A stretch of 64,000 nt of DNA, from the NCBI RefSeq assembly GCF_028368995.1, contig NZ_JAQNDL010000002.1, positions 1,440,001 to 1,504,000 of the forward strand, read 5' to 3'. Made by a program: the position numbers and the translations under genes. Positions 1 through 64,000 of this stretch are shown here, piece by piece (position 1 is the stretch's first letter; the number at the start of each line of letters is the position of its first letter). The stretch comes from Nannocystis bainbridge. Lineage in GTDB: Bacteria; Myxococcota_A; Polyangia; Nannocystales; Nannocystaceae. The notes under the pieces were generated by a model. The model saw only the letters and a program-made list of their open reading frames with translations. It searched no databases and was not told the origin of the DNA.

Positions 1-496
1 GGGGGTCGAGATCGAGGCGCGCGACCTGGCGCTGCAGCGGCTGCGGGTGCTCAAGGGCATCCTGCAGGAGACCGACCCGGCCGCCAAACCGGCGCCGGTG
101 GCGGCGACGCCGGAGCCGGTGGTCGAGGGCCCGAAGCCCGCGCCCGAGCCGCCCCGGCCGGCCCCGCCCGACCCGAAGTGGCGGACCATGAAGCTCACCG
201 GCGCCGGCCTGCTCGGGGCCGGCGGCGGGGCGCTGATCGTCGGCGCGGTCCTCGGCGGGCTGACGCTGAGCAAGCAGAACCAGCTCGACACCACCCACGA
301 CTGGGCGGCTCGCCAGGACCTCGTGCAGGGCGGGCAGCGCCTGGCCGTCGCCACCGACGTGCTCCTCATCGGCGGCGCCGTGGTCGCGCTGACGGGGGCG
401 ATCCTGCTGGGCGTCGGCGTCAGCAAGGGCAAGTCGAAAAACGTGGCCGAGCGCCGCGTCCTGCCCACCGGCACCGGCCTGGTCGCCCGCTTCTGA
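1..496 (+). CDS. C-terminal part of a myxobacterial TPR/PEGA-type membrane protein (5' truncated)
   Basis: Pro-rich linker, two Gly-rich hydrophobic segments and a C-terminal 'GLVARF'; the frame is open from the window edge. Confidence 0.6.
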   Translation, partial: GVEIEARDLALQRLRVLKGILQETDPAAKPAPVAATPEPVVEGPKPAPEPPRPAPPDPKWRTMKLTGAGLLGAGGGALIVGAVLGGLTLSKQNQLDTTHDWAARQDLVQGGQRLAVATDVLLIGGAVVALTGAILLGVGVSKGKSKNVAERRVLPTGTGLVARF

Positions 497-509
497 GTAC
501 TCGCTTCGC

Positions 510-2348
510 TTGTCCTGGAGGTCGCCCGTGTTCACCGCGCCGTTATCGCTTCGCTCGTTGTCGCTGGGGCTCGCCGGGCTCTCGTGCGGCCTGGTCTTTG
601 GGGCATGTACGGCGCTGACCGAGTTCGCCGACTGCAAGCTCGACGAGGACTGCGCCGGCGCGGGCAACGGCTACGTGTGCGGCGCGGGCAACAAGTGCGT
701 GCCGGGCGAGAGCGGGACCACCACCGGCGATCCGGGCCCCGGCCCGACGACGTCGCTGCCCACTACCTCGACCACCGAGCCGCCGATCACGACCACGACA
801 GGGACCGAGACCGATCCGATCACGGGCACGAGCACCACCGAGACGGTCACGACGACCGACAGCGAGACCGACACCGAGACGACGACGACCGGCGGGCAGC
901 TGGCCTGCACGAGCCACGGCGAGTGCGTGGCGGCCCTCGGCGGCGATCACGTGTGCGGCAAGACGGGCGTGTGCGTGTCGGCGCTGACGGCCGAGTGCCA
1001 GACGTTCCACTGGCCGGACGAACAGCCGACCGACAAGGTCGTGTTCATCGGCTCGATCATGGCGACCTCGCCGCCGTTCGACGCGCTGGTGCTGCCGCTG
1101 CAGAACGCGGTCCAGCTGGCGGTCGAGGACTTCAACGCCAACACCGACCTGCCCGGCGAGTTCAAGATCGCGTGGATCGGCTGCGACGACGCGGGCTCCG
1201 GCGCGAAGGCGACGGCCGCGCTGACGCACCTCGGCGAGACCATCGGCGCGCCGGTGGTGGTCGGGCCGATCTTCAGCGAGCTGGTGCTGCACCTGGCCGA
1301 GCAGGCCAAGGCCAGCGGGACGCTGCTGATCTCGCCGACGGCGTCGGCCAAGGAGATCACGGGGCTCGACGACGACGGCCTGGTGTGGCGCACCATCCCG
1401 AGCGACGTCTATCAGGCCAACGCGTTCGCCGATCGCATCCCGCAGCTGACGCCGAAGCCGGAGAAGGTCGCGCTGCTCTACAAAGACGACGCTTACGGCA
1501 CCTCGATGCACGAGGACGCGGTCGACCGGCTGGAGCTCGACAACCCGGCCATCGAGGTCACGTCGCACGTGTACCCGAACCCGGTCGGCCTGACCGAGGC
1601 CCAGCTGCTGCAGCAGTATGGCACGGTGATCGCCAACGCGTGGGGCAGCCCCGGCGATCACCCGGACACGATCGGCATCATCGGCACGACCGAGGCCACC
1701 CGCATCATCCTCGGCTTCATGAACGCGTGGTCGGCCGAGAACCCCGATCCGCCGCTACCGCGCTTCGTCGTGTCGCACGGGGTCGTCGCGGCCTTGCCCG
1801 ACCTCATCGCCGCCGCCCCGGGGCCGCTCAAGCCGGCGCTGCTGCAGATCACCGAGGGGGTCGCGCCGATCATCTTCGATGAGGCGAACTTCAACAACTT
1901 CAACATCCGCTACAAGATCCGCTTCAACGACCAGGCCCCGATCACGGCCGCGTCGCTCAGCTACGACGGCGCGATGGTGATGATGTTGGCGATGGCCGGC
2001 GTGCCCGAAGGCGAAACCGTGACCGGCAAGGGCGTCGCCGCTGCGATCGCCAAGCTGGTCGACAAGGAAGAGGGCACCGCGGTCAGCTTCGGCGAGGTGA
2101 TGGGCCTGTCGCTCACCTTCATCAAGAAGGCCCGCGACATCCTCGTGACCGGGGGGACAGTGGACCTCAAGGGCGTCAGCGGTGCGCTCGACTTCGACCT
2201 CGCGACCGGCGAGGTGCGCGTGAACCTGCTCGGTTGGGGGATCGACGAGGACATGGGCATGCCCGGCTTCGGGGTGCTGGACCCCAAGCGCATGTACGTG
2301 CTGGCGCCCCCGCCGAGCACGGAGGGCATGTGGGTGGATCTACCGTAG
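510..2348 (+). CDS. Lipoprotein with branched-chain amino-acid ABC/periplasmic binding-protein fold
   Basis: Lipobox FGAC, Cys-rich N-terminus, Thr-rich stalk, then LivJ-like motifs (AVQLAVEDFN, VVGPIFS, LISPTAS, WRTIPSD, YG, SYDG). Confidence 0.75.
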   Translation: MSWRSPVFTAPLSLRSLSLGLAGLSCGLVFGACTALTEFADCKLDEDCAGAGNGYVCGAGNKCVPGESGTTTGDPGPGPTTSLPTTSTTEPPITTTTGTETDPITGTSTTETVTTTDSETDTETTTTGGQLACTSHGECVAALGGDHVCGKTGVCVSALTAECQTFHWPDEQPTDKVVFIGSIMATSPPFDALVLPLQNAVQLAVEDFNANTDLPGEFKIAWIGCDDAGSGAKATAALTHLGETIGAPVVVGPIFSELVLHLAEQAKASGTLLISPTASAKEITGLDDDGLVWRTIPSDVYQANAFADRIPQLTPKPEKVALLYKDDAYGTSMHEDAVDRLELDNPAIEVTSHVYPNPVGLTEAQLLQQYGTVIANAWGSPGDHPDTIGIIGTTEATRIILGFMNAWSAENPDPPLPRFVVSHGVVAALPDLIAAAPGPLKPALLQITEGVAPIIFDEANFNNFNIRYKIRFNDQAPITAASLSYDGAMVMMLAMAGVPEGETVTGKGVAAAIAKLVDKEEGTAVSFGEVMGLSLTFIKKARDILVTGGTVDLKGVSGALDFDLATGEVRVNLLGWGIDEDMGMPGFGVLDPKRMYVLAPPPSTEGMWVDLP

Positions 2349-2398
2349 TGGGCGCCGTCGCTCCCGCGGTCGCGCTATAGTCGGAAGCTGAGGCTTCC

Positions 2399-4111
2399 GT
2401 GGAACCCAGTCGCTTCCGCCATTCCCTCGATCCGGCCCCCAGGGCGCGGATCGGGGGCAAGTATGAGATCGATCGCCTGATCGCTCGCGGCGGCGTCGGG
2501 GTGCTCTATCTGGCACGCGACCTCGAGAAGCAGCGCGAGGTCGTGATCAAGTTCCTCGCAGGGCACCTGGCCGGCGAAGAAGAAGCGAGCGCCCGCTTCG
2601 ATCGCGAGGTCGAGCGCCTCGGGGCGATCCAGCACCCCAACATCGTCGAGGTCCTGGATCACGGGCACGAGAACGGGGCGCCGTTCCTGGTCATGGAGTA
2701 CCTGTCGGGCGAGCCGCTGCTGACGTACCTGAACCGCAGGGGCCACCTGCCGCTGGCGGAGTTCGTGCCGATCGCGGCGCAGATCCTGAAGGCTCTCGGC
2801 TACGCGCACGGACGCGGGCTGATGCACCGCGACATCAAGCCTGCCAACATCATGCTCATCACCCGCAAGGGTCGGGCCAACTTCGTCAAGCTGCTCGACT
2901 TCGGCATGGCCAAGCTGGTCGAGGGCGAACGCGACATCACGTCGGAGCAGGTGCTCGGCACGGCCAACTACATGGCGCCGGAGCAGGTCCGCGGCGAGCC
3001 GCTCGACGAGCGCGTCGACGTGTACGCGTGCGGCCTGCTGTTCTACCGCATGCTGGCGGGCGCGCTGCCGTTCGTGGCCGACAACAACTCGGCGCTGCTC
3101 TACAAGCAGGTCCACGAGCTGCCGCCGCCGCTGGCGGACAAGCTGCCGCCCGGCAGCGAGGTGCCGTCCGCGCTGGCGCAGCTGATCGATCGCTGCATCG
3201 CCAAGGACCCAGAGACGCGCCCGCTCGACGCCAACGTGCTGACCGAGGCGCTGGTCGCCTGCGTGCCGGCGCAGCTGTTCCGCCTGCCGCTGGCAGAGGG
3301 CGGCGATCCGAGCGCGACGGCGTCGACGCTGGCGATGACGCCGGAGCTGTCGCCGGCGATGAGCACGGCCGGGCGCGAGCTGCCGTCAGGGTCGATGCGG
3401 CCGATGTCCCGCAAGCGGCGACAGTCGGCGGTGGTGACCCGCAGCGTCAGCGGGGCCGACCTGACGCTCGACGGCGAGGGTCCTTCGATCACCGCGGCGA
3501 TGCCGACGCAGTCGCCCAGCTCGGCGACGCGCTGGATCGCTATCGCAGCGGCGGTGCTGGCAGCCCTGGCGGTGGTGATCGTGATTCGGGGCGGCGGGGC
3601 AGGGGACGCGCCGAGCGCGGTCACCGACAAGATCGATCCGTCGCGGGTGGCGGCGCGCCTCGATCAGGTCGACGCGCGGATCCTCGACGGTGATTTCGGC
3701 AGGGCGCGCGAGCAGCTCGAGGCGGTCCGCGATCAGCTGCACGCGCTGCCGGGAGGCGAGAGCCGGGCGTCGGCGCAGGAGCGCAAGATCGCGGTGCTCA
3801 TCGGCCTGCAGGTGGCGCGGCAGTTCGAGCAGGCGGGCGACCGCGGCGCGGCCGAGAAGGCGTACCGCGACGTGCTGGTGCTCGACGGCGGCAACGTCGA
3901 CGCGCGGGCCGGGATGGCCCGCGTGCAGGCGGGGCCGAAGCTGGCCGAGGTCGTGGAGCTCGAGGAGCCGAAGCCGAAGCCGAAGCCGAAGCCAAAGGCC
4001 GGCGAGGCCAAGCCGGCGACCAAGACCGGGGCGGCGAAGGCCGACCCCAAGCCCGATCTGCCGGCGAAGAAATCGACGGACTCGATCTTCCTGCCGACCA
4101 GCAAGAAGTGA
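2399..4111 (+). CDS. Membrane Ser/Thr protein kinase (Hanks type)
   Basis: GGVG loop, [20 protein letters not shown] motifs; TM helix; TPR-like C-terminal domain and PK-rich tail. Confidence 0.92.
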
Positions 4112-4120
4112 CAGCGCCAC

Positions 4121-4876
4121 TCAGCCGTGCAGGCTGAGCACGTAGACGTCGTAGAGCGCGTGGGTCCAGGCGGCCACGGCGAAGCCGCGCAGCTGATAGA
4201 TGAGGGCGAAGAACAGGCCGGCGAGGGTGCGGTAGACGAAGGCGGCGTAGGTGAAGGGCTCGCCCGCGGGGCCGACGTGGTGCGCGAGGCTGAAGATCAG
4301 CGACGACAGCACGAGGGCGCCGAGCCAGGCCCGCCGCCGGCCGGTCAGGCCCGACAACAGAAAGCCGATGCCGCCCATGCCGATCACGCGGAAGATGAGC
4401 TCCTCGTGCAGGCCGGCGCCGGCGGAGATGACGGCGATGTCGGCGACGCTGGTGCGGGCCTGGATCGCCAGGCCGGGCACGAGCTCGGCGAAGCGGTGGA
4501 TCACGAGCAGGATGAGGGTGCCCATGGTCGAGGCGTAGAAGCCCGACTCGACCAGCATCGGCACGAACCGCTGGGGACTGAAGCGGCCGTAGCTGCGCAG
4601 GATGACGAGGATCGCGGCGTAGCCGAGCAGCCCCGCCCCGAGCGCGGCCATGTAGTTGCCGAGGTCGCGGGCGCACAGCTCGATCAGCGACTTGGTGACG
4701 AAATCGACGCCGTTGAGCCCGAGACCGCCGGAGCCGAGGATCCCGAGCTGATAGACGAGCAACAGCGGGAACACGAGGACGGCGCTGGTGAACGGATCGA
4801 TCCGCGCCGAGAAATGGTCCCAGAAGGCGCTCCGCGCGCGAGGCGGCGGCGGCCGAGGCGGCTGTGCACGGGCCAT
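4121..4876 (-). CDS. CPBP (CAAX/Abi) family intramembrane glutamic endopeptidase
   Basis: EELIFR, FSLAHH and HALYD motifs in a multi-TM protein. Confidence 0.85.
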   Translation of the reverse strand: MARAQPPRPPPPRARSAFWDHFSARIDPFTSAVLVFPLLLVYQLGILGSGGLGLNGVDFVTKSLIELCARDLGNYMAALGAGLLGYAAILVILRSYGRFSPQRFVPMLVESGFYASTMGTLILLVIHRFAELVPGLAIQARTSVADIAVISAGAGLHEELIFRVIGMGGIGFLLSGLTGRRRAWLGALVLSSLIFSLAHHVGPAGEPFTYAAFVYRTLAGLFFALIYQLRGFAVAAWTHALYDVYVLSLHG

Positions 4877-5059
4877 GTCCAGCCAAGCCTGCGCGAGCCA
4901 GCGTCAGCCGCCAAGCAATCGGCCAAAACGACCCGGCTGCGGGGAGAGAGCCCGGCGGACCCGGGGAGTGCGCCGGGGCGGCCAGGCGCGGCGGCGGGGC
5001 GGCGCGCATTTGCGCGGGAGCCGGGAGCGCGAAATCGGGCGGCGCGTGACGGCCAAGAG

Positions 5060-5430
5060 GCAGCGGGCCCTGGGGGCGCGGTTTGGAGCGTTGCGCGGGC
5101 TCGCGTGACGAGCGGCCGACGGGCGCGGTCTGGGGGCGCTGCACCGGCCAATGTGGCCGAGAGCGGCGAGCCCCGACGGGCAGGGCTCGGAGTTGCTGCG
5201 TGGACCAGTGTGGCGACCAAACGCAGCGAGCCCCGACGGGTTGGGCTCCGAACTGCTCGGTCAGCGTGGCGACCAACGCAGCGAGCCCCGACGGGCGGGG
5301 CTCGGAGCGCTGCATGGGTCAGCGTGGCGACCAGACGTAGGCGAGCCCTGAGGGGCGGGGCTCGGAGCGCTGCAGTGGTCAGCGTGGCGACCAAACGCAG
5401 CGAGCCCCGACGGGCGGGGCTCGGAGCGGG
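5060..5430. repeat. Tandem ~55-60 bp palindromic (REP/BIME-like) repeats, 5 good plus ~2 degenerate copies
   Basis: Core CGAGCCCCGACGGGCGGGGCTCG (or close variant) at 5167, 5227, 5282, 5342, 5401, alternating with GGTCAGCGTGGCGACCA. Confidence 0.85.
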
Positions 5431-5439
5431 CGCGGGGAG

Positions 5440-6852
5440 CTACTTGCGCTTCCCGGGCTTTTTGACGGGCTTCTTGGCGGCCGGCTTCTTGGCAGCCGGC
5501 TTCTTCGCCGCGGGCTTCTTCGCCGCGGGCTTCTTGGCCACGGGCTTCTTGGCGGCCGGCTTCTTCTTCGCGGCGGCCTTCTTCGCGGCGGCCTTCTTGG
5601 CGATCGGCTTCTTCGGGGCCGGCTTCTTGGCGGCGGCCTTCTTGACGATCGGCTTCTTCGCCGCGGGCTTCTTGGCGACCGGCTTCTTCGCCGCGGGCTT
5701 CTTGGCGACTGGCTTCTTCGCCGGGGTCTTCTTGGCGACCGGCTTCTTCGCCGCCGGCTTCTTCGCGACCGGCTTCTGCTTCTTGGCCTTCTCGGCTTCC
5801 TTGACCTTCTTGGCCTTCTCGCCCTCTTTTTGCTTCTTGGCCTTCTCTTTGGCCTTTTCGGCGTCCTTGGCCTTCTTCGCCTTGTCGGCCTCCTTGGCCT
5901 TTCGGCCGGCCTCCTTCTCGGCGACCTTCTTGACCTTCTCGGCCTCCTGGGCCTTCTTGCGGTCCTCGGCCTCGCGCTTGGCGGACTCCTTGGCCTCGAT
6001 GGCGTCTTGCTTCTTCTGCTCGGCGTCGAGGCGCTTCTGCTCGGCGGCGCGGGTGCGCTCCTCTTCCTTGCGGCGCTTCTCGTCTTCCTTGGCCTGCTTG
6101 GCGGCGTTGCGGGCCTGCTCTTTTTCGAGCTTCAGGCGCTCGCGGTCCTCTTCCTTGCGGCGCTTCTCGTCTTCCTTCTCCTTGCGCTTGCGGTCGCGCT
6201 CGGACTCGCGGCGGACGCGGTCTTCCTCGCGGCGCTGGGCCTCCAGGACCTTGCGCTGCTCGGCGGCGGCCCGCTTCTCGGCGTCTTCTTCGGCCTGGCG
6301 GCGCTCGCGCTGGGCGGCGATCTCCTCGGGCGAGGGGCCCATCTCGAGGCCCAGCAGCTGGCGGACTTCGTCGCCCGAGACCCGCTCGCCGCGGCGCTCG
6401 TCCGCCGTCTCGCCCCGGCCGTGGACCAGGAGTCGCGCGAGATCGCTGCGGAACATCAACTCCGCCTTGTTATCGCCCATCAGCTCGCTGACGTAGCCGA
6501 CGCCGAACGTGGGATGGACGATGATCTGATGGAGCTGGAGAAGCGCCTTGGGGCTGTACCGAACGGCGTTATTCACGTCGTACGTGTGGACCCCGTCGAG
6601 CCAGGACAATTTCTTCATACTCTTGCGCCGGGACACGCTCAGCGGCTCCGGGCTCTCGTCGTCCCGGCCCCGCGGAGGCTTGAAGGAGTGGATATCGCCG
6701 CAGACGCCGCACTGAACGCGGCGAATTTCGTCGCCGTAGCTCTCGAGGATGACGTGCGTGGTATCGGCGCGACACTTGGGGCAGTAGGCCTCAGTTTCGC
6801 CGCCGTTCGAGCTCTGGTTGCCACCAAAGTGGCTCTCGAAGATCTGGTCCAT
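5440..6852 (-). CDS. Zn-ribbon/Tudor-like protein with coiled coil and histone H1-like (PAAKK)n tail
   Basis: CPKC...CGVC, HPTFGVG, E/K/R-rich coiled coil, and a long run of P(A/V)AKK-type repeats. Confidence 0.8.
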   Translation of the reverse strand: MDQIFESHFGGNQSSNGGETEAYCPKCRADTTHVILESYGDEIRRVQCGVCGDIHSFKPPRGRDDESPEPLSVSRRKSMKKLSWLDGVHTYDVNNAVRYSPKALLQLHQIIVHPTFGVGYVSELMGDNKAELMFRSDLARLLVHGRGETADERRGERVSGDEVRQLLGLEMGPSPEEIAAQRERRQAEEDAEKRAAAEQRKVLEAQRREEDRVRRESERDRKRKEKEDEKRRKEEDRERLKLEKEQARNAAKQAKEDEKRRKEEERTRAAEQKRLDAEQKKQDAIEAKESAKREAEDRKKAQEAEKVKKVAEKEAGRKAKEADKAKKAKDAEKAKEKAKKQKEGEKAKKVKEAEKAKKQKPVAKKPAAKKPVAKKTPAKKPVAKKPAAKKPVAKKPAAKKPIVKKAAAKKPAPKKPIAKKAAAKKAAAKKKPAAKKPVAKKPAAKKPAAKKPAAKKPAAKKPVKKPGKRK

Positions 6853-7088
6853 GGCTTAATCTCCGGACCGAAGCCGCTGGGCCAGTGACGTAGCATGCCC
6901 GGATTTGGAAGTACAAGCCCAAACGAAAGGATTTTGCCGAACCGGACCTGTCCGACCGGGCAGGCCACGGCCGATGCTCATAAGGCCGTCCGCTCGCGCG
7001 ATTGTCTGCAAGGGCCGCGAGTGCCCGCGATTCTCGGGTTTGGAGCGGGAGTCTCTTGGATCCGTGCCCATGGGACAGGTCCTCCGGG

Positions 7089-7931
7089 TCATACGGAAAG
7101 CGGCGGATCGCCCTCGCTGGTGCCCGCAGCGCCGCTCCCCCGCGCTCGCCCGAACTCTTCGCCGTGGCCCTCGCCAGGCTCGAGGCCCATCGTCTGCATC
7201 AGCTTGCGAACGTCGGTGACGGTGCCTTTGGCCCGATCGGCGAGCGTTCCGAGCTCGCGGCAGACGACGCGGAATGCGCGGCCGTACTCGCCCGCCTGCG
7301 CGGCGATGATGTTGCCGTTGAGCGCCAGCAGCTGCAGTCGGCGGGCGACGTCGTCGAGGAAATGGATCACGCCCTCCATGCCGTCGGCGGCCTCCTCCTG
7401 GGCCGCCGTGCGCTGCTCGACGCCGATCCGCGCCGCCGCGACCAGCGACTCGTAGAAGGACTGCTCCGACTGGAACGCCTCGATCATGCCGATCGGGGCC
7501 GTCTCGTCGGGCGAGGTGGTCGGGTAGAGCGGGCGCGCGGTGACCAGGTAGACGAGGCCGTTGCGCTTCAGCGAGCCCTTGAAGATCTCGCGCTTTCGCA
7601 GCACCACGTCGACAAGCTCGGCGTCGGCGTAACCGCCGATTTCACCGGGCTTGCCGACGCCGAGGGCCGACGTCGAGGCGATCCGGCGGTTGCCGTGGTA
7701 GAGCGTGATGCCGAGGCTCGTGGCGCGGGCGAGCAGCGGCAGCAGGGTGTTGTCCTGATCGAGGACGGTGTCGCCCGCGCGCAGGCGACCCTCGACGCGG
7801 TGCAGCCGACCGAGCCGCCGGATCACGTTGTCGCACAGCTCGGTGGCCGAGACCCCCCGGTCGAGGATGCGGCGCCGGATCACCGACCACACCGCGTTGA
7901 AGATCTGGGTCTCGGTCGTCATTTCGCTCAC
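7089..7931 (-). CDS. Soluble Cache-like domain plus short degenerate methyl-accepting chemotaxis signalling tip
   Basis: [31 protein letters not shown] resembles the MCP hairpin tip; N-terminal RRIAST...YLVTARPL...PIGMI is Cache-like; no TM segment. Confidence 0.65.
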
Positions 7932-7978
7932 GTACCCGCAGTGTACTGGGCCCTGCGGCCCCGTGGTAGGAGCCCGTC

Positions 7979-9469
7979 ATGACTGCACAAGACGGCGCGC
8001 GGCCGCCTGGGCGCCTGCCTCCGCGCGTGCGGATCGCCCCGAGCCCGACCGGCGACCCGCACGTCGGCACGGCCTACATCGCCCTGTTCAACTACGTGTT
8101 CGCCCGCAAGTACGGCGGCACCTTCATCCTCCGGATCGAGGACACCGATCAGGAGCGCTACACCGCCGGCAGCGAAGCGGCCATCTTCGAGGCGCTGCGC
8201 TGGCTCGGGCTCGAGTGGGACGAGGGCCCCGACGTCGGCGGCCCGCACGGCCCGTACCGCCAGTCGGAGCGGCTGCCGCTGTACCGGCGGGAGATCCAGA
8301 AGCTGGTCGAGAAGGGCGAGGCGTACCCGTGCTTCTGCACCAAGGACCGGCTCGATCAGCTGCGGCGCGAGCAAATCGCGGCCAAGCAGTCGACGCTCGG
8401 CTACGACGGCAAGTGTCGCTCGCTTTCGCCCGCCGAGGCCTCGGCGCGCATGGCCGCCGGCGAGGCCCACGTGGTCCGGCTGCGCGTGCCCGACGACGGT
8501 GAGACCGTGTTCGTCGACCACCTGCGCGGCGAGCTGCGGTTCGAGAACCGGCTCATCGACGATCAGGTGCTGTTCAAGTCGGACGGCTTCCCGACCTACC
8601 ACCTGGCCAACGTGGTCGACGACCATCACATGGGCGTGACCCACGTGATCCGCGGCGAGGAGTGGATCACTTCGACGCCGAAGCACGTGCTGCTCTACCG
8701 GGCCTTCGGCTGGGACGCGCCCGAGTTCTTCCACCTCGGCCTGCTGCGCAACGAGGACAAGTCGAAGCTCTCGAAGCGCAAGAACCCGGTCTCGGTGTTC
8801 CACTACCGCGACCTCGGCTACCTGCCCGAGACCCTGCTGAACTTCATGGCCTGCCTCGGCTACAGCATGGGCGAGGACCGCGAGCGCTTCACGGTCGACG
8901 AGATGATCGCCCACTTCGACTGGTCGCGCGTCAGCGCCGGCGGGCCGGTGTTCGACCAGAAGAAGCTCGAGGCGTTCGACGGCGCCGACATCCGGGCGAT
9001 GTCGGTCGACACGCTCTACGACCGGCTGATGGAGCGCACCCTGTCGCGCGAGCGCATGCTGCCGCTCCTGGCCCAGGCGCAGGAGCGGGTCAACCGGCTC
9101 GACGACTTCATCCCGTACCTGACCTTCTTCTTCGGCGGCAGCCTCGACTACGGGCCGGTGCTCGACAAGCTCAAGGTCAAGGACCGCACCCCGGCCGAGG
9201 TCGCGACCACGCTCGAGGCGTTCGCGCAGGACATCGAGCGCGACGCCGAGGCCCGCGCCTTCACGGCGACCGCCCTCGACGCGTTCGCGCGCGGGTTCTG
9301 CCAGCGGAGCGGGTGGAAGAACAAGGACCTGTTCATGCTGCTGCGGATCGCCATCACCGGCCGCACCGCCTCGCCGTCGCTGTTCGACACCATGGCGCTG
9401 TGCGGCAAGGACCGCTGCCGCCTGCGCCTGCGCGACGTCGTCACGCTGCTGCGGGCGCAGCCGGGCTGA
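7979..9469 (+). CDS. gltX: Glutamate--tRNA ligase
   Basis: [13 protein letters not shown] (HIGH), [20 protein letters not shown] (KMSKS). Confidence 0.96.
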
Positions 9470-9471
9470 TA

Positions 9472-9550
9472 GCGCATGTCCGAGGGGGCATGTCCTCGCG
9501 GGCATGCTCCTCGGGACATGTTCTCGAGGGCATGCGCGAAGCGACATGGC
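9472..9550. repeat. 14-bp-period array of the TGTCC-N4-GGACA-like element (intergenic)
   Basis: CATG at 9475, 9489, 9503, 9517, 9531, 9545. Confidence 0.9.
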
Positions 9551-9628
9551 CTCGTTCGTACGTGAACGAAGGCCATGGACTGCTGCGGGGCGCAGGAGGC
9601 TCGCCGCGCGCTGCCCGCGTCGGCCGGC

Positions 9629-11014
9629 TCAGGGCGTCAGCTCGATCGCCAACACGTCACCGAAACCCTTGGCATAGACCAGGCGGTCCTTGCAGGCGGA
9701 CCCGAGGGACATGTTCTGCAGGAAGCCCGGCTGGGTCAGCAGGCGGCCGGGCGTGGCGGCGGCCTCGAGGCGGGCGGCGAGGTTGACCGTCTCGCCGATG
9801 ACGGTGTGCTCGAGGCGGGCGGGCGAGCCCATGTTGCCGTGGATCAGCGGGCCTGCGGCGACGCCGATCCGCAGCTCGAGCGGGTCGCCGCCCTCGGCCG
9901 CGATGCCGGCGTTGCAGGCCGGCAGCTCGGCCAGCATCGCCAGGCCGCAGCGCACGGCCGCGACCGCCAGCTCGGCGACCGGCTGCAGGCCGCGCGGGTC
10001 GATGAAGACGACCATGATGCCGTCGCCGAGCCGCTTGTCGATGATGCCGCCGTGGGCGAGGATGACGGCGTCCATGTGCTCGAAGTAGCGGTTGAGCTGG
10101 CGGACGACCGCGCCGGGCCCGAGCTCGCTGCAGCGGCGCGTGAAGTCCTTGAGGTCGGCGAACAGCACCGCGCCCTCGGTCACCCGCCCGCCGACCCGCA
10201 CCTCCTCCTCGGGGTTGATGCGGATGGCCTCGATGACGTGCGCCGGCAGGTAGTGGGCGAGCTTGCGCTGGGTCAGCTCGGCGTCGCGGCGCTCGAGCGC
10301 GGAGGCGTCGAGGCGGCGCAGCAGGTCGGGCAGGGTCGCGCGCACGTAGGCCCGCAGGCGCTGCAGCTCGGCGGCAGGGTCGTCGATGACCCGCTCGTCG
10401 TAGTAGATGTCGTAGGCGCAGTGGCGCACGCCCGGGTCGAGGTGGATGCACTCGCGGTGCTCGACCCGCGCCGGCGGCAGGCTCCAGATGGTCGGGATGG
10501 CCTCGAAGAAGCCGCGGCGGCTCCAGCAGGCGCCCGGGCGATCGGCGATCTCGTGCTCCATCACCGCGCGCACGCGGGCGACCCCGAACCGGCGATCGAC
10601 GAGCTGCATGCGGGTGATGCGGTTGCCGCGGGTGTACATGCGCTCGATGTCGCCGAAGAACTCGCCGGGGCCCTGCATCGCCCACAGCAGCAGCCACATC
10701 GGGCCCATGTCCTGGCGCTGCATCATCGCCGCCGAGGCGTCGCGCCAGTGGTTCCACAGCGGGTGATCGTAGGCCGGGGAGCTGTCGAGGCCGCACAGGT
10801 GACGGGCGGCGGAGTCGCACAGGCGGCGGTCGAACTCGACGGAGGTCCACCGCTCCGGGTCTTGCAGGTACTCGCGGCTGAGGCCCGCGCCCTCGACGAT
10901 CCGGTCGGCGACTTCTTCGCCGAAGCGCTCGCAGAAGTAGTGGACCAGCGTGAGCGCGAAGCGGTTGCTCAGGTGCGCCTTCGTCAACGCGGGGTCGTAG
11001 ACGCGCTCCGGCAC
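9629..11014 (-). CDS. Class III adenylate/guanylate cyclase with N-terminal sensor (V4R/H-NOX-like) domain
   Basis: VLFADLKDFT, DKRLGDG, LRIGV, HTVIGETVNLAARLE. Confidence 0.88.
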   Translation of the reverse strand: MPERVYDPALTKAHLSNRFALTLVHYFCERFGEEVADRIVEGAGLSREYLQDPERWTSVEFDRRLCDSAARHLCGLDSSPAYDHPLWNHWRDASAAMMQRQDMGPMWLLLWAMQGPGEFFGDIERMYTRGNRITRMQLVDRRFGVARVRAVMEHEIADRPGACWSRRGFFEAIPTIWSLPPARVEHRECIHLDPGVRHCAYDIYYDERVIDDPAAELQRLRAYVRATLPDLLRRLDASALERRDAELTQRKLAHYLPAHVIEAIRINPEEEVRVGGRVTEGAVLFADLKDFTRRCSELGPGAVVRQLNRYFEHMDAVILAHGGIIDKRLGDGIMVVFIDPRGLQPVAELAVAAVRCGLAMLAELPACNAGIAAEGGDPLELRIGVAAGPLIHGNMGSPARLEHTVIGETVNLAARLEAAATPGRLLTQPGFLQNMSLGSACKDRLVYAKGFGDVLAIELTP

Positions 11015-11126
11015 GCGACCCAGAGTACCGCGCCGTCGCGGCGCTGGCGAGGCTGGGCCCGCTGCAGGCGGCGCCGACGGCGAGCTGTCCCCGGGGACAT
11101 GTGCGTACTCGCCCTGAATGTGGGCG

Positions 11127-12983
11127 TCAGGGGTTCTGCGCGGTCACCCAGGCGCCGATGAAGCCCTCGGGTGGGACGCCGCAGTTGGTGCCCGCGTAGT
11201 TGGGGCCGTTGAAGCCGACGCGGAACACGACGCCCGCAGGGTTGACGAGCTTGACGCGGTAGGAGCGACCCGCGATGTAGGTCTTCTCCTTGGCGAAGGC
11301 GAGGGTGACGAGGAAGCGCTTCGACGCGCCGGCGTTGACCTGGGCGAACGCGCTGCCGGCGGCCGGACCGAGCACGCCGTTTGCGGGGAACGAGAACGGG
11401 TTGGCGGTGAGGTGCACGTACTGGTCGCCGACGCTGAACTCGGCGCCGCCGCTGTCCTGGTAGATCTTGGCGGACGAGACGTCGAAGGCGCTGCCGCCAC
11501 CCATGGTCTCGAGCGTGAGCGGGATCTTGTCGAGCCGCAGGGCGTCGCCGGTGTTGTTGGCGACGGTGAAGGCGAGGGTGGCGACCTCGCGGAAATCGAC
11601 GCCGTCGGGCGGCAGGAACCGCTTGTCGACCGGTGGGTCGTCGGTCTGGGTGAACACGACGCCGGCGTTGCAACTACCGCCCTTGGTGACGCCGCAGTTG
11701 CTAAGCGCGTTGAGCTCGCAGGTCTTGCTCGGGTTGCAGAACCATTGCTGGCAGCCCTGGAACACCCCGCACTCGCTGTTCACGGCGCACGGCATGAACA
11801 GCGGGCAGCGCTGGCCGGTGGCGGGATCGGCGGGCGCGGAGATGCAGGCTGCCTGCGGCGCGACGCACAGGCCGGCCTCGCACTCGCCAGTCAGGCAGTC
11901 GGCGTCGATCTGGCAGTCGTCGCCAGCCTGGCACTTGGGACAGGTAGGGCCGCCGCAGTCGACGTCGGTCTCCTGGCCGTTCTCGAGGCCGTCGTTGCAT
12001 TTCGGCGGCTGGCAGACCTGGCCGGTGCACACGCCGCTCGAGCAGTCGGCGCCGGTCTGGCAGCTTTCGCCGTCCTGGCACTTGGGACAGGTGGGGCCGC
12101 CGCAGTCGACGTCGGTCTCCTGGCCGTTGAGCTTGGCGTCGCCGCAGTTCGGGCTCTGACAGAGCTGGAGGGTGCAGACCTGGCTCTGGCAGTCGAGGTC
12201 GTCGTCGCAGCCGTCGCCGGCGCCGCACGGCGGGCAATCACCGCCGCAGTCGACGTCGGACTCGCTGCCGTTGGCGACCCCGTCGTCGCAGGCGGCGGCC
12301 TGACAGACCTGGCCGGTGCACACGCCGCTGGCGCAGTCGCCGTCGTCCTCACAGTCGCTATCGGGGGCGCACGGCGAGCACACCGGGCCGCCGCAGTCGA
12401 GGTCGGTCTCCATGCCGTTTTTGGCCCCGTCGTCGCAGGTCGGCGGGACGCAGTGCTGGGCGACGCAGAGCTGTCCCATGGGACAGTCGAGGGCCACGAG
12501 GCAGTCGACGCAGGTGCCCTCGCCGTCGCACACGCCGGCCGCACAGGTGGCGCCGGGTGGGAGGGAAACTTCGTCGCACACGCCGAGCTCGCAGGCGGGC
12601 GCGTGGCACTCGGAGGCCTCGTCAGGGCAGTCCGAGGCGTCCTGGCAGCCGCCCGGACCGGTGGTCGAGGTGGTGTCGAGCGTGGTGTCGCCGGAGGTCG
12701 TGTCGGAAGTGGTGGCGGTGCCGTCGGTGGCCGGGCCGGTCGTGGAGGTCGTGGTCTCGCCGCCGGTGGTCGGCGTGACGGTGTCGCTGGAGGTGCCGCT
12801 CAGCGAGTCCGAGGCGCCGGTGGCCGGGTCGGCGGCGTTGCTGGTCGTCGGGACATGTCCGGAAGTGCTGGTCGTCGTGGTGCCGGTGCCGCTCGCGGTG
12901 CCGCCGTCGGTGGAGGTGGAAGTGGCGTCGCCACAGGCGACGAGGAGGGCGAGGACGAGGGCAGGAGAGAGCCGGGGCGACAT
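11127..12983 (-). CDS. Cys-rich lipoprotein with Thr stalk and four (E)TDVDCGG repeats
   Basis: Lipobox LVAC; repeats of CxDGxxNGxE(T/S)D(V/L)DCGG; 147-bp internal duplication (11931 vs 12078). Confidence 0.8.
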   Translation of the reverse strand: MSPRLSPALVLALLVACGDATSTSTDGGTASGTGTTTTSTSGHVPTTSNAADPATGASDSLSGTSSDTVTPTTGGETTTSTTGPATDGTATTSDTTSGDTTLDTTSTTGPGGCQDASDCPDEASECHAPACELGVCDEVSLPPGATCAAGVCDGEGTCVDCLVALDCPMGQLCVAQHCVPPTCDDGAKNGMETDLDCGGPVCSPCAPDSDCEDDGDCASGVCTGQVCQAAACDDGVANGSESDVDCGGDCPPCGAGDGCDDDLDCQSQVCTLQLCQSPNCGDAKLNGQETDVDCGGPTCPKCQDGESCQTGADCSSGVCTGQVCQPPKCNDGLENGQETDVDCGGPTCPKCQAGDDCQIDADCLTGECEAGLCVAPQAACISAPADPATGQRCPLFMPCAVNSECGVFQGCQQWFCNPSKTCELNALSNCGVTKGGSCNAGVVFTQTDDPPVDKRFLPPDGVDFREVATLAFTVANNTGDALRLDKIPLTLETMGGGSAFDVSSAKIYQDSGGAEFSVGDQYVHLTANPFSFPANGVLGPAAGSAFAQVNAGASKRFLVTLAFAKEKTYIAGRSYRVKLVNPAGVVFRVGFNGPNYAGTNCGVPPEGFIGAWVTAQNP

Positions 12984-13612
12984 CGAGGTTCGACGCTACT
13001 GCCTGGACCCGCGGCCGCGGAGACCCGCGCATTTGTCCTGCATCACGCGCGGCGGCCCCGCGCCGATACGCGCCCACCCGCGCCCGCGCGCCGGGGTCGC
13101 GGCGGGGCGCGATCGTGCTCGCATCGGGCTGTCCTTCGGGACATGTCCGCGGCGGCGTGAGATCGACCGCGCGCGGCGGGGGAGGTCCGGATGGCCTTCA
13201 GGACATGTCGTGGCGGACAGCATGCGGAAGGGTCCCGGGGTCGGGCCGCGGCTGGCGTGGCGCATCGAGACCTGGACACAGAGACTCGCGGCAGTCCGTG
13301 GAATTTCCGAGGTGCGCCGGAGCCGCGAGCGCTCGCGGCCTTTCTGCGAGATGTCCTTCGGGACAGCCTCGAGGGCCGACCGGCGAGGGGCGCGAAACAT
13401 CGCGGCGGACGCGCGGGACCTCGCTCGGACCACGATCGAGATCGGCTCCCCGTCGCCGACGTCGCTCGAGCTCTCACGTCGTGCGAGCGTGTGTGCGTCA
13501 CGCATGTCGGCGGTCGACGCGTGGCGCTCTCGCATGTCGGCGCTCGCGCGACCCGCCGAGCTCACGAGGATGCGCGCCGATCGGCGCCGGCGTCCTCGAT
13601 GGTGGGCCGACG

Positions 13613-14215
13613 CTAGACGCGTTCGGGCAGGGCCGCGGGGCTGCGCAGGGCCGAGACGGCCTGCAGCAGCCACACGAGGACGAAGCAGCTGCCGAGGCCG
13701 AGGCCGACGGCGGCGGGCCCGAGCGGCAGCAACAGCGCCAGGATCGCGGCGGCAGCGATCCACGCGTGCCGCAGGGCTCGCGCGGCGCGGGCGGTGCGGC
13801 CGAGGGCGCGGACCAGCGTCGCCAGCTGGGCCTCGTCCTCGGGCTGCAGCGGCGCCTGGGTGCGCGCGGGCAGCGAGCGATGGTTGTACCAGAGCAGGCG
13901 GGTGGCGATCTGATGCAGGCGGGCCAGCTCGACCACCGGCTCGGCCTCGCTGGCGGCGATGACCGAGGGCGTGTGGCTGAAGACGCCGGGCACGAACACG
14001 CGGGCGCGGTTGAGCGCGTTGACGGCCTCGGCGAGGAAGCTGCGGGCCTGGGCCGCGGCGCGCTCCGGGTTGTCCTCGGCGTCCTGACTCTCCAGGGTCA
14101 GCAGCGCGAGGTGGAGGGCGTCGCAGGCCTCCCCCAGCGGGCGCTGCGCGGCCGGAACCAGCGACTCCGCGTCGGGTTCGCAGCGGCGATACGCGCTCAT
14201 CTGGGGCGGGGCCAT
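13613..14215 (-). CDS. Hypothetical membrane protein (two C-terminal TM helices)
   Basis: Coding-like GC3 pattern and hydrophobic C-terminus; start codon uncertain. Confidence 0.6.
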   Translation of the reverse strand: MAPPQMSAYRRCEPDAESLVPAAQRPLGEACDALHLALLTLESQDAEDNPERAAAQARSFLAEAVNALNRARVFVPGVFSHTPSVIAASEAEPVVELARLHQIATRLLWYNHRSLPARTQAPLQPEDEAQLATLVRALGRTARAARALRHAWIAAAAILALLLPLGPAAVGLGLGSCFVLVWLLQAVSALRSPAALPERV

Positions 14216-14301
14216 CACCCTTTCAGCATAGCGGACGGCGGTGCGCGGGCCAGGGAGGGCGAGGGCGCGGCGGTCTCGGCTGTGATCGCGGCCGCCGGGC
14301 C

Positions 14302-15237
14302 TCAGCTGTCCTTCGGGACATCCGGCTCGCTGGCTCGGCCGGCGCGCGCGCGCGCCTTGGCCTCGTCCCACCAGCCGTCGAGGCGCTCGAGACCCGCGGC
14401 CTCGGGCTCGATGCCGGCGGCGTGGCAGCGCTCCATCACGAAGGCGAAGCGCGACTCGAACTTGGCGCAGGTGGCCCGCAGCGCGTCCTCGGCGGCGATG
14501 CCGAGCTTCTGGCCGTAGCGGACCAGGACGAACAGCAGGTCGCCGAACTCCTCCTCGATCGCCTTGGGCTCACCCTCGGCCCGCGCTCGCTCGAGCTCTT
14601 CCCACTCCTCGCGGATCTTGTCGACCGGGCCCTGGATGGTCGGCCAGTCGAAGCCGACGGCGGCGGCCTTGTCCTGCAGCCGCCACGCGCGCTGCAGCGC
14701 CGGCAACGAGCGGGGGACGCCGGCGAGCGGTCGAGCCGGGCCGCGTTCTGTCCCTTCGGACATGTTCTCGGCGCGCTTGAGCTGGGCCCACTGGCGCGCG
14801 ACGTCGTCGGCGTCGAGCGGCGCATCATCCGCGGAGCCGGCCGCGGGCGCGAACACGTGCGGGTGGCGACGGATCATTTTGTCGCGGATGGCCGCGATCA
14901 CGCCCTCGAGATCGAAGGCGCCTTCGCGCTCGCGCAGGGCCGACTGGAAGACGATCTGGAACAGGAGATCGCCGAGCTCGCGGCGGTGCGCCTCGGGGTC
15001 GTCCAGAGCGTCGAGGACCTCGTAGGCCTCTTCGATGAGGTAGGGCCGCAGGGTGTCGAGGGTCTGGGCGCGGTCCCATGGGCAGCCGCCCGGGTCGGCG
15101 AGCAGCCGGTCCATGAGGTCGCGCAGGCCGGCGAGGCCGTCGCGTAGGCCGTGGGCGCGGTGACCCTGCGCAGCGGGCTCGTCCGCGCCCGTCGGTGCGT
15201 CCGCCTTTGCCTCCGAAGAGTCGCGTGGTAGCTTCAC
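14302..15237 (-). CDS. mazG: Nucleoside triphosphate pyrophosphohydrolase MazG
   Basis: GGCPWDRAQT, EEAYE, ELGDLLFQ, KMIRRHPHVF, GFDW, EEFGDLLF. Confidence 0.93.
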   Translation of the reverse strand: MKLPRDSSEAKADAPTGADEPAAQGHRAHGLRDGLAGLRDLMDRLLADPGGCPWDRAQTLDTLRPYLIEEAYEVLDALDDPEAHRRELGDLLFQIVFQSALREREGAFDLEGVIAAIRDKMIRRHPHVFAPAAGSADDAPLDADDVARQWAQLKRAENMSEGTERGPARPLAGVPRSLPALQRAWRLQDKAAAVGFDWPTIQGPVDKIREEWEELERARAEGEPKAIEEEFGDLLFVLVRYGQKLGIAAEDALRATCAKFESRFAFVMERCHAAGIEPEAAGLERLDGWWDEAKARARAGRASEPDVPKDS

Positions 15238-15279
15238 GGGCAGCCCATTACCACGGGCGGCTCACGCCTGAACCCCCCA

Positions 15280-16353
15280 GTGACGATCCGACTCAGCTTC
15301 GAAGATCAGGTCCCGCTCCAGCTCGTCCTCGGCTCGGTCGGCGGTCAAGCGATGGAGGAATTGCAGCGAGCGGCGGGGGTGACGCTCCACGTCCGCGGCG
15401 GCGACGTCACCATCGAGGGAGACGACGGCTCGGCCGCGCTGGTCGAGCGCCTGCTCCGCCAGATGGTGGCGATGGCCCGCGCCGGCACGCCGATCCATCC
15501 GGGCGACTTGCCGCGCGCGCTCGAGGTCATGCGCAGCGAGCCGCGGGTCGACCTGCGCTCGCTGTTCGACGACACCCTGATCGCCCGCAGCGGCAGCGGC
15601 CGGCCGATCGCTCCGCGCAGCCTGGCGCAGAAGCAGTACGTCGACAGCCTGCGGCGCTTCGACCTGACCTTCGGCGTCGGGCCCGCCGGCACCGGTAAGA
15701 CGTACCTCGCGGTGGCGATGGGCGTGCGCATGCTGCTCGACAAGCGGGTGCGCCGGATCATCCTCGCCCGCCCGGCGATCGAGGCCGGCGAGAGCCTCGG
15801 CTTCCTGCCCGGCACGTACGAGGAGAAGGTCAGCCCGTACATGCGGCCGCTCTACGACGCCCTGCACGACATGCTCGACGTGCAGAAGGTGATGCGGATG
15901 ATGGAGCAGGGCATCATCGAGATCGCGCCGCTGGCGTACATGCGCGGGCGGACGCTCAGCGAGACGTTCGTGATCCTCGACGAGGCGCAGAACACCACGC
16001 CCGAGCAGATGAAGATGTTCCTGACGCGCATCGGCGCCGGCACGCGCGCGGTCGTCACCGGCGACCCGACCCAGAACGACCTGCCGTACGGCCGGCGCAG
16101 CGGCCTCGGTCACGCGCTGCGGGTGCTCCGCGGGGTCGAGGGCATCGCGTTCTGCAGCTTCTCGCACACCGACGTGATGCGCCACCAGCTGGTGCAGCGC
16201 ATCATCCTCGCCTACGACCGCGAGGACCAGCGCCGCCGCGCGACGGGCCCGGGCAAGCCGACGCGGTCCGGCGACGGCCGCCGCGACGACGACCTCCGCC
16301 GCGACGGCGATTCCTTGCAGGACGAAGAAGGGCCCGGCGACGGCCGGGCCTGA
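15280..16353 (+). CDS. phoH: PhoH family ATPase
   Basis: [38 protein letters not shown]. Confidence 0.93.
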
Positions 16354-16568
16354 GCGACGCCCGAGCTGACACGCCGGGGCCGTCGCACTCGCGGGGGCAG
16401 GCTCGGCGTGTCGCCGCCTGAACGAGTGACTCGGAAGGCGAGTGATTTGCGGATGCTCGCGCTCCGCGGCGCGAGGGTCGGGCGTCACGCCTGTGAGCCC
16501 AGTTCCGGGGATGCAGTCGCGTCGCCGTGCGCCCGGCTCTGGTTCTTTCGTCGCGGCCGCCTTCGCAT

Positions 16569-16786
16569 CCGCGGCTGCCCCTCGCAGCCCGCGGCGCGAA
16601 TGACCGGTCCGCGGCTGCCCCTCGCAGCCCGCGGCGCGAATGACCGGCCCGCGGGGCTGCCCCTCGCAGCCCGCGGCGCGAATGACCGGCCCGCAGCGCG
16701 AACGACCGGTCCGCGGCGAACGAGCTGCCCGCGGCGTGGACGACCGGTCCGCGGCGAGTGAGCTGTCCGCGGCGAGGACGACCGGC
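16569..16786. repeat. Tandem 40-bp GC-rich repeat (3 copies) decaying into ~19-20 bp CCGCGGCG...GACCGG units
   Basis: CCGCGGCTGCCCCTCGCAGCCCGCGGCGCGAATGACCGG at 16569, 16609 and ~16649. Confidence 0.8.
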
Positions 16787-16951
16787 GCGTGAGCCAAGGG
16801 GCAAAGCGGCGGGCCTCGCATGACTTCGGCTTCATCCGGACAGTCGTCTCGCGCAGGAGGTGAGCGTGACGGTCGCTCCAGACCCCGGAGCGGGTCACGG
16901 ACGCGTCGCGGTTTTGAGTGGATCGGCTCGCGGGCGTTCGAGTAGTGTGAC

Positions 16952-18283
16952 GTGGTGAAGTACGCCTGTCGTCTCGCTGTCACATTGCCGCGGCCTGCGG
17001 GCCTCCTCGCCCTCCTCTTCGCCGTCGGTCTGCCGGCGTGTGGCGAGACCGAGGACGCCAGCGCGACCGCGCCGACCAGCGAGGGCAGCAGCAGCGACAC
17101 GAGCGGCGGCACGATCGGCACCGGCGACCCCGATCCGACCACTACCGACGGGCAGGTCACCGAGACGGGCGGCAGCGAGGGCGCGACCGAGGGGTCGACG
17201 ACCGCGCCGACCACCGGCGACGAGACGACGAGCACGACGGGCACGACGAGCACCACCAGCCCGGTGACCTCGACCGACGGCACGACCACGACGACCTCGA
17301 CGACCACGGACACCACCGGCGAGGACACCACCGGCACCACCGGCGAGCCGTCCGACTCCGACTGTCTGCTCGCGGGCTTCGCCGACCCCGACAACGCGCT
17401 CAAGCTCGATTATGATCAGTTCGGCCCGGTCATCGGCTCGCACTGCAAGGGCACCAACCACCAGGACATCACCGACATCGAGCGCGTGGTGTTCCTCGGC
17501 GACTCGGTCACCGTCGGCACCCCGCCGGCGCTCGGCGACGACTACTACCGCTCCAAGCTGGCCGACGTGCTGGTCGACCGCTTCGGCCTGACCCCGCCGA
17601 ATCCGCTGTGGAAGCAGGTCAACCCGATCGACGGCGTGGCTCTGGTCAAGGAGTCGGGCGACTTCGTGTCGTGCTCGAAGTGGGGCGCGCGCACCGATGA
17701 CTTCCTGCCGCCCGGCAACCAGGTCAACGATTGCTTCCCGCCGGACATGTTCGACAAGCGCACGCTCGTCATCACCACGATGGGCGGCAACGACATCGCC
17801 GCGATCGCCAAGGACGGGGCCAACGGCACCCCGCTCGACGAGGTCAAGGCCAACGCCGCCGAGGCGGCCGACCTGCTGCGGCAGACGGCCCACTGGTTCG
17901 TCGACGACCCGGCCAAGTTCCCCAACGGCGTGTTCCTGGTGTTCGCCAACGCCTACGAGTTCACCGACGGCACCGCCGACCTCATGGCCTGCCCGGCGGC
18001 GGGGCTCGGCGGGTTCGACAAGCCGTGGGCGAACCCGGCCGACCTCATCGACGTGATGGTCGGCTTCAACGAGCAGTTCATGAGCGTCGCCGTCGAGACC
18101 GGCACCGACATGATCTTCATGCTCGAGACCTTCTGCGGCCACGGCTTCAAGGCCGGCGACCCGAGCGCCCCGTGTTACCGCGGCCCGGGCCAGCAGAACT
18201 GGTTCGACCTCACCTGCATCCACCCCACCGGGCAAGGCCACTCGGTCATCGCCGACCTCTTCACGGCCGTGATCGACGAGTAG
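16952..18283 (+). CDS. SGNH/GDSL hydrolase lipoprotein with Thr-rich stalk
   Basis: Lipobox LPAC, FLGDSV, MGGND, DLTCIHP. Confidence 0.85.
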   Translation: MVKYACRLAVTLPRPAGLLALLFAVGLPACGETEDASATAPTSEGSSSDTSGGTIGTGDPDPTTTDGQVTETGGSEGATEGSTTAPTTGDETTSTTGTTSTTSPVTSTDGTTTTTSTTTDTTGEDTTGTTGEPSDSDCLLAGFADPDNALKLDYDQFGPVIGSHCKGTNHQDITDIERVVFLGDSVTVGTPPALGDDYYRSKLADVLVDRFGLTPPNPLWKQVNPIDGVALVKESGDFVSCSKWGARTDDFLPPGNQVNDCFPPDMFDKRTLVITTMGGNDIAAIAKDGANGTPLDEVKANAAEAADLLRQTAHWFVDDPAKFPNGVFLVFANAYEFTDGTADLMACPAAGLGGFDKPWANPADLIDVMVGFNEQFMSVAVETGTDMIFMLETFCGHGFKAGDPSAPCYRGPGQQNWFDLTCIHPTGQGHSVIADLFTAVIDE

Positions 18284-18493
18284 CGCGTTCGCCGCAAATG
18301 TGCGCGGCGGACGACGCGCGAAGCCGCGCGCCGAGCGTTTTCGCGCCCGGCCGTGCCGACGCGTCCGGTCACGCGTACCGCCGCGCATCGCTCGCCGGGG
18401 CCGCCGGGAGGGTTTGCGGCGGGCCAGGCGGGGTTGCTTGCCTTGGGATCGGGGCACGGCTATGCGTGCAAAGCTCTTCCCCCGGACACCCCA

Positions 18494-20233
18494 ATGACCG
18501 CCGTATCGCGTCTTTCGCCGCCCTACAACCCGAATCAACCCTTACCGGACCCCGAGGCCGTGCTCGAGGTGCTGCAGCGGGAGCTCAAGCGGTCGATGGG
18601 CGGGCTGGTGGTGCCCGGCTCGCCGCGGCCGTACTTCATGCAGTACTCGCTGCGCCGGGTCCACGCGCTGCGCCTGCGGGCGGCCCACGGGGCCCTGCTG
18701 CGCTCGCGCGAGACCACGGCCGGCCAGCTCTGGGCCGATGTCCGGGTCGGCAGCCACAAGTTCGACAACGTCATCGACGGCGGCCTCGGCGACCGCTCGG
18801 AGGAGCGGGAGAGCAGCGACTGGGTCGACGCCCCGGACGACCTCAACCTGCAGGCGCTCCAGATCGGGCTGTGGAAGCTGACCCAGATCAAGTTCGACGA
18901 GGCGCTGGAGGACTACTACGAGCACCGCAAGGCGACCGTCAGCGAGTACCTGCGCGACGAGATCAGCTCCTTTACGCGCGAGCGCCCGGTCGTCCACAAG
19001 GAAGAGCTGCACCACGACCCGTTCCCGCGGGCCCACTGGGAGAAGACGCTGGTCGAGCTGTCGCGGCGGTTCCTCGACCACCCGGAGGTGTTCGACCCGA
19101 GCATCACGCTGTCGGCCGAGCGGGTCCACCGCTGGCTGGTGACCAGCGAGGGGACAGCGGTCATCACCGAGGACGTGTTCGTCCAGCTCGGCATCGAGGG
19201 CTGGGTCCTGACCGAGGACGGCGTGTACGTCGAGGGCTCGCGCCAGCTGTACCTGCGGGCGGTCGACGAGGTGCCCGAGCGCGCGCACCTCGAGCGGCTG
19301 CTGGCCGACGTGCTCGAGGAGCTCGGGGCGCTGCGGGCGGCCGACAGCCCGGGGGCCTTCATCGGCCCGGCGCTGCTGTCGGGCCAGGCCGCGAGCACGC
19401 TGTTCCACGAGGCATTGGGCCACCGCCTCGAGGGCGAGCGGCTGACCGCCCGCGGCGAGAGCAAGACGTTCGCCCGCATGCGCGGCGAGCGGATCCTGCC
19501 CCGCGGGCTGCACGTGTTCGACGACCCGACCCTGACGCACTGCGGCCGCGAGCCGCTGTGGGGCCACTACCGCGTCGACGACGAGGGCGTGGCGGCCCGG
19601 CGCACGCTGCTGGTCGACGACGGGGTGCTGAAGGGCTTCTTGCAGAGCCGCAGCCCGATCCCCGGCAGCGACCACTCGAACGGCCACGGGCGCCACGACG
19701 GCAACGAGCGGCCGATGGCGCGCATGGGCACGCTGGTAGTCGAGGGCGCCCCGGGCTCGGGCGAGTCGTGGGACGCGCTGCGGACCCGCCTGATCGAGCT
19801 GGCGCGGGCCCAGGGCCGCCGCCACGGGGTCATCATCCAGCGCGTCCTGGCCGGCGAGACTTCGACCTCGGACTACGACTTCCAGGCCTTCAAGGGCAGC
19901 CTGGCCGAGGTCTATCTGGTCGACGCCCAGACCGGCAAGGTCCGCCGGATCCGCGACGTCGAGCTGATCGGCACGCCCCTGGCGGCCCTGCAGAAGATCA
20001 CCGCGTTCGGCCGCGACCGCGAGACCGACCAGGGCTTCTGCTACGCCGAGAGCGGGTCGATCCCGGTCAGCGGGATCGCGCCGCCGATCCTGCTGTCGGA
20101 GCTGGAGCTGCAGCAGAGCAGCACGACCGGCTACCACGACCCGCTGCTGCCGCCGCCGTTCGCCGACGATGGCTCGCGCGGGCGCAAGGGCGGGCTGCGC
20201 GAGCGCGGCAAGCGGAAGAAGCCGCTGAACTGA
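18494..20233 (+). CDS. TldD/PmbA family metalloprotease
   Basis: FHEALGHRLEGE, DDPT, VDDEG, SNGHGR, PMARMG, GFC. Confidence 0.85.
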   Translation: MTAVSRLSPPYNPNQPLPDPEAVLEVLQRELKRSMGGLVVPGSPRPYFMQYSLRRVHALRLRAAHGALLRSRETTAGQLWADVRVGSHKFDNVIDGGLGDRSEERESSDWVDAPDDLNLQALQIGLWKLTQIKFDEALEDYYEHRKATVSEYLRDEISSFTRERPVVHKEELHHDPFPRAHWEKTLVELSRRFLDHPEVFDPSITLSAERVHRWLVTSEGTAVITEDVFVQLGIEGWVLTEDGVYVEGSRQLYLRAVDEVPERAHLERLLADVLEELGALRAADSPGAFIGPALLSGQAASTLFHEALGHRLEGERLTARGESKTFARMRGERILPRGLHVFDDPTLTHCGREPLWGHYRVDDEGVAARRTLLVDDGVLKGFLQSRSPIPGSDHSNGHGRHDGNERPMARMGTLVVEGAPGSGESWDALRTRLIELARAQGRRHGVIIQRVLAGETSTSDYDFQAFKGSLAEVYLVDAQTGKVRRIRDVELIGTPLAALQKITAFGRDRETDQGFCYAESGSIPVSGIAPPILLSELELQQSSTTGYHDPLLPPPFADDGSRGRKGGLRERGKRKKPLN

Positions 20234-20510
20234 CGGGCCGGGCGCTCGGGCCGCCGGGAGCGCGGTAGCGACCGGGGCTCCGCTGCCGACCGCCCGGATC
20301 GTCAGGCCCGCGGCGGGCGGCGCAAGCGAGGCCGCTCGAGGATGCTCGGGGCGCTGTCGACGCCCGGATCGCCAGGTCCGCGGCGGGCTGCTTCAGGGGG
20401 CGCCCCGCTCGCGTGCTCGCGGGCGCGCCCCGTGACGGCGTCTGCCGGGCCCGGCAGGCCTTGACGAACTCCTGTTGCCGGCGGCGGCCGCCTCTGCGAG
20501 CCTCGAAGCG

Positions 20511-20807
20511 ATGTGGACCCTCGTGTTCGCCGGGCTGTTCTTCGTCTGGAACCTCCAGGCGTCGCTGCGGAGGGCCCACGAGCGCGCCAGGGGGCGAGGC
20601 GGCGGTCCGGTGCTCGGGCCGCTGATCGCCAACTCGCTGATGCTGGCGACCGCCGTCGTCGGGGTGTTCGTGCGGGCGGAGGCCCTCGGCCGGGCCAGGC
20701 CGTGGGGGCTCCTGGTGATCACGGCGGCGGTGGCGGTCGGGCACTGGGCCGCGATCGTGGGGATCGACCGGCTGGGCACGCGCCGGCGCGAATGGAGCGG
20801 GGCATGA
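20511..20807 (+). CDS. Small hypothetical membrane protein
   Basis: Three hydrophobic segments; ATGA overlap with the next gene. Confidence 0.55.
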   Translation: MWTLVFAGLFFVWNLQASLRRAHERARGRGGGPVLGPLIANSLMLATAVVGVFVRAEALGRARPWGLLVITAAVAVGHWAAIVGIDRLGTRRREWSGA

Positions 20808-21409
20808 GCGAGCTTTACAGCGTGAGGGTCGAGGCCGTAGACGGCGTCGAGGTCGTCCTGCGGGTCACCACGGTGCATCCGGACGCGGGGCCTCCGCCCG
20901 ACACCGCGACGTTCGCCGTCGAGGTGCTGGTGGAGCTGTGGTCGCTGCTCGACCGCGGGCTCGTCGGCCTGATCGAGGGCTGCGAACTGGACGGTGCCGC
21001 GGCTCAGCAACTGGCGCGCGACCCGGCCTGGGCGCCCCGCTGCAAGCGGCTGCGCGAGCTGGGGTTCGGCCGCCAGGTCGAGTGCACGGCCGAGGAGCAC
21101 GCCGCGCTGGCGGCCGTGATGCAGGCCGGGCAGTCGACGCTGTTCCGCGGCGAGCCGGTCGGCGGGCTGCTCGGCTACGGCGAGCAGTCCTACGTGTTCA
21201 TCCCGGCCGACCGGGTCGCGCTGGCCGCCGCGGTCGCGCCGCTGGTGGCCGCCCACGGCGTCGACGAGCGCGAGTTCGACGCGGCCTACGAGGACTGGCC
21301 GGACGAGCCGGAGCAGCTCCCGCGCGCCCGGGTGCACCTGCGGGTCCACGACGCCGGGTGGCTGGGCTTCGTCCGCCCGGGCTGGAGCTGGGACACCGGC
21401 GCCCACTGA
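20804..21409 (+). CDS. Hypothetical protein
   Basis: ATG at 20804 after GGAG; coding-like codon use. Confidence 0.6.
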   Translation: MSELYSVRVEAVDGVEVVLRVTTVHPDAGPPPDTATFAVEVLVELWSLLDRGLVGLIEGCELDGAAAQQLARDPAWAPRCKRLRELGFGRQVECTAEEHAALAAVMQAGQSTLFRGEPVGGLLGYGEQSYVFIPADRVALAAAVAPLVAAHGVDEREFDAAYEDWPDEPEQLPRARVHLRVHDAGWLGFVRPGWSWDTGAH

Positions 21410-21421
21410 GGGCTCAAAACC

Positions 21422-22828
21422 TCAGCGATCGCGCGGCGGATTCTCGGGCACGATCTCCGAGTAATCTCGCAGCTTTGCGTCGTAGGTTTTAAACTTCCAC
21501 TCGAAGCCAGATCGCGCCGCCACGTAGCTCGGACCGAGCGGGATCTTGCCGTCGCCGCCGGGCAGGTCGAGCACGTAGTGGGGCAGGCAGAGGCCAGAGA
21601 TGTGGCCGCGCAGGGCGGTCATCAGATCGAGGCCGCGGTCGATGGTGGTGCGGAAGTGCGACAGGCCGCGGGTCGAGTCGCAGTGGTGGAGGTAGTAGGG
21701 CCGGATCCCGAGCGCGTAGACCAGCTCACGGAACAGCGTCCGCAGGGCCTCGGCGTCGTCGTTGACGCCCTTCAGCAGGACGGTCTGGTTGAGCAACATG
21801 AAGCCGGCCTCGCGCAGGGTGCGGGCGGCGAGCACGGTGGTGTCGGTGATCTCGCGGGCATGGTTGAAGTGGGTGACCACGCAGACCATGAGCCGGCCCT
21901 TGAGCGCCCGGACCAGGCCGGCGTTGATGCGCTCGGGCAGGACGACCGGGATCCGGGTGTGGAGGCGCAGCAGGCGGACGTGGGCGATGGCCTCGATCCG
22001 CCGCCGCAGCTCCTCCAGACGCTCGTTGCCGAGGATCAGCGGGTCGCCGCCGGTGAGGATGACCTCGCGGATCTCGGGGTGCGCGGCGATGTAGGCCAGG
22101 GCCGGTTCGAGGGCCTCGATCGCGTAACCGGCGGCGTCGTCGGCGGCCAGCGACTCCTTGCGGAAGCAGTGCCTGCAGTACACGGCGCACTGATAGGTCG
22201 GGTAGAGCAGGACGCGGTCGGGGTAGCGGTGGGTCAGCCGCGGGGCCGGGCTGTGGGCCGCGTCGCCGATCGGGTCCTCGCGCTCGCGCGGGTCGACGAC
22301 CAACTCGTCGGCGCTGGGGATGACCTGGCGCCGGATGGGGTCGCGCTCGTCGGCCCAGTCGATGAGGTCGAGGTAGCGCCGCGGGGCCTTGACGTTGAAG
22401 CTGGCGGCGGCAGCGGCGTCGCGCGCGAGGTCGGCCGGGGCGATGGGCAGGGCGGCCAGGTCGGCGGCGTGCTGGAGCTTCAAAGGCTTGCGGGGCTCGG
22501 AGACCGCGCCGCTGGGGGGGGCGACGGGCAAACTGGGGGGCGTCGCGTCGGCGGCCGCAGGCGGCGAGGGTGGCACGACGTGGGTCGCCTGGGCGGCCGC
22601 AGGCGGCGAGAGCGGCGGTGAGACGGGAAGAGGCGGGGCGACGGGCGGGGGCGCGGCGTGGGTCGCGTCGGCGGCCGCGGGCGGCGAGGACGGCGAGGGC
22701 GTCGCGGCGGGCTGCGCGGGCGAGCCGCGTCCGGCATGCGTGCGCCAGGAATCGCTGCCCTGCGCGTCGTCGTCCCGGTCGGCCACGATCGCGCGGAGGC
22801 TAGCCCTGGCGCCGGGGGGCGTCAACAC
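21422..22828 (-). CDS. KamA family radical SAM protein (lysine 2,3-aminomutase/EpmB-like)
   Basis: HRYPDRVL, CAVYCRHC, ILTGGDPL, HFNH, NQTVLLKGVND, PYYLH, PGGDGK; Pro/Ala-rich N-terminal extension. Confidence 0.9.
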   Translation of the reverse strand: MLTPPGARASLRAIVADRDDDAQGSDSWRTHAGRGSPAQPAATPSPSSPPAAADATHAAPPPVAPPLPVSPPLSPPAAAQATHVVPPSPPAAADATPPSLPVAPPSGAVSEPRKPLKLQHAADLAALPIAPADLARDAAAAASFNVKAPRRYLDLIDWADERDPIRRQVIPSADELVVDPREREDPIGDAAHSPAPRLTHRYPDRVLLYPTYQCAVYCRHCFRKESLAADDAAGYAIEALEPALAYIAAHPEIREVILTGGDPLILGNERLEELRRRIEAIAHVRLLRLHTRIPVVLPERINAGLVRALKGRLMVCVVTHFNHAREITDTTVLAARTLREAGFMLLNQTVLLKGVNDDAEALRTLFRELVYALGIRPYYLHHCDSTRGLSHFRTTIDRGLDLMTALRGHISGLCLPHYVLDLPGGDGKIPLGPSYVAARSGFEWKFKTYDAKLRDYSEIVPENPPRDR

Positions 22829-22992
22829 GGGCCCGTCATGGGGTCGCTCGTGCGACGCGAGGGTCGCCTAGGGAGCGACGAGGGCCGACGCGAACCTGCC
22901 GCCGGGCGACCTCATGAACGCAGTCTTCGGACCGCCGGAGCGTGGGGGGCAGCGCCGGCCCCCTGGCGACGCGAGCTTTCGCTACCCTCGGC

Positions 22993-24255
22993 GTGGAAGT
23001 GCCTGTCGTGGAGGAGACCGACGGAGAGGCCGACGAGCAGCGCCGGATCGGCGTGATGCTCGACCGGATCTTCGTCGCTACCGCGGTGGCGATCGGCGCG
23101 GCGACGGTGTTCCAGGCGGCGAGCCAGGCGATCGACCCGCTGATGAGCTTCAACCTGGTCGTCATCGCCCTGTTCCTCGGGCTGCGCGTGGTGGTCCGTC
23201 GCGGCCACGTGCGCGCCGTCAGCGTCGGCATGGTGGTGACGCTGTGGATCCTCGTGACCGCGGCGGTGTGGTTCGACGGCGGGCTCAAGAGCCCGTCGCT
23301 CGCGGCCTACCTGACGATCCTGATGCTGGCTGCGCTGCTGCTGCGGGCGCGGGCGCTGTGGGTCTACCTGGCGCTGTCGGCCGCGGCTGCGCTGGGGTTC
23401 GTGCTGGCCGAGAGCATGGGCATGCTGCCGGCGCGGCAGTCGGTCGACACGCTGGTGCGGCCGTTCTTCGTCCACCTGATCCACCTGCTGGCGTCGGCGC
23501 TGTTCCTCTACATGGCGGTCGACAGCCTCGAGCGGGCGCGGGCGCGGGCGCGGGCCAATCAGGAGCGGGCGGCGATGCTGCTCCGCGAGCTCGAGCTCGA
23601 GAAGCAGCGCGCCGACGAGCTGCTGCACAACATCCTGCCCGAGCGGGTGGCCGAGCAGCTCAAGCGCAAGATGCACCCGATCGCGGAGCGCTTCGAGGCG
23701 GCGACGGTGCTGTTCGCCGACATCGCCGAGTTCACCCGCTTCGCCGCCGAGCGCCCGCCGGACGTGGTGGTCGAGCTGCTCAACGACATCTTCTCGCGCT
23801 TCGACGCGCTGGCCGGGGAGCTCGGGCTCGAGAAGATCAAGACCATCGGCGACGCCTACATGGTGGTGGCCGGGATCCCGACGCCGCGGGCCGATCACGC
23901 GCCGGCGATGGCCGAGATGGCGCTGGCGATGCGGGACGAGTTCGCGCGCTTCGTGGCCGCGCGCGAGCTCGCCCTCGGGCTGCGGATCGGGCTCCATTGC
24001 GGACCGGCGGTGGCGGGGGTCATCGGCCGCCGAAAGTTCATTTACGACCTCTGGGGCGACACGGTGAACACCGCCAGCCGCATGGAATCGCTCGGCCAGG
24101 TCGGCGAGATCCAGGTGACCGAACCGGTCGCCACGGCCCTTCAGGGGCTGTTTACGTGCATTCCGCGGGGCAGCATCGCGGTCAAGGGCAAGGGCGAGCT
24201 GCAGGTGTTCTGGCTGCAGGGCCCGGTGGAAAAGCCGGCAGTCGTGGGGTCTTGA
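22993..24255 (+). CDS. Membrane-bound class III adenylate cyclase
   Basis: About 5-6 TM helices, then ELLHNILP, VLFADI, EKIKTIGDAYM, YDLWGDTVNTASRME; start approximate. Confidence 0.9.
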   Translation: MEVPVVEETDGEADEQRRIGVMLDRIFVATAVAIGAATVFQAASQAIDPLMSFNLVVIALFLGLRVVVRRGHVRAVSVGMVVTLWILVTAAVWFDGGLKSPSLAAYLTILMLAALLLRARALWVYLALSAAAALGFVLAESMGMLPARQSVDTLVRPFFVHLIHLLASALFLYMAVDSLERARARARANQERAAMLLRELELEKQRADELLHNILPERVAEQLKRKMHPIAERFEAATVLFADIAEFTRFAAERPPDVVVELLNDIFSRFDALAGELGLEKIKTIGDAYMVVAGIPTPRADHAPAMAEMALAMRDEFARFVAARELALGLRIGLHCGPAVAGVIGRRKFIYDLWGDTVNTASRMESLGQVGEIQVTEPVATALQGLFTCIPRGSIAVKGKGELQVFWLQGPVEKPAVVGS

Positions 24256-24323
24256 GTCCTCACGCCGCCGGGGCGCCGGAAGGTGTGCATGGGGCTGCGC
24301 CGCGCGGGTGTACGCTGGGCCGG

Positions 24324-26204
24324 ATGGACGAGGGGCTGCTGCGTTACCCCGACGTGCTCGCGTATCTCCGGCACCTGGCCAGAGATCCGGCGTTCGGGCG
24401 GGTGCAGTACGTCACCGACCTCGGCGGAACACTGCGCGCCGCGGTGGTCGGGCGCGGTCGGGCCCGGCTGGCGATCGTCGAGGCGCTCGGGTTCGTGCCG
24501 CAGGAGTTCGACGTGGTGCTGGTGGTCGGGCCCGAGCGCTCGCTGGCGGCGGCGCTGGGTCGGATGCCGGCCCACCGGGCGCACGCGCTGGCGCTGCCGA
24601 CGTCGCCGCCGCGCCTGCGCCGGGCCATCGACGAGGCGCTGCTGGCCGTCGAGGCGATCCTGCAGAGCCGCGTGGCCGACCAGTTGGTCGAGGTCGGCCT
24701 GGCGCTCAACCGCGAGCGCGACCCCCGACGCGTGCTCGAGCTGATCGTCCGCCACGCGCGGGCGATCACCGGCGCCGACGCCGGCTCGATCTACGTGGTC
24801 GAGGAAGACGGGACCAAGTTGCGCTTCCGCGTGGCCCACAACGACTCGGTCGCGGCCGACCTCCGCGACCACACGCTGTCGGTGTCGGACGCCTCGGTGG
24901 TCGGGGCGTGCGTGCTGAGCGGGCAGATCATCAACCTCGAGGACATGTACTCGGAGACAGGTCGCACCGCGCTCGGCCGCACGTTCGCGCACGACCGCTC
25001 GTTCGACGAGCGGTTCGGCTACCAGACGCGCTCGCTGCTGACGGTGCCGATGCGCGCGCCGGAGGGCCAGGTGATCGGCGCGGTGCAGCTCATCAACGCC
25101 AAGGACGGGCGCCACCCGCTGGCGTGGCCGGCCGACTTCGGCCGCCGCACCCGGCCGTTCTCGGCCACCGACGAGCGGGTCTGCCTGGCACTGGCGACCC
25201 AGGGGGCCGTGGCGCTCGAGAACGCCAACCTGTACGCGGAGGTGCAGGCGCTGTTCGAGGGGTTCGTGCGCGCGAGCGTGACGGCGATCGAGCAGCGCGA
25301 TCCGACGACGAGCGGGCACAGCCAGCGCGTGGCCGACCTGACGGTGGCGCTGGCGAAGGCGGTCGATCGCAGCGACGGGCCGCTGGCGGCGGTCAAGTTC
25401 TCGAGCGACGACCTGCGCGAGATCGAGGTCGCAGGGCTGCTCCACGACTTCGGCAAGGTCGGGGTGCGCGAGCACGTGCTGGTCAAGGCGAAGAAGCTGT
25501 TCGACTGGGAGCTGACGCTGGTCGAGGAGCGCCTCGACCACCTCCGCACCGCGGCGCGGCTGCGCCTGGCGGAGCGCGAGCTGGTGGCGCTGACGACCGG
25601 GACGATCGATCTCGAGGCGGCGCGACGAGCGTTCACGGCGGAGCTGCTGCAGATCGAGCGCTGGCGCGAGGTGGTGCGCCGGGCGAACGAGCCGGCGCTG
25701 CTGCCGGAGGCGGTCGAGGCCGAGATCCACGAGGTCGCGGCGGCCCGCAGCCAGACGCCCGACAAGGTGCTGCGGATCCTCGACGACGCCCACCTGACAG
25801 CGCTGAGGATCGCCCGCGGCAGCCTCACCGAGGACGAGCGCTCGGAGGTGCAGAACCACGTGCGCCACACGTTCGAGTTCCTGCGCCAGATCCCGTGGGG
25901 CCAGCGGCTGCGCCGGGTGCCGGAGATCGCAGGGATGCACCACGAGTATATGGACGGCAGCGGCTACCCCCGCGGTGCGGCCGCCGCGGCGATCCCGATC
26001 CAGGCCCGCATGATGACGGTGGCCGATATCTTCGACGCCTTGACCGCCGCCGACCGACCGTACAAAAAAGCCGTGCCCGTGCCCCTGGCGCTCGACATCC
26101 TCCACGCGGAAGCCCGCGCCGGCAAGCTCGACCCGGTGGTGCTCGAGGTGTTCGTCGGGGCGCGAGTGTTCGACCGGATCGACCTCTCGGGAGGTCGCAA
26201 GTGA
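24324..26204 (+). CDS. GAF plus HD-GYP cyclic-dinucleotide phosphodiesterase
   Basis: GAF (ADAGSIY...TRSLLTVPM...QLIN), TSGHSQRV, LLHDFGK, HHEYMDGSGYP, ADIFDALT. Confidence 0.92.
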   Translation: MDEGLLRYPDVLAYLRHLARDPAFGRVQYVTDLGGTLRAAVVGRGRARLAIVEALGFVPQEFDVVLVVGPERSLAAALGRMPAHRAHALALPTSPPRLRRAIDEALLAVEAILQSRVADQLVEVGLALNRERDPRRVLELIVRHARAITGADAGSIYVVEEDGTKLRFRVAHNDSVAADLRDHTLSVSDASVVGACVLSGQIINLEDMYSETGRTALGRTFAHDRSFDERFGYQTRSLLTVPMRAPEGQVIGAVQLINAKDGRHPLAWPADFGRRTRPFSATDERVCLALATQGAVALENANLYAEVQALFEGFVRASVTAIEQRDPTTSGHSQRVADLTVALAKAVDRSDGPLAAVKFSSDDLREIEVAGLLHDFGKVGVREHVLVKAKKLFDWELTLVEERLDHLRTAARLRLAERELVALTTGTIDLEAARRAFTAELLQIERWREVVRRANEPALLPEAVEAEIHEVAAARSQTPDKVLRILDDAHLTALRIARGSLTEDERSEVQNHVRHTFEFLRQIPWGQRLRRVPEIAGMHHEYMDGSGYPRGAAAAAIPIQARMMTVADIFDALTAADRPYKKAVPVPLALDILHAEARAGKLDPVVLEVFVGARVFDRIDLSGGRK

Positions 26205-27697
26205 GCCGCGTACGCAGGCAAGGGCCGGGCGCGCCGGGGCAGGGTGATGTGAGCGGCGACGAGGCGATCGGCGAGGACGATTTCGCCGCGGAGGACGACG
26301 CGGACGACGATGACGATTTCGCCGCGGAAGACGACGCGGACGATTTCGCCGCGGAGGATGACGCGGACGACGATGACGATTTCGCCGCGGAGGATGACGC
26401 GGACGACGATGACGATTTCGCCGCGGACGACGACGCGGACGACGGCGTGACGGACGCAGAGGAAGACGATGCGCTCGGTGACGAGCAGGGCGACGACGTG
26501 CCGGACGCGGAGGAAGACGACACGCTCGACGACGACGTGACGGATGCCGAGGAAGACGACGCGCTCGAGGATGACACGAGCGACTTGAACGACGCGGAAG
26601 ACGAAGACACGCTCGACGACGACGCGACGGACGCAGAGGAAGACGACGCGCTCGAGGAAGACGTGGGCGACGACGCGGAAGATGAAGACGCCCTCGAAGA
26701 CGACGCGAGCGACGCAGAGGAAGACGACGCGCTCGACGACGACGCGAGCGCCATGGACGAAGGTGACGCTGACGCCGATGTGAGCGACGCGGAGGAAGAC
26801 GACGAGAGCGACGATGTGGGCGACGCGGACGAGGATGACGCGATGGACGAGGACGCCGGCGTCGCAGCGAGTGACGCTCATGAGGTGGCGGGCGACGCGG
26901 ACGACGCGATGGACGAAGACGCGGGTGTCGACGATGAGATCGACGCTGACGACGACGAGCTCGCTGACGACGACGAGCTCGCTGACGACGACGCGTATGA
27001 GTCCGACGATGACGACGCGCACGGCCTCCCCGGTCTCGACGCTTTTGAAAACATGTCCCTCGCGCCAGGTCGCAGCCGGATCCGCTTCACCGTCGCGCCG
27101 CGGCGCAAGGCCCCGCGGTGGTTCGTGCAGGCGCTCGCGCGGCGGGTCGCTCGCGCCGCGCGGCGGCTCGGGATCGGCGGCGACGCGGCGGTGACCTGCC
27201 ACCTCGTCGACGACCCTGCGATCGCCCGGCTCAACGCCGAGCACATGGGCAAGGTCGGCCCGACCGACGTGCTGTCGTTCCCGGCCGGGCCGCTCGGGCC
27301 GGGCGAGGGGGCAGGGACCGCGGGCGACATCGTGATCAGCGTCGACGCCGTACGACGCCAGGCGCGGGCCCGGCTCGGGATCTCGGACAGGTCCGAGAGG
27401 ACAGGTGTCAAGCGCCAGGTCCTCTGGGGCCTGGTCATCGAGACCGGGCCGAAAGAGCCTGTCCTTCCGGACATGGTCGAAGGGTCTGCCGAGGCAGCGG
27501 CGGCGATCGACGAGGCGACCGTGCTCGCCGTCCACGGCCTGTGCCACCTGCTCGGCCACGACCACGGCGGGCGCGGGGAGGCGCGGGCGATGCACCGGGC
27601 CGAGCGGCGCGCGCTCAAAGCGGCCGCCACGCCCGACGTGCCGCGGCCCTACGGCATCGACGCGCGCCGCCAGCGGCGCGAGAGGAGGGCGCGGTGA
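26201..27697 (+). CDS. ybeY: rRNA maturation RNase YbeY with Asp-rich N-terminal extension and internal insertion
   Basis: PTDVLSFP, GDIVIS, HGLCHLLGHDH; GTG at 26201 overlaps the upstream TGA; alternative ATG at 27053. Confidence 0.8.
   Translation: MSRVRRQGPGAPGQGDVSGDEAIGEDDFAAEDDADDDDDFAAEDDADDFAAEDDADDDDDFAAEDDADDDDDFAADDDADDGVTDAEEDDALGDEQGDDVPDAEEDDTLDDDVTDAEEDDALEDDTSDLNDAEDEDTLDDDATDAEEDDALEEDVGDDAEDEDALEDDASDAEEDDALDDDASAMDEGDADADVSDAEEDDESDDVGDADEDDAMDEDAGVAASDAHEVAGDADDAMDEDAGVDDEIDADDDELADDDELADDDAYESDDDDAHGLPGLDAFENMSLAPGRSRIRFTVAPRRKAPRWFVQALARRVARAARRLGIGGDAAVTCHLVDDPAIARLNAEHMGKVGPTDVLSFPAGPLGPGEGAGTAGDIVISVDAVRRQARARLGISDRSERTGVKRQVLWGLVIETGPKEPVLPDMVEGSAEAAAAIDEATVLAVHGLCHLLGHDHGGRGEARAMHRAERRALKAAATPDVPRPYGIDARRQRRERRAR
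27385..27490. repeat. 14-bp-period array inside ybeY
   Basis: CAGG 27388, 27402, 27416; CCTG 27430; CCGG 27444; CCTG 27458; CATG 27472; perfect TGTCCttccGGACA at 27460-27473. Confidence 0.8.
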
Positions 27698-28590
27698 CGA
27701 CACCTTTCATCGTGGTGCACGGCGGGGCCGGCACGGTGGCCGAGGACCTGCGCGACGGGGCGGTGACCGGCACCAAGGCGGCCGCGGCCGCGGGCCAGGC
27801 GGTGCTGCTCGCCGGCGGCAGCGCCGAGGCGGCCGTGATCGCGGCCGTGCGCGCGCTCGAGGACGACCCGGGCTTCAACGCGGGCCGCGGCGCGTGCATG
27901 AACGCCGACGGGGTGTTCGAGGCCGACGCGGCGATCATGCGCTCGCGCGACCTGCGTTCGGGCGCGGTCGCCGGGGTCCGCGAGGTCCGCGACACCATCC
28001 TGCTGGCGGCGCTGGTGATGAACGAGACCCGCCACTGCCTGCTGGTCGGCGACAACGCGGCCCGCTTCGCCCGCGAGCGCGGGGTCGGTCAATTCGGCCG
28101 CGAAGAGGTGTGGACCGCCAAGGCCGAGGCGCACTTCACGGCGATCCGCGCCGGCCAGCGGCTCGACAACCGCGCCGACACCGTCGGCGCCGTGGCCCTC
28201 GACGCGCGCGGCGAGCTGTGTGCGGGCGGCTCGACCGGAGGCGTGCTCTACAAGCTACCCGGCCGCGTCGGCGACACGCCGATGGTCGGCTCCGGCCTCT
28301 ACGCGCACCCCGAGCTCGGCGCCTGCGCGACGACCGGGCTCGGCGAGGCCATCCTGACCCACGTGCTCGCCTACGCGGCGCTGCAGCGGGTCCGCGGCGC
28401 TGCGAGCGACGCGGTGACGCCGCTGGCCGCGAGCCTGGTGGGCGATGTCTCGGCGCGCTGGGAGGGCGCGGCGGTCGGGCTGGTCCTGCTGCGGCCCGAC
28501 GGCACGCCGGCGATCGTGCACGCGAGCGAGCACATGAGCTGGGCGCTCGCGCGAGGCGACGCGCCCGTCACGGGCGGGCTGTCGGCCTGA
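27694..28590 (+). CDS. Isoaspartyl peptidase/L-asparaginase (Ntn hydrolase)
   Basis: VVHGGAG, LEDDPGFNAGRG, DTVGAVALD, STGG, GRVGDTP, TGLGE; GAGGAGG RBS. Confidence 0.92.
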   Translation: MTTPFIVVHGGAGTVAEDLRDGAVTGTKAAAAAGQAVLLAGGSAEAAVIAAVRALEDDPGFNAGRGACMNADGVFEADAAIMRSRDLRSGAVAGVREVRDTILLAALVMNETRHCLLVGDNAARFARERGVGQFGREEVWTAKAEAHFTAIRAGQRLDNRADTVGAVALDARGELCAGGSTGGVLYKLPGRVGDTPMVGSGLYAHPELGACATTGLGEAILTHVLAYAALQRVRGAASDAVTPLAASLVGDVSARWEGAAVGLVLLRPDGTPAIVHASEHMSWALARGDAPVTGGLSA

Positions 28591-28740
28591 CGCGACCGCG
28601 TCCGGACGGCGTCCTCCGCGAGGGCATGCAGCAGGGGGCGCGTCGCTTGCTCAGCCGGAGCCGCCATTCGCCCGTCTGCGGCGGACGGGCGGTGATCTGG
28701 GCACTGGACGCCGGGGCCCGGGGGCGCCTATAACCGGCCT

Positions 28741-30141
28741 GTGCTTCGCTGCGCGCTGATCGTCGCCCTGGCCGCACCGCCGGCCGCCGCCGGTCAGGGC
28801 GCGTCGCCGGTCGCCTGGGGCCCGCTGCCGGGGCAGGGGGCGCCGGCCGGCGAAGGTGTGAAGGGACAGGCCCCTTCGGACATGTCGCCCGAGACAGGTT
28901 CTTCGGGACATGTCGAAACGGACAGTCCCGTGGCCGCCGGGCCCGAACCTGCGCCCGCGCCGGTCGAGCCGCTGGGTCCGACTGGTCCAGCGCCGTCGCT
29001 GGTCCCGCCGCCCGAGCCCGGCGAGGCGACGCTCGAGCTGTCCGGCGCGGGGCAGGGCGGGCAGGTCGTCGTGACCTCCCCGCGCGGCAAGCTGCTCGGC
29101 GCCTACGCCGTCGGCCCCGGGCAGACGATCCTGCTGCGCGGGGCGCCCGGCGAGTATGTGGTGCGCAGCCCGGACGCGCCGCACGGGTTGGTGGTGCCGG
29201 TGGTCGAGCGCACGCACGTGCAGATCGGGCCGTCGGGGCTCGCGGTGGTGCGTGACGAGGGCCCGACGCCAGGGCCCGTGGTGCGGATCGGGCGGACCGC
29301 GGCCGCGCGCGACGGCAACTGGCGCCGACCGGTCTCGCCGATCCTGTCCGCGCTGGTGCCGGGCCTCGGGCAGATGGTCAACCGCGAGTACGCGCGCGGG
29401 GCCGGGTTCTTGCTCGGGGCCGTGTCGCTCGGCGCGGGCGCTCTCGGGCTCGCGCTCACCCGCGACCGGTCCGACGCCGCGACCGCGGGCGCCCACGGCC
29501 GCACGTTCGCCGCCGACGTGGTCGGTGCGGCCGGGCTCGGGCTTTTGACCGGCGGGCTGCACCTCCTCTACATGGCGCAGGTGATGGACGCCTACGCCGG
29601 CGCGATCGGCAAGCGCTCGCCGCGGCCGCACAGCCGCCACAAGGTCTCGCTCGAGCTGCGCCGCATGGCGACCGTGGGCATGCGCGCCGGCGATCCGGCC
29701 GCGCAGCTGTACGCCGACTGGAACGTCGGCGTGCTCGGTCAGGTCGCGCCGCGCCTGAGCGTCGGCCTGACCGACCTCGGCCTCAAGTTCGGCCCCGGGC
29801 GCGCGGCGCTGCAGGGCGGGCCGCGGCTGCAGTACCGCGTGCTCGAGCGCGGCCGCGTGTGGCTGTCGCTGGCCGCCGGCGCGATCGTCCAGGGCGCGTT
29901 CGCCAGCGGCTCGCCGCCGGTCGTGCCCGAGGGCGACAAGCAGCCGCGCACGGCGGTGGTCGCCGCCGTGCCGTACGGCCAGCTCGACCTGCGGCTGTTC
30001 ATCCTCGATCGCTGGTCGATCGACATCGTCCCGCGGATCAGCGCCCCGCTCGGCGCCGCCCGCTACTACCGGGGCGACGGCGCGATCCCCAAGCAAGCGG
30101 TCACGCTCGAGCTCGGCACCGGCGTGGGGGTGTATTTCTAA
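28741..30141 (+). CDS. Secreted/outer-membrane hypothetical protein
   Basis: Signal peptide, SALVPGLGQ motif, beta-strand-like C-terminus ending in VYF. Confidence 0.65.
   Translation: MLRCALIVALAAPPAAAGQGASPVAWGPLPGQGAPAGEGVKGQAPSDMSPETGSSGHVETDSPVAAGPEPAPAPVEPLGPTGPAPSLVPPPEPGEATLELSGAGQGGQVVVTSPRGKLLGAYAVGPGQTILLRGAPGEYVVRSPDAPHGLVVPVVERTHVQIGPSGLAVVRDEGPTPGPVVRIGRTAAARDGNWRRPVSPILSALVPGLGQMVNREYARGAGFLLGAVSLGAGALGLALTRDRSDAATAGAHGRTFAADVVGAAGLGLLTGGLHLLYMAQVMDAYAGAIGKRSPRPHSRHKVSLELRRMATVGMRAGDPAAQLYADWNVGVLGQVAPRLSVGLTDLGLKFGPGRAALQGGPRLQYRVLERGRVWLSLAAGAIVQGAFASGSPPVVPEGDKQPRTAVVAAVPYGQLDLRLFILDRWSIDIVPRISAPLGAARYYRGDGAIPKQAVTLELGTGVGVYF
28864..28927. repeat. 14-bp-period array inside a CDS linker
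   Basis: CAGG 28867, CATG 28881, CAGG 28895, CATG 28909, CAGT 28923. Confidence 0.8.
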
Positions 30142-30989
30142 TGCTGGCCTTCGGGACATGTCGTTCGGGACACTGGCTCAGGGGACATGCCCTCAAGGCC
30201 ATGTCACTGACGCTCGCGCTGGCGGCCGGCTGCGTGTTCGGCTACCGCAGCGAGGCCGAGGTCGAGGCGACCTGGCCGCTGACCGAGGTGCAGGCGGTGC
30301 GGGTCGCCCTGCCGGACACGCCGCTGACGGTGGTCGGCGACCCGATGGCGACCGGCCTCGAGCTGCGCGGCGAGTGGCGGGCGGCCGGCGGCAGCAAGAA
30401 GGTGGCCAGGGCCAACGCCCGCACGCCGCAGCTGGTGTTCGACGTGACCGGCGGGTTCGCCCGGCTCGGCGCGGTGGTGCCGCTGGCGGTCGATGACCAG
30501 GTCGATCTCGAGGTCGAGGAGATCCGGCTGCCGCCCACGCTCGACCTCGAGCTGCAGACGGGGCTCGGCGACGTCGACGTCGTCGGTGTGCGCGGCAACA
30601 TCGGCGTCGACGTCGACATCGGCGACGTCGACATCGAGGGTGGCGACGGCGGGGTGGCGGTGCGCACCGGCGAGGGCCGCGTGCGCGTCGAGTCGGCCGG
30701 CAACCTGGACCTGCGCACCCGCCACGGCACCGTCGAGGTGTGGCAGGCGGGCGCGGGCGGCAACGACGTGGTCGTCCGCGCCACCGGCGACGTGCGCGTG
30801 TGGCTGCGCTCCGACGCCGACCTGGACCTCGACCTCGCGGGCGATCAGATCCGCGTGCAGACAGGCACCGTGTCGACGATCACCAGCGGCTCGTTCCGCC
30901 GCGCGGTCGGCGGCGGGCACGTGAAGATCTGGCTCGACGCCGGCCCGGGCCGGATCGAGGTCCGCCTCGGCGAGCCCGAGACGCCGTGA
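30141..30989 (+). CDS. DUF4097/adhesin-like beta-repeat lipoprotein
   Basis: Lipobox AAGC; repeated TGxGDVDV-type strands; start at 30141 or 30201. Confidence 0.65.
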   Translation: MLAFGTCRSGHWLRGHALKAMSLTLALAAGCVFGYRSEAEVEATWPLTEVQAVRVALPDTPLTVVGDPMATGLELRGEWRAAGGSKKVARANARTPQLVFDVTGGFARLGAVVPLAVDDQVDLEVEEIRLPPTLDLELQTGLGDVDVVGVRGNIGVDVDIGDVDIEGGDGGVAVRTGEGRVRVESAGNLDLRTRHGTVEVWQAGAGGNDVVVRATGDVRVWLRSDADLDLDLAGDQIRVQTGTVSTITSGSFRRAVGGGHVKIWLDAGPGRIEVRLGEPETP

Positions 30990-31219
30990 CGCGCCCCGGC
31001 GACGCCGGCCGCACGGACGAGCCGCGCGAGCGGGCTCGTCGTCAGCGGGCGTCAGAGGCGGCGCACGGCGCGAGCGGGTTCGCCGCGAGCCGGACACGCC
31101 GGTCGTGAAGACGCAGCGAAGTCCACGGCGAACCCTCGGGCTCGGCGTCCGTCGGTGGGTCACACTCCGAGGCTTGCGAGCAGCCCGGCGCCCGTGCTAA
31201 ACGCATCGCCGCTCCTCGC

Positions 31220-31304
31220 GCCAGAGTGGCGAAATCGGTAGACGCGGCGGACTCAAAATCCGTTGAGGTAGCCCCTCGTGTCGGTTCGAGTCCGACCTCT
31301 GGCA
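31220..31304 (+). tRNA. tRNA-Leu (anticodon CAA)
   Basis: Acceptor GCCAGAG/CTCTGGC, D loop GGTAGAC, anticodon arm GCGGA-CTCAAAA-TCCGT, long variable arm, GGTTCGAGTCC; CCA not encoded. Confidence 0.96.
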
Positions 31305-31329
31305 CTCCCCCGGGCTTCGTGCCAAAACG

Positions 31330-31989
31330 ATGCCCGTGACTATCGATGTCGTGCGATCGCCGGCTGAACGCTCCCTCGCTGGAGACGCCGGTCTCTCGCG
31401 GCATCTGCTGTGCGCGGTGCCGCAGCTCATCGATCCCAACTTCGTGCGCTCGGTGGTCCTCATCATCGATCACTCGGAGCGCGGCGCGTTCGGCCTCGTC
31501 ATCAACCACCGCCTGCCGACGACGATCGCCGAGTTCGCCGACGCCGTGACGATGCAGTGGGAGGGCCCCGCCGACCAGGGGCTGCGCCTCGGCGGCCCGG
31601 TCGAGCCGGTGCGCGCGTTCCTCCTCCACGACCAGTCGGAGTGGGACCCGCTCGCCGAGGGCGTCGCGCCCGGGGCGTTCCTCACCGCCTCGCTCGAGGG
31701 CGTGCGCCGCGTCCACGACAACCGCTTCGGCGGCGACGGCCGTAACTACCTGGTGTTCCTCGGCTACGCCGGCTGGGGCCCCGGCCAGCTCGAGTCCGAG
31801 ATGGCGCAGGGCAGCTGGTTGGCGGTGCCGCTGCGCGAGCCGGTCAGCGATGTCCCCGGCGTGCCGGTGCCGTGGCTGTTCCACACCGCGCCGGAGATGA
31901 TGTGGCACGACGCGCTCGCGGCCGTCGGCATCGACCCGGCGCGGCTCATCGGCGCAGGCGTCGGCTCGGGCCGCGCGCCCCAGGCGTGA
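31330..31989 (+). CDS. YqgE/AlgH family protein
   Basis: DPNFVRSVV, GAFGLVIN, GGPVE, LGYAGWGPGQLESE. Confidence 0.92.
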   Translation: MPVTIDVVRSPAERSLAGDAGLSRHLLCAVPQLIDPNFVRSVVLIIDHSERGAFGLVINHRLPTTIAEFADAVTMQWEGPADQGLRLGGPVEPVRAFLLHDQSEWDPLAEGVAPGAFLTASLEGVRRVHDNRFGGDGRNYLVFLGYAGWGPGQLESEMAQGSWLAVPLREPVSDVPGVPVPWLFHTAPEMMWHDALAAVGIDPARLIGAGVGSGRAPQA

Positions 31990-32064
31990 GCCAGGCGGGT
32001 CGCCCTCGCAGCCCGCGCCTGCCTCGCGTCCGCGAGGCGCCCGGGACGACGAGCGCGCTGCATC

Positions 32065-32158
32065 GAGCATGTTCAATAGGACATGCTCTCATGAGCATGT
32101 CCTTCGAGTCATGTCCCAAGGATAATGATCTTTCGAGCATGTTCGAGAGGACATGCCT
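32065..32158. repeat. 14-bp-period array (intergenic, between convergent genes)
   Basis: CATG 32068, 32082, 32096, 32110, AATG 32124, CATG 32138, 32152. Confidence 0.9.
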
Positions 32159-32200
32159 GCGCCGGTCCACGCGCCCGACGATCGTGCAGCGAACGCCGCC

Positions 32201-33817
32201 TCAGCGATCGTGCAGGCGCGTGCCGAGCGGCCGCTTCGCCTCGTCGCGCAGGCCGACGAGCACGCTGTCGCCGGCCTCGGCCAGGGCCAGCTCGCCGTAG
32301 CGGGCCGCCTCGAGCGTCGTGGCCTCGCCCTCGGGGAACAGGAACGTCTCCGCCCCGAGGCTCACTTCGTCGCCGCGCTTGTGGTAGCGCAGGCGCAGCT
32401 CGCCGGGCCGCAGCGCGCGGCCGTCGTCGACGCGGACGAACTGGGCCACGTCGTCGGCGTCGCGGGTGACGACCAGCGCCCCGCGCGAGGCCATCGCCTG
32501 CACGTCGTCCAGCTCGGACACCAGCGCGTAGCGCAGCTCCATGTAGTCGCCCTGCATCAGCGAGCGCGGATCGACCGGGGCAAGGCGCAGCAGCACTCGC
32601 TCGCCCGCCGCCAGCACGCGCTCCTTCTCGAACACCACCCACCCGGGGATCGCCAGCCCGAGCGCCAGCGCCAGCGACAACCACCGCAGGTCGCCGCCCC
32701 GCGTCGCCAGCCGGCCCGCCTCCGTCTCGCGCGGGCGCGCGGCCGTGCGCCGCAGCAAGCCGGCCAACAGCAGGAACATCAGGCCGTGGCTGACGGCCAC
32801 GAGCGACTTGGCCAGCAGCGTCGTGCCGTGCTCGTAGTACCAGAAGCCGAGGAAGCCGCCGATCGCGCTCAGGCCGAGCAGGCGCAGGTTGAAGCTCGCG
32901 CGCAGCTGCCCGAGGATCAGCAGCGTCAGCCCGGCGCTGAGGCCCGGGGTGTCGAGGCCGAGCAGGGCGGTCAGCCAGATCCCCACACACGCGGCCGCCT
33001 GGGCCCGCCCGCGCAGCTCCGGCCGCTCGCGCCCCGCCTGTACGATCAGCCAGGTCGACAGCGCCGCCCAGCCCGCCGACAGCGCCATCGCTTCGAGCGC
33101 CCACGCGTCGCCGAGGAACATCGGCAGCCCGTCGGTCGCCCCGTCGCCGGCCCCGACCGTGATCGGCCCCAACAGCGCGAGCGGGAGGGTATACGCCAGC
33201 GGCTGCCACAGCCGGCCCAGCCGCGGCAGCAGCTGCGCCTGCAGCACCCACAGTCCGCACAGACATGTCCCCATGAACAGGGCCAAAAGACCATGTCCGA
33301 AGGGACCTACGTCGAGCTCGGCGGCCAGCACCAGCAGCGCCCAGGCGCCGACCAGGACCGCGGCGCAGCCGATGCTGAGGTCGCGGATCAGCCCCAGCGT
33401 GATCGCTTGCAGGATCATCGTGGCGACGCACATGGCCTCGTCGTCGCCGATGACCTCGGCCAGGCTGACGAGCAGCAGGATCTGGCCGCCGATGGCGGCG
33501 ATCCACCGCAGCTGCAGCTCGAGCAGGGTGGTCGCGCCGCGCGCGAGCACGGCCGCCAGCCCGAGGCCCGCGGCGCCGAGCGTGAGGCCGAGCGGCGCCA
33601 CCTCGGTGACATCCATCTCCACCAGGAAGACCGCCAGCAGCAGCGCCCCGAGCCACACCGAGACCGAGGCGCCCGCCTGCTGCAGCCGCAAGCCCTCGCC
33701 GGTGAGCCCGGTCAAGGCGTCGCGGGTCCGCTGCCCGAGCGGCGTGTCGGCGTCGAGCGCCGCGGGGTCGACGTGGCCCTCGCGGGCCAGCTGCTCGAGC
33801 AGCGCCCGGGTGCTCAC
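32201..33817 (-). CDS. DUF4401-like membrane domain fused to a GDYXXLXY domain
   Basis: Multi-TM N-terminus; LAPVDPRSLMQGDYMELRY; GTG start overlaps the upstream stop (GTGA). Confidence 0.85.
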   Translation of the reverse strand: MSTRALLEQLAREGHVDPAALDADTPLGQRTRDALTGLTGEGLRLQQAGASVSVWLGALLLAVFLVEMDVTEVAPLGLTLGAAGLGLAAVLARGATTLLELQLRWIAAIGGQILLLVSLAEVIGDDEAMCVATMILQAITLGLIRDLSIGCAAVLVGAWALLVLAAELDVGPFGHGLLALFMGTCLCGLWVLQAQLLPRLGRLWQPLAYTLPLALLGPITVGAGDGATDGLPMFLGDAWALEAMALSAGWAALSTWLIVQAGRERPELRGRAQAAACVGIWLTALLGLDTPGLSAGLTLLILGQLRASFNLRLLGLSAIGGFLGFWYYEHGTTLLAKSLVAVSHGLMFLLLAGLLRRTAARPRETEAGRLATRGGDLRWLSLALALGLAIPGWVVFEKERVLAAGERVLLRLAPVDPRSLMQGDYMELRYALVSELDDVQAMASRGALVVTRDADDVAQFVRVDDGRALRPGELRLRYHKRGDEVSLGAETFLFPEGEATTLEAARYGELALAEAGDSVLVGLRDEAKRPLGTRLHDR

Positions 33818-34806
33818 GCCTCGTCCTCCTCGGGCTCGGCCGGGCGGCGGGCGCGGAACCACTCGCCGCCGACGTAGCCCTGCGCGCCGAGCAACATGCT
33901 CATGATGAACAGGCCGCTGACCCCGGCGTCGAGCACGTCGAACACCAGCTTGCCCTCGGCGATGGCGAGCAGGCCGAACAGGTGGGCCACCGCCACGCGC
34001 TCGAGCTTGAAGTCGCCGAGCTCGCGCCCGAAGTGCAGCAGCGCGGCCGGCTGCGCCAGGGCCACCAGCAGCGCGAGCGCCTGTCCTTCGGGCCAGCCGT
34101 TCATGACGATCGCCGCCGCGCCGTGGGCGAAGCCGATGCACCAGCCGAGCATCAACGCCGTCGCCGCGGGGCCCTCGAGCGCGCCGCGGCGGATCCGGAG
34201 GAGCAGCGCCAGGGCGGTCAGGGCGGCCGTCACGGCCAGGCTGACCCAAAGACCAGGTGTCTCGAACGGGTTGCTGCCGAGCGCCTGATCGATCCACAGG
34301 TAGGCGGTCGTCACCGCCAGCAGCAGCGCCGTGATCCACGCGCCGCTGAACCGGGTCGCCAGCGCGTAGCCGGCCAGCACCACCGACCAGGCGAGGAACA
34401 GCTCGAACGCGTCGGCGCCGGTCTGGTAGACCTGGCCGACCAGGGCCAGCAGCGGCCCGAACAGCAGCCCGCCGGCCAGCGCCGCGGCCCGCCCGCTGAG
34501 CTTGTCGAGCCCGAGCCTGCCGCCCGCGAGGGTGGCGACGGCCATCGCCGCGGCCGCCATGCCGATCCGCGCCTGCGGCGAGAACATGTCCCAGTTGGCG
34601 GCGACGAAGAAGATCGCGCCGGCGACCGCGAGCACGGTGCCGAGGATGATCAGGTGGAAGCGCGCGAACCGGTACCAGCTCTCGGCGGTCGGCTTGTGGC
34701 CGATCAGCTCGAGCGCGCGCTCGAGGGCCGCGGGCTCGAGCACGCCGGCGGCCGCGAGCGCATGCACGCGGACTGCCAGCGGCGCCCCTGCCAGCGGGTC
34801 GTTCAC
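33814..34806 (-). CDS. DUF2157 family membrane protein
   Basis: AIFFVAANW, LALVGQVYQTGAD, LFLAW. Confidence 0.85.
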   Translation of the reverse strand: MNDPLAGAPLAVRVHALAAAGVLEPAALERALELIGHKPTAESWYRFARFHLIILGTVLAVAGAIFFVAANWDMFSPQARIGMAAAAMAVATLAGGRLGLDKLSGRAAALAGGLLFGPLLALVGQVYQTGADAFELFLAWSVVLAGYALATRFSGAWITALLLAVTTAYLWIDQALGSNPFETPGLWVSLAVTAALTALALLLRIRRGALEGPAATALMLGWCIGFAHGAAAIVMNGWPEGQALALLVALAQPAALLHFGRELGDFKLERVAVAHLFGLLAIAEGKLVFDVLDAGVSGLFIMSMLLGAQGYVGGEWFRARRPAEPEEDEA

Positions 34807-35132
34807 GCGGCGACGGTAGCACGCCGGCCCGGAGCCCGCGACGCCGGCGGCCATCCTGCGCCAGGGCGTCGGTCGACGCGGCGACGCGCGAGACCGCGAG
34901 ACGAAGATGGGCACGGCAGGACAGGCCAGGTATCGACCGCAAAGGCGGATGCACGGGTACGCCGGCAGGATGAGGGGACCGTCGCACCGCCGACCGCGCA
35001 CCGGGAGCGCATGCCTCGGGCGACAGGACATGGCGCGAGGGACAGGTCGCGTATTCGACCGCGAAGCCTGGCGTCCTGGCTGGCCCGCGGTCGCGAGCGC
35101 CCCCGGCTGCCGCGCTCGGGTATCGTGGCGGC

Positions 35133-36668
35133 ATGCGACGGACTCGTTCTTCCTTACCGCTGGCCCTCACGCTGGCCGGGTGCAGCGTCGAGATCGGGCA
35201 GCCCACCGACACCTCGACGAGCGAGGGCTCCGCGACCACCGAGTCTCAGGGCGAGAGCACGACGGGCACGTCGACCGTCGATCCGACCGGGGCCCCGACG
35301 ACCTCGACCGCTTCCACCTCGAGCACGAGCACGGGCACGACCGAGGCCGCGACCACTGACGTGCCGGCCGAGACCGACGGGCCGGTCCTGCCGGGCTGCG
35401 GGGATGAGTCTCATTTCGCCACGTTCAAGCAGCCGACCACGCTGATCCACGTGGCGACCGACGGCGCCGACGGGCCCGACTGCGGCGGCGAGGCGACGCC
35501 GTGTCAGACCCTCGCCGCGGCCGCGGCCAAGGCCACGCCGGGCACCGGCATTCGCCTGCTCGGCGAGACCTTCGGCCCCGACATCTTCCTCACCGACCTC
35601 GCCGGCACCGAAGATGCGCCGATCTGGATCGGCGGCGAACCGAATGGCACGCGCCCGCTCATCAGCGGCGGCGGCGAGGGCCTGCACCTGTCGCGTGTCC
35701 GCCACCTGGTCCTGCACGACCTCGAGATCACCGGCGCCACCAGCAACGGTATCAACGTCGACGACGGCGGCGACGTCGACGATCCGGAGGCGACCCGCTT
35801 CGTCGCGTTCGAACGCCTCTACATCCACGACATCGGCCAGGGCGGCAACCAGGACTGCCTCAAGCTGTCGGGCGTGCACGATTTCTGGGTGCTGGGCAGC
35901 CAGTTCGAGCGCTGCGGGGCCGGCGGCAGCGGCATCGATCACGTCGGCTGTCACCGCGGCCTGCTGGTCGGCAACTGGTTCCACGACAACGGCGGCAACG
36001 CGATCCAGACCAAGGGCGGCAGCGAGGACATCGAGATCCGCGGCAACACCATGGTCGACTGCGGGCAGCGGGCGGTGAACATGGGCGGCTCGACCGGGTT
36101 CGAGTTCTTCCGCCCGCCGCTGACCCCCGACGGCGTCAACGCGGAGGCGCGAAACATCCGCGTGGTCAGCAACGTGATCGAGGGCGGGGAGGTGCCGCTG
36201 GCGTTCGTCGGCTGCGTCGACTGCCTGGCGGCCCACAACACGATCATCCGCCCGCAGCAGTGGCTGCTGCGGATCCTGCAAGAGACGGTGACGGACCAGC
36301 AGTTCACGTTCGCGCCGGCGAGCGGCGGCCGTTTCTTCAACAACCTGGTGCTGTTCGACCGCGCCGAGATCTCGACGCACGTGAACATCGGCGGCGACAC
36401 GGCGCCCGAGACGTTCAGCTTCGCCAGCAACCTGTGGTTTGCCGCCGACGCGCCCGATCAGTCGAGCCCCGCCGGCGATCTGCCGGTCGTCGAGACCGAT
36501 CCGCTGACCGGCGTCGATCCGCTGCTGGTCAACCTCACCGACGACTACCGCCTCACGCCCGCCAGCCCGGCGCTCGGCACGGGCACGCCGCTGCCGGAGG
36601 TGGTCGCCGACCGCGACGGGCTGTGCTGGCGCGATCCGCCGAGCCGCGGCGCCTACGAGCTGCACTGA
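35133..36668 (+). CDS. Right-handed beta-helix (pectin-lyase-like) lipoprotein with Thr stalk
   Basis: Lipobox LAGC, HVATDGAD...PCQT, GTEDAPIWI, repeated GN/HDN beta-helix turns, C-terminal GAYE. Confidence 0.75.
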   Translation: MRRTRSSLPLALTLAGCSVEIGQPTDTSTSEGSATTESQGESTTGTSTVDPTGAPTTSTASTSSTSTGTTEAATTDVPAETDGPVLPGCGDESHFATFKQPTTLIHVATDGADGPDCGGEATPCQTLAAAAAKATPGTGIRLLGETFGPDIFLTDLAGTEDAPIWIGGEPNGTRPLISGGGEGLHLSRVRHLVLHDLEITGATSNGINVDDGGDVDDPEATRFVAFERLYIHDIGQGGNQDCLKLSGVHDFWVLGSQFERCGAGGSGIDHVGCHRGLLVGNWFHDNGGNAIQTKGGSEDIEIRGNTMVDCGQRAVNMGGSTGFEFFRPPLTPDGVNAEARNIRVVSNVIEGGEVPLAFVGCVDCLAAHNTIIRPQQWLLRILQETVTDQQFTFAPASGGRFFNNLVLFDRAEISTHVNIGGDTAPETFSFASNLWFAADAPDQSSPAGDLPVVETDPLTGVDPLLVNLTDDYRLTPASPALGTGTPLPEVVADRDGLCWRDPPSRGAYELH

Positions 36669-36697
36669 GCGCGGCGGCCGGGCCGCCGCGCACCTCG

Positions 36698-36749
36698 GGA
36701 CATGTCCGTCAGCACATGTCCGTCAGAGCATGTCCCGCAGCACATGCCC
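36698..36749. repeat. 14-bp-period array (intergenic, between convergent genes)
   Basis: CATG 36701, 36715, 36729, 36743. Confidence 0.85.
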
Positions 36750-36760
36750 TGCAGGCCAGC

Positions 36761-37159
36761 TCATACGCACGCCGCCGCGGTCTTGAGCAGCTCGCTGTAG
36801 GCCTCGGCATCCAACAAAGTGGTGAACTCGCTGAGGTCGGGGGGGCGCACCGCGATCATCCAGCCCTCGCCGTAGCAGTCGTCGCTGATGGTCGCGGGCG
36901 TCAGGTCGAGGCCCTCGTGCACGCGGACTACCGAGCCGCTCAGCGGCGTGAACAGCTCGATCTCCGCCTTGGCGCTCTCGAGCACCGCGAAGCACTGGCC
37001 GGGCGCGAGCTCGTCGCCGGGCTGGACGCGGAGGGCGAAATCGGTGATCTCGCCGAGCTGATCGAGGGCGCGAGCGCTGAGCCCGACGAGCACGCTGTCG
37101 CCGTCGAGTTCGGCCCAGACATGATTGCGCGCGTACCGGCGGGAGTGAACGGGGGGCAT
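36761..37159 (-). CDS. gcvH: Glycine cleavage system H protein (lipoyl carrier)
   Basis: YARNHVW, LGEI, ESAKA (lipoyl Lys), PLSG, YGEGWM. Confidence 0.85.
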   Translation of the reverse strand: MPPVHSRRYARNHVWAELDGDSVLVGLSARALDQLGEITDFALRVQPGDELAPGQCFAVLESAKAEIELFTPLSGSVVRVHEGLDLTPATISDDCYGEGWMIAVRPPDLSEFTTLLDAEAYSELLKTAAACV

Positions 37160-37234
37160 CGGTTTCGCGTTATCCCACGCGAACCTGGCGCCAGCAACGG
37201 CCCCACTGCGCCGCAGCAGAACCGCGTTCGGGGG

Positions 37235-37813
37235 TCAGCGGCGGCCGGTGGTGGCCAGCTGCACGGCGATCCCGAGCAGCGCCAGCGCGGCCCACGCGAC
37301 GACCTCGGGGACCGCGTCGGGCAGGCCACCGGTCCACGGCAGGGCCGTCAGGTCGGTCAGCCACCGGATCGGGCTCTCGGCCATCACCTCGGCGCTGCGC
37401 ACCACCAGCGCCGCGCCGGTGATCGCGGTGGCGACGATCAGCACCACCCGCGTCACCACTACGCTGGCGCTGCCGGCCACGCAGGCCAGCAGCAGCTGGA
37501 CCTGCCACGAGACGCCGCCGACGGCCGGCGCGGCGGCCCAGGTCAGCAGCAGCGCCGCGACCGCGCCGATGGCGAAGACGCCGATCCGGAAGTACGCCAG
37601 CACCGTGCCGAGGCCGAGCAGGCCGGCGCCGATCTGCATCAAGCTGGCCGTGAGGACCTGTCCCGGAAACCAGATCGCGGCCAGAGCGGCGCCGGCGCCG
37701 ACGCCGAACACCAGGCCGTAGATGCCGAGCACCAGCGGGAACAACCTGTATCCGGCGATGCAGTGCACGAGCCCCACCAGGAGCGCGACGACGGGGGGCA
37801 GACCGAGCGGCAC
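37235..37813 (-). CDS. DUF4203-like membrane protein
   Basis: CIAGYRLF, ATAITGA, GIAVQ; multi-TM. Confidence 0.7.
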   Translation of the reverse strand: MPLGLPPVVALLVGLVHCIAGYRLFPLVLGIYGLVFGVGAGAALAAIWFPGQVLTASLMQIGAGLLGLGTVLAYFRIGVFAIGAVAALLLTWAAAPAVGGVSWQVQLLLACVAGSASVVVTRVVLIVATAITGAALVVRSAEVMAESPIRWLTDLTALPWTGGLPDAVPEVVAWAALALLGIAVQLATTGRR

Positions 37814-38087
37814 GCCGGGACCCTAGCGACCGCGACCGCACAGGGCAAAATAACGGCCGGCCCGGCCGGGGGCAGAGGGCCGGCTCGCCGGTCGCGGCCG
37901 TCGCGGAGGCCAGCTCCGGCAGCGCGCCGGCGAACCCATCCTGGGGGCTGCGAGATCGCGAACGGCCCGTCACGCTCCGCGAAGCCGCGGTCGCGGGTCC
38001 GGATGTTTCACCGTTCGCTGCGAGGACGGACACATGAGGGGTTCCCCCTCGTGACAGGCGATCGTGGTATGGCAGGTCGAACGCGCC

Positions 38088-39392
38088 ATGCGCACCGTCC
38101 TGCTCCTCGCACTCCTGGCCGTGACTCCGCTCGCCTGCGGCGGTGAAGCTGGCGCGGGTGGTCCGGGCGGCCCCGGCGGTCCCGGAGGCAAGGGTCGCCG
38201 CGGCGGTGAGGCCGAGCCGCTGGCCGTCGCCGTCACCACCCTGACCCCGGCCACCATCGAGCGGCACTACCGCGGCGCCGGCACCCTGCGGGCCCTGCGA
38301 GCCGCCGACCTGGTCGCGCTGCAGCCCGGCGTCGTGCTCGATCTCAAGGCCGAAGAGGGCGACCTCGTGGCCGAGGGCCAGCTGCTGGCTCGCCTCGACG
38401 GCCGCGCGTATCAGCTGCAGGCCGCGCGCGACCGCCTCAGCGCCCAGAACGCGGCCAAGGAGCTCGGGCGGCTCGAGCAGTTGACCGGCGTGCTGTCGCG
38501 CGAAGAGCTCGACAAGCAGCGCTACGCCGCCGAATCGGCGCTGGCCAGCGCCCAGGTGTCGCGCCACCAGGCCTCGCAGACGACCGTCTCGGCCCCGTTC
38601 GCCGGCACCATCACCCGCCGCCACATCGACGTCGGCAACCTCGCCACCACCTCCAAGTCGCTCTTCACGATCGCCGACCTCAGCGCCCTCGACCTCGAGC
38701 TGCACGTGCCCGAGCGCGAGGCCAGCGCGGTCCAGGCCGGGGCGCCGGCCGTCGTCGAGCTGCAGGACGGCAGCACGTTCGAGGCCCGGGTCGAGCGCCG
38801 GGCGCCGGTCGTCGACCCGCTGACCGGGACCGTGAAGTTCGTGGTCCGGGCCCGCAGCTTCCCCGCGGGCGCGGTGCCCGGGGCGTTCGCGCGCGCGACC
38901 CTGCGCGTGGCAGTGCGCGAGGCGGCGCCGAGCGTGCCGCGCAGCGCGATCGTCGAGGTCGAGGGCAAGCCGCACGTGTACGTGGTCGAGGAGGGCCGGG
39001 CTCGCCGGCGTCCGGTCGAGCTCGGGCTGGTCGGCGAGGACCGGGCGGAGATCCGCGGCGGCGTGGCCGAGGGCGCCTCGATCGTGCTCGACGCCGGCAC
39101 CGGCATCGCCGAGGGCATGCCCGTGCGCGCGGTCGCCGAGGGCGAGGCCAAGGGAGCCACCAAGGCGACGGGCGAGGGCAAGGCCGACGCTGCCGCGGGC
39201 GGCGAGGGCAAGGCCGCGGCGGGCCAGGCAGGCGCCGCGGCTGCGGGCCTGTCCGCCGAGGCAGGTCCGAAGGGACAGGTCCCCGAGGCCAGGTCCGAAG
39301 GGGCAGGTCCCGAGGGCCAGGTTCCCGCGGCCAGGGCGCAAGAGACAGGTCCGAAGGGGCAGGCGGCCGCGGCGCCGCCAGGGGTCCGGTGA
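38088..39392 (+). CDS. RND efflux periplasmic adaptor (MFP) lipoprotein
   Basis: Lipobox LAC, EGDLVAEGQLLARLD, VSAPFAGTI, VDPLTGTV, VPRSAI. Confidence 0.9.
   Translation: MRTVLLLALLAVTPLACGGEAGAGGPGGPGGPGGKGRRGGEAEPLAVAVTTLTPATIERHYRGAGTLRALRAADLVALQPGVVLDLKAEEGDLVAEGQLLARLDGRAYQLQAARDRLSAQNAAKELGRLEQLTGVLSREELDKQRYAAESALASAQVSRHQASQTTVSAPFAGTITRRHIDVGNLATTSKSLFTIADLSALDLELHVPEREASAVQAGAPAVVELQDGSTFEARVERRAPVVDPLTGTVKFVVRARSFPAGAVPGAFARATLRVAVREAAPSVPRSAIVEVEGKPHVYVVEEGRARRRPVELGLVGEDRAEIRGGVAEGASIVLDAGTGIAEGMPVRAVAEGEAKGATKATGEGKADAAAGGEGKAAAGQAGAAAAGLSAEAGPKGQVPEARSEGAGPEGQVPAARAQETGPKGQAAAAPPGVR
39245..39366. repeat. 14-bp-period array encoding the MFP C-terminal tail
   Basis: CCTG 39248, then CAGG at 39262, 39276, 39290, 39304, 39318, 39332, 39346, 39360. 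Confidence 0.88.
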
Positions 39393-42300
39393 CGGGCGAG
39401 GCGCGGCCGCGCGGCATGGTCGCGGGCGCGGTCGGGCGGCCGGTCACGACCACCATGGTGCTGGTCGCTCTGGTCGTGTTCGGGCTGGTCGCGCTGACGC
39501 GGCTGCCGCTGGCGCTGCTGCCCGACCTCAGCTACCCGAGCGTCACCGTCCGCACCGAGATGCCGGACGCGGCCCCGCAGGAGGTCGAGGAGCTGCTGAC
39601 GCGGCCGGTCGAGGAGCTGGTCAGCGCGGTCCCGGGGGTGGTGCAGGTCGAGTCGGTCTCGCGCGAGGGCATCAGCGAGGTCGTGCTCGATTTCGGCTGG
39701 GGCACCGACATGGACCGCGGGCTCGACGACGTGCGCGAGAAGCTCGACCGCGTGGCCCTGCCGACCGGCGTGCAGCGGCCGGTGGTGCTGCGCTACGACC
39801 CGTCGCAGGAGCCGATCCTGCGCCTGGCTCTGGTCTCGCGCGACAACATGCGCCCGGCCGAGCTGTGGGAGCTGGCCGATCGCCGGGTCAAGCGCGCGCT
39901 CGAGAAGATCCCCGGCGTCGCGGCGGTGCAGATCCACGGCGGCGACAAGGAGGAGGTCCGGGTCGAGCTCGACCCGCAGCGGCTGTCGGCCCTGCGCGTG
40001 ACCGCCGACGAGGTCGCCCAGGCGATCCGCCGCGACAACGTCAACCGCCCCGGCGGCGCGCTGTCGGAGCAGAAGAGCCGCTACCTGCTGCGCACCGTCC
40101 ACGAGGCGCGCGAGCCGGCCGAGCTGGCCGAGGTCGTGGTCCGCAGCCAGAGCGGCGCCGAGCTGCGCCTGCGCGACGTCGCCGTGGTCGCGCGGGTGCC
40201 GGTCGAGCGCGAGGAGCTGGCCCTGGTCGCCGGCCGCGAGGCGGTCGAGCTGGCGGTCTACCGCGAGGGCGACGCCAACACGGTGGCGGTGTCGCGGGCG
40301 GTCCAGACGGCGCTGCCCGAGCTGCCCCTCGGGACAGGTCAGAGCGTGGTCGTGCTCAGCGACCAGGCCGCCTTCATCGAGTCGGCGATCGCCGAGGTCC
40401 AGAGCAACACCCTGCTCGGCGGGGCGCTGGCGGTGCTGGTCCTGCTGTTCTTCCTCCGCGACCTGCGGGCCACCCTGGTCATCGCCGCGGCCATCCCGAT
40501 CTCGCTGCTGGTCACCTTCGTGCCGCTGCAGATGCTCGGCGTCAGCCTCAACCTCATGAGCCTCGGCGGCCTGGCGCTCGGCGTCGGCATGCTGGTCGAC
40601 AACAGCATCGTCGTGCTCGAGTCGATCGCCCGCGTGCGGGAGCGCGACCCGCACGGCGGCGCCGCGGCCACGGCGGTGCGCGGGGCCACCGAGGTCGCCG
40701 CGTCGGTCGTGGCGTCGACGCTGACCACGGTGGCGGTGTTCCTGCCGATGGCGTTCGTCGAGGGCGTGGCCGGGCGGCTGATCCGCGACCTCGCGTACAC
40801 GGTGTCGCTCAGCATCCTGTCGTCGATGTTCGTCAGCCTGACCCTGGTGCCGGTGCTGCAGAGCCTCGGCGGCGGGGCCGGCGAGGGCGAGGGCGAGCCG
40901 GCGCCGCGCTCGCTGATCGCCTGGCTGCTGGCCCCGCTCGCCCTGGCGTTTCGCGGCCTGCGCGTTGCGACATGGTCGATGGGGAAGGTGCTCCGCGTGC
41001 TCACGGCCCCGTTCACGGCCGCCTACGCCGCGGTCGAGGATGCCTATCCGCGGCTCCTGCGGGCCGCGCTGCGCTGGCGGTTCACGGTGGTGGCGCTGGC
41101 GGTGGCGCTGTGCGTGCTGGCGTTCCAGCAGCTGCAGGGCCTCGGCAGCACGCTGCTGCCGGAGATCCAGCAGGGCGAGTTCTTCGTCCAGATCTCGCTG
41201 CCGCAGGGCAGCTCGCTCGACCGCACGGCCCACGTCGCCCGCCGGGTCGCCGCCGCGGTCGAGCAGGACGAGGCGGTCGCCCAGGTGTTCGCGCGCGTCG
41301 GCAGCATGACCGCCGGCGACAGCGCCACCGGCACGGTCGCCGGCACCCACCTGGCCCAGGTCAACGTCCGCCTGCAGCCGGGCCTGCTGGCGCCGGAGGA
41401 GGCCGCGCTCGAGGAGGCGCTGATGCTGGCGATGGCCGGCGCGGCCGCCGATCCGGAGGCGACGCTGCGGCTCGGCCGACCGGCGCTGTTCTCGTTCGAC
41501 GCCCCGATCGAGGTCCGCATCTTCAGCGAGGAGCCCGAGCGCGCGATCGGCCACGCGCTGGCGCTGCTGCCCGACCTGCGCGCGATCGAGGGCCTCGCCG
41601 ACGTCGCCCCGGACGACCTCGCCGGCCGCCCCGAGGTCCGCGTCGACTTCGATCGCGAGCGCCTCAGCCGCCTCAACCTCGGCGTCGACGCGGCCGCGCT
41701 CGCGGTCCAGCGCGCGGTCCAGGGCGAAATCGCGACCAAGATGCACGCGGCCGACCGGCAGCTCGACGTCCGCGTTCAGCTGCCGCAGGTCGACCGCACC
41801 CGCGCGGCCGATGTCGGCAAGATCGCCGTGGCCGTGATCGGCGACATCCCGGTCACCGTGGCCGCCGTGGCCGACCTGGTCGAAGGGACAGGCCCCGCCG
41901 AGATCCGCCACCTCGACGGCCGCCGCGGCCTGCGGATCCGCGCCCGCCTCACCGGTGAGGACCTCGGCACCGTTGCAGCCCGCGTCGAGGACGTGCTCGC
42001 CGCCCACGACCCTGGCGACGGCCGCGTCCAGGCCGAGCTCGGCGGTCAGGCCGAGTCCCTCGGCGGGTCGATGAAAAGCATGATGTTCGCGGCACTTATC
42101 GCCGTGTTCCTCATCTACGTGGTGATGGCGTCGAGCTTCGAGAGCCTGCATCACCCGCTGCTGATCATGTTCACCGTCCCGCTGGCGGTGGTCGGGGTCG
42201 CGTGGGGCTGTGTGCTGACCGGCACCCCGATCTCGGCGATGGTCGGCATGGGGGCGATCATCCTCGGCGGCATCGTCGTGAACAACGCGATCGTGCTGGT

Positions 42301-42595
42301 CAACACCGTCAACTACCGTCGCGGCCAGGGCATGGCGGTCGGCCCGGCGCTGGTCGAGGCCGGCCGGTTGCGGCTGCGGCCGATCATCATGACCACGGCG
42401 ACGACCGTGCTCGGCCTGTTGCCGATGGCGTACGGGGTCGGCGACGGCGCGGCCCTGCGCCAGCCGCTCGCGGTCACCGTCATCGGCGGCCTGACCGCGG
42501 CGACCCTGCTGACCCTGGTCGTGATCCCGTGCCTCTACAGCCTGCTGCCCGGCAAGCGCCAGGACGCCTGGGCCGACATGGCGGGGGAGGACTGA
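39389..42595 (+). CDS. RND efflux permease (AcrB-like)
   Basis: RPVTT, LLPDLSYP, GMLVDNSIVVLE, ASTLTT, VNNAIV, RLRPIIMT. Confidence 0.93.
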   Translation: MTGEARPRGMVAGAVGRPVTTTMVLVALVVFGLVALTRLPLALLPDLSYPSVTVRTEMPDAAPQEVEELLTRPVEELVSAVPGVVQVESVSREGISEVVLDFGWGTDMDRGLDDVREKLDRVALPTGVQRPVVLRYDPSQEPILRLALVSRDNMRPAELWELADRRVKRALEKIPGVAAVQIHGGDKEEVRVELDPQRLSALRVTADEVAQAIRRDNVNRPGGALSEQKSRYLLRTVHEAREPAELAEVVVRSQSGAELRLRDVAVVARVPVEREELALVAGREAVELAVYREGDANTVAVSRAVQTALPELPLGTGQSVVVLSDQAAFIESAIAEVQSNTLLGGALAVLVLLFFLRDLRATLVIAAAIPISLLVTFVPLQMLGVSLNLMSLGGLALGVGMLVDNSIVVLESIARVRERDPHGGAAATAVRGATEVAASVVASTLTTVAVFLPMAFVEGVAGRLIRDLAYTVSLSILSSMFVSLTLVPVLQSLGGGAGEGEGEPAPRSLIAWLLAPLALAFRGLRVATWSMGKVLRVLTAPFTAAYAAVEDAYPRLLRAALRWRFTVVALAVALCVLAFQQLQGLGSTLLPEIQQGEFFVQISLPQGSSLDRTAHVARRVAAAVEQDEAVAQVFARVGSMTAGDSATGTVAGTHLAQVNVRLQPGLLAPEEAALEEALMLAMAGAAADPEATLRLGRPALFSFDAPIEVRIFSEEPERAIGHALALLPDLRAIEGLADVAPDDLAGRPEVRVDFDRERLSRLNLGVDAAALAVQRAVQGEIATKMHAADRQLDVRVQLPQVDRTRAADVGKIAVAVIGDIPVTVAAVADLVEGTGPAEIRHLDGRRGLRIRARLTGEDLGTVAARVEDVLAAHDPGDGRVQAELGGQAESLGGSMKSMMFAALIAVFLIYVVMASSFESLHHPLLIMFTVPLAVVGVAWGCVLTGTPISAMVGMGAIILGGIVVNNAIVLVNTVNYRRGQGMAVGPALVEAGRLRLRPIIMTTATTVLGLLPMAYGVGDGAALRQPLAVTVIGGLTAATLLTLVVIPCLYSLLPGKRQDAWADMAGED

Positions 42596-42596
42596 C

Positions 42597-45500
42597 GTGA
42601 GCGACCATCGACCTGGCGAAGGGGACATGTCCCCGAACGCAGGTCCGATCGGACCTGGCCCCGAGGACATGTCCTCGAAGGCAGGCCCGCAGGTCAGCGG
42701 TCGAGCCAGCCTCAGCGACCTCGCGCTCGACCGCCCGGTGATGATCGGGATGCTGCTGCTGGCGATCCTGGTCCTCGGCGCGATCGCCACCGCCCGCCTG
42801 CCGCTGGCGTTCCTGCCGGCCGGCGGGACCGCGCGCGTGTCGCTGCGCATCAACCTCCAGCGCACCAGCCCGGAGCTGGTCGAGCGCGAGATCATCCGCC
42901 CGGTCGAGGAGGCGATGGCCGGGCTGCGCGGGCTGCAGCGGATCCAGGTCGGCAGCGGCGGCTGGGGCGTGCGCGTCAACCTCGAGTTCGTCGCCGGCAC
43001 CGACATCGCGGCGCGCAAGGCCGAGATCCGCGAGCGCTTCGACCGCATCCGCGGGACCCTGCCGGACGCGATCACGCGGGTCACGCTCGACTCGTGGGGC
43101 CGCTCCGACGACGCGGTGGTCAAGCTGCGCCTCGCCAGCGACAGCGACCTGACGCGCTCGTACGACCTGATCGAGCGCTACGTGGTGCGGCCGATCGAGC
43201 GCATCCCGGGGGTCTCGCGGGTCGAGCTCGAGGGCGTCGAGCCGCGCGAGCTCGAGGTGGCGCTCGACCTCGAGGCCCTGCGCCGCGCCGGTGTGTCGGC
43301 CCAGGCCGTCAGCACCGCCGTGCGCGAGGCCAGGCAGGGCCGCAGCCTCGGCGTCCTGCGCGAGGACGCGACCCAGCCCGGCGTGCGCGCGCCGCCGATC
43401 GACGCCGACCCGCAAGCGTTCGCGGCCCTGCCGGTGGCCCGCAGCCGCGGGGCCGCGGCGTCGACGACCTCCGCGGCCACCACGGCGCCGCGCACGACCG
43501 CGACGCCTGCCTCTTCGGGCATGTCCTCGGGGACAGCTTCCGCCGGGACCACGCCAGCGGTCTCGGCCACCGCGCCCCTGACGGCCCAGGGCCCGCAAGG
43601 CGTCGGCGCGCGCAGCAACACCGCCAGCGTCGGCCCGGGCGTCTACACCAGCACGCCGATCGGGTCCGGGGTCGCGCCGGCCACGGCGGCGGCGGCCGGG
43701 CAGACCAGCGCGGCCGTGCCGGCGCGGGTCGGCGAGGTCGCGCGGGTCGAGGTCCACCCGCGAGAGAACCGCAACTTCCGCAGCCTCGACGGCCGCCTCG
43801 GCGTCGACCTCTCGGTCTACGCCGACGCCGGGGCCAGCCCGGTCGACGTCGCCCAAGCCGTCAACGGGGTGGTCGAGGAGCTGCAAGCCAGCCCGCGGCT
43901 CGGCGGCATCTCGGCGGTCGTCTACCACGACCAGGGCAAGATCATCCTCAAGACGCTGGCCGACCTGCGCGACACCGGCATCTACGGCGGCGTGCTCGGG
44001 GTGGCCATGCTGTGGCTGTTCCTGCGCCGCTGGGGCGTGACGATGGTGGCCGCGCTGTGCATCCCGCTGACGATCCTGGCGACCTGCGGGGTCCTGCTGA
44101 TCCGCGGCGAGGAGCTCAACTGCATCGTCCTGCTCGGCCTCGTGCTCGGCGTCGGCATGCTGGTCGACAACGCGGTCGTCATCACCGAGGCGATCGAGCT
44201 CCAGGCCCAGCGCGGGCTGCCGGCGCGCCTGGCGGTGCGGGCCGGCGGGCGCGAGGTCGGCCTGGCGACCGTGGCGTCGACGCTGTCGAGCGTGATCGTG
44301 TTCCTGCCGCTGGTGTTCGGCGACCCGGCCAACCCGATGAGCGCGCTGCTGGCCCCGCTCGGCCTGACCTTCGCCACGGTCCTTTTGTGCAGCCTGTTCG
44401 TCAGCCAGACGCTGGTGCCGCTGATCATGCCGACGGTGCTGCGGCGCGGCGGGGTGGCCGAAGGGACAGGTCGCGGCGGACGCCTGCTCGGCCCGCTGAT
44501 CGCCGGCTACGGGCGCCTGATCGCGTTCACGCTGCGGTTCCGCCGGACCGCGCTGGTGCTCGGCCTCGGCCTCGCGGCCAGCGCCGTCATCCCGGTCCGG
44601 CTGCTGGGCTACAACCTCACCGACATCGACCCGAAGCCCGACTGGGTCGAGGTCAGCATGCAGTTCGTCGGCAGCCCCGGCTACAAGGAGATCGGCGAGC
44701 GCGTGCGCGTGGTCGAGGAGGCGATCCTGGCCAAGAAGGACGCGCTCCAGGTCACCCACGTGTCGTGCGCCTACTCCGACTTCTGGGGCCGCTGCGACGT
44801 CCACCCGATCGCCCGCGCCGCCTCCGAGGCCGACGTCGAGGCGTTCACCACCACCGTCAAGCAGGCGCTGCCCGAGCAGCCGGGCGTGCGCTACCTGGTC
44901 GGCGAGAACAACCGCGGGCACATGCGCGGCAACTCCGATCGCCACGAGGTCGAGCTGGCGATCAAGGGCGAGGACATGGGCGTGCTCATGGACCTGTCCG
45001 AAAGGGCAGCTTCGCACCTGCGCGCGACGCTGCCGCGCGGCAGCGCCGACAACCCCGAGTCGGGCGGCGTCGACACCGTGATCGGCCCCTACGACGAGGG
45101 CTCGCGCGAGCTCCACGTCCGCCTCGACGGCGCCCTGCTGCGCCGCTACGGCCTGCGCGCCGACGACGTCGCGCGCCTGATCCAGACCGCGTTCCAGGGC
45201 ACGCCGCTCGGCCAGGTGCGCAGCCCCGAGGGGCAGATCGAGCTGCGCCTGTCGGCCGGCAACGCCAGCGGCAGGGCAGGGGACGGGCCGACGCTCGAGC
45301 AGCTGCGCGACCTGCCGATCCCGCTGGCCGACGGCGGCGAGGTCACCGTCGGCAGCATCGCCTCGCTCGAGCCGACGCGCAGCCCGTTCTACATCCAGCG
45401 GCTCGACCGCGAGACCCAGGTCAAGGTCAAGGCCCGCTTCTTCACCCCCGACCCGGAGAAGAACCGCGCCGCCGTCAACAAGGCGATGGAGAGCTTCGTG

Positions 45501-46088
45501 TTCCCGACCGGCTACAGCAGCGGCGAGTGGTCGCGCTGGGGCCGGACGCAGCGGTCGAGCATGGAGGTCCTGATCGACCTCGGCCTGTGCCTGCTGCTCG
45601 TCTACGCGGTGATGGCCTCGCTGTTCGAGAGCTTCCTGCAGCCGTTCGCCATCCTCGCGACGTGCCTGCTCGGCTGCGTCGGCGCCCCGTGGCTGATGTG
45701 GTGGACCGGCACCACCGTCGACACCACGGCGATGATCGGCCTCTTTATCCTCATCGGCATCGCCGTCAACAACGGCATCATGCTGATCGACCGCGCCATC
45801 CAGCTGCGCGCCGTCGGCATGACCCGCGACCAGGCGCTCGCGGCCGCCGGCTCCGACCGCCTGCGCCCGATCTTGATGACCGCGGGTACGACGGTGCTCG
45901 GCCTGGTGCCGATGCTGATCCACCACCCCACACTCGCAGGCGTCTACTACCACGCCATCGCGCTGATCCTCGTCGGCGGACTGGCGTCGAGTACGGTCAT
46001 GACGCTGGTCTTCCTGCCGGCCACGTACAGCTTGCTCGACGACCTGGCCCGCTCGGCCCGCTCGGTGTGGCGGCGCGTGGCCAGATGA
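42597..46088 (+). CDS. Second RND efflux permease
   Basis: DRPV, GMLVDNAVV, ASTLS, FESFLQP, VNNGI, RLRPILMT. Confidence 0.9.
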   Translation: MSDHRPGEGDMSPNAGPIGPGPEDMSSKAGPQVSGRASLSDLALDRPVMIGMLLLAILVLGAIATARLPLAFLPAGGTARVSLRINLQRTSPELVEREIIRPVEEAMAGLRGLQRIQVGSGGWGVRVNLEFVAGTDIAARKAEIRERFDRIRGTLPDAITRVTLDSWGRSDDAVVKLRLASDSDLTRSYDLIERYVVRPIERIPGVSRVELEGVEPRELEVALDLEALRRAGVSAQAVSTAVREARQGRSLGVLREDATQPGVRAPPIDADPQAFAALPVARSRGAAASTTSAATTAPRTTATPASSGMSSGTASAGTTPAVSATAPLTAQGPQGVGARSNTASVGPGVYTSTPIGSGVAPATAAAAGQTSAAVPARVGEVARVEVHPRENRNFRSLDGRLGVDLSVYADAGASPVDVAQAVNGVVEELQASPRLGGISAVVYHDQGKIILKTLADLRDTGIYGGVLGVAMLWLFLRRWGVTMVAALCIPLTILATCGVLLIRGEELNCIVLLGLVLGVGMLVDNAVVITEAIELQAQRGLPARLAVRAGGREVGLATVASTLSSVIVFLPLVFGDPANPMSALLAPLGLTFATVLLCSLFVSQTLVPLIMPTVLRRGGVAEGTGRGGRLLGPLIAGYGRLIAFTLRFRRTALVLGLGLAASAVIPVRLLGYNLTDIDPKPDWVEVSMQFVGSPGYKEIGERVRVVEEAILAKKDALQVTHVSCAYSDFWGRCDVHPIARAASEADVEAFTTTVKQALPEQPGVRYLVGENNRGHMRGNSDRHEVELAIKGEDMGVLMDLSERAASHLRATLPRGSADNPESGGVDTVIGPYDEGSRELHVRLDGALLRRYGLRADDVARLIQTAFQGTPLGQVRSPEGQIELRLSAGNASGRAGDGPTLEQLRDLPIPLADGGEVTVGSIASLEPTRSPFYIQRLDRETQVKVKARFFTPDPEKNRAAVNKAMESFVFPTGYSSGEWSRWGRTQRSSMEVLIDLGLCLLLVYAVMASLFESFLQPFAILATCLLGCVGAPWLMWWTGTTVDTTAMIGLFILIGIAVNNGIMLIDRAIQLRAVGMTRDQALAAAGSDRLRPILMTAGTTVLGLVPMLIHHPTLAGVYYHAIALILVGGLASSTVMTLVFLPATYSLLDDLARSARSVWRRVAR
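42609..42688. repeat. 14-bp-period array at the N-terminus of RND permease 2
   Basis: CCTG 42612, CATG 42626, CAGG 42640, CCTG 42654, CATG 42668, CAGG 42682. Confidence 0.85.
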
Positions 46089-46171
46089 GCGAACGCGAGA
46101 CCGCGCCCTGCGTGTGACCGCCAACGTCCGCCGGCGCGCGAAAAGCCACCCCTGACCGCGGCTCCCGCGGG

Positions 46172-47038
46172 ATGATGGCCAGGTCCATGTCCGCCTCCAG
46201 CCCCGAACCCTCGCCCGAGCTGGCCACGCTCCTCGCCGAGAACGCCGCGCTGCGCGAGCGCAACGAGCTGCTCACGGCCGTCATCCGCCACTGCCCAGCG
46301 GTGATCTTCGTCAAGGACACCGAGGGTCGGCTGTTGGTGTGCAACCAGACCTACGAGCTGCTGACCGGGGCCGGGCCCGGGGGCCTGATCGGCAAGACCG
46401 ACGCCGACATCTTCGGCCCCGAGGCCGGGGCGCAGAACCGCAGCAACGACCTCCGGGTGTGCGAGAGCGGCGTGCCGCAGGAGGTCGAGGAGCTCATCCC
46501 GCAGAGCGACGGGGTCCACGTCTATCTCTCGGTCAAGTTCCCGATCTACGACGCCCGCGGCCAGCTGTGCGGCCTCGGCGGGATCGCCACCGACATCAGC
46601 GAGCGGCGCCGGGCCGAGGAGGAGCGCAACGCGCTTCAGCAGGAGGTCATCGCCGTCCAGCGCTCGGTGCTCGCCGAGCTGTCGACCCCGATCGTGCCGA
46701 TCGCCGACAACGTGATCGCGCTGCCCTTGATCGGCACCATCGACCGCGACCGCGGCCGCGCCATCATGGAGGCGCTGCTCGAGGGCGTGGCCGAGTACCG
46801 GGCCCGCGCGGCCATCCTCGACGTCACCGGCGTGCGCTCGATCGACGCCCAGATCGCCGCCGGTCTGCTGCAGGCGGTCCACGCGGCCCGCCTGCTCGGG
46901 ACCCGCGTGATCGTCACCGGCATCCGCCCGGAGGTCGCGCAGGCGATGGTCGGCCTCGACGCCGACTGGCGCAGCGTCGAGATCTTCGCCACCATGCGCG
47001 AGGCCGTCGCCTGGGCCCTCGGCCGCGCACGGCGCTGA
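46172..47038 (+). CDS. PAS plus STAS (RsbR-like) protein
   Basis: IFVKDTEGR...KFPIYD...GIATDISE (PAS); ELSTPIVP, LPLIGTID, LDVTGV, TGIRPEVAQ (STAS). Confidence 0.9.
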   Translation: MMARSMSASSPEPSPELATLLAENAALRERNELLTAVIRHCPAVIFVKDTEGRLLVCNQTYELLTGAGPGGLIGKTDADIFGPEAGAQNRSNDLRVCESGVPQEVEELIPQSDGVHVYLSVKFPIYDARGQLCGLGGIATDISERRRAEEERNALQQEVIAVQRSVLAELSTPIVPIADNVIALPLIGTIDRDRGRAIMEALLEGVAEYRARAAILDVTGVRSIDAQIAAGLLQAVHAARLLGTRVIVTGIRPEVAQAMVGLDADWRSVEIFATMREAVAWALGRARR

Positions 47039-47044
47039 CGACGA

Positions 47045-47208
47045 TGGCATGTCCCGAAGGCCATGCTCTTCGGGACATGTACTGCAGGACATGAGCATTG
47101 CGCCATGCCCTGAAGCACATGCGTTCGAGGCCATGCTCCCGAGAACATGTGCATCGAGACATGTCCATGAGGACATGGCCTGATGGCCATGCCCTGAGGG
47201 ACATGCCA
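47045..47208. repeat. 14-bp-period array with 12 junctions (intergenic, between convergent genes)
   Basis: CATG at 47048, 47062, 47076, 47090, 47104, 47118, 47132, 47146, 47160, 47174, 47188, 47202. Confidence 0.95.
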
Positions 47209-47214
47209 CGCACC

Positions 47215-49125
47215 TCAGTCGCGCGCGCGCGAGCGGGTGAACAGCCCGCCGAGGCCGAGCAGCAGCGACAGCCCGCCCACCGCCAGACCTGTCCCATAGG
47301 CCAGGCGCGAGCGGAGCTCGGCCGCGGCCGTCTCCGGGCGCTCGACGCTGGCGGTCAGGCGCGCCTGCAGCTGCGGGTCTTCGGGCGCCAGCTCGGCCGC
47401 GGTCGCCAGCAGCATGCGCCGGCCGTCCTCGGTGGCGGCCAGGTCGGCCTCGGCCAGCAGCGCCTGGACCCGCAGCGCGTCGGCGCGGCCCGGATCGGCC
47501 TCGTCGAGCAGCGCCGCGCTCTTGCGCCACAGGCGAGCGCCCTGCGCCAGATCGCCGGCGGCGGCGGCCTCGCTGGCGGCCTGCTCGTAGGTCGGCACCA
47601 GCTCGGCGCGGGCGCTGAGCTGCGGATCGTCGGCGAGCAGGCGATCGAGGATCGCGATCGCGGCCGCGCGATCGGGCTCGCCGAGCGCCGCCGCGATCTC
47701 GGCCCGCTCGCGCTCGCGGCGGCCGTCGTCGAGCCGCTCGAAATACGCCCGCGCCAGCCGCTCCGGCTGGGCCTCGCACACCCCGGCGAACACGCTGTCC
47801 TTCGGCGCCGAGCGGCAGTCGGGTTCGGCCAGCTCGGGCTGATGGCTGGCGATCCGACTCATGATCGCGATCCGGGCCAGGTCGCGGTACGTCAGCTGCG
47901 CCGCCGACTCGCCGGTGCCGCCGCCGACGAAGCGCAGCAGCTTGCGCTCGGCCCGCGGCGCCGGCCCGGTCACGAACGCCAGGAACGCCTCGCGCGCGGC
48001 CTCACGCACCCGCGGGATCGCGGCGTCGACGAAATCGAGCAGCGGCCCGGCCGCGTCGCCCGGGCGGACCACGGCGTAGGCCGCGATCAGATCGGCGAGC
48101 CGCGCCGGATCGTCGCCGACCGCCTGCAGCGCCTTGCGCGGGTGGGCCCGGTCCATGCGGTCGACCTGGTAGCCGGCGTACTCCGCCGTGCGATAGGCGA
48201 CCGAGTCCTTCACCACCTGCGCCTCGCCCTCGTCGGCGGGCAGGGGCGGGCGGACCGAGCGCCGCAGCAGCCCGGGCAGCGCCGGATCGCCGAGGCGGCG
48301 GATCGCTCGCCCGACCTCGTCGCGGAACGTGCTCTCGTGCAGGTACGCGGCCGCCAGCAGCGCCTCGACGACCTCGTCGGTGTGCGCCGGCACGGCCCCG
48401 ATCGAGGCCGCCGCGCGCAGCAGCGCCGCCTGGATCACGCAGTCGCGGTAGATCGGCCGCAGCACCTTCGACACCTGGCGCGACGGCAGGGCCAGCAGGT
48501 CGGTGAACCAGTCCTCCGACAGCTTGATCCCTTGGTGGCCGTGGGCCTTCTTCCACGCCAGCTCGAAGTGCCCGTAGCGGTTCGGCACGTCGCCGCCGAT
48601 CACAGCCAGCAGCGCTTTGTAGTCGGCCTTGCGGGCGCTGCGCGGCGCCAGCAGCTCGGCCCGGACCGCCGGCCACAGCTCCGGGGGCGCCGCCGCCAGC
48701 GCTCGCGCCAGCGGCCCGAGGTCGCGGTGCGGCCCGTCGCGCATCGCCGCGATCAGCCCCGCGAGCTCGTCCGCGGCCGTCGGCGGCGCGACCGGCTGGC
48801 CTTCGATACCTGGCGCATCGACCCTGTCGGAAGGTTCCTGTTCTTCGGGACCTGTCCCTTCGGACTCGCGCGGCGGCCCGGTCTTGGCCTTGGCCTTGCG
48901 CTTCGCCGGGCGGGCGGGCTCGGCGTCGTCGGCGGGCAGCTCCGCGACCGCGGCGTCGAGCTCGCGGTCGCCCAGGGCCGCGGCCTGGGCGAACCAGAGC
49001 TCGTAGCGGTCGGCCCAGGCCTGGGCCTGCAGCGTGTCGGCCGACGAGCGGGTCAGGACCACGACCTGCGGCTCACCGGCGCAGGCGGCGACCAGGGTCG
49101 AAAGGAGCAGGGCGCGCCGTGGCAT
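47215..49125 (-). CDS. Helical-repeat (HEAT/TPR-like) lipoprotein with C-terminal TM helix
   Basis: Lipobox VAAC; Ala/Leu-rich helices; hydrophobic C-terminus. Confidence 0.65.
   Translation of the reverse strand: MPRRALLLSTLVAACAGEPQVVVLTRSSADTLQAQAWADRYELWFAQAAALGDRELDAAVAELPADDAEPARPAKRKAKAKTGPPRESEGTGPEEQEPSDRVDAPGIEGQPVAPPTAADELAGLIAAMRDGPHRDLGPLARALAAAPPELWPAVRAELLAPRSARKADYKALLAVIGGDVPNRYGHFELAWKKAHGHQGIKLSEDWFTDLLALPSRQVSKVLRPIYRDCVIQAALLRAAASIGAVPAHTDEVVEALLAAAYLHESTFRDEVGRAIRRLGDPALPGLLRRSVRPPLPADEGEAQVVKDSVAYRTAEYAGYQVDRMDRAHPRKALQAVGDDPARLADLIAAYAVVRPGDAAGPLLDFVDAAIPRVREAAREAFLAFVTGPAPRAERKLLRFVGGGTGESAAQLTYRDLARIAIMSRIASHQPELAEPDCRSAPKDSVFAGVCEAQPERLARAYFERLDDGRRERERAEIAAALGEPDRAAAIAILDRLLADDPQLSARAELVPTYEQAASEAAAAGDLAQGARLWRKSAALLDEADPGRADALRVQALLAEADLAATEDGRRMLLATAAELAPEDPQLQARLTASVERPETAAAELRSRLAYGTGLAVGGLSLLLGLGGLFTRSRARD
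48792..48866. repeat. 14-bp-period array inside a CDS linker
   Basis: GCTG 48795, CCTG 48809, 48823, 48837, 48851. Confidence 0.75.
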
Positions 49126-49182
49126 GCGGCCTGGGTACCAAGGGCAGGGGAGATCCCCAAATTAGTCACGCCTGCCCGCGGC

Positions 49183-49530
49183 TCAGTGGAGCCGGTCTTC
49201 GGGGACAGGTGCGCCGATCTCGGGCACGAAGCGGAGGAAGCGCAGACCGGCGCCGCTGAGGGCGCGCAGGCCGTCGCTGCCGGCGTACTGGAGATAGTAG
49301 TGGTTCTGAATGCGCGCGATCGCACAGATCGCGGCTTCGTCGCCCGGCATTTGGAAGCGGATGATCACCTTCGTCCGCAGCGGCAGCGGCTCGGGCATCT
49401 CGATGAACATGCCGGACTCCGAGATGTTGCGGGCGACGCACCACTGCTCCCCCACCTCCTCCGAGAAGACCAGCACGGGGAAAACTTTGTCGATCCGCGA
49501 AGAGCCACGGCGATCCTGGGCGACACGCAT
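49183..49530 (-). CDS. Stand-alone PilZ domain protein
   Basis: RRGSSR (RxxxR), NISESG (D/NxSxxG), GAGLRF. Confidence 0.85.
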   Translation of the reverse strand: MRVAQDRRGSSRIDKVFPVLVFSEEVGEQWCVARNISESGMFIEMPEPLPLRTKVIIRFQMPGDEAAICAIARIQNHYYLQYAGSDGLRALSGAGLRFLRFVPEIGAPVPEDRLH

Positions 49531-49708
49531 GATCAGAGCATCGCCGGGTCGGTGCATGAACACAAATATCCTACATGTGCGCCAGGGTGAGTCAATAAAT
49601 ACGGTGCTGGAGTGTGCTTTCTGCGCGCGTGCGCGAGGTCTGGCTGGCGGACGCCCCGCGCGCTTGATTCGGCCTGCGCCATCCCCCATAAAGCCCGGAC
49701 TTTTGGCC

Positions 49709-50686
49709 ATGGAAACCGATCCCACGCCGGAGCAGCGCGACGATGTGTCCTTTCGGGCAGGTACCGTCGCGCTGTGCGGGCGGCCCAACGTCGGCAAGTC
49801 GACCCTCCTGAACGCCCTCGTGGGCAGCGACCTGGCGGTCGCTACCCGGTTCCCGCAGACCACCCGCGAGCGCTTGCTGGGCGTGTGGTCGGAGGACGGG
49901 TTTCAGGCCGTGCTGGTCGACACCCCCGGCATCCACCGCGCCAAGTCGGCGCTCAACAAATTCATGGTCGACGAGGCGCTGCGCGGGGCGAAGGCGGTCG
50001 ACCTGGTGCTGATGCTCGCCGAGGCGCCGCTGCTCGCCGACACCGCCGCCGCCGAGGAGTGGGAGCCGGGCCCGTCGGCCGCCGCCGCGCTCGCCTCGCT
50101 CGCCACCGCCGGGCGGCCGATCGCGCTGGTGCTCACCAAGTGCGACCGCATCGAGGACAAGGGGCTGCTGCTGCCGATCCTCCACAAGTGGTCGACGCTG
50201 CACCCCTTCACCGCGCTCATCCCGATCAGCGCCACCGCCGGCGAGGGCCTGAAGCAGCTGCGCGACCACGTCGTCGCCGCTCTTCCGGTCGCCGAACCGC
50301 TGTTCCCCGAGGATCAGCTGAGCGACCGCGCGATCCGCTGGCACGCCGGCGAGCGCGTGCGCGCGGCCCTGTTCGACCACCTGCGCGACGAGCTGCCGTA
50401 CTGCTGCGCCGTCACCGTCGAGTCCTTCAAGGAGCAGCGCAAGCCGCCCCGGGACATCGTCCACGCCAGCGTCCACGTCGAGCGCGACAGCCAGAAGCCG
50501 ATGGTCATCGGCCGCGGCGCCGAGACGATCAAGGCCATCTCGATGTCGGCCCGGCGGGCGATCGCCGAGCTGACCGGACGGCCATGTGAACTCTACCTCG
50601 AGGTCAAGGTGACCCCGAATTGGACCCGCGACCCGGCGCTGATGCAGCGCCTCGGCCTGCACGTGCCCGTGGGGGGCCTGTCATGA
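49709..50686 (+). CDS. era: GTPase Era
   Basis: GRPNVGKS, PQTTR, DTPG, TKCD, ELPY, KH domain VIGRG. Confidence 0.95.
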   Translation: METDPTPEQRDDVSFRAGTVALCGRPNVGKSTLLNALVGSDLAVATRFPQTTRERLLGVWSEDGFQAVLVDTPGIHRAKSALNKFMVDEALRGAKAVDLVLMLAEAPLLADTAAAEEWEPGPSAAAALASLATAGRPIALVLTKCDRIEDKGLLLPILHKWSTLHPFTALIPISATAGEGLKQLRDHVVAALPVAEPLFPEDQLSDRAIRWHAGERVRAALFDHLRDELPYCCAVTVESFKEQRKPPRDIVHASVHVERDSQKPMVIGRGAETIKAISMSARRAIAELTGRPCELYLEVKVTPNWTRDPALMQRLGLHVPVGGLS

Positions 50687-52155
50687 GCGAGCACGACGAC
50701 GATCTGGCCGAAGAGCCAGGCGAAGACATCTCCGAGGACGGCCCGGCGCCGAGCGCCGACGTCAACCGTCGCACCAGCGTGGTAGCGATCGTCGGCCGCC
50801 CGAACGTCGGCAAGTCGACCCTCTTCAACCGCCTGATCGGCTCGCGTCGGGCGATCGTCGAGGATCGCCCGGGCGTCACCCGCGACCGCCTCTACGGCGT
50901 CGTCACCCACGACGGCAAGAGCTACGTGATCGTCGACACCGGCGGCCTCGACTTCGAGGACGAGTCGCTCGGCAGCCAGATCCGCGTCCAGGCCGAGATC
51001 GCGATCGAAGAGAGCGACCTGATCCTGTTCGTCGTCGACGCCTTCGACGGCATCATGGCCGACGACCGCGACATCGCCGACATCCTGCGCCGCTCGGGCC
51101 GGCCGGTGCTGGTGGTCGTCAACAAGTGCGACAACCCCGAGCGCGAGCTCGCGGCCCAGGCCGCGCACGAGCTCGGCTTCCCGATCCTCGCCGTGTCCGC
51201 GGCGCACGGTCGCAACGCCGCCGAGCTGCACGATCACGTGCTCGGGCAGGTCCAGCAGCCCGCGCTCGAAGGCGTGCTCGCCAACACCCTCGAGGGCACC
51301 CGCGTCGCCTTCATGGGCCGCCCCAACGCCGGCAAGTCGAGCCTCATCAACGCGCTGCTCCGCGAGCCGCGGGTGATCGTCAACGCCGAGGCGGGCACCA
51401 CCCGCGACCCGATCGACCTGCCGTTCGAGTTCAACAAGCAGCCGATCGTCCTCATCGACACCGCGGGGCTGCGGCGGCGCAAGCAGATCGAGCGGGCCAT
51501 GGAGAAGCTGGCCGCGATCAAGGCGATCCGGACGATGGAGCGGACCCAGGTGGTCGCGCTCATCGTCGACGCCACCATGGGCGTCACCGACCAGGACCAG
51601 CGGCTGGCCCGCATGGCCCACGAGCGCGGCAAGGGCGTCGTCGTCTGCCTCAACAAGTGGGATCTCGTCGCGCGCGACAAAAAAGCCGCGCACGCCGTGC
51701 AGGTCCAGGCCGAAGAGGAACTGCAGTTCCTCGAGAAGCCCTACATCATCAAGACCTCGATCACCGGCGCCGGGCGCGACCGGGGGCAGGGCCACGCCCG
51801 CGGCCTCGGCGAGCTGATGGAGGCGTGCCTGCTCACCGCGCGCGCGCTCGGCAAGCACATCTCGACCGCGGATCTCAACGCCGAGCTCGCAGCCGCGGTC
51901 GCCGAGCACTCGCCGCCGATGTTCGGGCCCAAGCCGGTAAAACTGTTGTTCGCTACCCAGGCCGAGAGCGATCCCCCGCTGATCGTCATCTCTGCCAACC
52001 ACGGACGCTGTCTTCCGGCGTCCTACGAGCGCTACTTGCTGCGTCGCTTTCGGACTCGCTGGAACCTGCGCGGCATCCCCGTGCGGCTCGTCGTGCGCGC
52101 CCGTGGCCGCACCAACAGCGAGCGGGGCCGGGGCGCGAACAAGTCGGCCGAGTGA
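50683..52155 (+). CDS. der: Ribosome biogenesis GTPase Der (EngA)
   Basis: Two G domains (GRPNVGKS/DTGG/NKCD and GRPNAGKS/DTAG/NKWD), then SYERYL. Confidence 0.95.
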   Translation: MSEHDDDLAEEPGEDISEDGPAPSADVNRRTSVVAIVGRPNVGKSTLFNRLIGSRRAIVEDRPGVTRDRLYGVVTHDGKSYVIVDTGGLDFEDESLGSQIRVQAEIAIEESDLILFVVDAFDGIMADDRDIADILRRSGRPVLVVVNKCDNPERELAAQAAHELGFPILAVSAAHGRNAAELHDHVLGQVQQPALEGVLANTLEGTRVAFMGRPNAGKSSLINALLREPRVIVNAEAGTTRDPIDLPFEFNKQPIVLIDTAGLRRRKQIERAMEKLAAIKAIRTMERTQVVALIVDATMGVTDQDQRLARMAHERGKGVVVCLNKWDLVARDKKAAHAVQVQAEEELQFLEKPYIIKTSITGAGRDRGQGHARGLGELMEACLLTARALGKHISTADLNAELAAAVAEHSPPMFGPKPVKLLFATQAESDPPLIVISANHGRCLPASYERYLLRRFRTRWNLRGIPVRLVVRARGRTNSERGRGANKSAE

Positions 52156-52363
52156 TTGGCGGCGCCTCGCCGCGGAGGCGCCGTCTCAAATGGATGACGG
52201 TCGAACCCGGATGTGAGGGAGCGCCGGGCGCTCGCGCGCCACTGCGCAGCCGAGCGCGGCCCCAGCGCTCCTGACATCTGGAGTGTTCGCGGACTTTACA
52301 AGCCGGGGCCACCTTTGCGATGGTAGGGCACACCGCCCACTCCGGCCTCCCTGGAGAACCTTC

Positions 52364-54034
52364 ATGTCGCGCGTTACTTCCCTGAGTCGCTTCTCGCTCA
52401 CCGCCGGCGCTGCCCTGGCGCTCACCGCCTGCCTCGAGCACCCGATCAAGAAGGTGCTCTACGACAAGAGCTCCGAGGCGCAAGAGAACGTCGCCATCGC
52501 GATCAACAAGGACGTCGACATCCTCTTCGTCATCGACAACTCCGGGTCGATGGCCGATGAGCAGGCCCTCCTCGCCAAGAACTTCGCCGCGTTCATCAAC
52601 GTGCTCGAGGCCGAGGACGTGAACGCGAACTACCGCATCGGCATCACGACCACCGACAGCGGCAACCCGCGCTGTCCGGCGGCCCAGACCACCCCCGAGG
52701 GCGGCAAGCTGGTGTTGTCGAGCTGCCTCGGCCGCGTGGATCTCGGCGACTTCTCGTTCGACATGGACGACTACGCCTACGCCTGCACGGACGTCTGCAA
52801 CCTCACCGACGATCAACTGCAGATCAAGCCCACCGAGACGGCGTACTCGAACGGTGAGAAGGCCCCGCGCAACTGGATCGAGCGCATCGAGACGGTCACC
52901 AACCTCCCCGACGACGTTACGACCGTGCAAGCGTTCCAGTGCTTCGGTCCGCAGGGCGTGTCGGGCTGCGGCTTCGAGCAGCACCTCGAGTCGATGTACA
53001 GGGCGCTGGCGCTGGCCGGCCAGGAGTCGTCGGGGAGCAACTACGGCTTCATCCGCGACACCGCGATCCTCTCGATCGTGTTCATCACGGACGAGGTCGA
53101 CTGCTCGCACAACGACAAGTTCAAAGAGATCTTCACGACCAACAAGCAGTTCTGGGAGGACCCGGATCGCCCCGACGCCACCAGCGCCGTGTGCTTCAAC
53201 GCCGGCGTGAAGTGCGACGGCGCAGGCCCGACCTTCGCCCGCTGTGAGTCGGCCAACTACGGCATCGACGGTTCGGTCGACGTCGCCGACGCCGACGCCG
53301 TGCTGCAGCCGCTGTCGAAGTACATCAACTTCGTCCAGAACCTCGAGACCCAGAAGCAGACCTTCGACCTCAACCAGGAGGTCCTGGTCGCGCTGATCGC
53401 CGGCGTGCCGCCCGGCTACGAGGACGGCGACAAGGACATCGTCTACGAGGACGATCCCGACCCGGACCAGCAGGATCTTTTCGGCATCGGCAAGGGCTGC
53501 ACCCTGCCGAACATGATGGATCCGGACGCCCCGCAGACGGCTCTCCCGCCGGTGCGCGAGCGCGAGTTCGCCGAGGCGTTCCAGGTCGGCGACGATCGCA
53601 ACCTGTTCTCGATCTGCCAGGACGACTACTCCGGCGCGCTCAAGGCGATCGCGAACAAGATCCGCGACCAGATCAAGCCGGCGTGCATGACCAAGTGCGT
53701 CAAGGACGTCGATCCCTCGGATGCGATCCTGCAGCCGAACTGCCAGATCTTCGAGGACAACCTCGCGGCCATGACTCGCAACGAGATCCAGCCGTGCGAG
53801 GAAGTCGCGGGCGAGTGGATCGCCCCGGCCGGTGAGACCGCGTGCTTCGCCGAGCTCATCGACCCGGGCACCGAGACCCCGAGCGAGATCGACAACATGT
53901 CGGAGGAGTGCGTGCTCGAGGGCTACAACCTCGAGTTCCTGCTCATCCGCACCGGCGCCGCTGCGGCCGGCACGACCATCTCGGCCGCGTGCGAGCTGTC
54001 GCCGAACCCGGGCAACGACTGCCCGATGCTCTGA
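52364..54034 (+). CDS. vWA-domain Cys-rich lipoprotein (CglB-like), paralog 1
   Basis: Lipobox LTAC, DILFVIDNSGSM (MIDAS), RIGITTTD, GCGFEQ, VFITDEVDCS, SICQDDYS. Confidence 0.8.
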   Translation: MSRVTSLSRFSLTAGAALALTACLEHPIKKVLYDKSSEAQENVAIAINKDVDILFVIDNSGSMADEQALLAKNFAAFINVLEAEDVNANYRIGITTTDSGNPRCPAAQTTPEGGKLVLSSCLGRVDLGDFSFDMDDYAYACTDVCNLTDDQLQIKPTETAYSNGEKAPRNWIERIETVTNLPDDVTTVQAFQCFGPQGVSGCGFEQHLESMYRALALAGQESSGSNYGFIRDTAILSIVFITDEVDCSHNDKFKEIFTTNKQFWEDPDRPDATSAVCFNAGVKCDGAGPTFARCESANYGIDGSVDVADADAVLQPLSKYINFVQNLETQKQTFDLNQEVLVALIAGVPPGYEDGDKDIVYEDDPDPDQQDLFGIGKGCTLPNMMDPDAPQTALPPVREREFAEAFQVGDDRNLFSICQDDYSGALKAIANKIRDQIKPACMTKCVKDVDPSDAILQPNCQIFEDNLAAMTRNEIQPCEEVAGEWIAPAGETACFAELIDPGTETPSEIDNMSEECVLEGYNLEFLLIRTGAAAAGTTISAACELSPNPGNDCPML

Positions 54035-54052
54035 GCCTGGTTCGCTCGACGT

Positions 54053-54090
54053 GAAGGCGCTCCCGCCGCGAGGCGAGGGGCGCCTTTCGC
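54053..54090 (+). terminator. Probable intrinsic terminator hairpin
   Basis: AAGGCGC...GCGCCTT stem followed by TCGCTTT, ~20 nt after the stop. Confidence 0.5.
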
Positions 54091-54244
54091 TTTGGGTCCG
54101 CGCCGCGCGGTCGGCGTGCCAACTCGGTTGGCGAACCACTCGCAACGGCGCAACCCCGTTGCGGCGGTCTCCCGTCTCAACGACGCGAGATGTCAGCGTT
54201 TTCCTGCTGGCCTGCGAGGCGCATGGACCCCGGCGGAGGTCCCG

Positions 54245-55915
54245 ATGTCGCTGCGCTCCACCCTTATCGTCTCGCTTCCCCTCGTCACTGGTCTCCTCGC
54301 CGGCTGTCTCGACCACCCGGTCAAGAAGGTCACCTACGACAAGACCCAGGTCGACGACATCACCGTCGACGTCCAGCTCAACAAGGACGTCGACATCCTG
54401 TTCGTCATCGACAACTCGGGCTCGATGGCGGACGAGCAAGCGACGCTGTCGAAGAACTTCGAGGCCTTCATCGGCGTGCTCGAGCGCAAGGACGTCGACG
54501 CCAACTATCGCATCGGCATCACCACCACCGACGCCGGCAACCCGCTGTGCAAGCAGGCCCAGACCACCCCGGAGGGCGGCAAGCTGGTGCTCTCGAGCTG
54601 CCTCGATCGCATGGCGCTCGGCGACTTCACCTTCAACATGGACGACTACGGCTATGCCTGCAGCGACTACTGCAAGCTCGACGACGCGGCGCTGACCGAC
54701 CGCATGAAGCCGACCGAGACCCAGTACTCCGACGGCGAGGTGGCGCCGCGGCGGTGGATCGAGCGCATCGAGGGGAAGACCAACCTGCCCGACGACGTGA
54801 GCTCGGTGGAGGCGTTCCAGTGCTTCGGCCCGCAGGGCGTGTCCGGTTGCGGTATGGAGTCGCACCTCGAGTCGATGTACCTCGCGCTGGCCCAGGCGAG
54901 CCGCGCCGACTCGCCGACCAACTACGGCTTCCTGCGCGACCAGGCGATCCTCTCGGTGGTGTTCATCACCGACGAGCTCGACTGCTCGTACAACCCCGAG
55001 TTCGGCGAGATCTTCACCACCGACAAGACCTTCTGGTCCAACCCGGACGACCCGCAGGCGACCAGCGCGGTGTGCTTCAACGCCGGCGTGAAGTGTGACG
55101 GCGACGGCCCGACGTACACCAACTGCCGCTCCGCCAACTTCGGCGTCGACGGCACCGAGGGCGTGTCCGACGACCAGGCCGTGCTGCGGCCGCTCTCGAA
55201 GTACGTCAACTTCCTGCAGACGATCGAGGACGCGAAGAAGGTCACCCAGCCTGATCAGGAGGTGCTCGTCGCGCTGATCGCCGGCGTGCCTCCGGGCTAC
55301 GAGACGAAGGACGCCGACGTCATCTACGAAGACTCGAGCGACCCCGAGTTCCAGGACAGCTTCGGCATCGGCGCCGGCTGCACGTTGGCCAATGCGATGG
55401 ACCCGGACAAACCGCAGACCGCGGTCCCGCCGGTGCGCGAGCGCGAGTTCGCCGAGGCGTTCCAGGTCGGCGAGGACCGCAACCTGTTCTCGATCTGTCA
55501 GGACGACTACTCCGAGGCGCTGCGCGCGATCGCCAAGACGCTCGAGGCGCAGCTCAAGCCGGCGTGCATGACCGAGTGCGTCAAGGACATCGATCCGACC
55601 ACGCCGGTGGTCGACCCCTCGTGCGTGCTGACCGCGATCAACGCCCGCGAGGGCACCCGCGAGGACATCCCGTCCTGCGAGGAGGTGGGCGGCGAGTGGG
55701 TCGCGCCCGCGGGCTCCACCGCCTGCTTCGCCGAGCTGATCGACGCGGACGACGAGACCCCGAGCGCGATCGACAACATGGACGCGGCCTGCGTCGCCGA
55801 GGGCTTCAACCTCGAGTTCAAGCTCATCCGCACCGCACCGGCCCCGGCCGGCACCACCTTCGAGGCCACCTGCGAGCTGTCGCCGAACCCGAGCCAGGAC
55901 TGCCCGATGCTGTGA
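54245..55915 (+). CDS. vWA-domain Cys-rich lipoprotein (CglB-like), paralog 2
   Basis: Lipobox LAGC; same motifs and same 1671-bp length as paralog 1; GGAGG RBS. Confidence 0.8.
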   Translation: MSLRSTLIVSLPLVTGLLAGCLDHPVKKVTYDKTQVDDITVDVQLNKDVDILFVIDNSGSMADEQATLSKNFEAFIGVLERKDVDANYRIGITTTDAGNPLCKQAQTTPEGGKLVLSSCLDRMALGDFTFNMDDYGYACSDYCKLDDAALTDRMKPTETQYSDGEVAPRRWIERIEGKTNLPDDVSSVEAFQCFGPQGVSGCGMESHLESMYLALAQASRADSPTNYGFLRDQAILSVVFITDELDCSYNPEFGEIFTTDKTFWSNPDDPQATSAVCFNAGVKCDGDGPTYTNCRSANFGVDGTEGVSDDQAVLRPLSKYVNFLQTIEDAKKVTQPDQEVLVALIAGVPPGYETKDADVIYEDSSDPEFQDSFGIGAGCTLANAMDPDKPQTAVPPVREREFAEAFQVGEDRNLFSICQDDYSEALRAIAKTLEAQLKPACMTECVKDIDPTTPVVDPSCVLTAINAREGTREDIPSCEEVGGEWVAPAGSTACFAELIDADDETPSAIDNMDAACVAEGFNLEFKLIRTAPAPAGTTFEATCELSPNPSQDCPML

Positions 55916-55936
55916 GCCGGCCTCGCCGCTTCGACG

Positions 55937-55976
55937 GAGGCGCTCTCGCGCGTGCGAGGGCGCCTCACGCCTTTCT
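55937..55976 (+). terminator. Probable terminator hairpin
   Basis: GAGGCGCTCTCGC-GCGT-GCGAGGGCGCCTC followed by CCTTTCT. Confidence 0.5.
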
Positions 55977-56769
55977 GGCCTGAGCGCATGACCTGAAAGG
56001 CGAGCCACGGATGGTGTGGCCACCCACGCCGGCCGGCCACAGGCGCCCTCGACCCAATCGAAGTTTAAAGCGCTCTCGGGGCCTCCAGGATCCCGGCGGC
56101 CGATAGCGATTGCTGACAGCTCCCCGCGAGCCCGCCATTGGCTCGCCTTGGGACGCCGTCGTCGCAGATCCCGGCTCGCCCGGCGCCTGGTCTCGTGAAT
56201 GCGCGAGCCGGCAAGGGTCTGCAGTTATCATTCTTGTATGATGAGAATCAGTCTACGATAATAGAACGCAAGCAGACGTAAGTGCGATTTGCCGGCGCTC
56301 GACGGGCTACTCCGGCGACAGGCGTCGGTGCATTCGCGGGCAGGGCATTCCCTCGGCGCGGGAGCAGCTTCTCGGCCCAGAGATGCGCCATTTGCTGCCG
56401 GGCGGGTGAGCGCTCTGGGATTTAATCATCATCCGTGCCCGATGAAATGGTGTGGCTCGGACACCCCGTATAGCGGGGTTCGATTCGGCGCGACAGCGAA
56501 CTCATACTATTCGAGTTTGGTTATTTGCGCGGTTACGCATCGGGGCGCTCTGCGGATAAAAAATGCCCCGTTAACGGATTCGTCGATCGCACGAGAATCG
56601 ATAGGGATTACTTTTCCCCTGACCACGATGGAGGACTTCTCCATTATTTGATGGTAGGAGCCGCTCGCGGGCACCGGATCGAGCGGCCATGGGTGCGCTT
56701 TGGCGCACGCGGCTCGCGCTTACGGGCGCGAGCCGCGAGAGGGTTGTCCCGAGCTTCGCTCCGATTGCG

Positions 56770-58308
56770 TCAGTACGCCTTGGCCATCAGCACCCGCTGC
56801 GCGCTCGGGTTGCCGGAGAACACGCAGCGGCCGGCCTCGGGCGCCGGGCCCTGGCCGGGCAGGGGGATGCAGCGGATCGTGACGCGCGTCTGCTCCTTGA
56901 TCTTGGCCTCGGTCTCGCGGGTGCCGTCCCAGTGGCACCAGGCGAACGTGCTCTTGTCGCCAGCGAACGCGGCCAGGAACTCGTCCCAGGTGTCGATGGT
57001 GCGCGCGCGCTCGCGCACGCGGTCCTGGGCGATGCGCAGCAGCTCGTCCTGGAAGCGATCGAGCCGCTCTTTGATGGTGGCGACGAACTCGTTCTGCGGG
57101 ATGAACTCCTTGCCGCGCCCGGCCGCGGTGTCGACCCGCATCTTGACGCAGACCTGACCCTTGGCGAGGTCCTTGGGCCCGAGCTCGACGCGCACCGGCA
57201 CGCCCTTGCGCTCCCAGATGTAGAACTTGTTGCCGGGCCGCAGGTCGCGGTCGTCGACCACGACCTCGACGAAATCGCGGTGGCGGCTGCGCGGCAGGGA
57301 GAGGTCGACGTCGGCCAGTTGGGCGCGGATCGACTCGGCCGCCGCCAGCACCTGCGAGCGCTCCTCGTCGGTCTTGTAGATCGGGACGATGACGACGTGG
57401 ATCGGGGCCACGCGCGGCGGGAGCACCAGGCCGCTGTCGTCGGCGTGGGTCATGATGACGCCGCCGACCAGGCGCGTGCTGACGCCCCACGACGTCTGCC
57501 ACACGTAGTCGCGGCCGCCGGCCTCGGTCTGGAACATGACGTTGAACGCCTTGCCGAAGTTCTGCCCGAGGTCGTGGCTGGTGCCGGCCTGCAGCGCCTT
57601 GCCGTCCTGCATCATCGCCTCGATGCAGGTGGTCTGGACCGCGCCGGCGAACCGCTCAGCGTCGGTCTTGATGCCGCGAATCACCGGCATCGCCATGATC
57701 TGCTCGGCGAAGTCGCCGTAGACGTCGAGCATGCGCTTGACCTCGGCCTGGGCCTCCTCATGGCTCGAGTGGGCCGTGTGGCCCTCCTGCCACAGGAACT
57801 CGGTGGTGCGCAGGAACATCCGGGTGCGCTTCTCCCAGCGCATCACGTTGGCCCACTGGTTCACCAGCAGCGGCAGGTCGCGGTAGCTCTCGATCCAGCG
57901 CGAGAAGAAGTAGCCGATGATCGTCTCGCTGGTCGGGCGGATGACGTATGGCTCCTCGAGCTTCTCGCCGCCGGCGTGAGTGACGACCGCGAGCTCGGGC
58001 GAGAAGCCCTCGACGTGCTCGGCCTCCTTGGTGATGAAGCTCTGCGGCACGAGCAGCGGGAAGTAGGCGTTCTGGTGGCCGGTGGCCTTGAAGCGGGCGT
58101 CGAGGTCGCGCTGCAGCTTCTCCCAGATGGCGTAGCCGTGCGGCTTGATGACCATGCAGCCCTTGACGACCTTGGCCGGCTCGGCCAGCTCGGCCTCGCG
58201 GATGACGTCCTGGTACCACTGCGGGTAGTCGGTCTCGCGCGGGGTGATCTTCCCGCCTGCCTTGCCTACCTGATCCTCTTGCTGCTCCGCTCGGGCGCCC
58301 TGTTTCAT
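56770..58308 (-). CDS. proS: Proline--tRNA ligase (archaeal/eukaryotic-type ProRS)
   Basis: [50 protein letters not shown]; ends in AKAY; no INS editing domain. Confidence 0.95.
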
Positions 58309-58403
58309 GCGCGGAGGATGCCGAGGGGGCGACGAGGTGGCAAGTCCGCGCCCTCACGCCCTGGCGCACGGGCGCGGCGCCGGGGTAGGGGCCCGGCCGC
58401 GGC

Positions 58404-59156
58404 TCAGGTGCCGGTCAGCGGCGTGATCTGGTGGCGCAGCGCCACGATCTCGGCCCGCACCTGCTCCTTGAGCGCCTGCAGGTCGTCGAGCGTCAGGCCG
58501 CGGGTCGAGATCGGGGTCCCGACGGCCACAAAGGCGCGCGCCTGGCCGAAGCGCCAGTCGTGCTTGCGCAGCGCCGCGGCGGTGCCGGCGACCGCCACCG
58601 GCAGGATGTCGGCGCCGGTCTCGATCGCCAGGTGGAAGGCGCCGTCCTTGAACGGCCCCATCTCGTCGCCGAGCGCGCGCGTGCCCTCGGGGAAGATCAT
58701 CACCGGCGTGTCGCGCATCAAGTACCGCCGGCACCGCGCCATCGCCCCCTTGGCCGAGCCGCGGTCGCCTCGCACGACCGGGATGTCGCCGGCGAGGAAC
58801 ATCGCCCAGCCGAGGATCGGCACCTTGAACAGCGACGCCTTGCCGAGCCACTTCATCTCCCACGGCAGATGCGAGATGAGGAACGGGTCGGTCTGCGAGC
58901 AGTGATTGCTGACGACGACGGTGCGCCGCGGCCGGTACGGCGGCAGCGGCCGGAGCACGCGGAAGTCCCACAGCGGATTGAACTTGGTGACGCCGATCGC
59001 CGCCAGGCGGAACAGCCGCCCGGTGACCCTTCGACCATGGTCGAAAGGCCAGGTCAGCGGCACGAGCACGCATTGCAGGCAGAACGCGAGGCCGCCGAGC
59101 CCGAAGATGAGCAAGTATGTCCAAACGGACAGGATGATCGTGCGCGAAGCGGACAT
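58404..59156 (-). CDS. Lysophospholipid (1-acyl-G3P) acyltransferase, PlsC family
   Basis: NHCSQTD (NHxxxxD), IFPEGTR, FKDGAF. Confidence 0.9.
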   Translation of the reverse strand: MSASRTIILSVWTYLLIFGLGGLAFCLQCVLVPLTWPFDHGRRVTGRLFRLAAIGVTKFNPLWDFRVLRPLPPYRPRRTVVVSNHCSQTDPFLISHLPWEMKWLGKASLFKVPILGWAMFLAGDIPVVRGDRGSAKGAMARCRRYLMRDTPVMIFPEGTRALGDEMGPFKDGAFHLAIETGADILPVAVAGTAAALRKHDWRFGQARAFVAVGTPISTRGLTLDDLQALKEQVRAEIVALRHQITPLTGT

Positions 59157-59607
59157 GCGCGGCATGCAGGCGTGCCCCTGAAGATGGGCCACAGCCGTCA
59201 TGCCACGGCGCTTGCGACGTGCCAAGCGCCGCGGGCCGCGCAGGCCGATCGTGCGCGGCGCGGCAGCGTGAACGGCGGGCGAGCACGCGCGGGGGAGAAA
59301 CCACCTGGCACCATCCGTGGCACCGTCAACCCAAGCCGATTTCAACGCGGGGTCGGGCGCGCGCGGCCGGACCGTTGGCCCATCTTCCCGCGGCCCAGCG
59401 CACGCACTCCCGACTCCCATCCATGTCAGTGGCCCTGGCGCCCTGGTTCCGTTGGCGGTCGACGCATGAGCTGTCGCACGACGAGCACCCGCCCGCAGGG
59501 ACGACGGATCGACGCAGGGAGGACACGCGAGGCGCGAAGCCGTCACGGCCGCACGAGACCTCGCGGACCGCGACCGCCACGACGCTCTTCCGTCGGCTCG
59601 ACGCTGT

Positions 59608-59797
59608 CATGCCGCGGCGCGGAGCCGTCCCGAAGCCCTCGGCCGCAGCGCGACGCGTCGACCTCTTGCCGCGGCGCGGAGCCGCCATTACGGACCTCGA
59701 GGTCCTCGGCCGCCAGCGCGACGCGTCGACCCGACCTCATGCCACGGCGCGGAGCCGCCACTACGGACCTCGAGGTCCTCGGCCGACAGCGCGACGC
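59608..59797. repeat. Three ~60-73 bp tandem repeats
   Basis: TGCC(G/A)CGGCGCGGAGCCG...CCTCGGCCG...CAGCGCGACGC three times; two copies contain the palindrome GGACCTCGAGGTCC. Confidence 0.75.
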
Positions 59798-59803
59798 TCG
59801 GCC

Positions 59804-60202
59804 TCAATGACGCAGCGCGGCGGCGTCGAGCAGCGACCCGCAGCGGCGGGCCGCGTCGTCGAGCGTGAACAGGCCGACGAGGTGACCGCGGTCGCTGATG
59901 ACCACGGCCTCGGAGCGGTGCGTCAGCATCAATCGCAGCACCGCGTCGACGCTGCGCCACGGGGGTGCGACGGTGGGGTCGCCGCACATCACGTCGCGCA
60001 CGAGCCGACGCGCGAGCAGGTCGCCGCGGAGCCTGGCGAGGTCGCGCTCGTACACGAGGCCGAGCAGCTCGCCGTAGTCGAGCACGGGCAGCAGCGCGAC
60101 GCCCTCGTCGCGCATGCGCTGGAGCGCCGAAGCGGCCACCTCGTCGGGCAGGACCGAAGAGGGCAGGGCGCGCATGAGCTCGCAGACCGGGCGAGAAGCC
60201 AT
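59804..60202 (-). CDS. CBS domain protein
   Basis: VCELM...LPVLD..LLGLVYERDL...VRDVM...LVGLFTLDD. Confidence 0.8.
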   Translation of the reverse strand: MASRPVCELMRALPSSVLPDEVAASALQRMRDEGVALLPVLDYGELLGLVYERDLARLRGDLLARRLVRDVMCGDPTVAPPWRSVDAVLRLMLTHRSEAVVISDRGHLVGLFTLDDAARRCGSLLDAAALRH

Positions 60203-60296
60203 CGCCGATCACTTTAGCCGAGACCGCGGACGGATCCACCGCGCCCGGCCCACATCGGCCCCGCGATGTGATGCCGCCCGGCTGCCTGACGCTACG

Positions 60297-61253
60297 TCAC
60301 CGGTCGGGGCGCGCACGCCCGTCGAGACCTGTTTGGGCGTACAGCAATTCGAGCGAGAACAGCACGGCGGCCACCCACAACGCCGTACCGAGGCCGAGGT
60401 GCAGGACCTGCATCCAGCCGGGGGCGGACAACATCACATTGAGGACGCCCGCCGCCAGCTGAGCGAACACCAGGATCATCACCCACGCGCTCGCGCGACG
60501 GACGGCCGGCGCCGCGGTGTTGCCGAGGTGATGGGCGATCACCGCGGTGAAGAAACCGAGGCCGCAGGCGAGCACCGGGTGCATCAGTCGCAGGCGCTGG
60601 AGGAAGTGCGCGCCGGCCCCGAGGTCGCGCTGCAATCGTTCGGCCAACGCGCCGGCCTCGACGGGGTAGAGCGTGTCGCCGAGGGCCGTGACGGCCCCGC
60701 TGAGGCCGACGAGCACCAGCCCCCCGAGGCTGGCACCGAGCAGCCAGCGGACACGACGGGACGCGCCGCTCCGCGTGACCGCGCCGGGATCGCGGCCCGC
60801 GGCCCACGCCGTCAGCGCGATCGCGCCGGTGAGCAGCGAGGTGTTGAGGAGGTGCGCGGCCATGACGACGGCGCGCGCGACCGAGTCGTTGTGGCCGACC
60901 AGACCGAAGCGCACCAGCCCGGCGCCGATCAGCGCCTCGGTGATCGTGAAAACCAGCGCCAGCCAGGCCCCGACCCGCGCCGTGTGCCCGCGCGGGAAGC
61001 CCCGCAGCGCCGCGATCAGCAGGGCGAGCACGATGATGCCGCACAGCCCCGAGGTGACGCGGTGCGAGAACTCGATGATCGTCTCGATCGTGGGGCTGAT
61101 CGGCACGATCTCGCCGTGACAGGTCGGCCAGTGCTGCCCGCAGCCCGCGCCGGAGCCGGTGATCCGCACCACCGCGCCGAACAGGATCACGAGGACGGTG
61201 TACGCGAGAGTGCCCCAGGCGAGGCTGCGAAAGCGTGCGCGAGCGGCGGCCAC
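60297..61253 (-). CDS. COX15/CtaA heme A synthase family protein
   Basis: GAVVRITGSGAGCGQHWPTC, EFSHR, EALIG, AHL, LHL. Confidence 0.85.
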   Translation of the reverse strand: MAAARARFRSLAWGTLAYTVLVILFGAVVRITGSGAGCGQHWPTCHGEIVPISPTIETIIEFSHRVTSGLCGIIVLALLIAALRGFPRGHTARVGAWLALVFTITEALIGAGLVRFGLVGHNDSVARAVVMAAHLLNTSLLTGAIALTAWAAGRDPGAVTRSGASRRVRWLLGASLGGLVLVGLSGAVTALGDTLYPVEAGALAERLQRDLGAGAHFLQRLRLMHPVLACGLGFFTAVIAHHLGNTAAPAVRRASAWVMILVFAQLAAGVLNVMLSAPGWMQVLHLGLGTALWVAAVLFSLELLYAQTGLDGRARPDR

Positions 61254-61545
61254 GGGCCCTCCATACTCGCTTTTTCCGGCGCCGAAAAGCCCTGCGACGG
61301 GCTGCCACGGCCCGCAGCACGTGCGCTGGGCGACGCGACGTCAGCTCGGCCGGCCGCGCCGGCGCCGCCTCGACCGCACACCGGAGCGTCGCCACGTGCG
61401 CACGCAGACGGGCGCGGCTGCCTCGCACGACGCGAGCTCGCCGCAGCCGCGACGCGAGTTCGCCGCGGCCCCGACGCGCGATGACTCCAGCACGCCCCAG
61501 CCGCCGCCTGCTCGATGGCGCGTGCCTCGAGACGGTAGCTCGGGT

Positions 61546-61890
61546 CTGCATGTACTCCTGAACATGCCTCGCGGGACATGCTCATACAGACATAAACAAA
61601 TCGTCATGTCCAAAGGGCCATGACCAGATGTACATGGCCGATCGATCAGATACATATGTCTGATACAACATGCCCGATAGACCATGCCCAAAGGGACATG
61701 TCCTCTAAAACATCATCGCATGCCCTATGCGACATGCCCGATCGAACATGGCTATATGGACATGTCCTCTAGAACATCCTCGCATGTCCGATGCGACATG
61801 CCCGATCGACCATGCTCACATGGACATGTCCTATGGAACATTCTCGCATGTCCGATGCGACATGCCCGATCGACCATGTCCTCTCGAACT
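61546..61890. repeat. Longest 14-bp-period array, with a 64-bp higher-order repeat; locally AT-richer
   Basis: CAT(G) at 61549, 61563, 61577, 61591, 61605, 61619, 61633; then blocks starting at 61655, 61719, 61783, 61847 (14+14+14+22). Confidence 0.92.
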
Positions 61891-61893
61891 TCG

Positions 61894-63516
61894 TCAACCT
61901 TGCTGCTGCACCCGGCGCCGCCGCAGCCGGCGCACGAGCCCGGCCGGCATCCCCCACAGCTGCACGCCGCCCGGGTACCGCCCCGCGCGGACGATCGCCG
62001 CGAACGCCACGAACCCGAGCGCGACTACCAGTCCGAGCGCGCCGGCGCCCAGCAGCGCGCGCAGCGGGCGGGGCAGGGCGGCCAGCGGACCGGCGAGCAG
62101 GTGCGCGGCGCCGGCCCAGGCGGCCCACACGACCACGGCGAGGCCGGCGTTGGCGGCCGCGAGCACCCCCACCTCGCGCCAGCGGCCGGGGCGGGCCAGG
62201 CCGCCGATCTCATGCCGGTAGAACGCGCGCAGCAGGCTCAGGTTGACGACCGCGCCGAGTGATGTCCCGAGGGCCAGGCCGGGCGCGCCGAGGCGCTCGT
62301 AGGTCGCCGCGTTGAAGCCGATGTTGACCGCCACCGAGGCCACCGACGCGATCAGCGGCACCCGCGGGCGATCGATCGAGTAGAACGCCGGCGCCACGAT
62401 CTTGACCATGCTGTAGGGCGCGAGCCCGATCGCGTAGGCCTGCAAGATCAGCGCGACCGCGGCCGACTCCGCGGGGCTGAAGCGGCCGCCCTCGTAGATC
62501 AGCGCCACGATCGGGTGGGCCAGCAGGATCAGGCCGACCGTGCTCGCCGACGTCAGCAGCCAGGCCGCCGACAGGCCCTCGCCGGTGCGGGCGATCAGGC
62601 GCGAGCGGTCGCCGCGGGCCGCCTCCTCCGACACCTGCGTGGCCGTCACCGTCGCCAGCGCCACTCCGAACACCCCGATCGGCAGGAAGAAGATCCGGAA
62701 CGCGTACTCGATCTGCGCCACCGCGCCGTCGCCGAGGCTGGCGGCGAAGCGCGTATTGACGAACACGTTGAGCTGGACCGCGGCCACGCCGACGATCGCC
62801 GGCAGCATCAGCGAGACGATCCGGCGCACGCCCGGGTGCTGCAGCAGGCCGCGCAGCTGCGGGCGGGCGCGGTAGCCGAGCCGGCGCAGGTACGGCAGCA
62901 GCACGGCCGCCTGGGCGACGCTGGCGACCAGCGTGCCGACGCTCCAGGCCATCACGGCGGCCGGTCCGCCGAGCCCGGCCAGCCACATGCCGAGGCCCGC
63001 GGCGATGCTGACCAGGTTGAACAGCACGGGCGCCAGCGCGAACGGCAAGAAATTGCGCTGGGCGTTCAGGATCCCGCCCCACACCGCGCCGACGCTCACG
63101 AACGCGAGGATCGGCATCATGATGCGCGTCAGCGCGGCGGTCTCGGCGATCTTCTCGGCGCTCCATCCCGACGTGATCGCGGCCACGAGCGGCCCGGCGA
63201 ACACCACCCCGAGCAGCGTCAGCGCGCCGGTGACGAGCAAAATCCCGGCCAGCGCGAGGTTGGCGAGCTGGTACGCGCGCTCGCGATCCTCCTGCACCAG
63301 GGCCGCGGTGAAGGTCGGGACGAACGCGCTCGACAGGGCGCCCTCGGCGAGCAAGTCGCGCAGGAGGTTGGGGATCCGGAAGGCCACGGAAAACGTGTCC
63401 GCGAGCGCGCCGGCGCCGATGAGGCGCGACTGCAGCGACATGCGCACGAGCCCGAGGACGCGCGAAGCGGCGACCGCGGCGCTGATCGAACCCGACGACT
63501 GGAGGGCGGACGGCAC
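61894..63516 (-). CDS. murJ: Lipid II flippase MurJ (MviN)
   Basis: SRVLGLVR, AFRIPNLLRDLLAEGALSSAFVP, LPIGVFG, AFYS, GLALGTS. Confidence 0.93.
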   Translation of the reverse strand: MPSALQSSGSISAAVAASRVLGLVRMSLQSRLIGAGALADTFSVAFRIPNLLRDLLAEGALSSAFVPTFTAALVQEDRERAYQLANLALAGILLVTGALTLLGVVFAGPLVAAITSGWSAEKIAETAALTRIMMPILAFVSVGAVWGGILNAQRNFLPFALAPVLFNLVSIAAGLGMWLAGLGGPAAVMAWSVGTLVASVAQAAVLLPYLRRLGYRARPQLRGLLQHPGVRRIVSLMLPAIVGVAAVQLNVFVNTRFAASLGDGAVAQIEYAFRIFFLPIGVFGVALATVTATQVSEEAARGDRSRLIARTGEGLSAAWLLTSASTVGLILLAHPIVALIYEGGRFSPAESAAVALILQAYAIGLAPYSMVKIVAPAFYSIDRPRVPLIASVASVAVNIGFNAATYERLGAPGLALGTSLGAVVNLSLLRAFYRHEIGGLARPGRWREVGVLAAANAGLAVVVWAAWAGAAHLLAGPLAALPRPLRALLGAGALGLVVALGFVAFAAIVRAGRYPGGVQLWGMPAGLVRRLRRRRVQQQG

Positions 63517-63566
63517 GTGGCGCGGCAGTAGAACACGCGCCGGGGCCGTGCGATAGTCCCGGCCCC

Positions 63567-64000
63567 GTGCTCCTCGCGCTCATCAAGACGCTCCGGCCGC
63601 GTCAGTGGATCAAGAACCTCTTCGTCGCCGTGCCGCTGATGTACGGCCAACGGCTCACCGATCCGTCGAGCCTGCTCATCACCGCCGGCGCCGTCGCGCT
63701 GTTCTGTCTGATCTCCGGCTGCGTCTACATCCTCAACGACCTCGTCGACGTCGAGAAGGACCGCGCCCACCCGAAGAAGCGCAACCGACCGATCCCGTCG
63801 GGCAAGCTGCCCGAGGTCGTCGCCCGCCGCTTCGCCGTGATCTGCGTGCCGGTCTGCCTCGCGCTCGGCTACTGGCTGCAGCCGCTCTACGCCGCCGCGC
63901 TCGGCGGGTACTTCGCGCTCAACCTGGCCTACAGCTTCAAGCTCAAGCAGATCGCCTACGTCGACGTGCTGTCGATCGCCGCCGGCTTCATCCTCCGCGT
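63567..64000 (+). CDS. UbiA family prenyltransferase (decaprenyl-phosphate phosphoribosyltransferase-like), 3' truncated; absent from the ORF track
   Basis: GTG start at 63567; reads LLALIKTLRPRQWIKNLFV...YILNDLVDVEKDRAHPKKRNRPIPSG. Confidence 0.88.
   Translation, partial: MLLALIKTLRPRQWIKNLFVAVPLMYGQRLTDPSSLLITAGAVALFCLISGCVYILNDLVDVEKDRAHPKKRNRPIPSGKLPEVVARRFAVICVPVCLALGYWLQPLYAAALGGYFALNLAYSFKLKQIAYVDVLSIAAGFILR

What the first reader, a model, noticed from the sequence alone, without database searches (positions are those of the whole stretch)
9472..61890. Window-wide 14-bp palindromic element TGTCC-N4-GGACA that forms strictly phased arrays: candidate undescribed chromosome-wide DNA-site system
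Seen: perfect TGTCC-N4-GGACA copies at 11086, 12472, 13130, 13352, 14307, 14749, 27460, 43522, 47162 and 59118, plus many 1-2 mismatch copies (e.g. 6949, 24946, 27054, 33294, 34082, 40323, 41877, 44995, 47290, 48853, 49746, 59038). My rough estimate, assuming ~72% GC and independent bases, is ~0.05 perfect copies expected in 64 kb. Units also abut head-to-tail, giving GGACA|TGTCC junctions (CATG/CAGG/CCTG) exactly every 14 bp in about 12 arrays. The central N4 and arms vary while phase and junction persist, unlike slippage tandem repeats. In genes the sites often use codons that are rare here (ACA, GGA, TGT, CAT), suggesting selection on the DNA. Inference: sites for an abundant dimeric protein that binds cooperatively (functionally like matS, SlmA-SBS, Noc-NBS or parS; parS is also a TGT...ACA palindrome with a 4-bp core), or a HIP1/uptake-like signal. 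I do not know of a description of this element.
Basis: partly seen in the sequence, partly recalled or inferred. Interest (0 to 1): 0.9.

Follow-up and report, generated by a model that had tools for sequence, protein, structure and literature searches.

The report
Genus-wide 14-bp palindromic repeat arrays
A short DNA palindrome, TGTCC-N4-GGACA, is scattered thousands of times through Nannocystis genomes, mostly as head-to-tail arrays just after gene ends; it looks like an undescribed relative of bacterial REP-type repeats, and its function is still unknown.

Summary
The window has 10 perfect TGTCC-N4-GGACA copies against 0.1 expected. The genome has 1987 against about 13 expected, plus 4258 one-mismatch copies. 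CATG pairs 14 bp apart number 3736 against a background of about 80-100.

The element is not confined to any part of the chromosome, unlike matS, SBS, NBS or parS. It lies on all contigs and is concentrated at gene 3' ends: 56% of convergent intergenic regions carry a unit (4.8/kb, against 0.6/kb divergent and 0.27/kb coding).

It is limited to Nannocystis: the 20-mer form was found in 0 of 400 other genomes of the phylum. No RAYT gene was found.

The arms and the exact 4-bp spacing are constrained; N4 is free. Coding DNA holds 771 perfect copies against about 20 in codon shuffles. One array of about 38 codons sits in-frame inside ybeY.

Best reading (about 0.4): duplex sites of a dimeric protein that form REP/BIME-like arrays at gene ends. 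RNA-hairpin, selfish-element and uptake-signal readings remain open. No description was found in print.

The parts
9477..9532 (.). Array of 4 phased units (9477, 9491, 9505, 9519) with CATG junctions. It starts 8 bp after the stop of gene 8027-9469(+), in a convergent intergenic region.
11086..11099 (.). Perfect single unit in an intergenic region between two minus-strand genes.
12472..12485 (.). Perfect unit inside the Cys-rich repeat gene 11127-12983(-). It is conserved in 2 of 3 relatives; the third has 1 mismatch.
13130..13365 (.). Intergenic block with perfect units at 13130 and 13352 and a 2-unit array at 13192-13219. It did not align to the three relatives.
14307..14320 (.). Perfect unit that forms the last codons (DVPKDS) of the MazG-like gene 14302-15237(-). 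This C-terminal tail is absent from the more distant genomes aligned.
14749..14762 (.). Perfect unit in the inter-domain linker of the MazG-like gene (ENMSEGT). Other genera have a linker of nearly the same length without the motif, so there is no block insertion here.
27381..27490 (.). In-frame array of about 8 phased units (CAGG/CCTG/CATG junctions; a 1-mismatch unit at 27390 and a perfect unit at 27460). It lies inside the YbeY domain of gene 26249-27697(+) and adds about 38 residues.
28869..28924 (.). Array of 4 phased units in a tandem intergenic region.
30145..30201 (.). Two 2-unit arrays separated by a 1-bp phase slip (30159->30174).
32070..32153 (.). Phased units at 32070, 32098 and 32140 in a convergent intergenic region.
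33252..33307 (.). Phased units (33252, 33266, 33294) inside the DUF4401/GDYXXLXY gene 32201-33817(-).
36703..36758 (.). Array of 4 phased units that fills most of a 92-bp convergent intergenic region.
39250..39361 (.). 8-unit array with CAGG junctions, read as the C-terminal tail of the HlyD-like ORF 38088-39392(+), just before the RND pump gene.
42614..42683 (.). 5-unit array between two RND pump genes.
43522..43535 (.). Perfect unit inside RND gene 42669-46088(+). The arms are identical in 3 relatives; N4 differs by one base.
47050..47203 (.). 11-unit array that fills the convergent intergenic region after the PAS/STAS gene. An orthologous array is present in 5 other Nannocystis species (4-7 CATG junctions there against 12 in phase here).
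48839..48866 (.). 2 phased units inside gene 47215-49125(-).
59118..59131 (.). Perfect single unit in a tandem intergenic region.
61551..61890 (.). Composite array of about 340 bp with 14-bp and 22-bp steps and a 64-bp higher-order repeat.

Best explanation
The window shows a Nannocystis-specific family of interspersed short palindromic repeats. The unit is 14 bp, TG-y-CC-N4-GG-r-CA. Neighbouring units abut, so their ends form CATG (less often CAGG or CCTG) every 14 bp.

Shown: the family is real and abundant. It lives mainly in the DNA just after genes. It persists at the same loci across species while unit number and sequence turn over. Its two arms at an exact 4-bp spacing are constrained while N4 is free. 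It also sits inside genes, against codon preference, once as an in-frame block.

Inferred (about 0.4): each unit is the duplex-DNA site of a sequence-specific homodimeric protein, with half-site centres 9 bp apart. Arrays allow side-by-side, probably cooperative, occupancy. The resulting nucleoprotein blocks at gene ends act as boundaries for transcription or supercoiling, in the way E. coli BIME arrays engage gyrase and IHF. How units arise and spread is not known.
For: Abundance: 1987 perfect copies against 12.8 expected from arm 5-mer frequencies.

Rigid geometry: TGTCC-N3-GGACA 16, N4 1987, N5 5. The reversed arrangement is enriched only at N0 (956, against 11-18 at N1-N4). CATG pairs number 72 at lag 13, 3736 at lag 14 and 262 at lag 15. 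A hairpin selected only for stability would tolerate 3- or 5-nt loops.

Sequence rather than pairing is conserved. In 3736 CATG-N10-CATG intervals, chosen without regard to the arms, 667 have all three inner pairs complementary. Shuffling arms between units gives 521-533.

N4 shows no complementarity (observed/expected 0.88) and no dominant tetraloop; the top N4 accounts for 5% of copies.

Constraint: units were ascertained in G000 and scored in three other species. For 79 units in genes, three-way identity is 0.909/0.949 in the arms, 0.80 in N4 and 0.83-0.84 in the flanks. For 38 intergenic units it is 0.74/0.76, 0.45 and 0.59-0.60.

Location: 4.79 units/kb in convergent, 1.78 in tandem, 0.62 in divergent intergenic regions and 0.27 in coding DNA. 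56% of 1296 convergent regions hold a unit.

Locus persistence: relatives have a unit in 107 of 114 orthologous regions where G000 has an array, against 17 of 210 where it has none. The unit count is the same in only 27 of 114.

Precedent for REP arrays as gyrase sites: PMC6379681, passages read.
Against: No binding protein was identified, and no experiment bears on binding.

Mirror positions of the two arms co-vary. Transition odds ratios are 1.68-1.95, against 0.80-1.05 for four unlinked cross-arm pairs. This fits base pairing better than independent half-sites.

Wobble-preserving changes are slightly commoner on the sense strand (892 against 761, summed by me). Arrays fold well as RNA (z -5.9 and -4.3).

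Gene 3' ends are also where selfish repeats accumulate, so location alone does not show function.

A 14-bp step puts successive dimers about 120 degrees apart around the helix (my arithmetic). No known system that I can name does this.

Gene boundaries come from my own codon-based gene caller, not from a curated annotation.
Confidence: 0.4

Rival explanations
1. Transcribed hairpin element. The units act in RNA as 3'-end hairpins that stop or stabilise transcripts from either direction, like REP elements in E. coli mRNAs or lineage-specific terminator motifs.
For: Units are concentrated after stop codons and between convergent genes; the median distance from the upstream stop in tandem regions is 71 bp. 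My crude scan found a hairpin plus T-run in only 188 of 1244 convergent regions, while 723 of 1244 hold a unit. Mirror-pair covariation has odds ratios of 1.68-1.95. There is a slight excess of wobble-preserving changes on the sense strand. Predicted folding is strong.
Against: No T tract follows the units, and the motif is symmetric with respect to transcription direction. The loop length is fixed at 4 with no tetraloop preference. The arms are conserved as sequence, with only 26% more full pairing than shuffled arms. Many tRNA genes here use classical hairpin plus T-run terminators, and in two cases an array follows such a terminator; only 18 of 102 tRNAs have a unit within 150 bp downstream. 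771 perfect copies lie inside genes. No RNA data could be obtained.
Confidence: 0.25
2. Selfish non-autonomous repeat (REP/MITE-like) copied by an unidentified enzyme or by replication errors. It piles up where it does least harm and has no host function.
For: It is genus-restricted and differs in abundance between lineages: 142 20-mer copies in G000, 56-69 in five large genomes, and 6-22 in four smaller or fragmentary ones. There is a block insertion of about 38 codons in ybeY in one subclade only. Unit numbers turn over fast. It prefers convergent intergenic regions.
Against: No Y1/RAYT transposase was found in a genome rated 90.5% complete. No gene family recurs among the 97 genes flanked by arrays on both sides; the largest cluster has 4 members. 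N4 of neighbouring units is unrelated (93 of 2784 identical, against 27 shuffled), so arrays are not fresh copies. The arms are more conserved than their surroundings even for single copies inside genes. At least one in-gene copy sits in a linker of nearly the same length as in other genera, with no block insertion.
Confidence: 0.2
3. Self-recognition or uptake-type signal (USS/DUS-like), or a HIP1-like product of biased repair. It spreads by molecular drive through point changes and recombination.
For: It has thousands of copies on all contigs without an ori-ter pattern and is genus-specific. It is frequent in genes, in the reading frames that cost the protein least (440/267/64). In-gene copies lie in fast-evolving stretches (flank identity 0.83 against 0.90 expected). 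A copy lies in a MazG linker with no block insertion.
Against: Uptake signals as I recall them are asymmetric and do not form phased arrays. The motif here is a palindrome with a free centre, and arrays of up to 12 units are common. The one D12-class methyltransferase is also present in genera that lack the motif, so it is not a specific partner. The 8 viral contigs with the 20-mer each hold one copy only.
Confidence: 0.1

Closest known systems
REP/BIME elements of enterobacteria and pseudomonads
   Same: Both are short palindromic repeats present in hundreds to thousands of copies, mostly after genes and often clustered. In E. coli, BIME-2 clusters are preferred gyrase cleavage sites (PMC6379681, passages read).
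   Different: The unit here is 14 bp (20 bp with flanks), a perfect dyad with a free 4-bp centre. Units abut with no linker. No RAYT gene was found. 39% of perfect copies lie in genes. The usual REP size of 20-40 bp, the GTAG head and the alternating orientation in BIMEs are recalled, not tested.
Uptake signal sequences (Neisseria DUS, Pasteurellaceae USS)
   Same: Both are lineage-specific, occur at roughly one per few kb, lie in genes and between them, and often sit at gene ends. In-gene copies sit where the protein tolerates them.
   Different: The motif here is palindromic and forms phased arrays. No uptake bias is known for Nannocystis. The DUS/USS properties are recalled.
HIP1 of cyanobacteria
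   Same: Both are highly iterated palindromes found in coding and non-coding DNA, with unknown function.
   Different: HIP1 is a contiguous 8-mer without arrays (recalled). Here the palindrome is interrupted, phased and biased to gene 3' ends.
Rickettsia palindromic elements (RPE)
   Same: Both are repeat blocks found inserted in-frame inside protein-coding genes. Here the example is ybeY, where the reading frame is kept.
   Different: RPEs are about 100-150 bp single elements (recalled). Here the block is an array of 14-bp units. Only one clear case was examined.
Tandem operator boxes bound cooperatively (MetJ met-boxes)
   Same: Both are abutting palindromic boxes in fixed phase, each taken by one dimer. 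This is a model for how the arrays could work.
   Different: Met-boxes are 8 bp, few in number and lie at promoters (recalled). Here there are thousands of units, at gene ends.

Membership tests
REP/BIME with RAYT | A Y1 (RAYT) transposase gene in the genome, typically flanked by the repeats | tested here: not met
   PF01797 gave 0 matches in G000 (90.5% complete) while the control genomes matched. Among the 97 genes flanked by arrays on both sides, no family recurs.
REP/BIME with RAYT | Extragenic location, mainly after genes | tested here: inconclusive
   There is a strong 3' bias. However, 771 of 1987 perfect copies lie fully inside called genes.
REP/BIME with RAYT | Imperfect palindrome of 20-40 bp with a conserved head, in clusters of alternating orientation (recalled definition) | tested here: not met
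   The unit is a 14-bp symmetric dyad. Units abut head to tail without linkers.
matS / SlmA-SBS / Noc-NBS / parS type chromosome sites | Tens of sites confined to, or excluded from, one chromosome region (recalled definition) | tested here: not met
   There are 6245 copies with at most 1 mismatch. Density is 48-71 per 100 kb on all five contigs with no regional gap.
Intrinsic (Rho-independent) terminators | G+C-rich hairpin followed by a T tract | tested here: not met
   No T enrichment follows 3365 units oriented by transcription. Classical terminators are visible after tRNA genes and look different.
Uptake signal sequences | Preferential uptake of motif-bearing DNA by the competence machinery | not testable with these tools
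   Only distribution could be examined.
HIP-type iterated palindromes | Cognate methyltransferase whose site lies in the palindrome (recalled proposal) | tested here: inconclusive
   One D12-class methyltransferase is present, but it is also in 15 of 18 family genomes searched, including genera without the motif. Its specificity is unknown.
Known RNA families | Match to an Rfam model | tested here: not met
   The only match in the window is tRNA at 31220-31304.

The most novel reading that the evidence does not exclude
Nannocystis has evolved a dedicated protein-DNA array system. A genus-specific dimeric protein coats 14-bp phased palindromes placed after most convergent genes and forms bidirectional roadblocks or supercoil barriers. 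In effect this replaces classical terminators for protein-coding genes. The same sites have spread into coding DNA, where they are kept by selection.
Probability: 0.2. Interest if true: 0.85.

Novelty: new variant of a known kind. Interest (0 to 1): 0.62.

Why it matters
Copies with at most one mismatch add up to about 0.8% of an 11-Mb genome (my arithmetic), and they occupy more than half of all convergent gene junctions. The element is therefore a main organising feature of non-coding DNA in this genus.

It combines traits that known repeat families show separately. It has REP-like placement and USS-like presence in genes. It has operator-like rigid geometry with a free centre. It also shows RPE-like in-frame insertion.

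If a binding protein exists, it would be a new abundant chromosome protein with a simple, testable site. If the element is RNA-based, it would define how a high-G+C bacterium with few classical terminators ends its transcripts.

It is also a practical marker. It can flag native versus recently acquired DNA in Nannocystis, and it explains odd insertions in otherwise conserved proteins.

Tried and rejected
RNA evidence: no RNA holder was listed for the window stretch. The listed runs were small-share metagenome contigs.

RAYT: none found.

Associated gene: the 97 genes flanked on both sides by arrays share no family.

Methyltransferase as specific partner: the D12 family is also present in motif-free genera.

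Phage carriage: 8 viral contigs hold the 20-mer once each, with no further copies. I take these as chance.

Variants in other genera: 200 kb each of two neighbouring genera showed no enriched interrupted palindrome and no 4-mer periodicity.

Loop flipping: exact reverse-complement N4 occurred in only 2 of 351 orthologous pairs.

Higher-order palindromes between neighbouring units: not enriched.

Whole-unit length changes: length differences of array-bearing intergenic regions are multiples of 14 in 9 of 104 cases, about chance. A smaller attempt found only 7 arrays and was uninformative.

Order of units relative to classical terminators: 36 before, 32 after, 37 mixed. My terminator scan also hit divergent regions at a similar rate, so it is not specific.

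My slips: one search used an out-of-frame reference and found nothing. One search asked for more than 20000 bases and was not repeated. In one search I picked wrong reading frames; redid it.

Earlier findings of this scan: three look-ups returned nothing.
Full report
OBSERVATION. The window is G000:C3:1440001-1504000 of an 11.05-Mb, 71.5% G+C genome in five contigs. 100 dinucleotide-preserving shuffles gave a mean of 0.10 and never more than 1. Reading the cited stretches shows head-to-tail units with CATG, CAGG or CCTG at each junction. A table of all copies with at most 2 mismatches shows about 13 phased arrays in the window. It also shows a few phase breaks: a 15-bp step at 30159->30174 and 22-bp steps within 61551-61890.

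GENOME-WIDE CHECK. The genome holds 1987 perfect copies against 12.8 expected from the frequencies of the two arm 5-mers. Among all 5-N4-5 palindromes only the near-variant TGTCT-N4-AGACA (127 copies) has a higher ratio. The reversed arrangement GGACA-N4-TGTCC occurs 13 times. There are 4258 one-mismatch and 7530 two-mismatch copies.
- The spacing is rigid. TGTCC-N3-GGACA occurs 16 times, N4 1987 and N5 5. GGACA-TGTCC is enriched only with no gap (956, against 11-18 for gaps of 1-4).
- CATG pairs peak at 14 bp (3736), 28 bp (2073), 42 bp (1586) and 56 bp (751). The background is about 80-100 away from multiples of three and about 280 at multiples of three. Lags 13 and 15 are at background, and the control tetramers show no such peak.
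- Chains of three or more CATG at exact 14-bp steps number 801. Of these, 733 are intergenic and 48 are in called genes.
- The wider consensus is rCa-TGTCC-yyrr-GGACA-tGy.

WHERE IT SITS. I called genes with a codon log-odds model trained on long ORFs. This gave 7981 genes covering 83% of the genome. It is my own caller, so boundaries are approximate.
- Units with at most one mismatch occur at 4.79/kb in convergent intergenic regions, and 56% of 1296 such regions have one. The density is 1.78/kb in tandem regions, 0.62/kb in divergent regions and 0.27/kb in genes. In tandem regions the units lie near the upstream stop (median 71 bp).
- The units are on all contigs at 48-71 per 100 kb with no ori-ter pattern. 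This rules out a matS/SBS/NBS/parS-like regional system.
- No Rfam family matches the arrays.

IN GENES. 771 perfect copies lie wholly in called genes, spread evenly along them.
- Synonymous-codon shuffles that keep each protein give 15-28, and codon-order shuffles give 3-8. The excess is therefore at the DNA level.
- Reading frames are used 440/267/64. The frame that needs Cys-Pro-x-Gly is the rarest.
- Codon log-odds drop at the copies and recover within about 10-12 codons.

Three window genes show how copies enter genes.
- In the YbeY-like gene, about 38 residues made of about 8 phased units sit between conserved YbeY motifs. The block is present in G000 and in at least three close relatives whose protein I aligned. 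It is absent from two more distant Nannocystis genomes and from other genera, where the two halves of the match are 6-9 nt apart.
- In the MazG-like gene, the copy at 14749 lies in a linker that is nearly the same length in other genera (ENMSEGT here, ERASEAK or similar elsewhere). There is no block insertion. The copy at 14307 is a short C-terminal tail found only in the close relatives.
- The HlyD-like ORF reads through an 8-unit array at its end.

TAXONOMIC RANGE. Record titles of orthologous loci name Nannocystis punicea, exedens, pusilla, radixulma and sp. RBIL2.
- The 20-mer ACATGTCC-N4-GGACATGT occurs 142 times in G000. It occurs 56-69 times in five large same-genus genomes and 6-22 times in four smaller or fragmentary ones. 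It occurs 0 times in one genome that is 64% complete, 3 times in one neighbouring genus, and 0 times in the 29 other genomes of that search.
- It was found in 0 of 400 further genomes sampled across the phylum. These are samples, so I say 'not found in those searched'.
- In 200 kb each from two neighbouring genera, no interrupted palindrome or periodic 4-mer stood out. A distant Nannocystis genome had 5 perfect copies in 80 kb, mostly single and flanked CC|TG...CA|GG.

STRUCTURE OR SEQUENCE. In 3736 CATG-N10-CATG intervals, chosen without regard to the arms, the interior reads Y-C-C-N4-G-G-R at 57-77% per position.
- All three inner pairs are complementary in 667 intervals, against 521-533 when arms are shuffled between units.
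- Transitions at mirror positions co-occur with odds ratios of 1.68-1.95. Four cross-arm pairs that are not mirrors give 0.80-1.05. Two further pairs, linked through a within-arm subfamily, give 1.38-1.48. There is thus a modest pairing signal on top of a strong sequence signal.
- N4 shows no complementarity.
- Oriented by transcription, the motif is symmetric to within 0.07 per position, and no T tract follows it.
- Changes that keep a G-U wobble on the sense strand outnumber the mirror changes 892 to 761 (my sum). Strand-biased mutation could give the same small excess.
- Arrays fold strongly as RNA (z -5.9 and -4.3), as any array of palindromes would.

EVOLUTION. I aligned 289 kb of G000 to syntenic DNA of three relatives. 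Coverage was 85-89% and identity about 90%; the three relatives are 92-94% identical to each other.
- To avoid ascertainment bias, I picked units in G000 and scored three-way identity among the other three species.
- For 79 in-gene units the arms scored 0.909 and 0.949, N4 scored 0.80 and the flanks 0.83-0.84. The expectation for the same codon positions elsewhere is about 0.90. The G of TG and the C of CA were identical in all comparisons.
- For 38 intergenic units the arms scored 0.74 and 0.76, N4 scored 0.45 and the flanks 0.59-0.60.
- The arms are therefore held more tightly than their surroundings, and in-gene units sit in fast-evolving stretches. The three species are kin, so the counts are not independent.
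- Among 351 orthologous pairs that kept their arms, N4 differed at two or more of four positions in 104. In arrays this may partly reflect alignment of non-orthologous units.
- Neighbouring units have unrelated N4: 93 of 2784 identical, against 27 when shuffled.
- Where G000 has an array, the orthologous region in a relative has a unit in 107 of 114 cases. Where G000 has none, the figure is 17 of 210. The unit count matches in only 27 of 114.
- The array after the PAS/STAS gene exists in all six species compared. It has 12 in-phase CATG junctions in the window and 4-7 in the other species, and little shared sequence beyond the phase.

WHAT IT IS NOT.
- No Y1/RAYT transposase was found.
- No gene family recurs next to arrays.
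- Many tRNA genes are followed by classical hairpin plus T-run terminators. Only 18 of 102 have a unit within 150 bp downstream, and in two cases the array follows the classical terminator.
- My crude terminator scan found such terminators in only about 15% of convergent regions, but at a similar rate in divergent ones, so it is not specific.
- A D12 methyltransferase is present but is not specific to the genus.
- Viral contigs carry only single, chance-level copies.
- No usable RNA run was listed.

INTERPRETATION. Firmly shown: this is an abundant, genus-restricted, constrained family of 14-bp palindromic units that forms phased arrays at gene ends and also lives in genes.

For mechanism I favour recognition of duplex DNA by a dimeric protein (about 0.4). 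The reasons are the rigid N4 spacing with a free centre, conservation of arm sequence rather than pairing, the absence of N3/N5 forms with intact arms, and the constraint on single copies in genes. Arrays would allow side-by-side binding. Their position suggests a boundary role at gene ends, by analogy with BIME arrays that engage gyrase in E. coli (PMC6379681, passages read). That role is inference.

The rivals are as follows.
- RNA hairpin (0.25): supported by location, mirror covariation and the scarcity of classical terminators.
- Selfish repeat (0.2): supported by lineage-specific expansion and the ybeY insertion.
- Uptake-like or HIP-like drive (0.1): supported by the pattern in genes.

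These readings are partly compatible, because origin by amplification and later host use can both be true.

LITERATURE. Searches for Nannocystis with 'palindromic' or 'repetitive', for the two arm words with 'palindrome' and 'intergenic', and for 'repetitive extragenic palindrom' with 'myxobacteri' found no description.
- The N. exedens genome note mentions only 'complex and large repetitive regions' (passages read).
- A survey of species-specific repeats considers repeats longer than 85 bp, according to its abstract in the search listing, and mentions only Sorangium among myxobacteria.
- The library lacks most subscription journals.
- Properties of REP, BIME, RAYT, USS/DUS, HIP1, RPE and met-boxes beyond what is cited are recalled from memory.

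Noticed in passing
window about 31150; tRNA at 31220-31304: The cumulative G-C skew of contig C3 peaks at C3:1471158, inside the window and next to a tRNA-Leu gene. This may mark the replication terminus or a rearrangement point. Unit density shows nothing special there.
   Followed up: partly
window 26249-27100: The YbeY-like gene carries a long N-terminal extension of about 280 residues made of acidic (Asp/Glu-rich) tandem repeats of 36-99 bp, in addition to the array insertion.
   Followed up: no
window 5166-5959: There is a 60-bp tandem repeat (4.5 copies), followed by 15/30-bp and 9-bp repeats (about 20 copies) inside or next to gene 5440-6852(-).
   Followed up: no
window 11895-12446: 147-bp tandem repeats (about 3 copies) lie in a Cys-rich gene with no Pfam match (11127-12983, minus strand).
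   Followed up: no
window 16569-16789: 20/40-bp tandem repeats (96% matches for the 40-bp form) lie between genes 15280-16353 and 16985-18283. They are unrelated to the 14-bp unit.
   Followed up: no
L080 14523-15213 (N. exedens, orthologous to window about 13100-13600): Six perfect units are spaced 133-144 bp apart. This is a longer tandem repeat in which each copy carries one unit.
   Followed up: no
genome-wide, downstream of tRNA genes (e.g. C1:20972, C1:362009, C1:1004619): Classical G+C-rich hairpin plus T-run terminators are plainly present after many tRNA genes in this 71.5% G+C genome, but they seem rare after protein-coding genes.
   Followed up: partly
C1 1.1-1.3 Mb and other 100-kb bins: Some 100-kb bins hold only 10-20 units against a mean of about 55. 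They could be giant biosynthetic genes or recently acquired DNA.
   Followed up: no
window 34082 and orthologues: The centre of one in-gene unit reads TTCG here and CGAA in one relative. This is an exact reverse complement with the arms unchanged. Such flips were rare overall (2 of 351).
   Followed up: yes

Follow-up and report, generated by a model that had tools for sequence, protein, structure and literature searches.

Within the 64,000-nucleotide stretch of Nannocystis bainbridge DNA analysed here (the window; contig NZ_JAQNDL010000002.1), the plus strand at 27053..27697 encodes a protein of 214 residues, counted from a conventional ATG and identified by profile score and model alignment. 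The product scores 92 bits against the curated family profile TIGR00043 (cut-off 45) and 79 bits against PF02130 (cut-off 25), carries the HxxxHxxxxxH metal motif of YbeY as an intact zinc-binding HGLCHLLGHDH (27533..27565, plus strand) and is predicted to adopt the YbeY fold. Its nearest database proteins are YbeY proteins of Nannocystis, and it is the only YbeY found in the whole genome. YbeY is an endoribonuclease that acts in the maturation of the 3' end of 16S rRNA. YbeY proteins of solved structure (1oz9, 1xm5, 7y7o) share the fold, the metal motif and the family score of the Nannocystis protein, which nevertheless differs from an ordinary YbeY by 40 additional residues between the two helices that precede the metal motif. 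Translated from the ATG at 27053, the linker from RRQA to HGLCHLLGHDH comprises 56 residues, as compared with 16 in the Aquifex enzyme (1oz9, HMMER alignment) and with 17 in Nannocystaceae of other genera; the translation and the Aquifex alignment thus bear out a preliminary description of the locus, which had contrasted 56 residues with about 16, and the peptide given in that description is likewise encoded. In the ybeY gene of G012 (L013), another loop, the one that follows DVLSF, has been extended by an unrelated insertion of ~40 residues.

Upstream of the gene, and in frame with it, lies a stop-free, low-complexity tract rich in Asp and Glu (26231..27052, plus strand). Acidic residues make up 42-57% of the 280 codons upstream of ybeY in all six array-rich genomes (see below), and 6% in G004. 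As one of these genomes, G001, has a CTG at the position of the ybeY ATG of the N. bainbridge genome (G000), translation may in fact begin further upstream; the tract would then likely represent a long acidic N-terminal extension of YbeY in the array-rich clade, by which Nannocystis YbeY probably departs from ordinary YbeY as well. The conventional ATG itself falls within a single unit of the 14-bp repeat described below (27050-27059). Many YbeY proteins of the insert-bearing clade start with MTDMSEETG, which is similar to a translated array and is possibly a second array-derived piece of the protein.

The long linker coincides with an array of seven 14-bp units at 27383..27480 (no strand assigned), identified with a genome-trained weight matrix. 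The genome consensus unit is the palindrome nnGGACATGTCCnn, and the units in ybeY, which start at 27388, 27402 and so on to 27472, mostly have CAGG or CCTG cores (in order CAGG, CAGG, CAGG, CCTG, CCGG, CCTG and CATG). As one seven-unit array the segment scores 58-59 bits, as against -11 to -15 bits for the adjoining 14-mers, so that the cores and the single matrix match both recover the seven 14-bp-phased junctions (27388-27472) noticed earlier. The array is degenerate and is absent among the matches listed by Tandem Repeats Finder. Spanning 98 nt, it encodes residues 111-143, or ~33 amino acids. An array-encoded insertion of ~40 residues had been proposed; the net excess over a textbook YbeY is indeed ~40, but the array supplies only ~33, since the linker of the insert-free sister lineage already measures 20-26 residues. 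It had also been proposed that the repeat lies in frame within a conserved housekeeping gene, and an intact, single-copy ybeY does carry the array-derived peptide.

The array belongs to a large genomic family. A scan of 11.05 Mb with the weight matrix, at a threshold of at least 30 bits, yields 1,523 arrays of 3-22 units at period 14, as compared with 3, 2 and 1 arrays at control periods 13, 15 and 16, and with 0, 0, 0 and 3 at periods 11, 17, 20 and 23. Triples of CATG number 1,005-1,670 per genome in the array-rich G000, G001, G003, G005, G007 and G010, 2-62 in the five remaining genomes of the genus, and 0-4 in 30 genomes outside it. When genes are called crudely by our own procedure (7,958 in all), 1,128 arrays fall between them and 230 well inside, the latter in 214 genes. 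In the window, further arrays occur at 14 places (9470, 28862, 32063, 33259, 36696, 39243, 42607, 47043, 48804 and 61544-61883); the last region, between two minus-strand genes, consists of five sub-arrays, with a spacing of 64 bp between the later ones, and is the top-scoring cluster of the genome. Simple slippage and recent copying were rejected as sources of the arrays, because neighbouring units are hardly more alike than units drawn at random. In intergenic units conservation is 0.92-0.98 for the core and 0.48-0.74 for the spacer. In the reading frame in which CATG would encode Cys, the share of Cys in in-gene arrays drops from 76% to 19% and that of Gly rises from 6% to 52%; this frame-specific loss of Cys and gain of Gly implies that in-gene arrays are translated.

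The distribution of the family invites comparison with a mobile or expanding element, similar to Rickettsia palindromic elements (RPEs) or MITEs, which would have been inserted recently into ybeY and would vary in whole-unit steps. By the crude gene calls the placement of arrays is REP-like (they occupy 513/1,133 convergent, 394/3,030 tandem and 37/1,194 divergent gaps, and lie at a median distance of 13 bp past the stop codon), and the lengths of intergenic arrays differ between G000 and G010. The arrays are, however, not copies of one another: just 39/1,523 have a 28-mer in common with another array, and the units are nearly all different, the commonest being seen 13 times among ~5,400. Moreover, no Y1 transposase (PF01797) was found in 6/6 genomes that are 83-91% complete (a control profile was detected in 6/14), and neither the unit consensus nor the flanking 14-mers contain a GTAG or CGTC terminal tag.

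The phylogenetic distribution of the insert in ybeY provides further clues. It is present in frame in G001, G003, G005 and G010, and is also present in G007, and is missing from the ybeY genes of G008, G009 and other genera. Of the first 62 homologues in the database, 21 have the insert, and in one the motif could not be parsed. The length of the insert is essentially fixed, the insert-bearing linkers measuring 54-60 residues, and exactly 56 in 14 of the 22 complete proteins (21 homologues and that of G000); those of the next relatives measure 20-26 residues (typically 23-26), and the remaining homologues have 17-19. Growth or variation in 42-bp steps, which the preliminary description had anticipated, is thus not supported: no two of the 22 linkers differ by 14 residues. 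In a midpoint-rooted tree of 58 rows, from which the insert was cut out and P0055 and later matches were left out, the 23 insert-bearing rows (the 22 complete proteins and the partial one of G004) occupy one side of a single branch (support 97/94), with one change in 98% of bootstrap trees. The insert therefore probably has a single origin, in the common ancestor of the clade that bears it. Since its bearers include proteins just 63-70% identical, whose split it predates, and since the whole-unit steps are missing, recent insertion of a mobile or expanding element is largely refuted for ybeY, and we consider it very improbable. Among the genomes compared, no close relative with an empty ybeY site was seen, and when metagenomes were scanned for the DNA of distant insert-bearing members, none of the 80 retained loci was similar enough to be of use (best identity 50%).

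The array-like character of the insert is equally old. We built a cyclic 14-residue profile solely from intergenic arrays and compared it with a background of 1,478 random pieces of the proteome. All 23 insert peptides lie above the 99th percentile of this background, and 21 of them exceed its maximum (p ~0.0007 for the two others, G004 and P0013), so that the ancestral insert must already have resembled an array. Could ybeY nevertheless be a pseudogene, or could the insert be removed from the RNA or the protein? The frame of G007 (L006) is broken twice outside the array, by the loss of 1 nt within a G run and of another directly past the array, but both are probably assembly errors. The N. 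bainbridge genome has a single ybeY, frame and metal motif are intact in the 22 proteins, and features of an intein or intron are absent at the size of the insert. Furthermore, pN is far under pS (0.037/0.204 for the insert and 0.068/0.240 for the remainder of ybeY, in five close genomes whose pairs are not independent). We consequently give next to no credence to decay or removal. In four sequencing runs, probably of DNA, contigs of relatives run across the insert and no joints are seen, which speaks neither for nor against expression. The peptides QVLWGLVIETGPK and EPVLPDMVEGSAEAAAAIDEATVLAVHGLCHLLGHDHGGR would mark translation of the gene.

How, then, did the array come to lie inside a gene? 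In this genus, arrays overprint existing genes in place. In G009 (a comparison covering 1.2 of 9.1 Mb), 31 in-gene arrays could be matched to an orthologue that spans them; 9 of these show no net change in length and 5 show a gain of at least 60% of the array length; among 60 array hosts with spanning paralogues, such a gain is seen in 6. Both tests undercount large insertions, as these break alignments, and ybeY itself is not among their cases. After removal of one misaligned pair, 8 cases are free of gaps; in these, codons for the same residue have changed at 42/76 positions inside arrays vs 366/1,350 outside, and 139/160 base differences favour the consensus in G000. Two examples fix the direction of the process. 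In a Clp ATPase (L211, G000:C1:78908-78949) an array covers a conserved segment with no change in length relative to G009, and the ten identical residues surrounding GARPL have each been given another synonymous codon; in PheT (L212, G000:C3:1730088-1730129) GVKV, which is GINV in E. coli, became DMSV at equal length. Both the Clp motif and the PheT strand are ancient, and thus the array is the newcomer. Patchwise rewriting was also considered, and per-unit differences are overdispersed in 3/4 sets; the result is not used, as the arrays differ in age. YbeY is not the only rRNA-related enzyme to have gained residues from an array: where RlmKL (L220, G000:C3:1609365-1609448) carries six units, it exceeds the G009 orthologue by 14 residues.

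As overprinting is demonstrated in the genus, it supplies the main rival account of ybeY, in which some unrelated process first extended the loop, and substitutions later turned the longer stretch into an array. The loop of the sister clade, already grown from 17 to 20-26 residues, agrees with such a first step, as do the cases just described with the second. However, the gain over the sister clade (30-33 residues) equals the array in length (98 nt), and the ends of the two coincide; all 23 long-linker homologues bear the array signature, including the basal and the decayed ones, and a long intermediate free of the signature is not found among the 62 homologues. We judge this two-step history unlikely, and favour a gain of the array as one block, which would have brought ~33 codons into the loop at once.

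In the array-rich genomes, the nucleotides of the insert are constrained in their own right. Third positions are G or C in 18-22/28 codons within the insert vs 173-179/184-186 outside it, and five codons of the insert that end in A or T are unchanged across five genomes. The same holds genome-wide, in ~0.22 Mb aligned to each of two relatives: A/T third positions that match the consensus are kept in 36/47 cases vs 693/2,025 (34%) elsewhere in G010, and in 22/25 vs 520/1,622 (32%) in G003. The rare codons of the ybeY insert thus appear to preserve a DNA motif as well as a peptide, and most likely a putative protein reads this phased motif.

Such constraint raises the question of whether the peptide is a tolerated passenger, conserved because selection maintains the DNA motif, or a hairpin in the mRNA, within a frame that merely stays open. 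Besides the strong DNA-level conservation of in-gene arrays, the folding energy of the array RNA (-54 kcal/mol, z -5.2 vs dinucleotide shuffles) and the low model confidence in the insert (see below) are consistent with a passenger. The RNA fold, however, is no better than that of unit-permuted controls in 6/6 genomes (fraction 0.10-0.74), and only 1/32 pairs show two-sided change; for these reasons, a conserved mRNA structure was rejected for the ybeY array. Genome-wide, the folding gain of arrays over permuted units is only ~1 kcal/mol.

The conservation pattern of the peptide also argues against a passenger. Eight of 32 insert columns (G118, Q122, V123, L124, W125, G126, E130 and G132) are invariant in 22/22 proteins that are 63-91% identical, and V127-V129, P139 and V142 are near-fixed. 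At such positions of translated arrays, the residues found at W125, G126, E130, V127-V129, P139 and V142 have frequencies of 0.01-0.16; the repeat consensus from which they deviate therefore does not explain their conservation. This situation is not typical of in-gene arrays overall, whose amino acid identity is 216/282 (0.77) vs 0.91 in their hosts in the comparison with G010, and 93/142 (0.66) vs 0.87 in that with G003. On average the insert is also less conserved than the YbeY core (share of the top residue 0.72 vs 0.85), and the invariance across the 18 distant proteins P0004-P0021, which were compared as protein, could partly be DNA-level.

It is G004 that separates the two constraints. 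The 4.5 Mb of this genome hold 2 CATG triples and no match of four units to the 14-bp family, and the DNA phasing of its insert scores 13 bits vs 58-59 bits in G000. Nonetheless it retains QVLWGVLVETGP (QVLWG..ETGP), with altered synonymous codons. Conservation of the insert as protein in relatives that lack the phasing had been named beforehand as evidence against an origin from the array, and G004 presents this very combination; but G004 is nested in the insert-bearing clade and its peptide still matches a translated array, which indicates that the DNA pattern decayed under protein selection and not that the peptide had a separate origin. The separation of peptide from DNA constraint comes from this single genome, the assembly of which is 64% complete and ends, at a contig boundary, within ybeY. 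Given that G004 has dropped the codons while keeping the residues, we find the passenger explanation quite improbable, and a repeat-derived peptide that is now under protein-level selection, centred on QVLWG..ETG, the likely alternative.

Structure prediction suggests what selection may be acting on. The conserved core of the insert (27410..27448, plus strand; residues 120-132, KRQVLWGLVIETG) is predicted to form a two-strand beta-hairpin. In a model built from 96 sequences (mean pLDDT 86, core >90, insert 61-69), strands 120-124 and 127-131 lie between helices 97-107 and 146-166; a model from the 22 insert-bearing sequences has the same strands, with an insert pLDDT of 49-54. The 96-sequence model superposes on solved YbeY structures with Z 17.8-18.9 and rmsd 2.2-2.6, the best match being 1oz9 (Z 18.9, rmsd 2.5 A, 138/141 residues aligned). 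The insert is placed in the loop between the two helices, in agreement with the surface-loop position foreseen for it, and its centre may thus be a small beta-hairpin on an intact YbeY core, albeit modelled with low confidence.

We consider it probable that the array entered the ybeY loop in frame and only once, and that its peptide has since been kept by protein selection as a hairpin on the intact core. The seven-unit array would have entered a surface loop in the ancestor of the clade, as a block of ~33 codons, and the QVLWG..ETG peptide would thereafter have been held by selection on the protein. The hydrophobic hairpin might pack on the enzyme or on a partner, its loss then costing stability or binding. 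A further constraint, acting on the DNA and confined to the array-rich genomes, would keep the rare A/T-ending codons matched to the palindrome, most likely owing to the putative protein that reads the phased motif. In G004 this constraint would have been relaxed, the codons drifting to ordinary G/C-ending ones while the peptide stayed. A stronger version, which we put forward tentatively and regard as rather doubtful, is that a few substitutions (W, G, V-V-V and E) made the translation of the array a beta-hairpin that YbeY of this clade now needs and that persists after the DNA signal has gone.

Whether in-gene repeat DNA of bacteria is useful as protein has been a question ever since the Rickettsia elements. 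The ybeY locus offers a clean test of it, with one origin, an insert-free sister clade and a nested lineage without the DNA pattern, in a small single-copy enzyme that has a known assay and cultivable hosts; here, two constraints on the same 98 bases, on a DNA motif and on a peptide, can be told apart. If the stronger version is true, a chromosome-wide DNA signal, and not a gene, gave a new folded element to a core ribosome-maturation enzyme. Repeat DNA would then have given rise, in a bacterium, to a de novo protein structure that can be dated and deleted, and more than 200 other genes of the genome would provide a natural gradation between mere passengers and indispensable parts.

Outside the coverage of subscription journals, we found no literature that describes the 14-bp family, nor any on repeat-derived bacterial peptides or YbeY insertions like that of Nannocystis. 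Lampson and Rice in 1997 and Lampson et al. in 2002 reportedly dealt, to judge from the titles, with retrotransposed msDNA repeats in Nannocystis exedens. The present genome encodes five reverse transcriptases, three identical ones of group II intron type (their near-identical genes, L033, L034 and L035, lie on three contigs) and two retron-like ones. A retron-like RNA region upstream of L036 (G000:C1:2370901-2371160) lacks the 14-bp array, and its partial copies (24-72 bp, 85-100% identity) occur at ~8 other places, none overlapping an array; these dispersed copies match the above titles. An origin of the arrays from the msr-msd of this genome's retron was rejected for want of similarity. The dispersed msDNA-like repeats indicated for N. 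exedens in the available part of the source (PMC6868368) are thus found in the same genus as the arrays, which show no similarity to the retron of the present genome.

Several known systems resemble the arrays in part. Intragenic REP clusters that encode 20-80 amino acids are mentioned in the accessible portion of one report (PMC3733652). The Nannocystis arrays resemble REP/BIME elements, as far as the available text describes these, in being enriched after stop codons and between convergent genes (by crude gene calls), but their consensus has no GTAG/CGTC tag, no Y1/RAYT transposase was found in the 6 genomes, and they are strictly 14-bp-phased and can form without change in length. A term search for short tandem repeats beside Y1 transposases gave 0 matches in the available text of PMC6006769. 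HIP1 of cyanobacteria is, from the section of the source at hand, a short motif gained by substitution in coding DNA and conserved at the DNA level (PMC5861425), and little constraint on proteins is reported for the DNA uptake sequences DUS/USS in the portion available (PMC2817400). The overprinted arrays and the rare ybeY codons fit such motifs, being gained by substitution in coding DNA and conserved at synonymous sites. HIP1 and DUS are nevertheless, on the same partial texts, single motifs that add no residues, whereas the Nannocystis arrays are phased and the one in ybeY added a 33-residue segment with invariant residues.

The closest parallel as regards the outcome is provided by the RPEs of Ogata et al., which the available parts of two sources present as ~150-bp elements of defined families, palindromic repeats that lie in frame in housekeeping genes with the host fold tolerated (PMC10969869, PMC3733652). 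The ybeY insert is likewise an in-frame palindromic repeat in a conserved gene, and related peptides occur in unrelated proteins. The resemblance to RPEs suggested in the preliminary description therefore holds for the outcome but fails for the element, since many in-gene arrays overwrite existing codons without change in length, and since the arrays, of 3-22 degenerate 14-bp units, are not copies of one mobile, defined unit. In the part available, a 2024 review describes as unexplored what RPEs contribute to the creation or modification of proteins (PMC10969869). Thus, while in-frame coding repeat inserts are already known, Nannocystis ybeY adds, relative to what these partial texts relate, comparative evidence of a peptide that appears to have outlived its DNA pattern, and this evidence is unusually clear.
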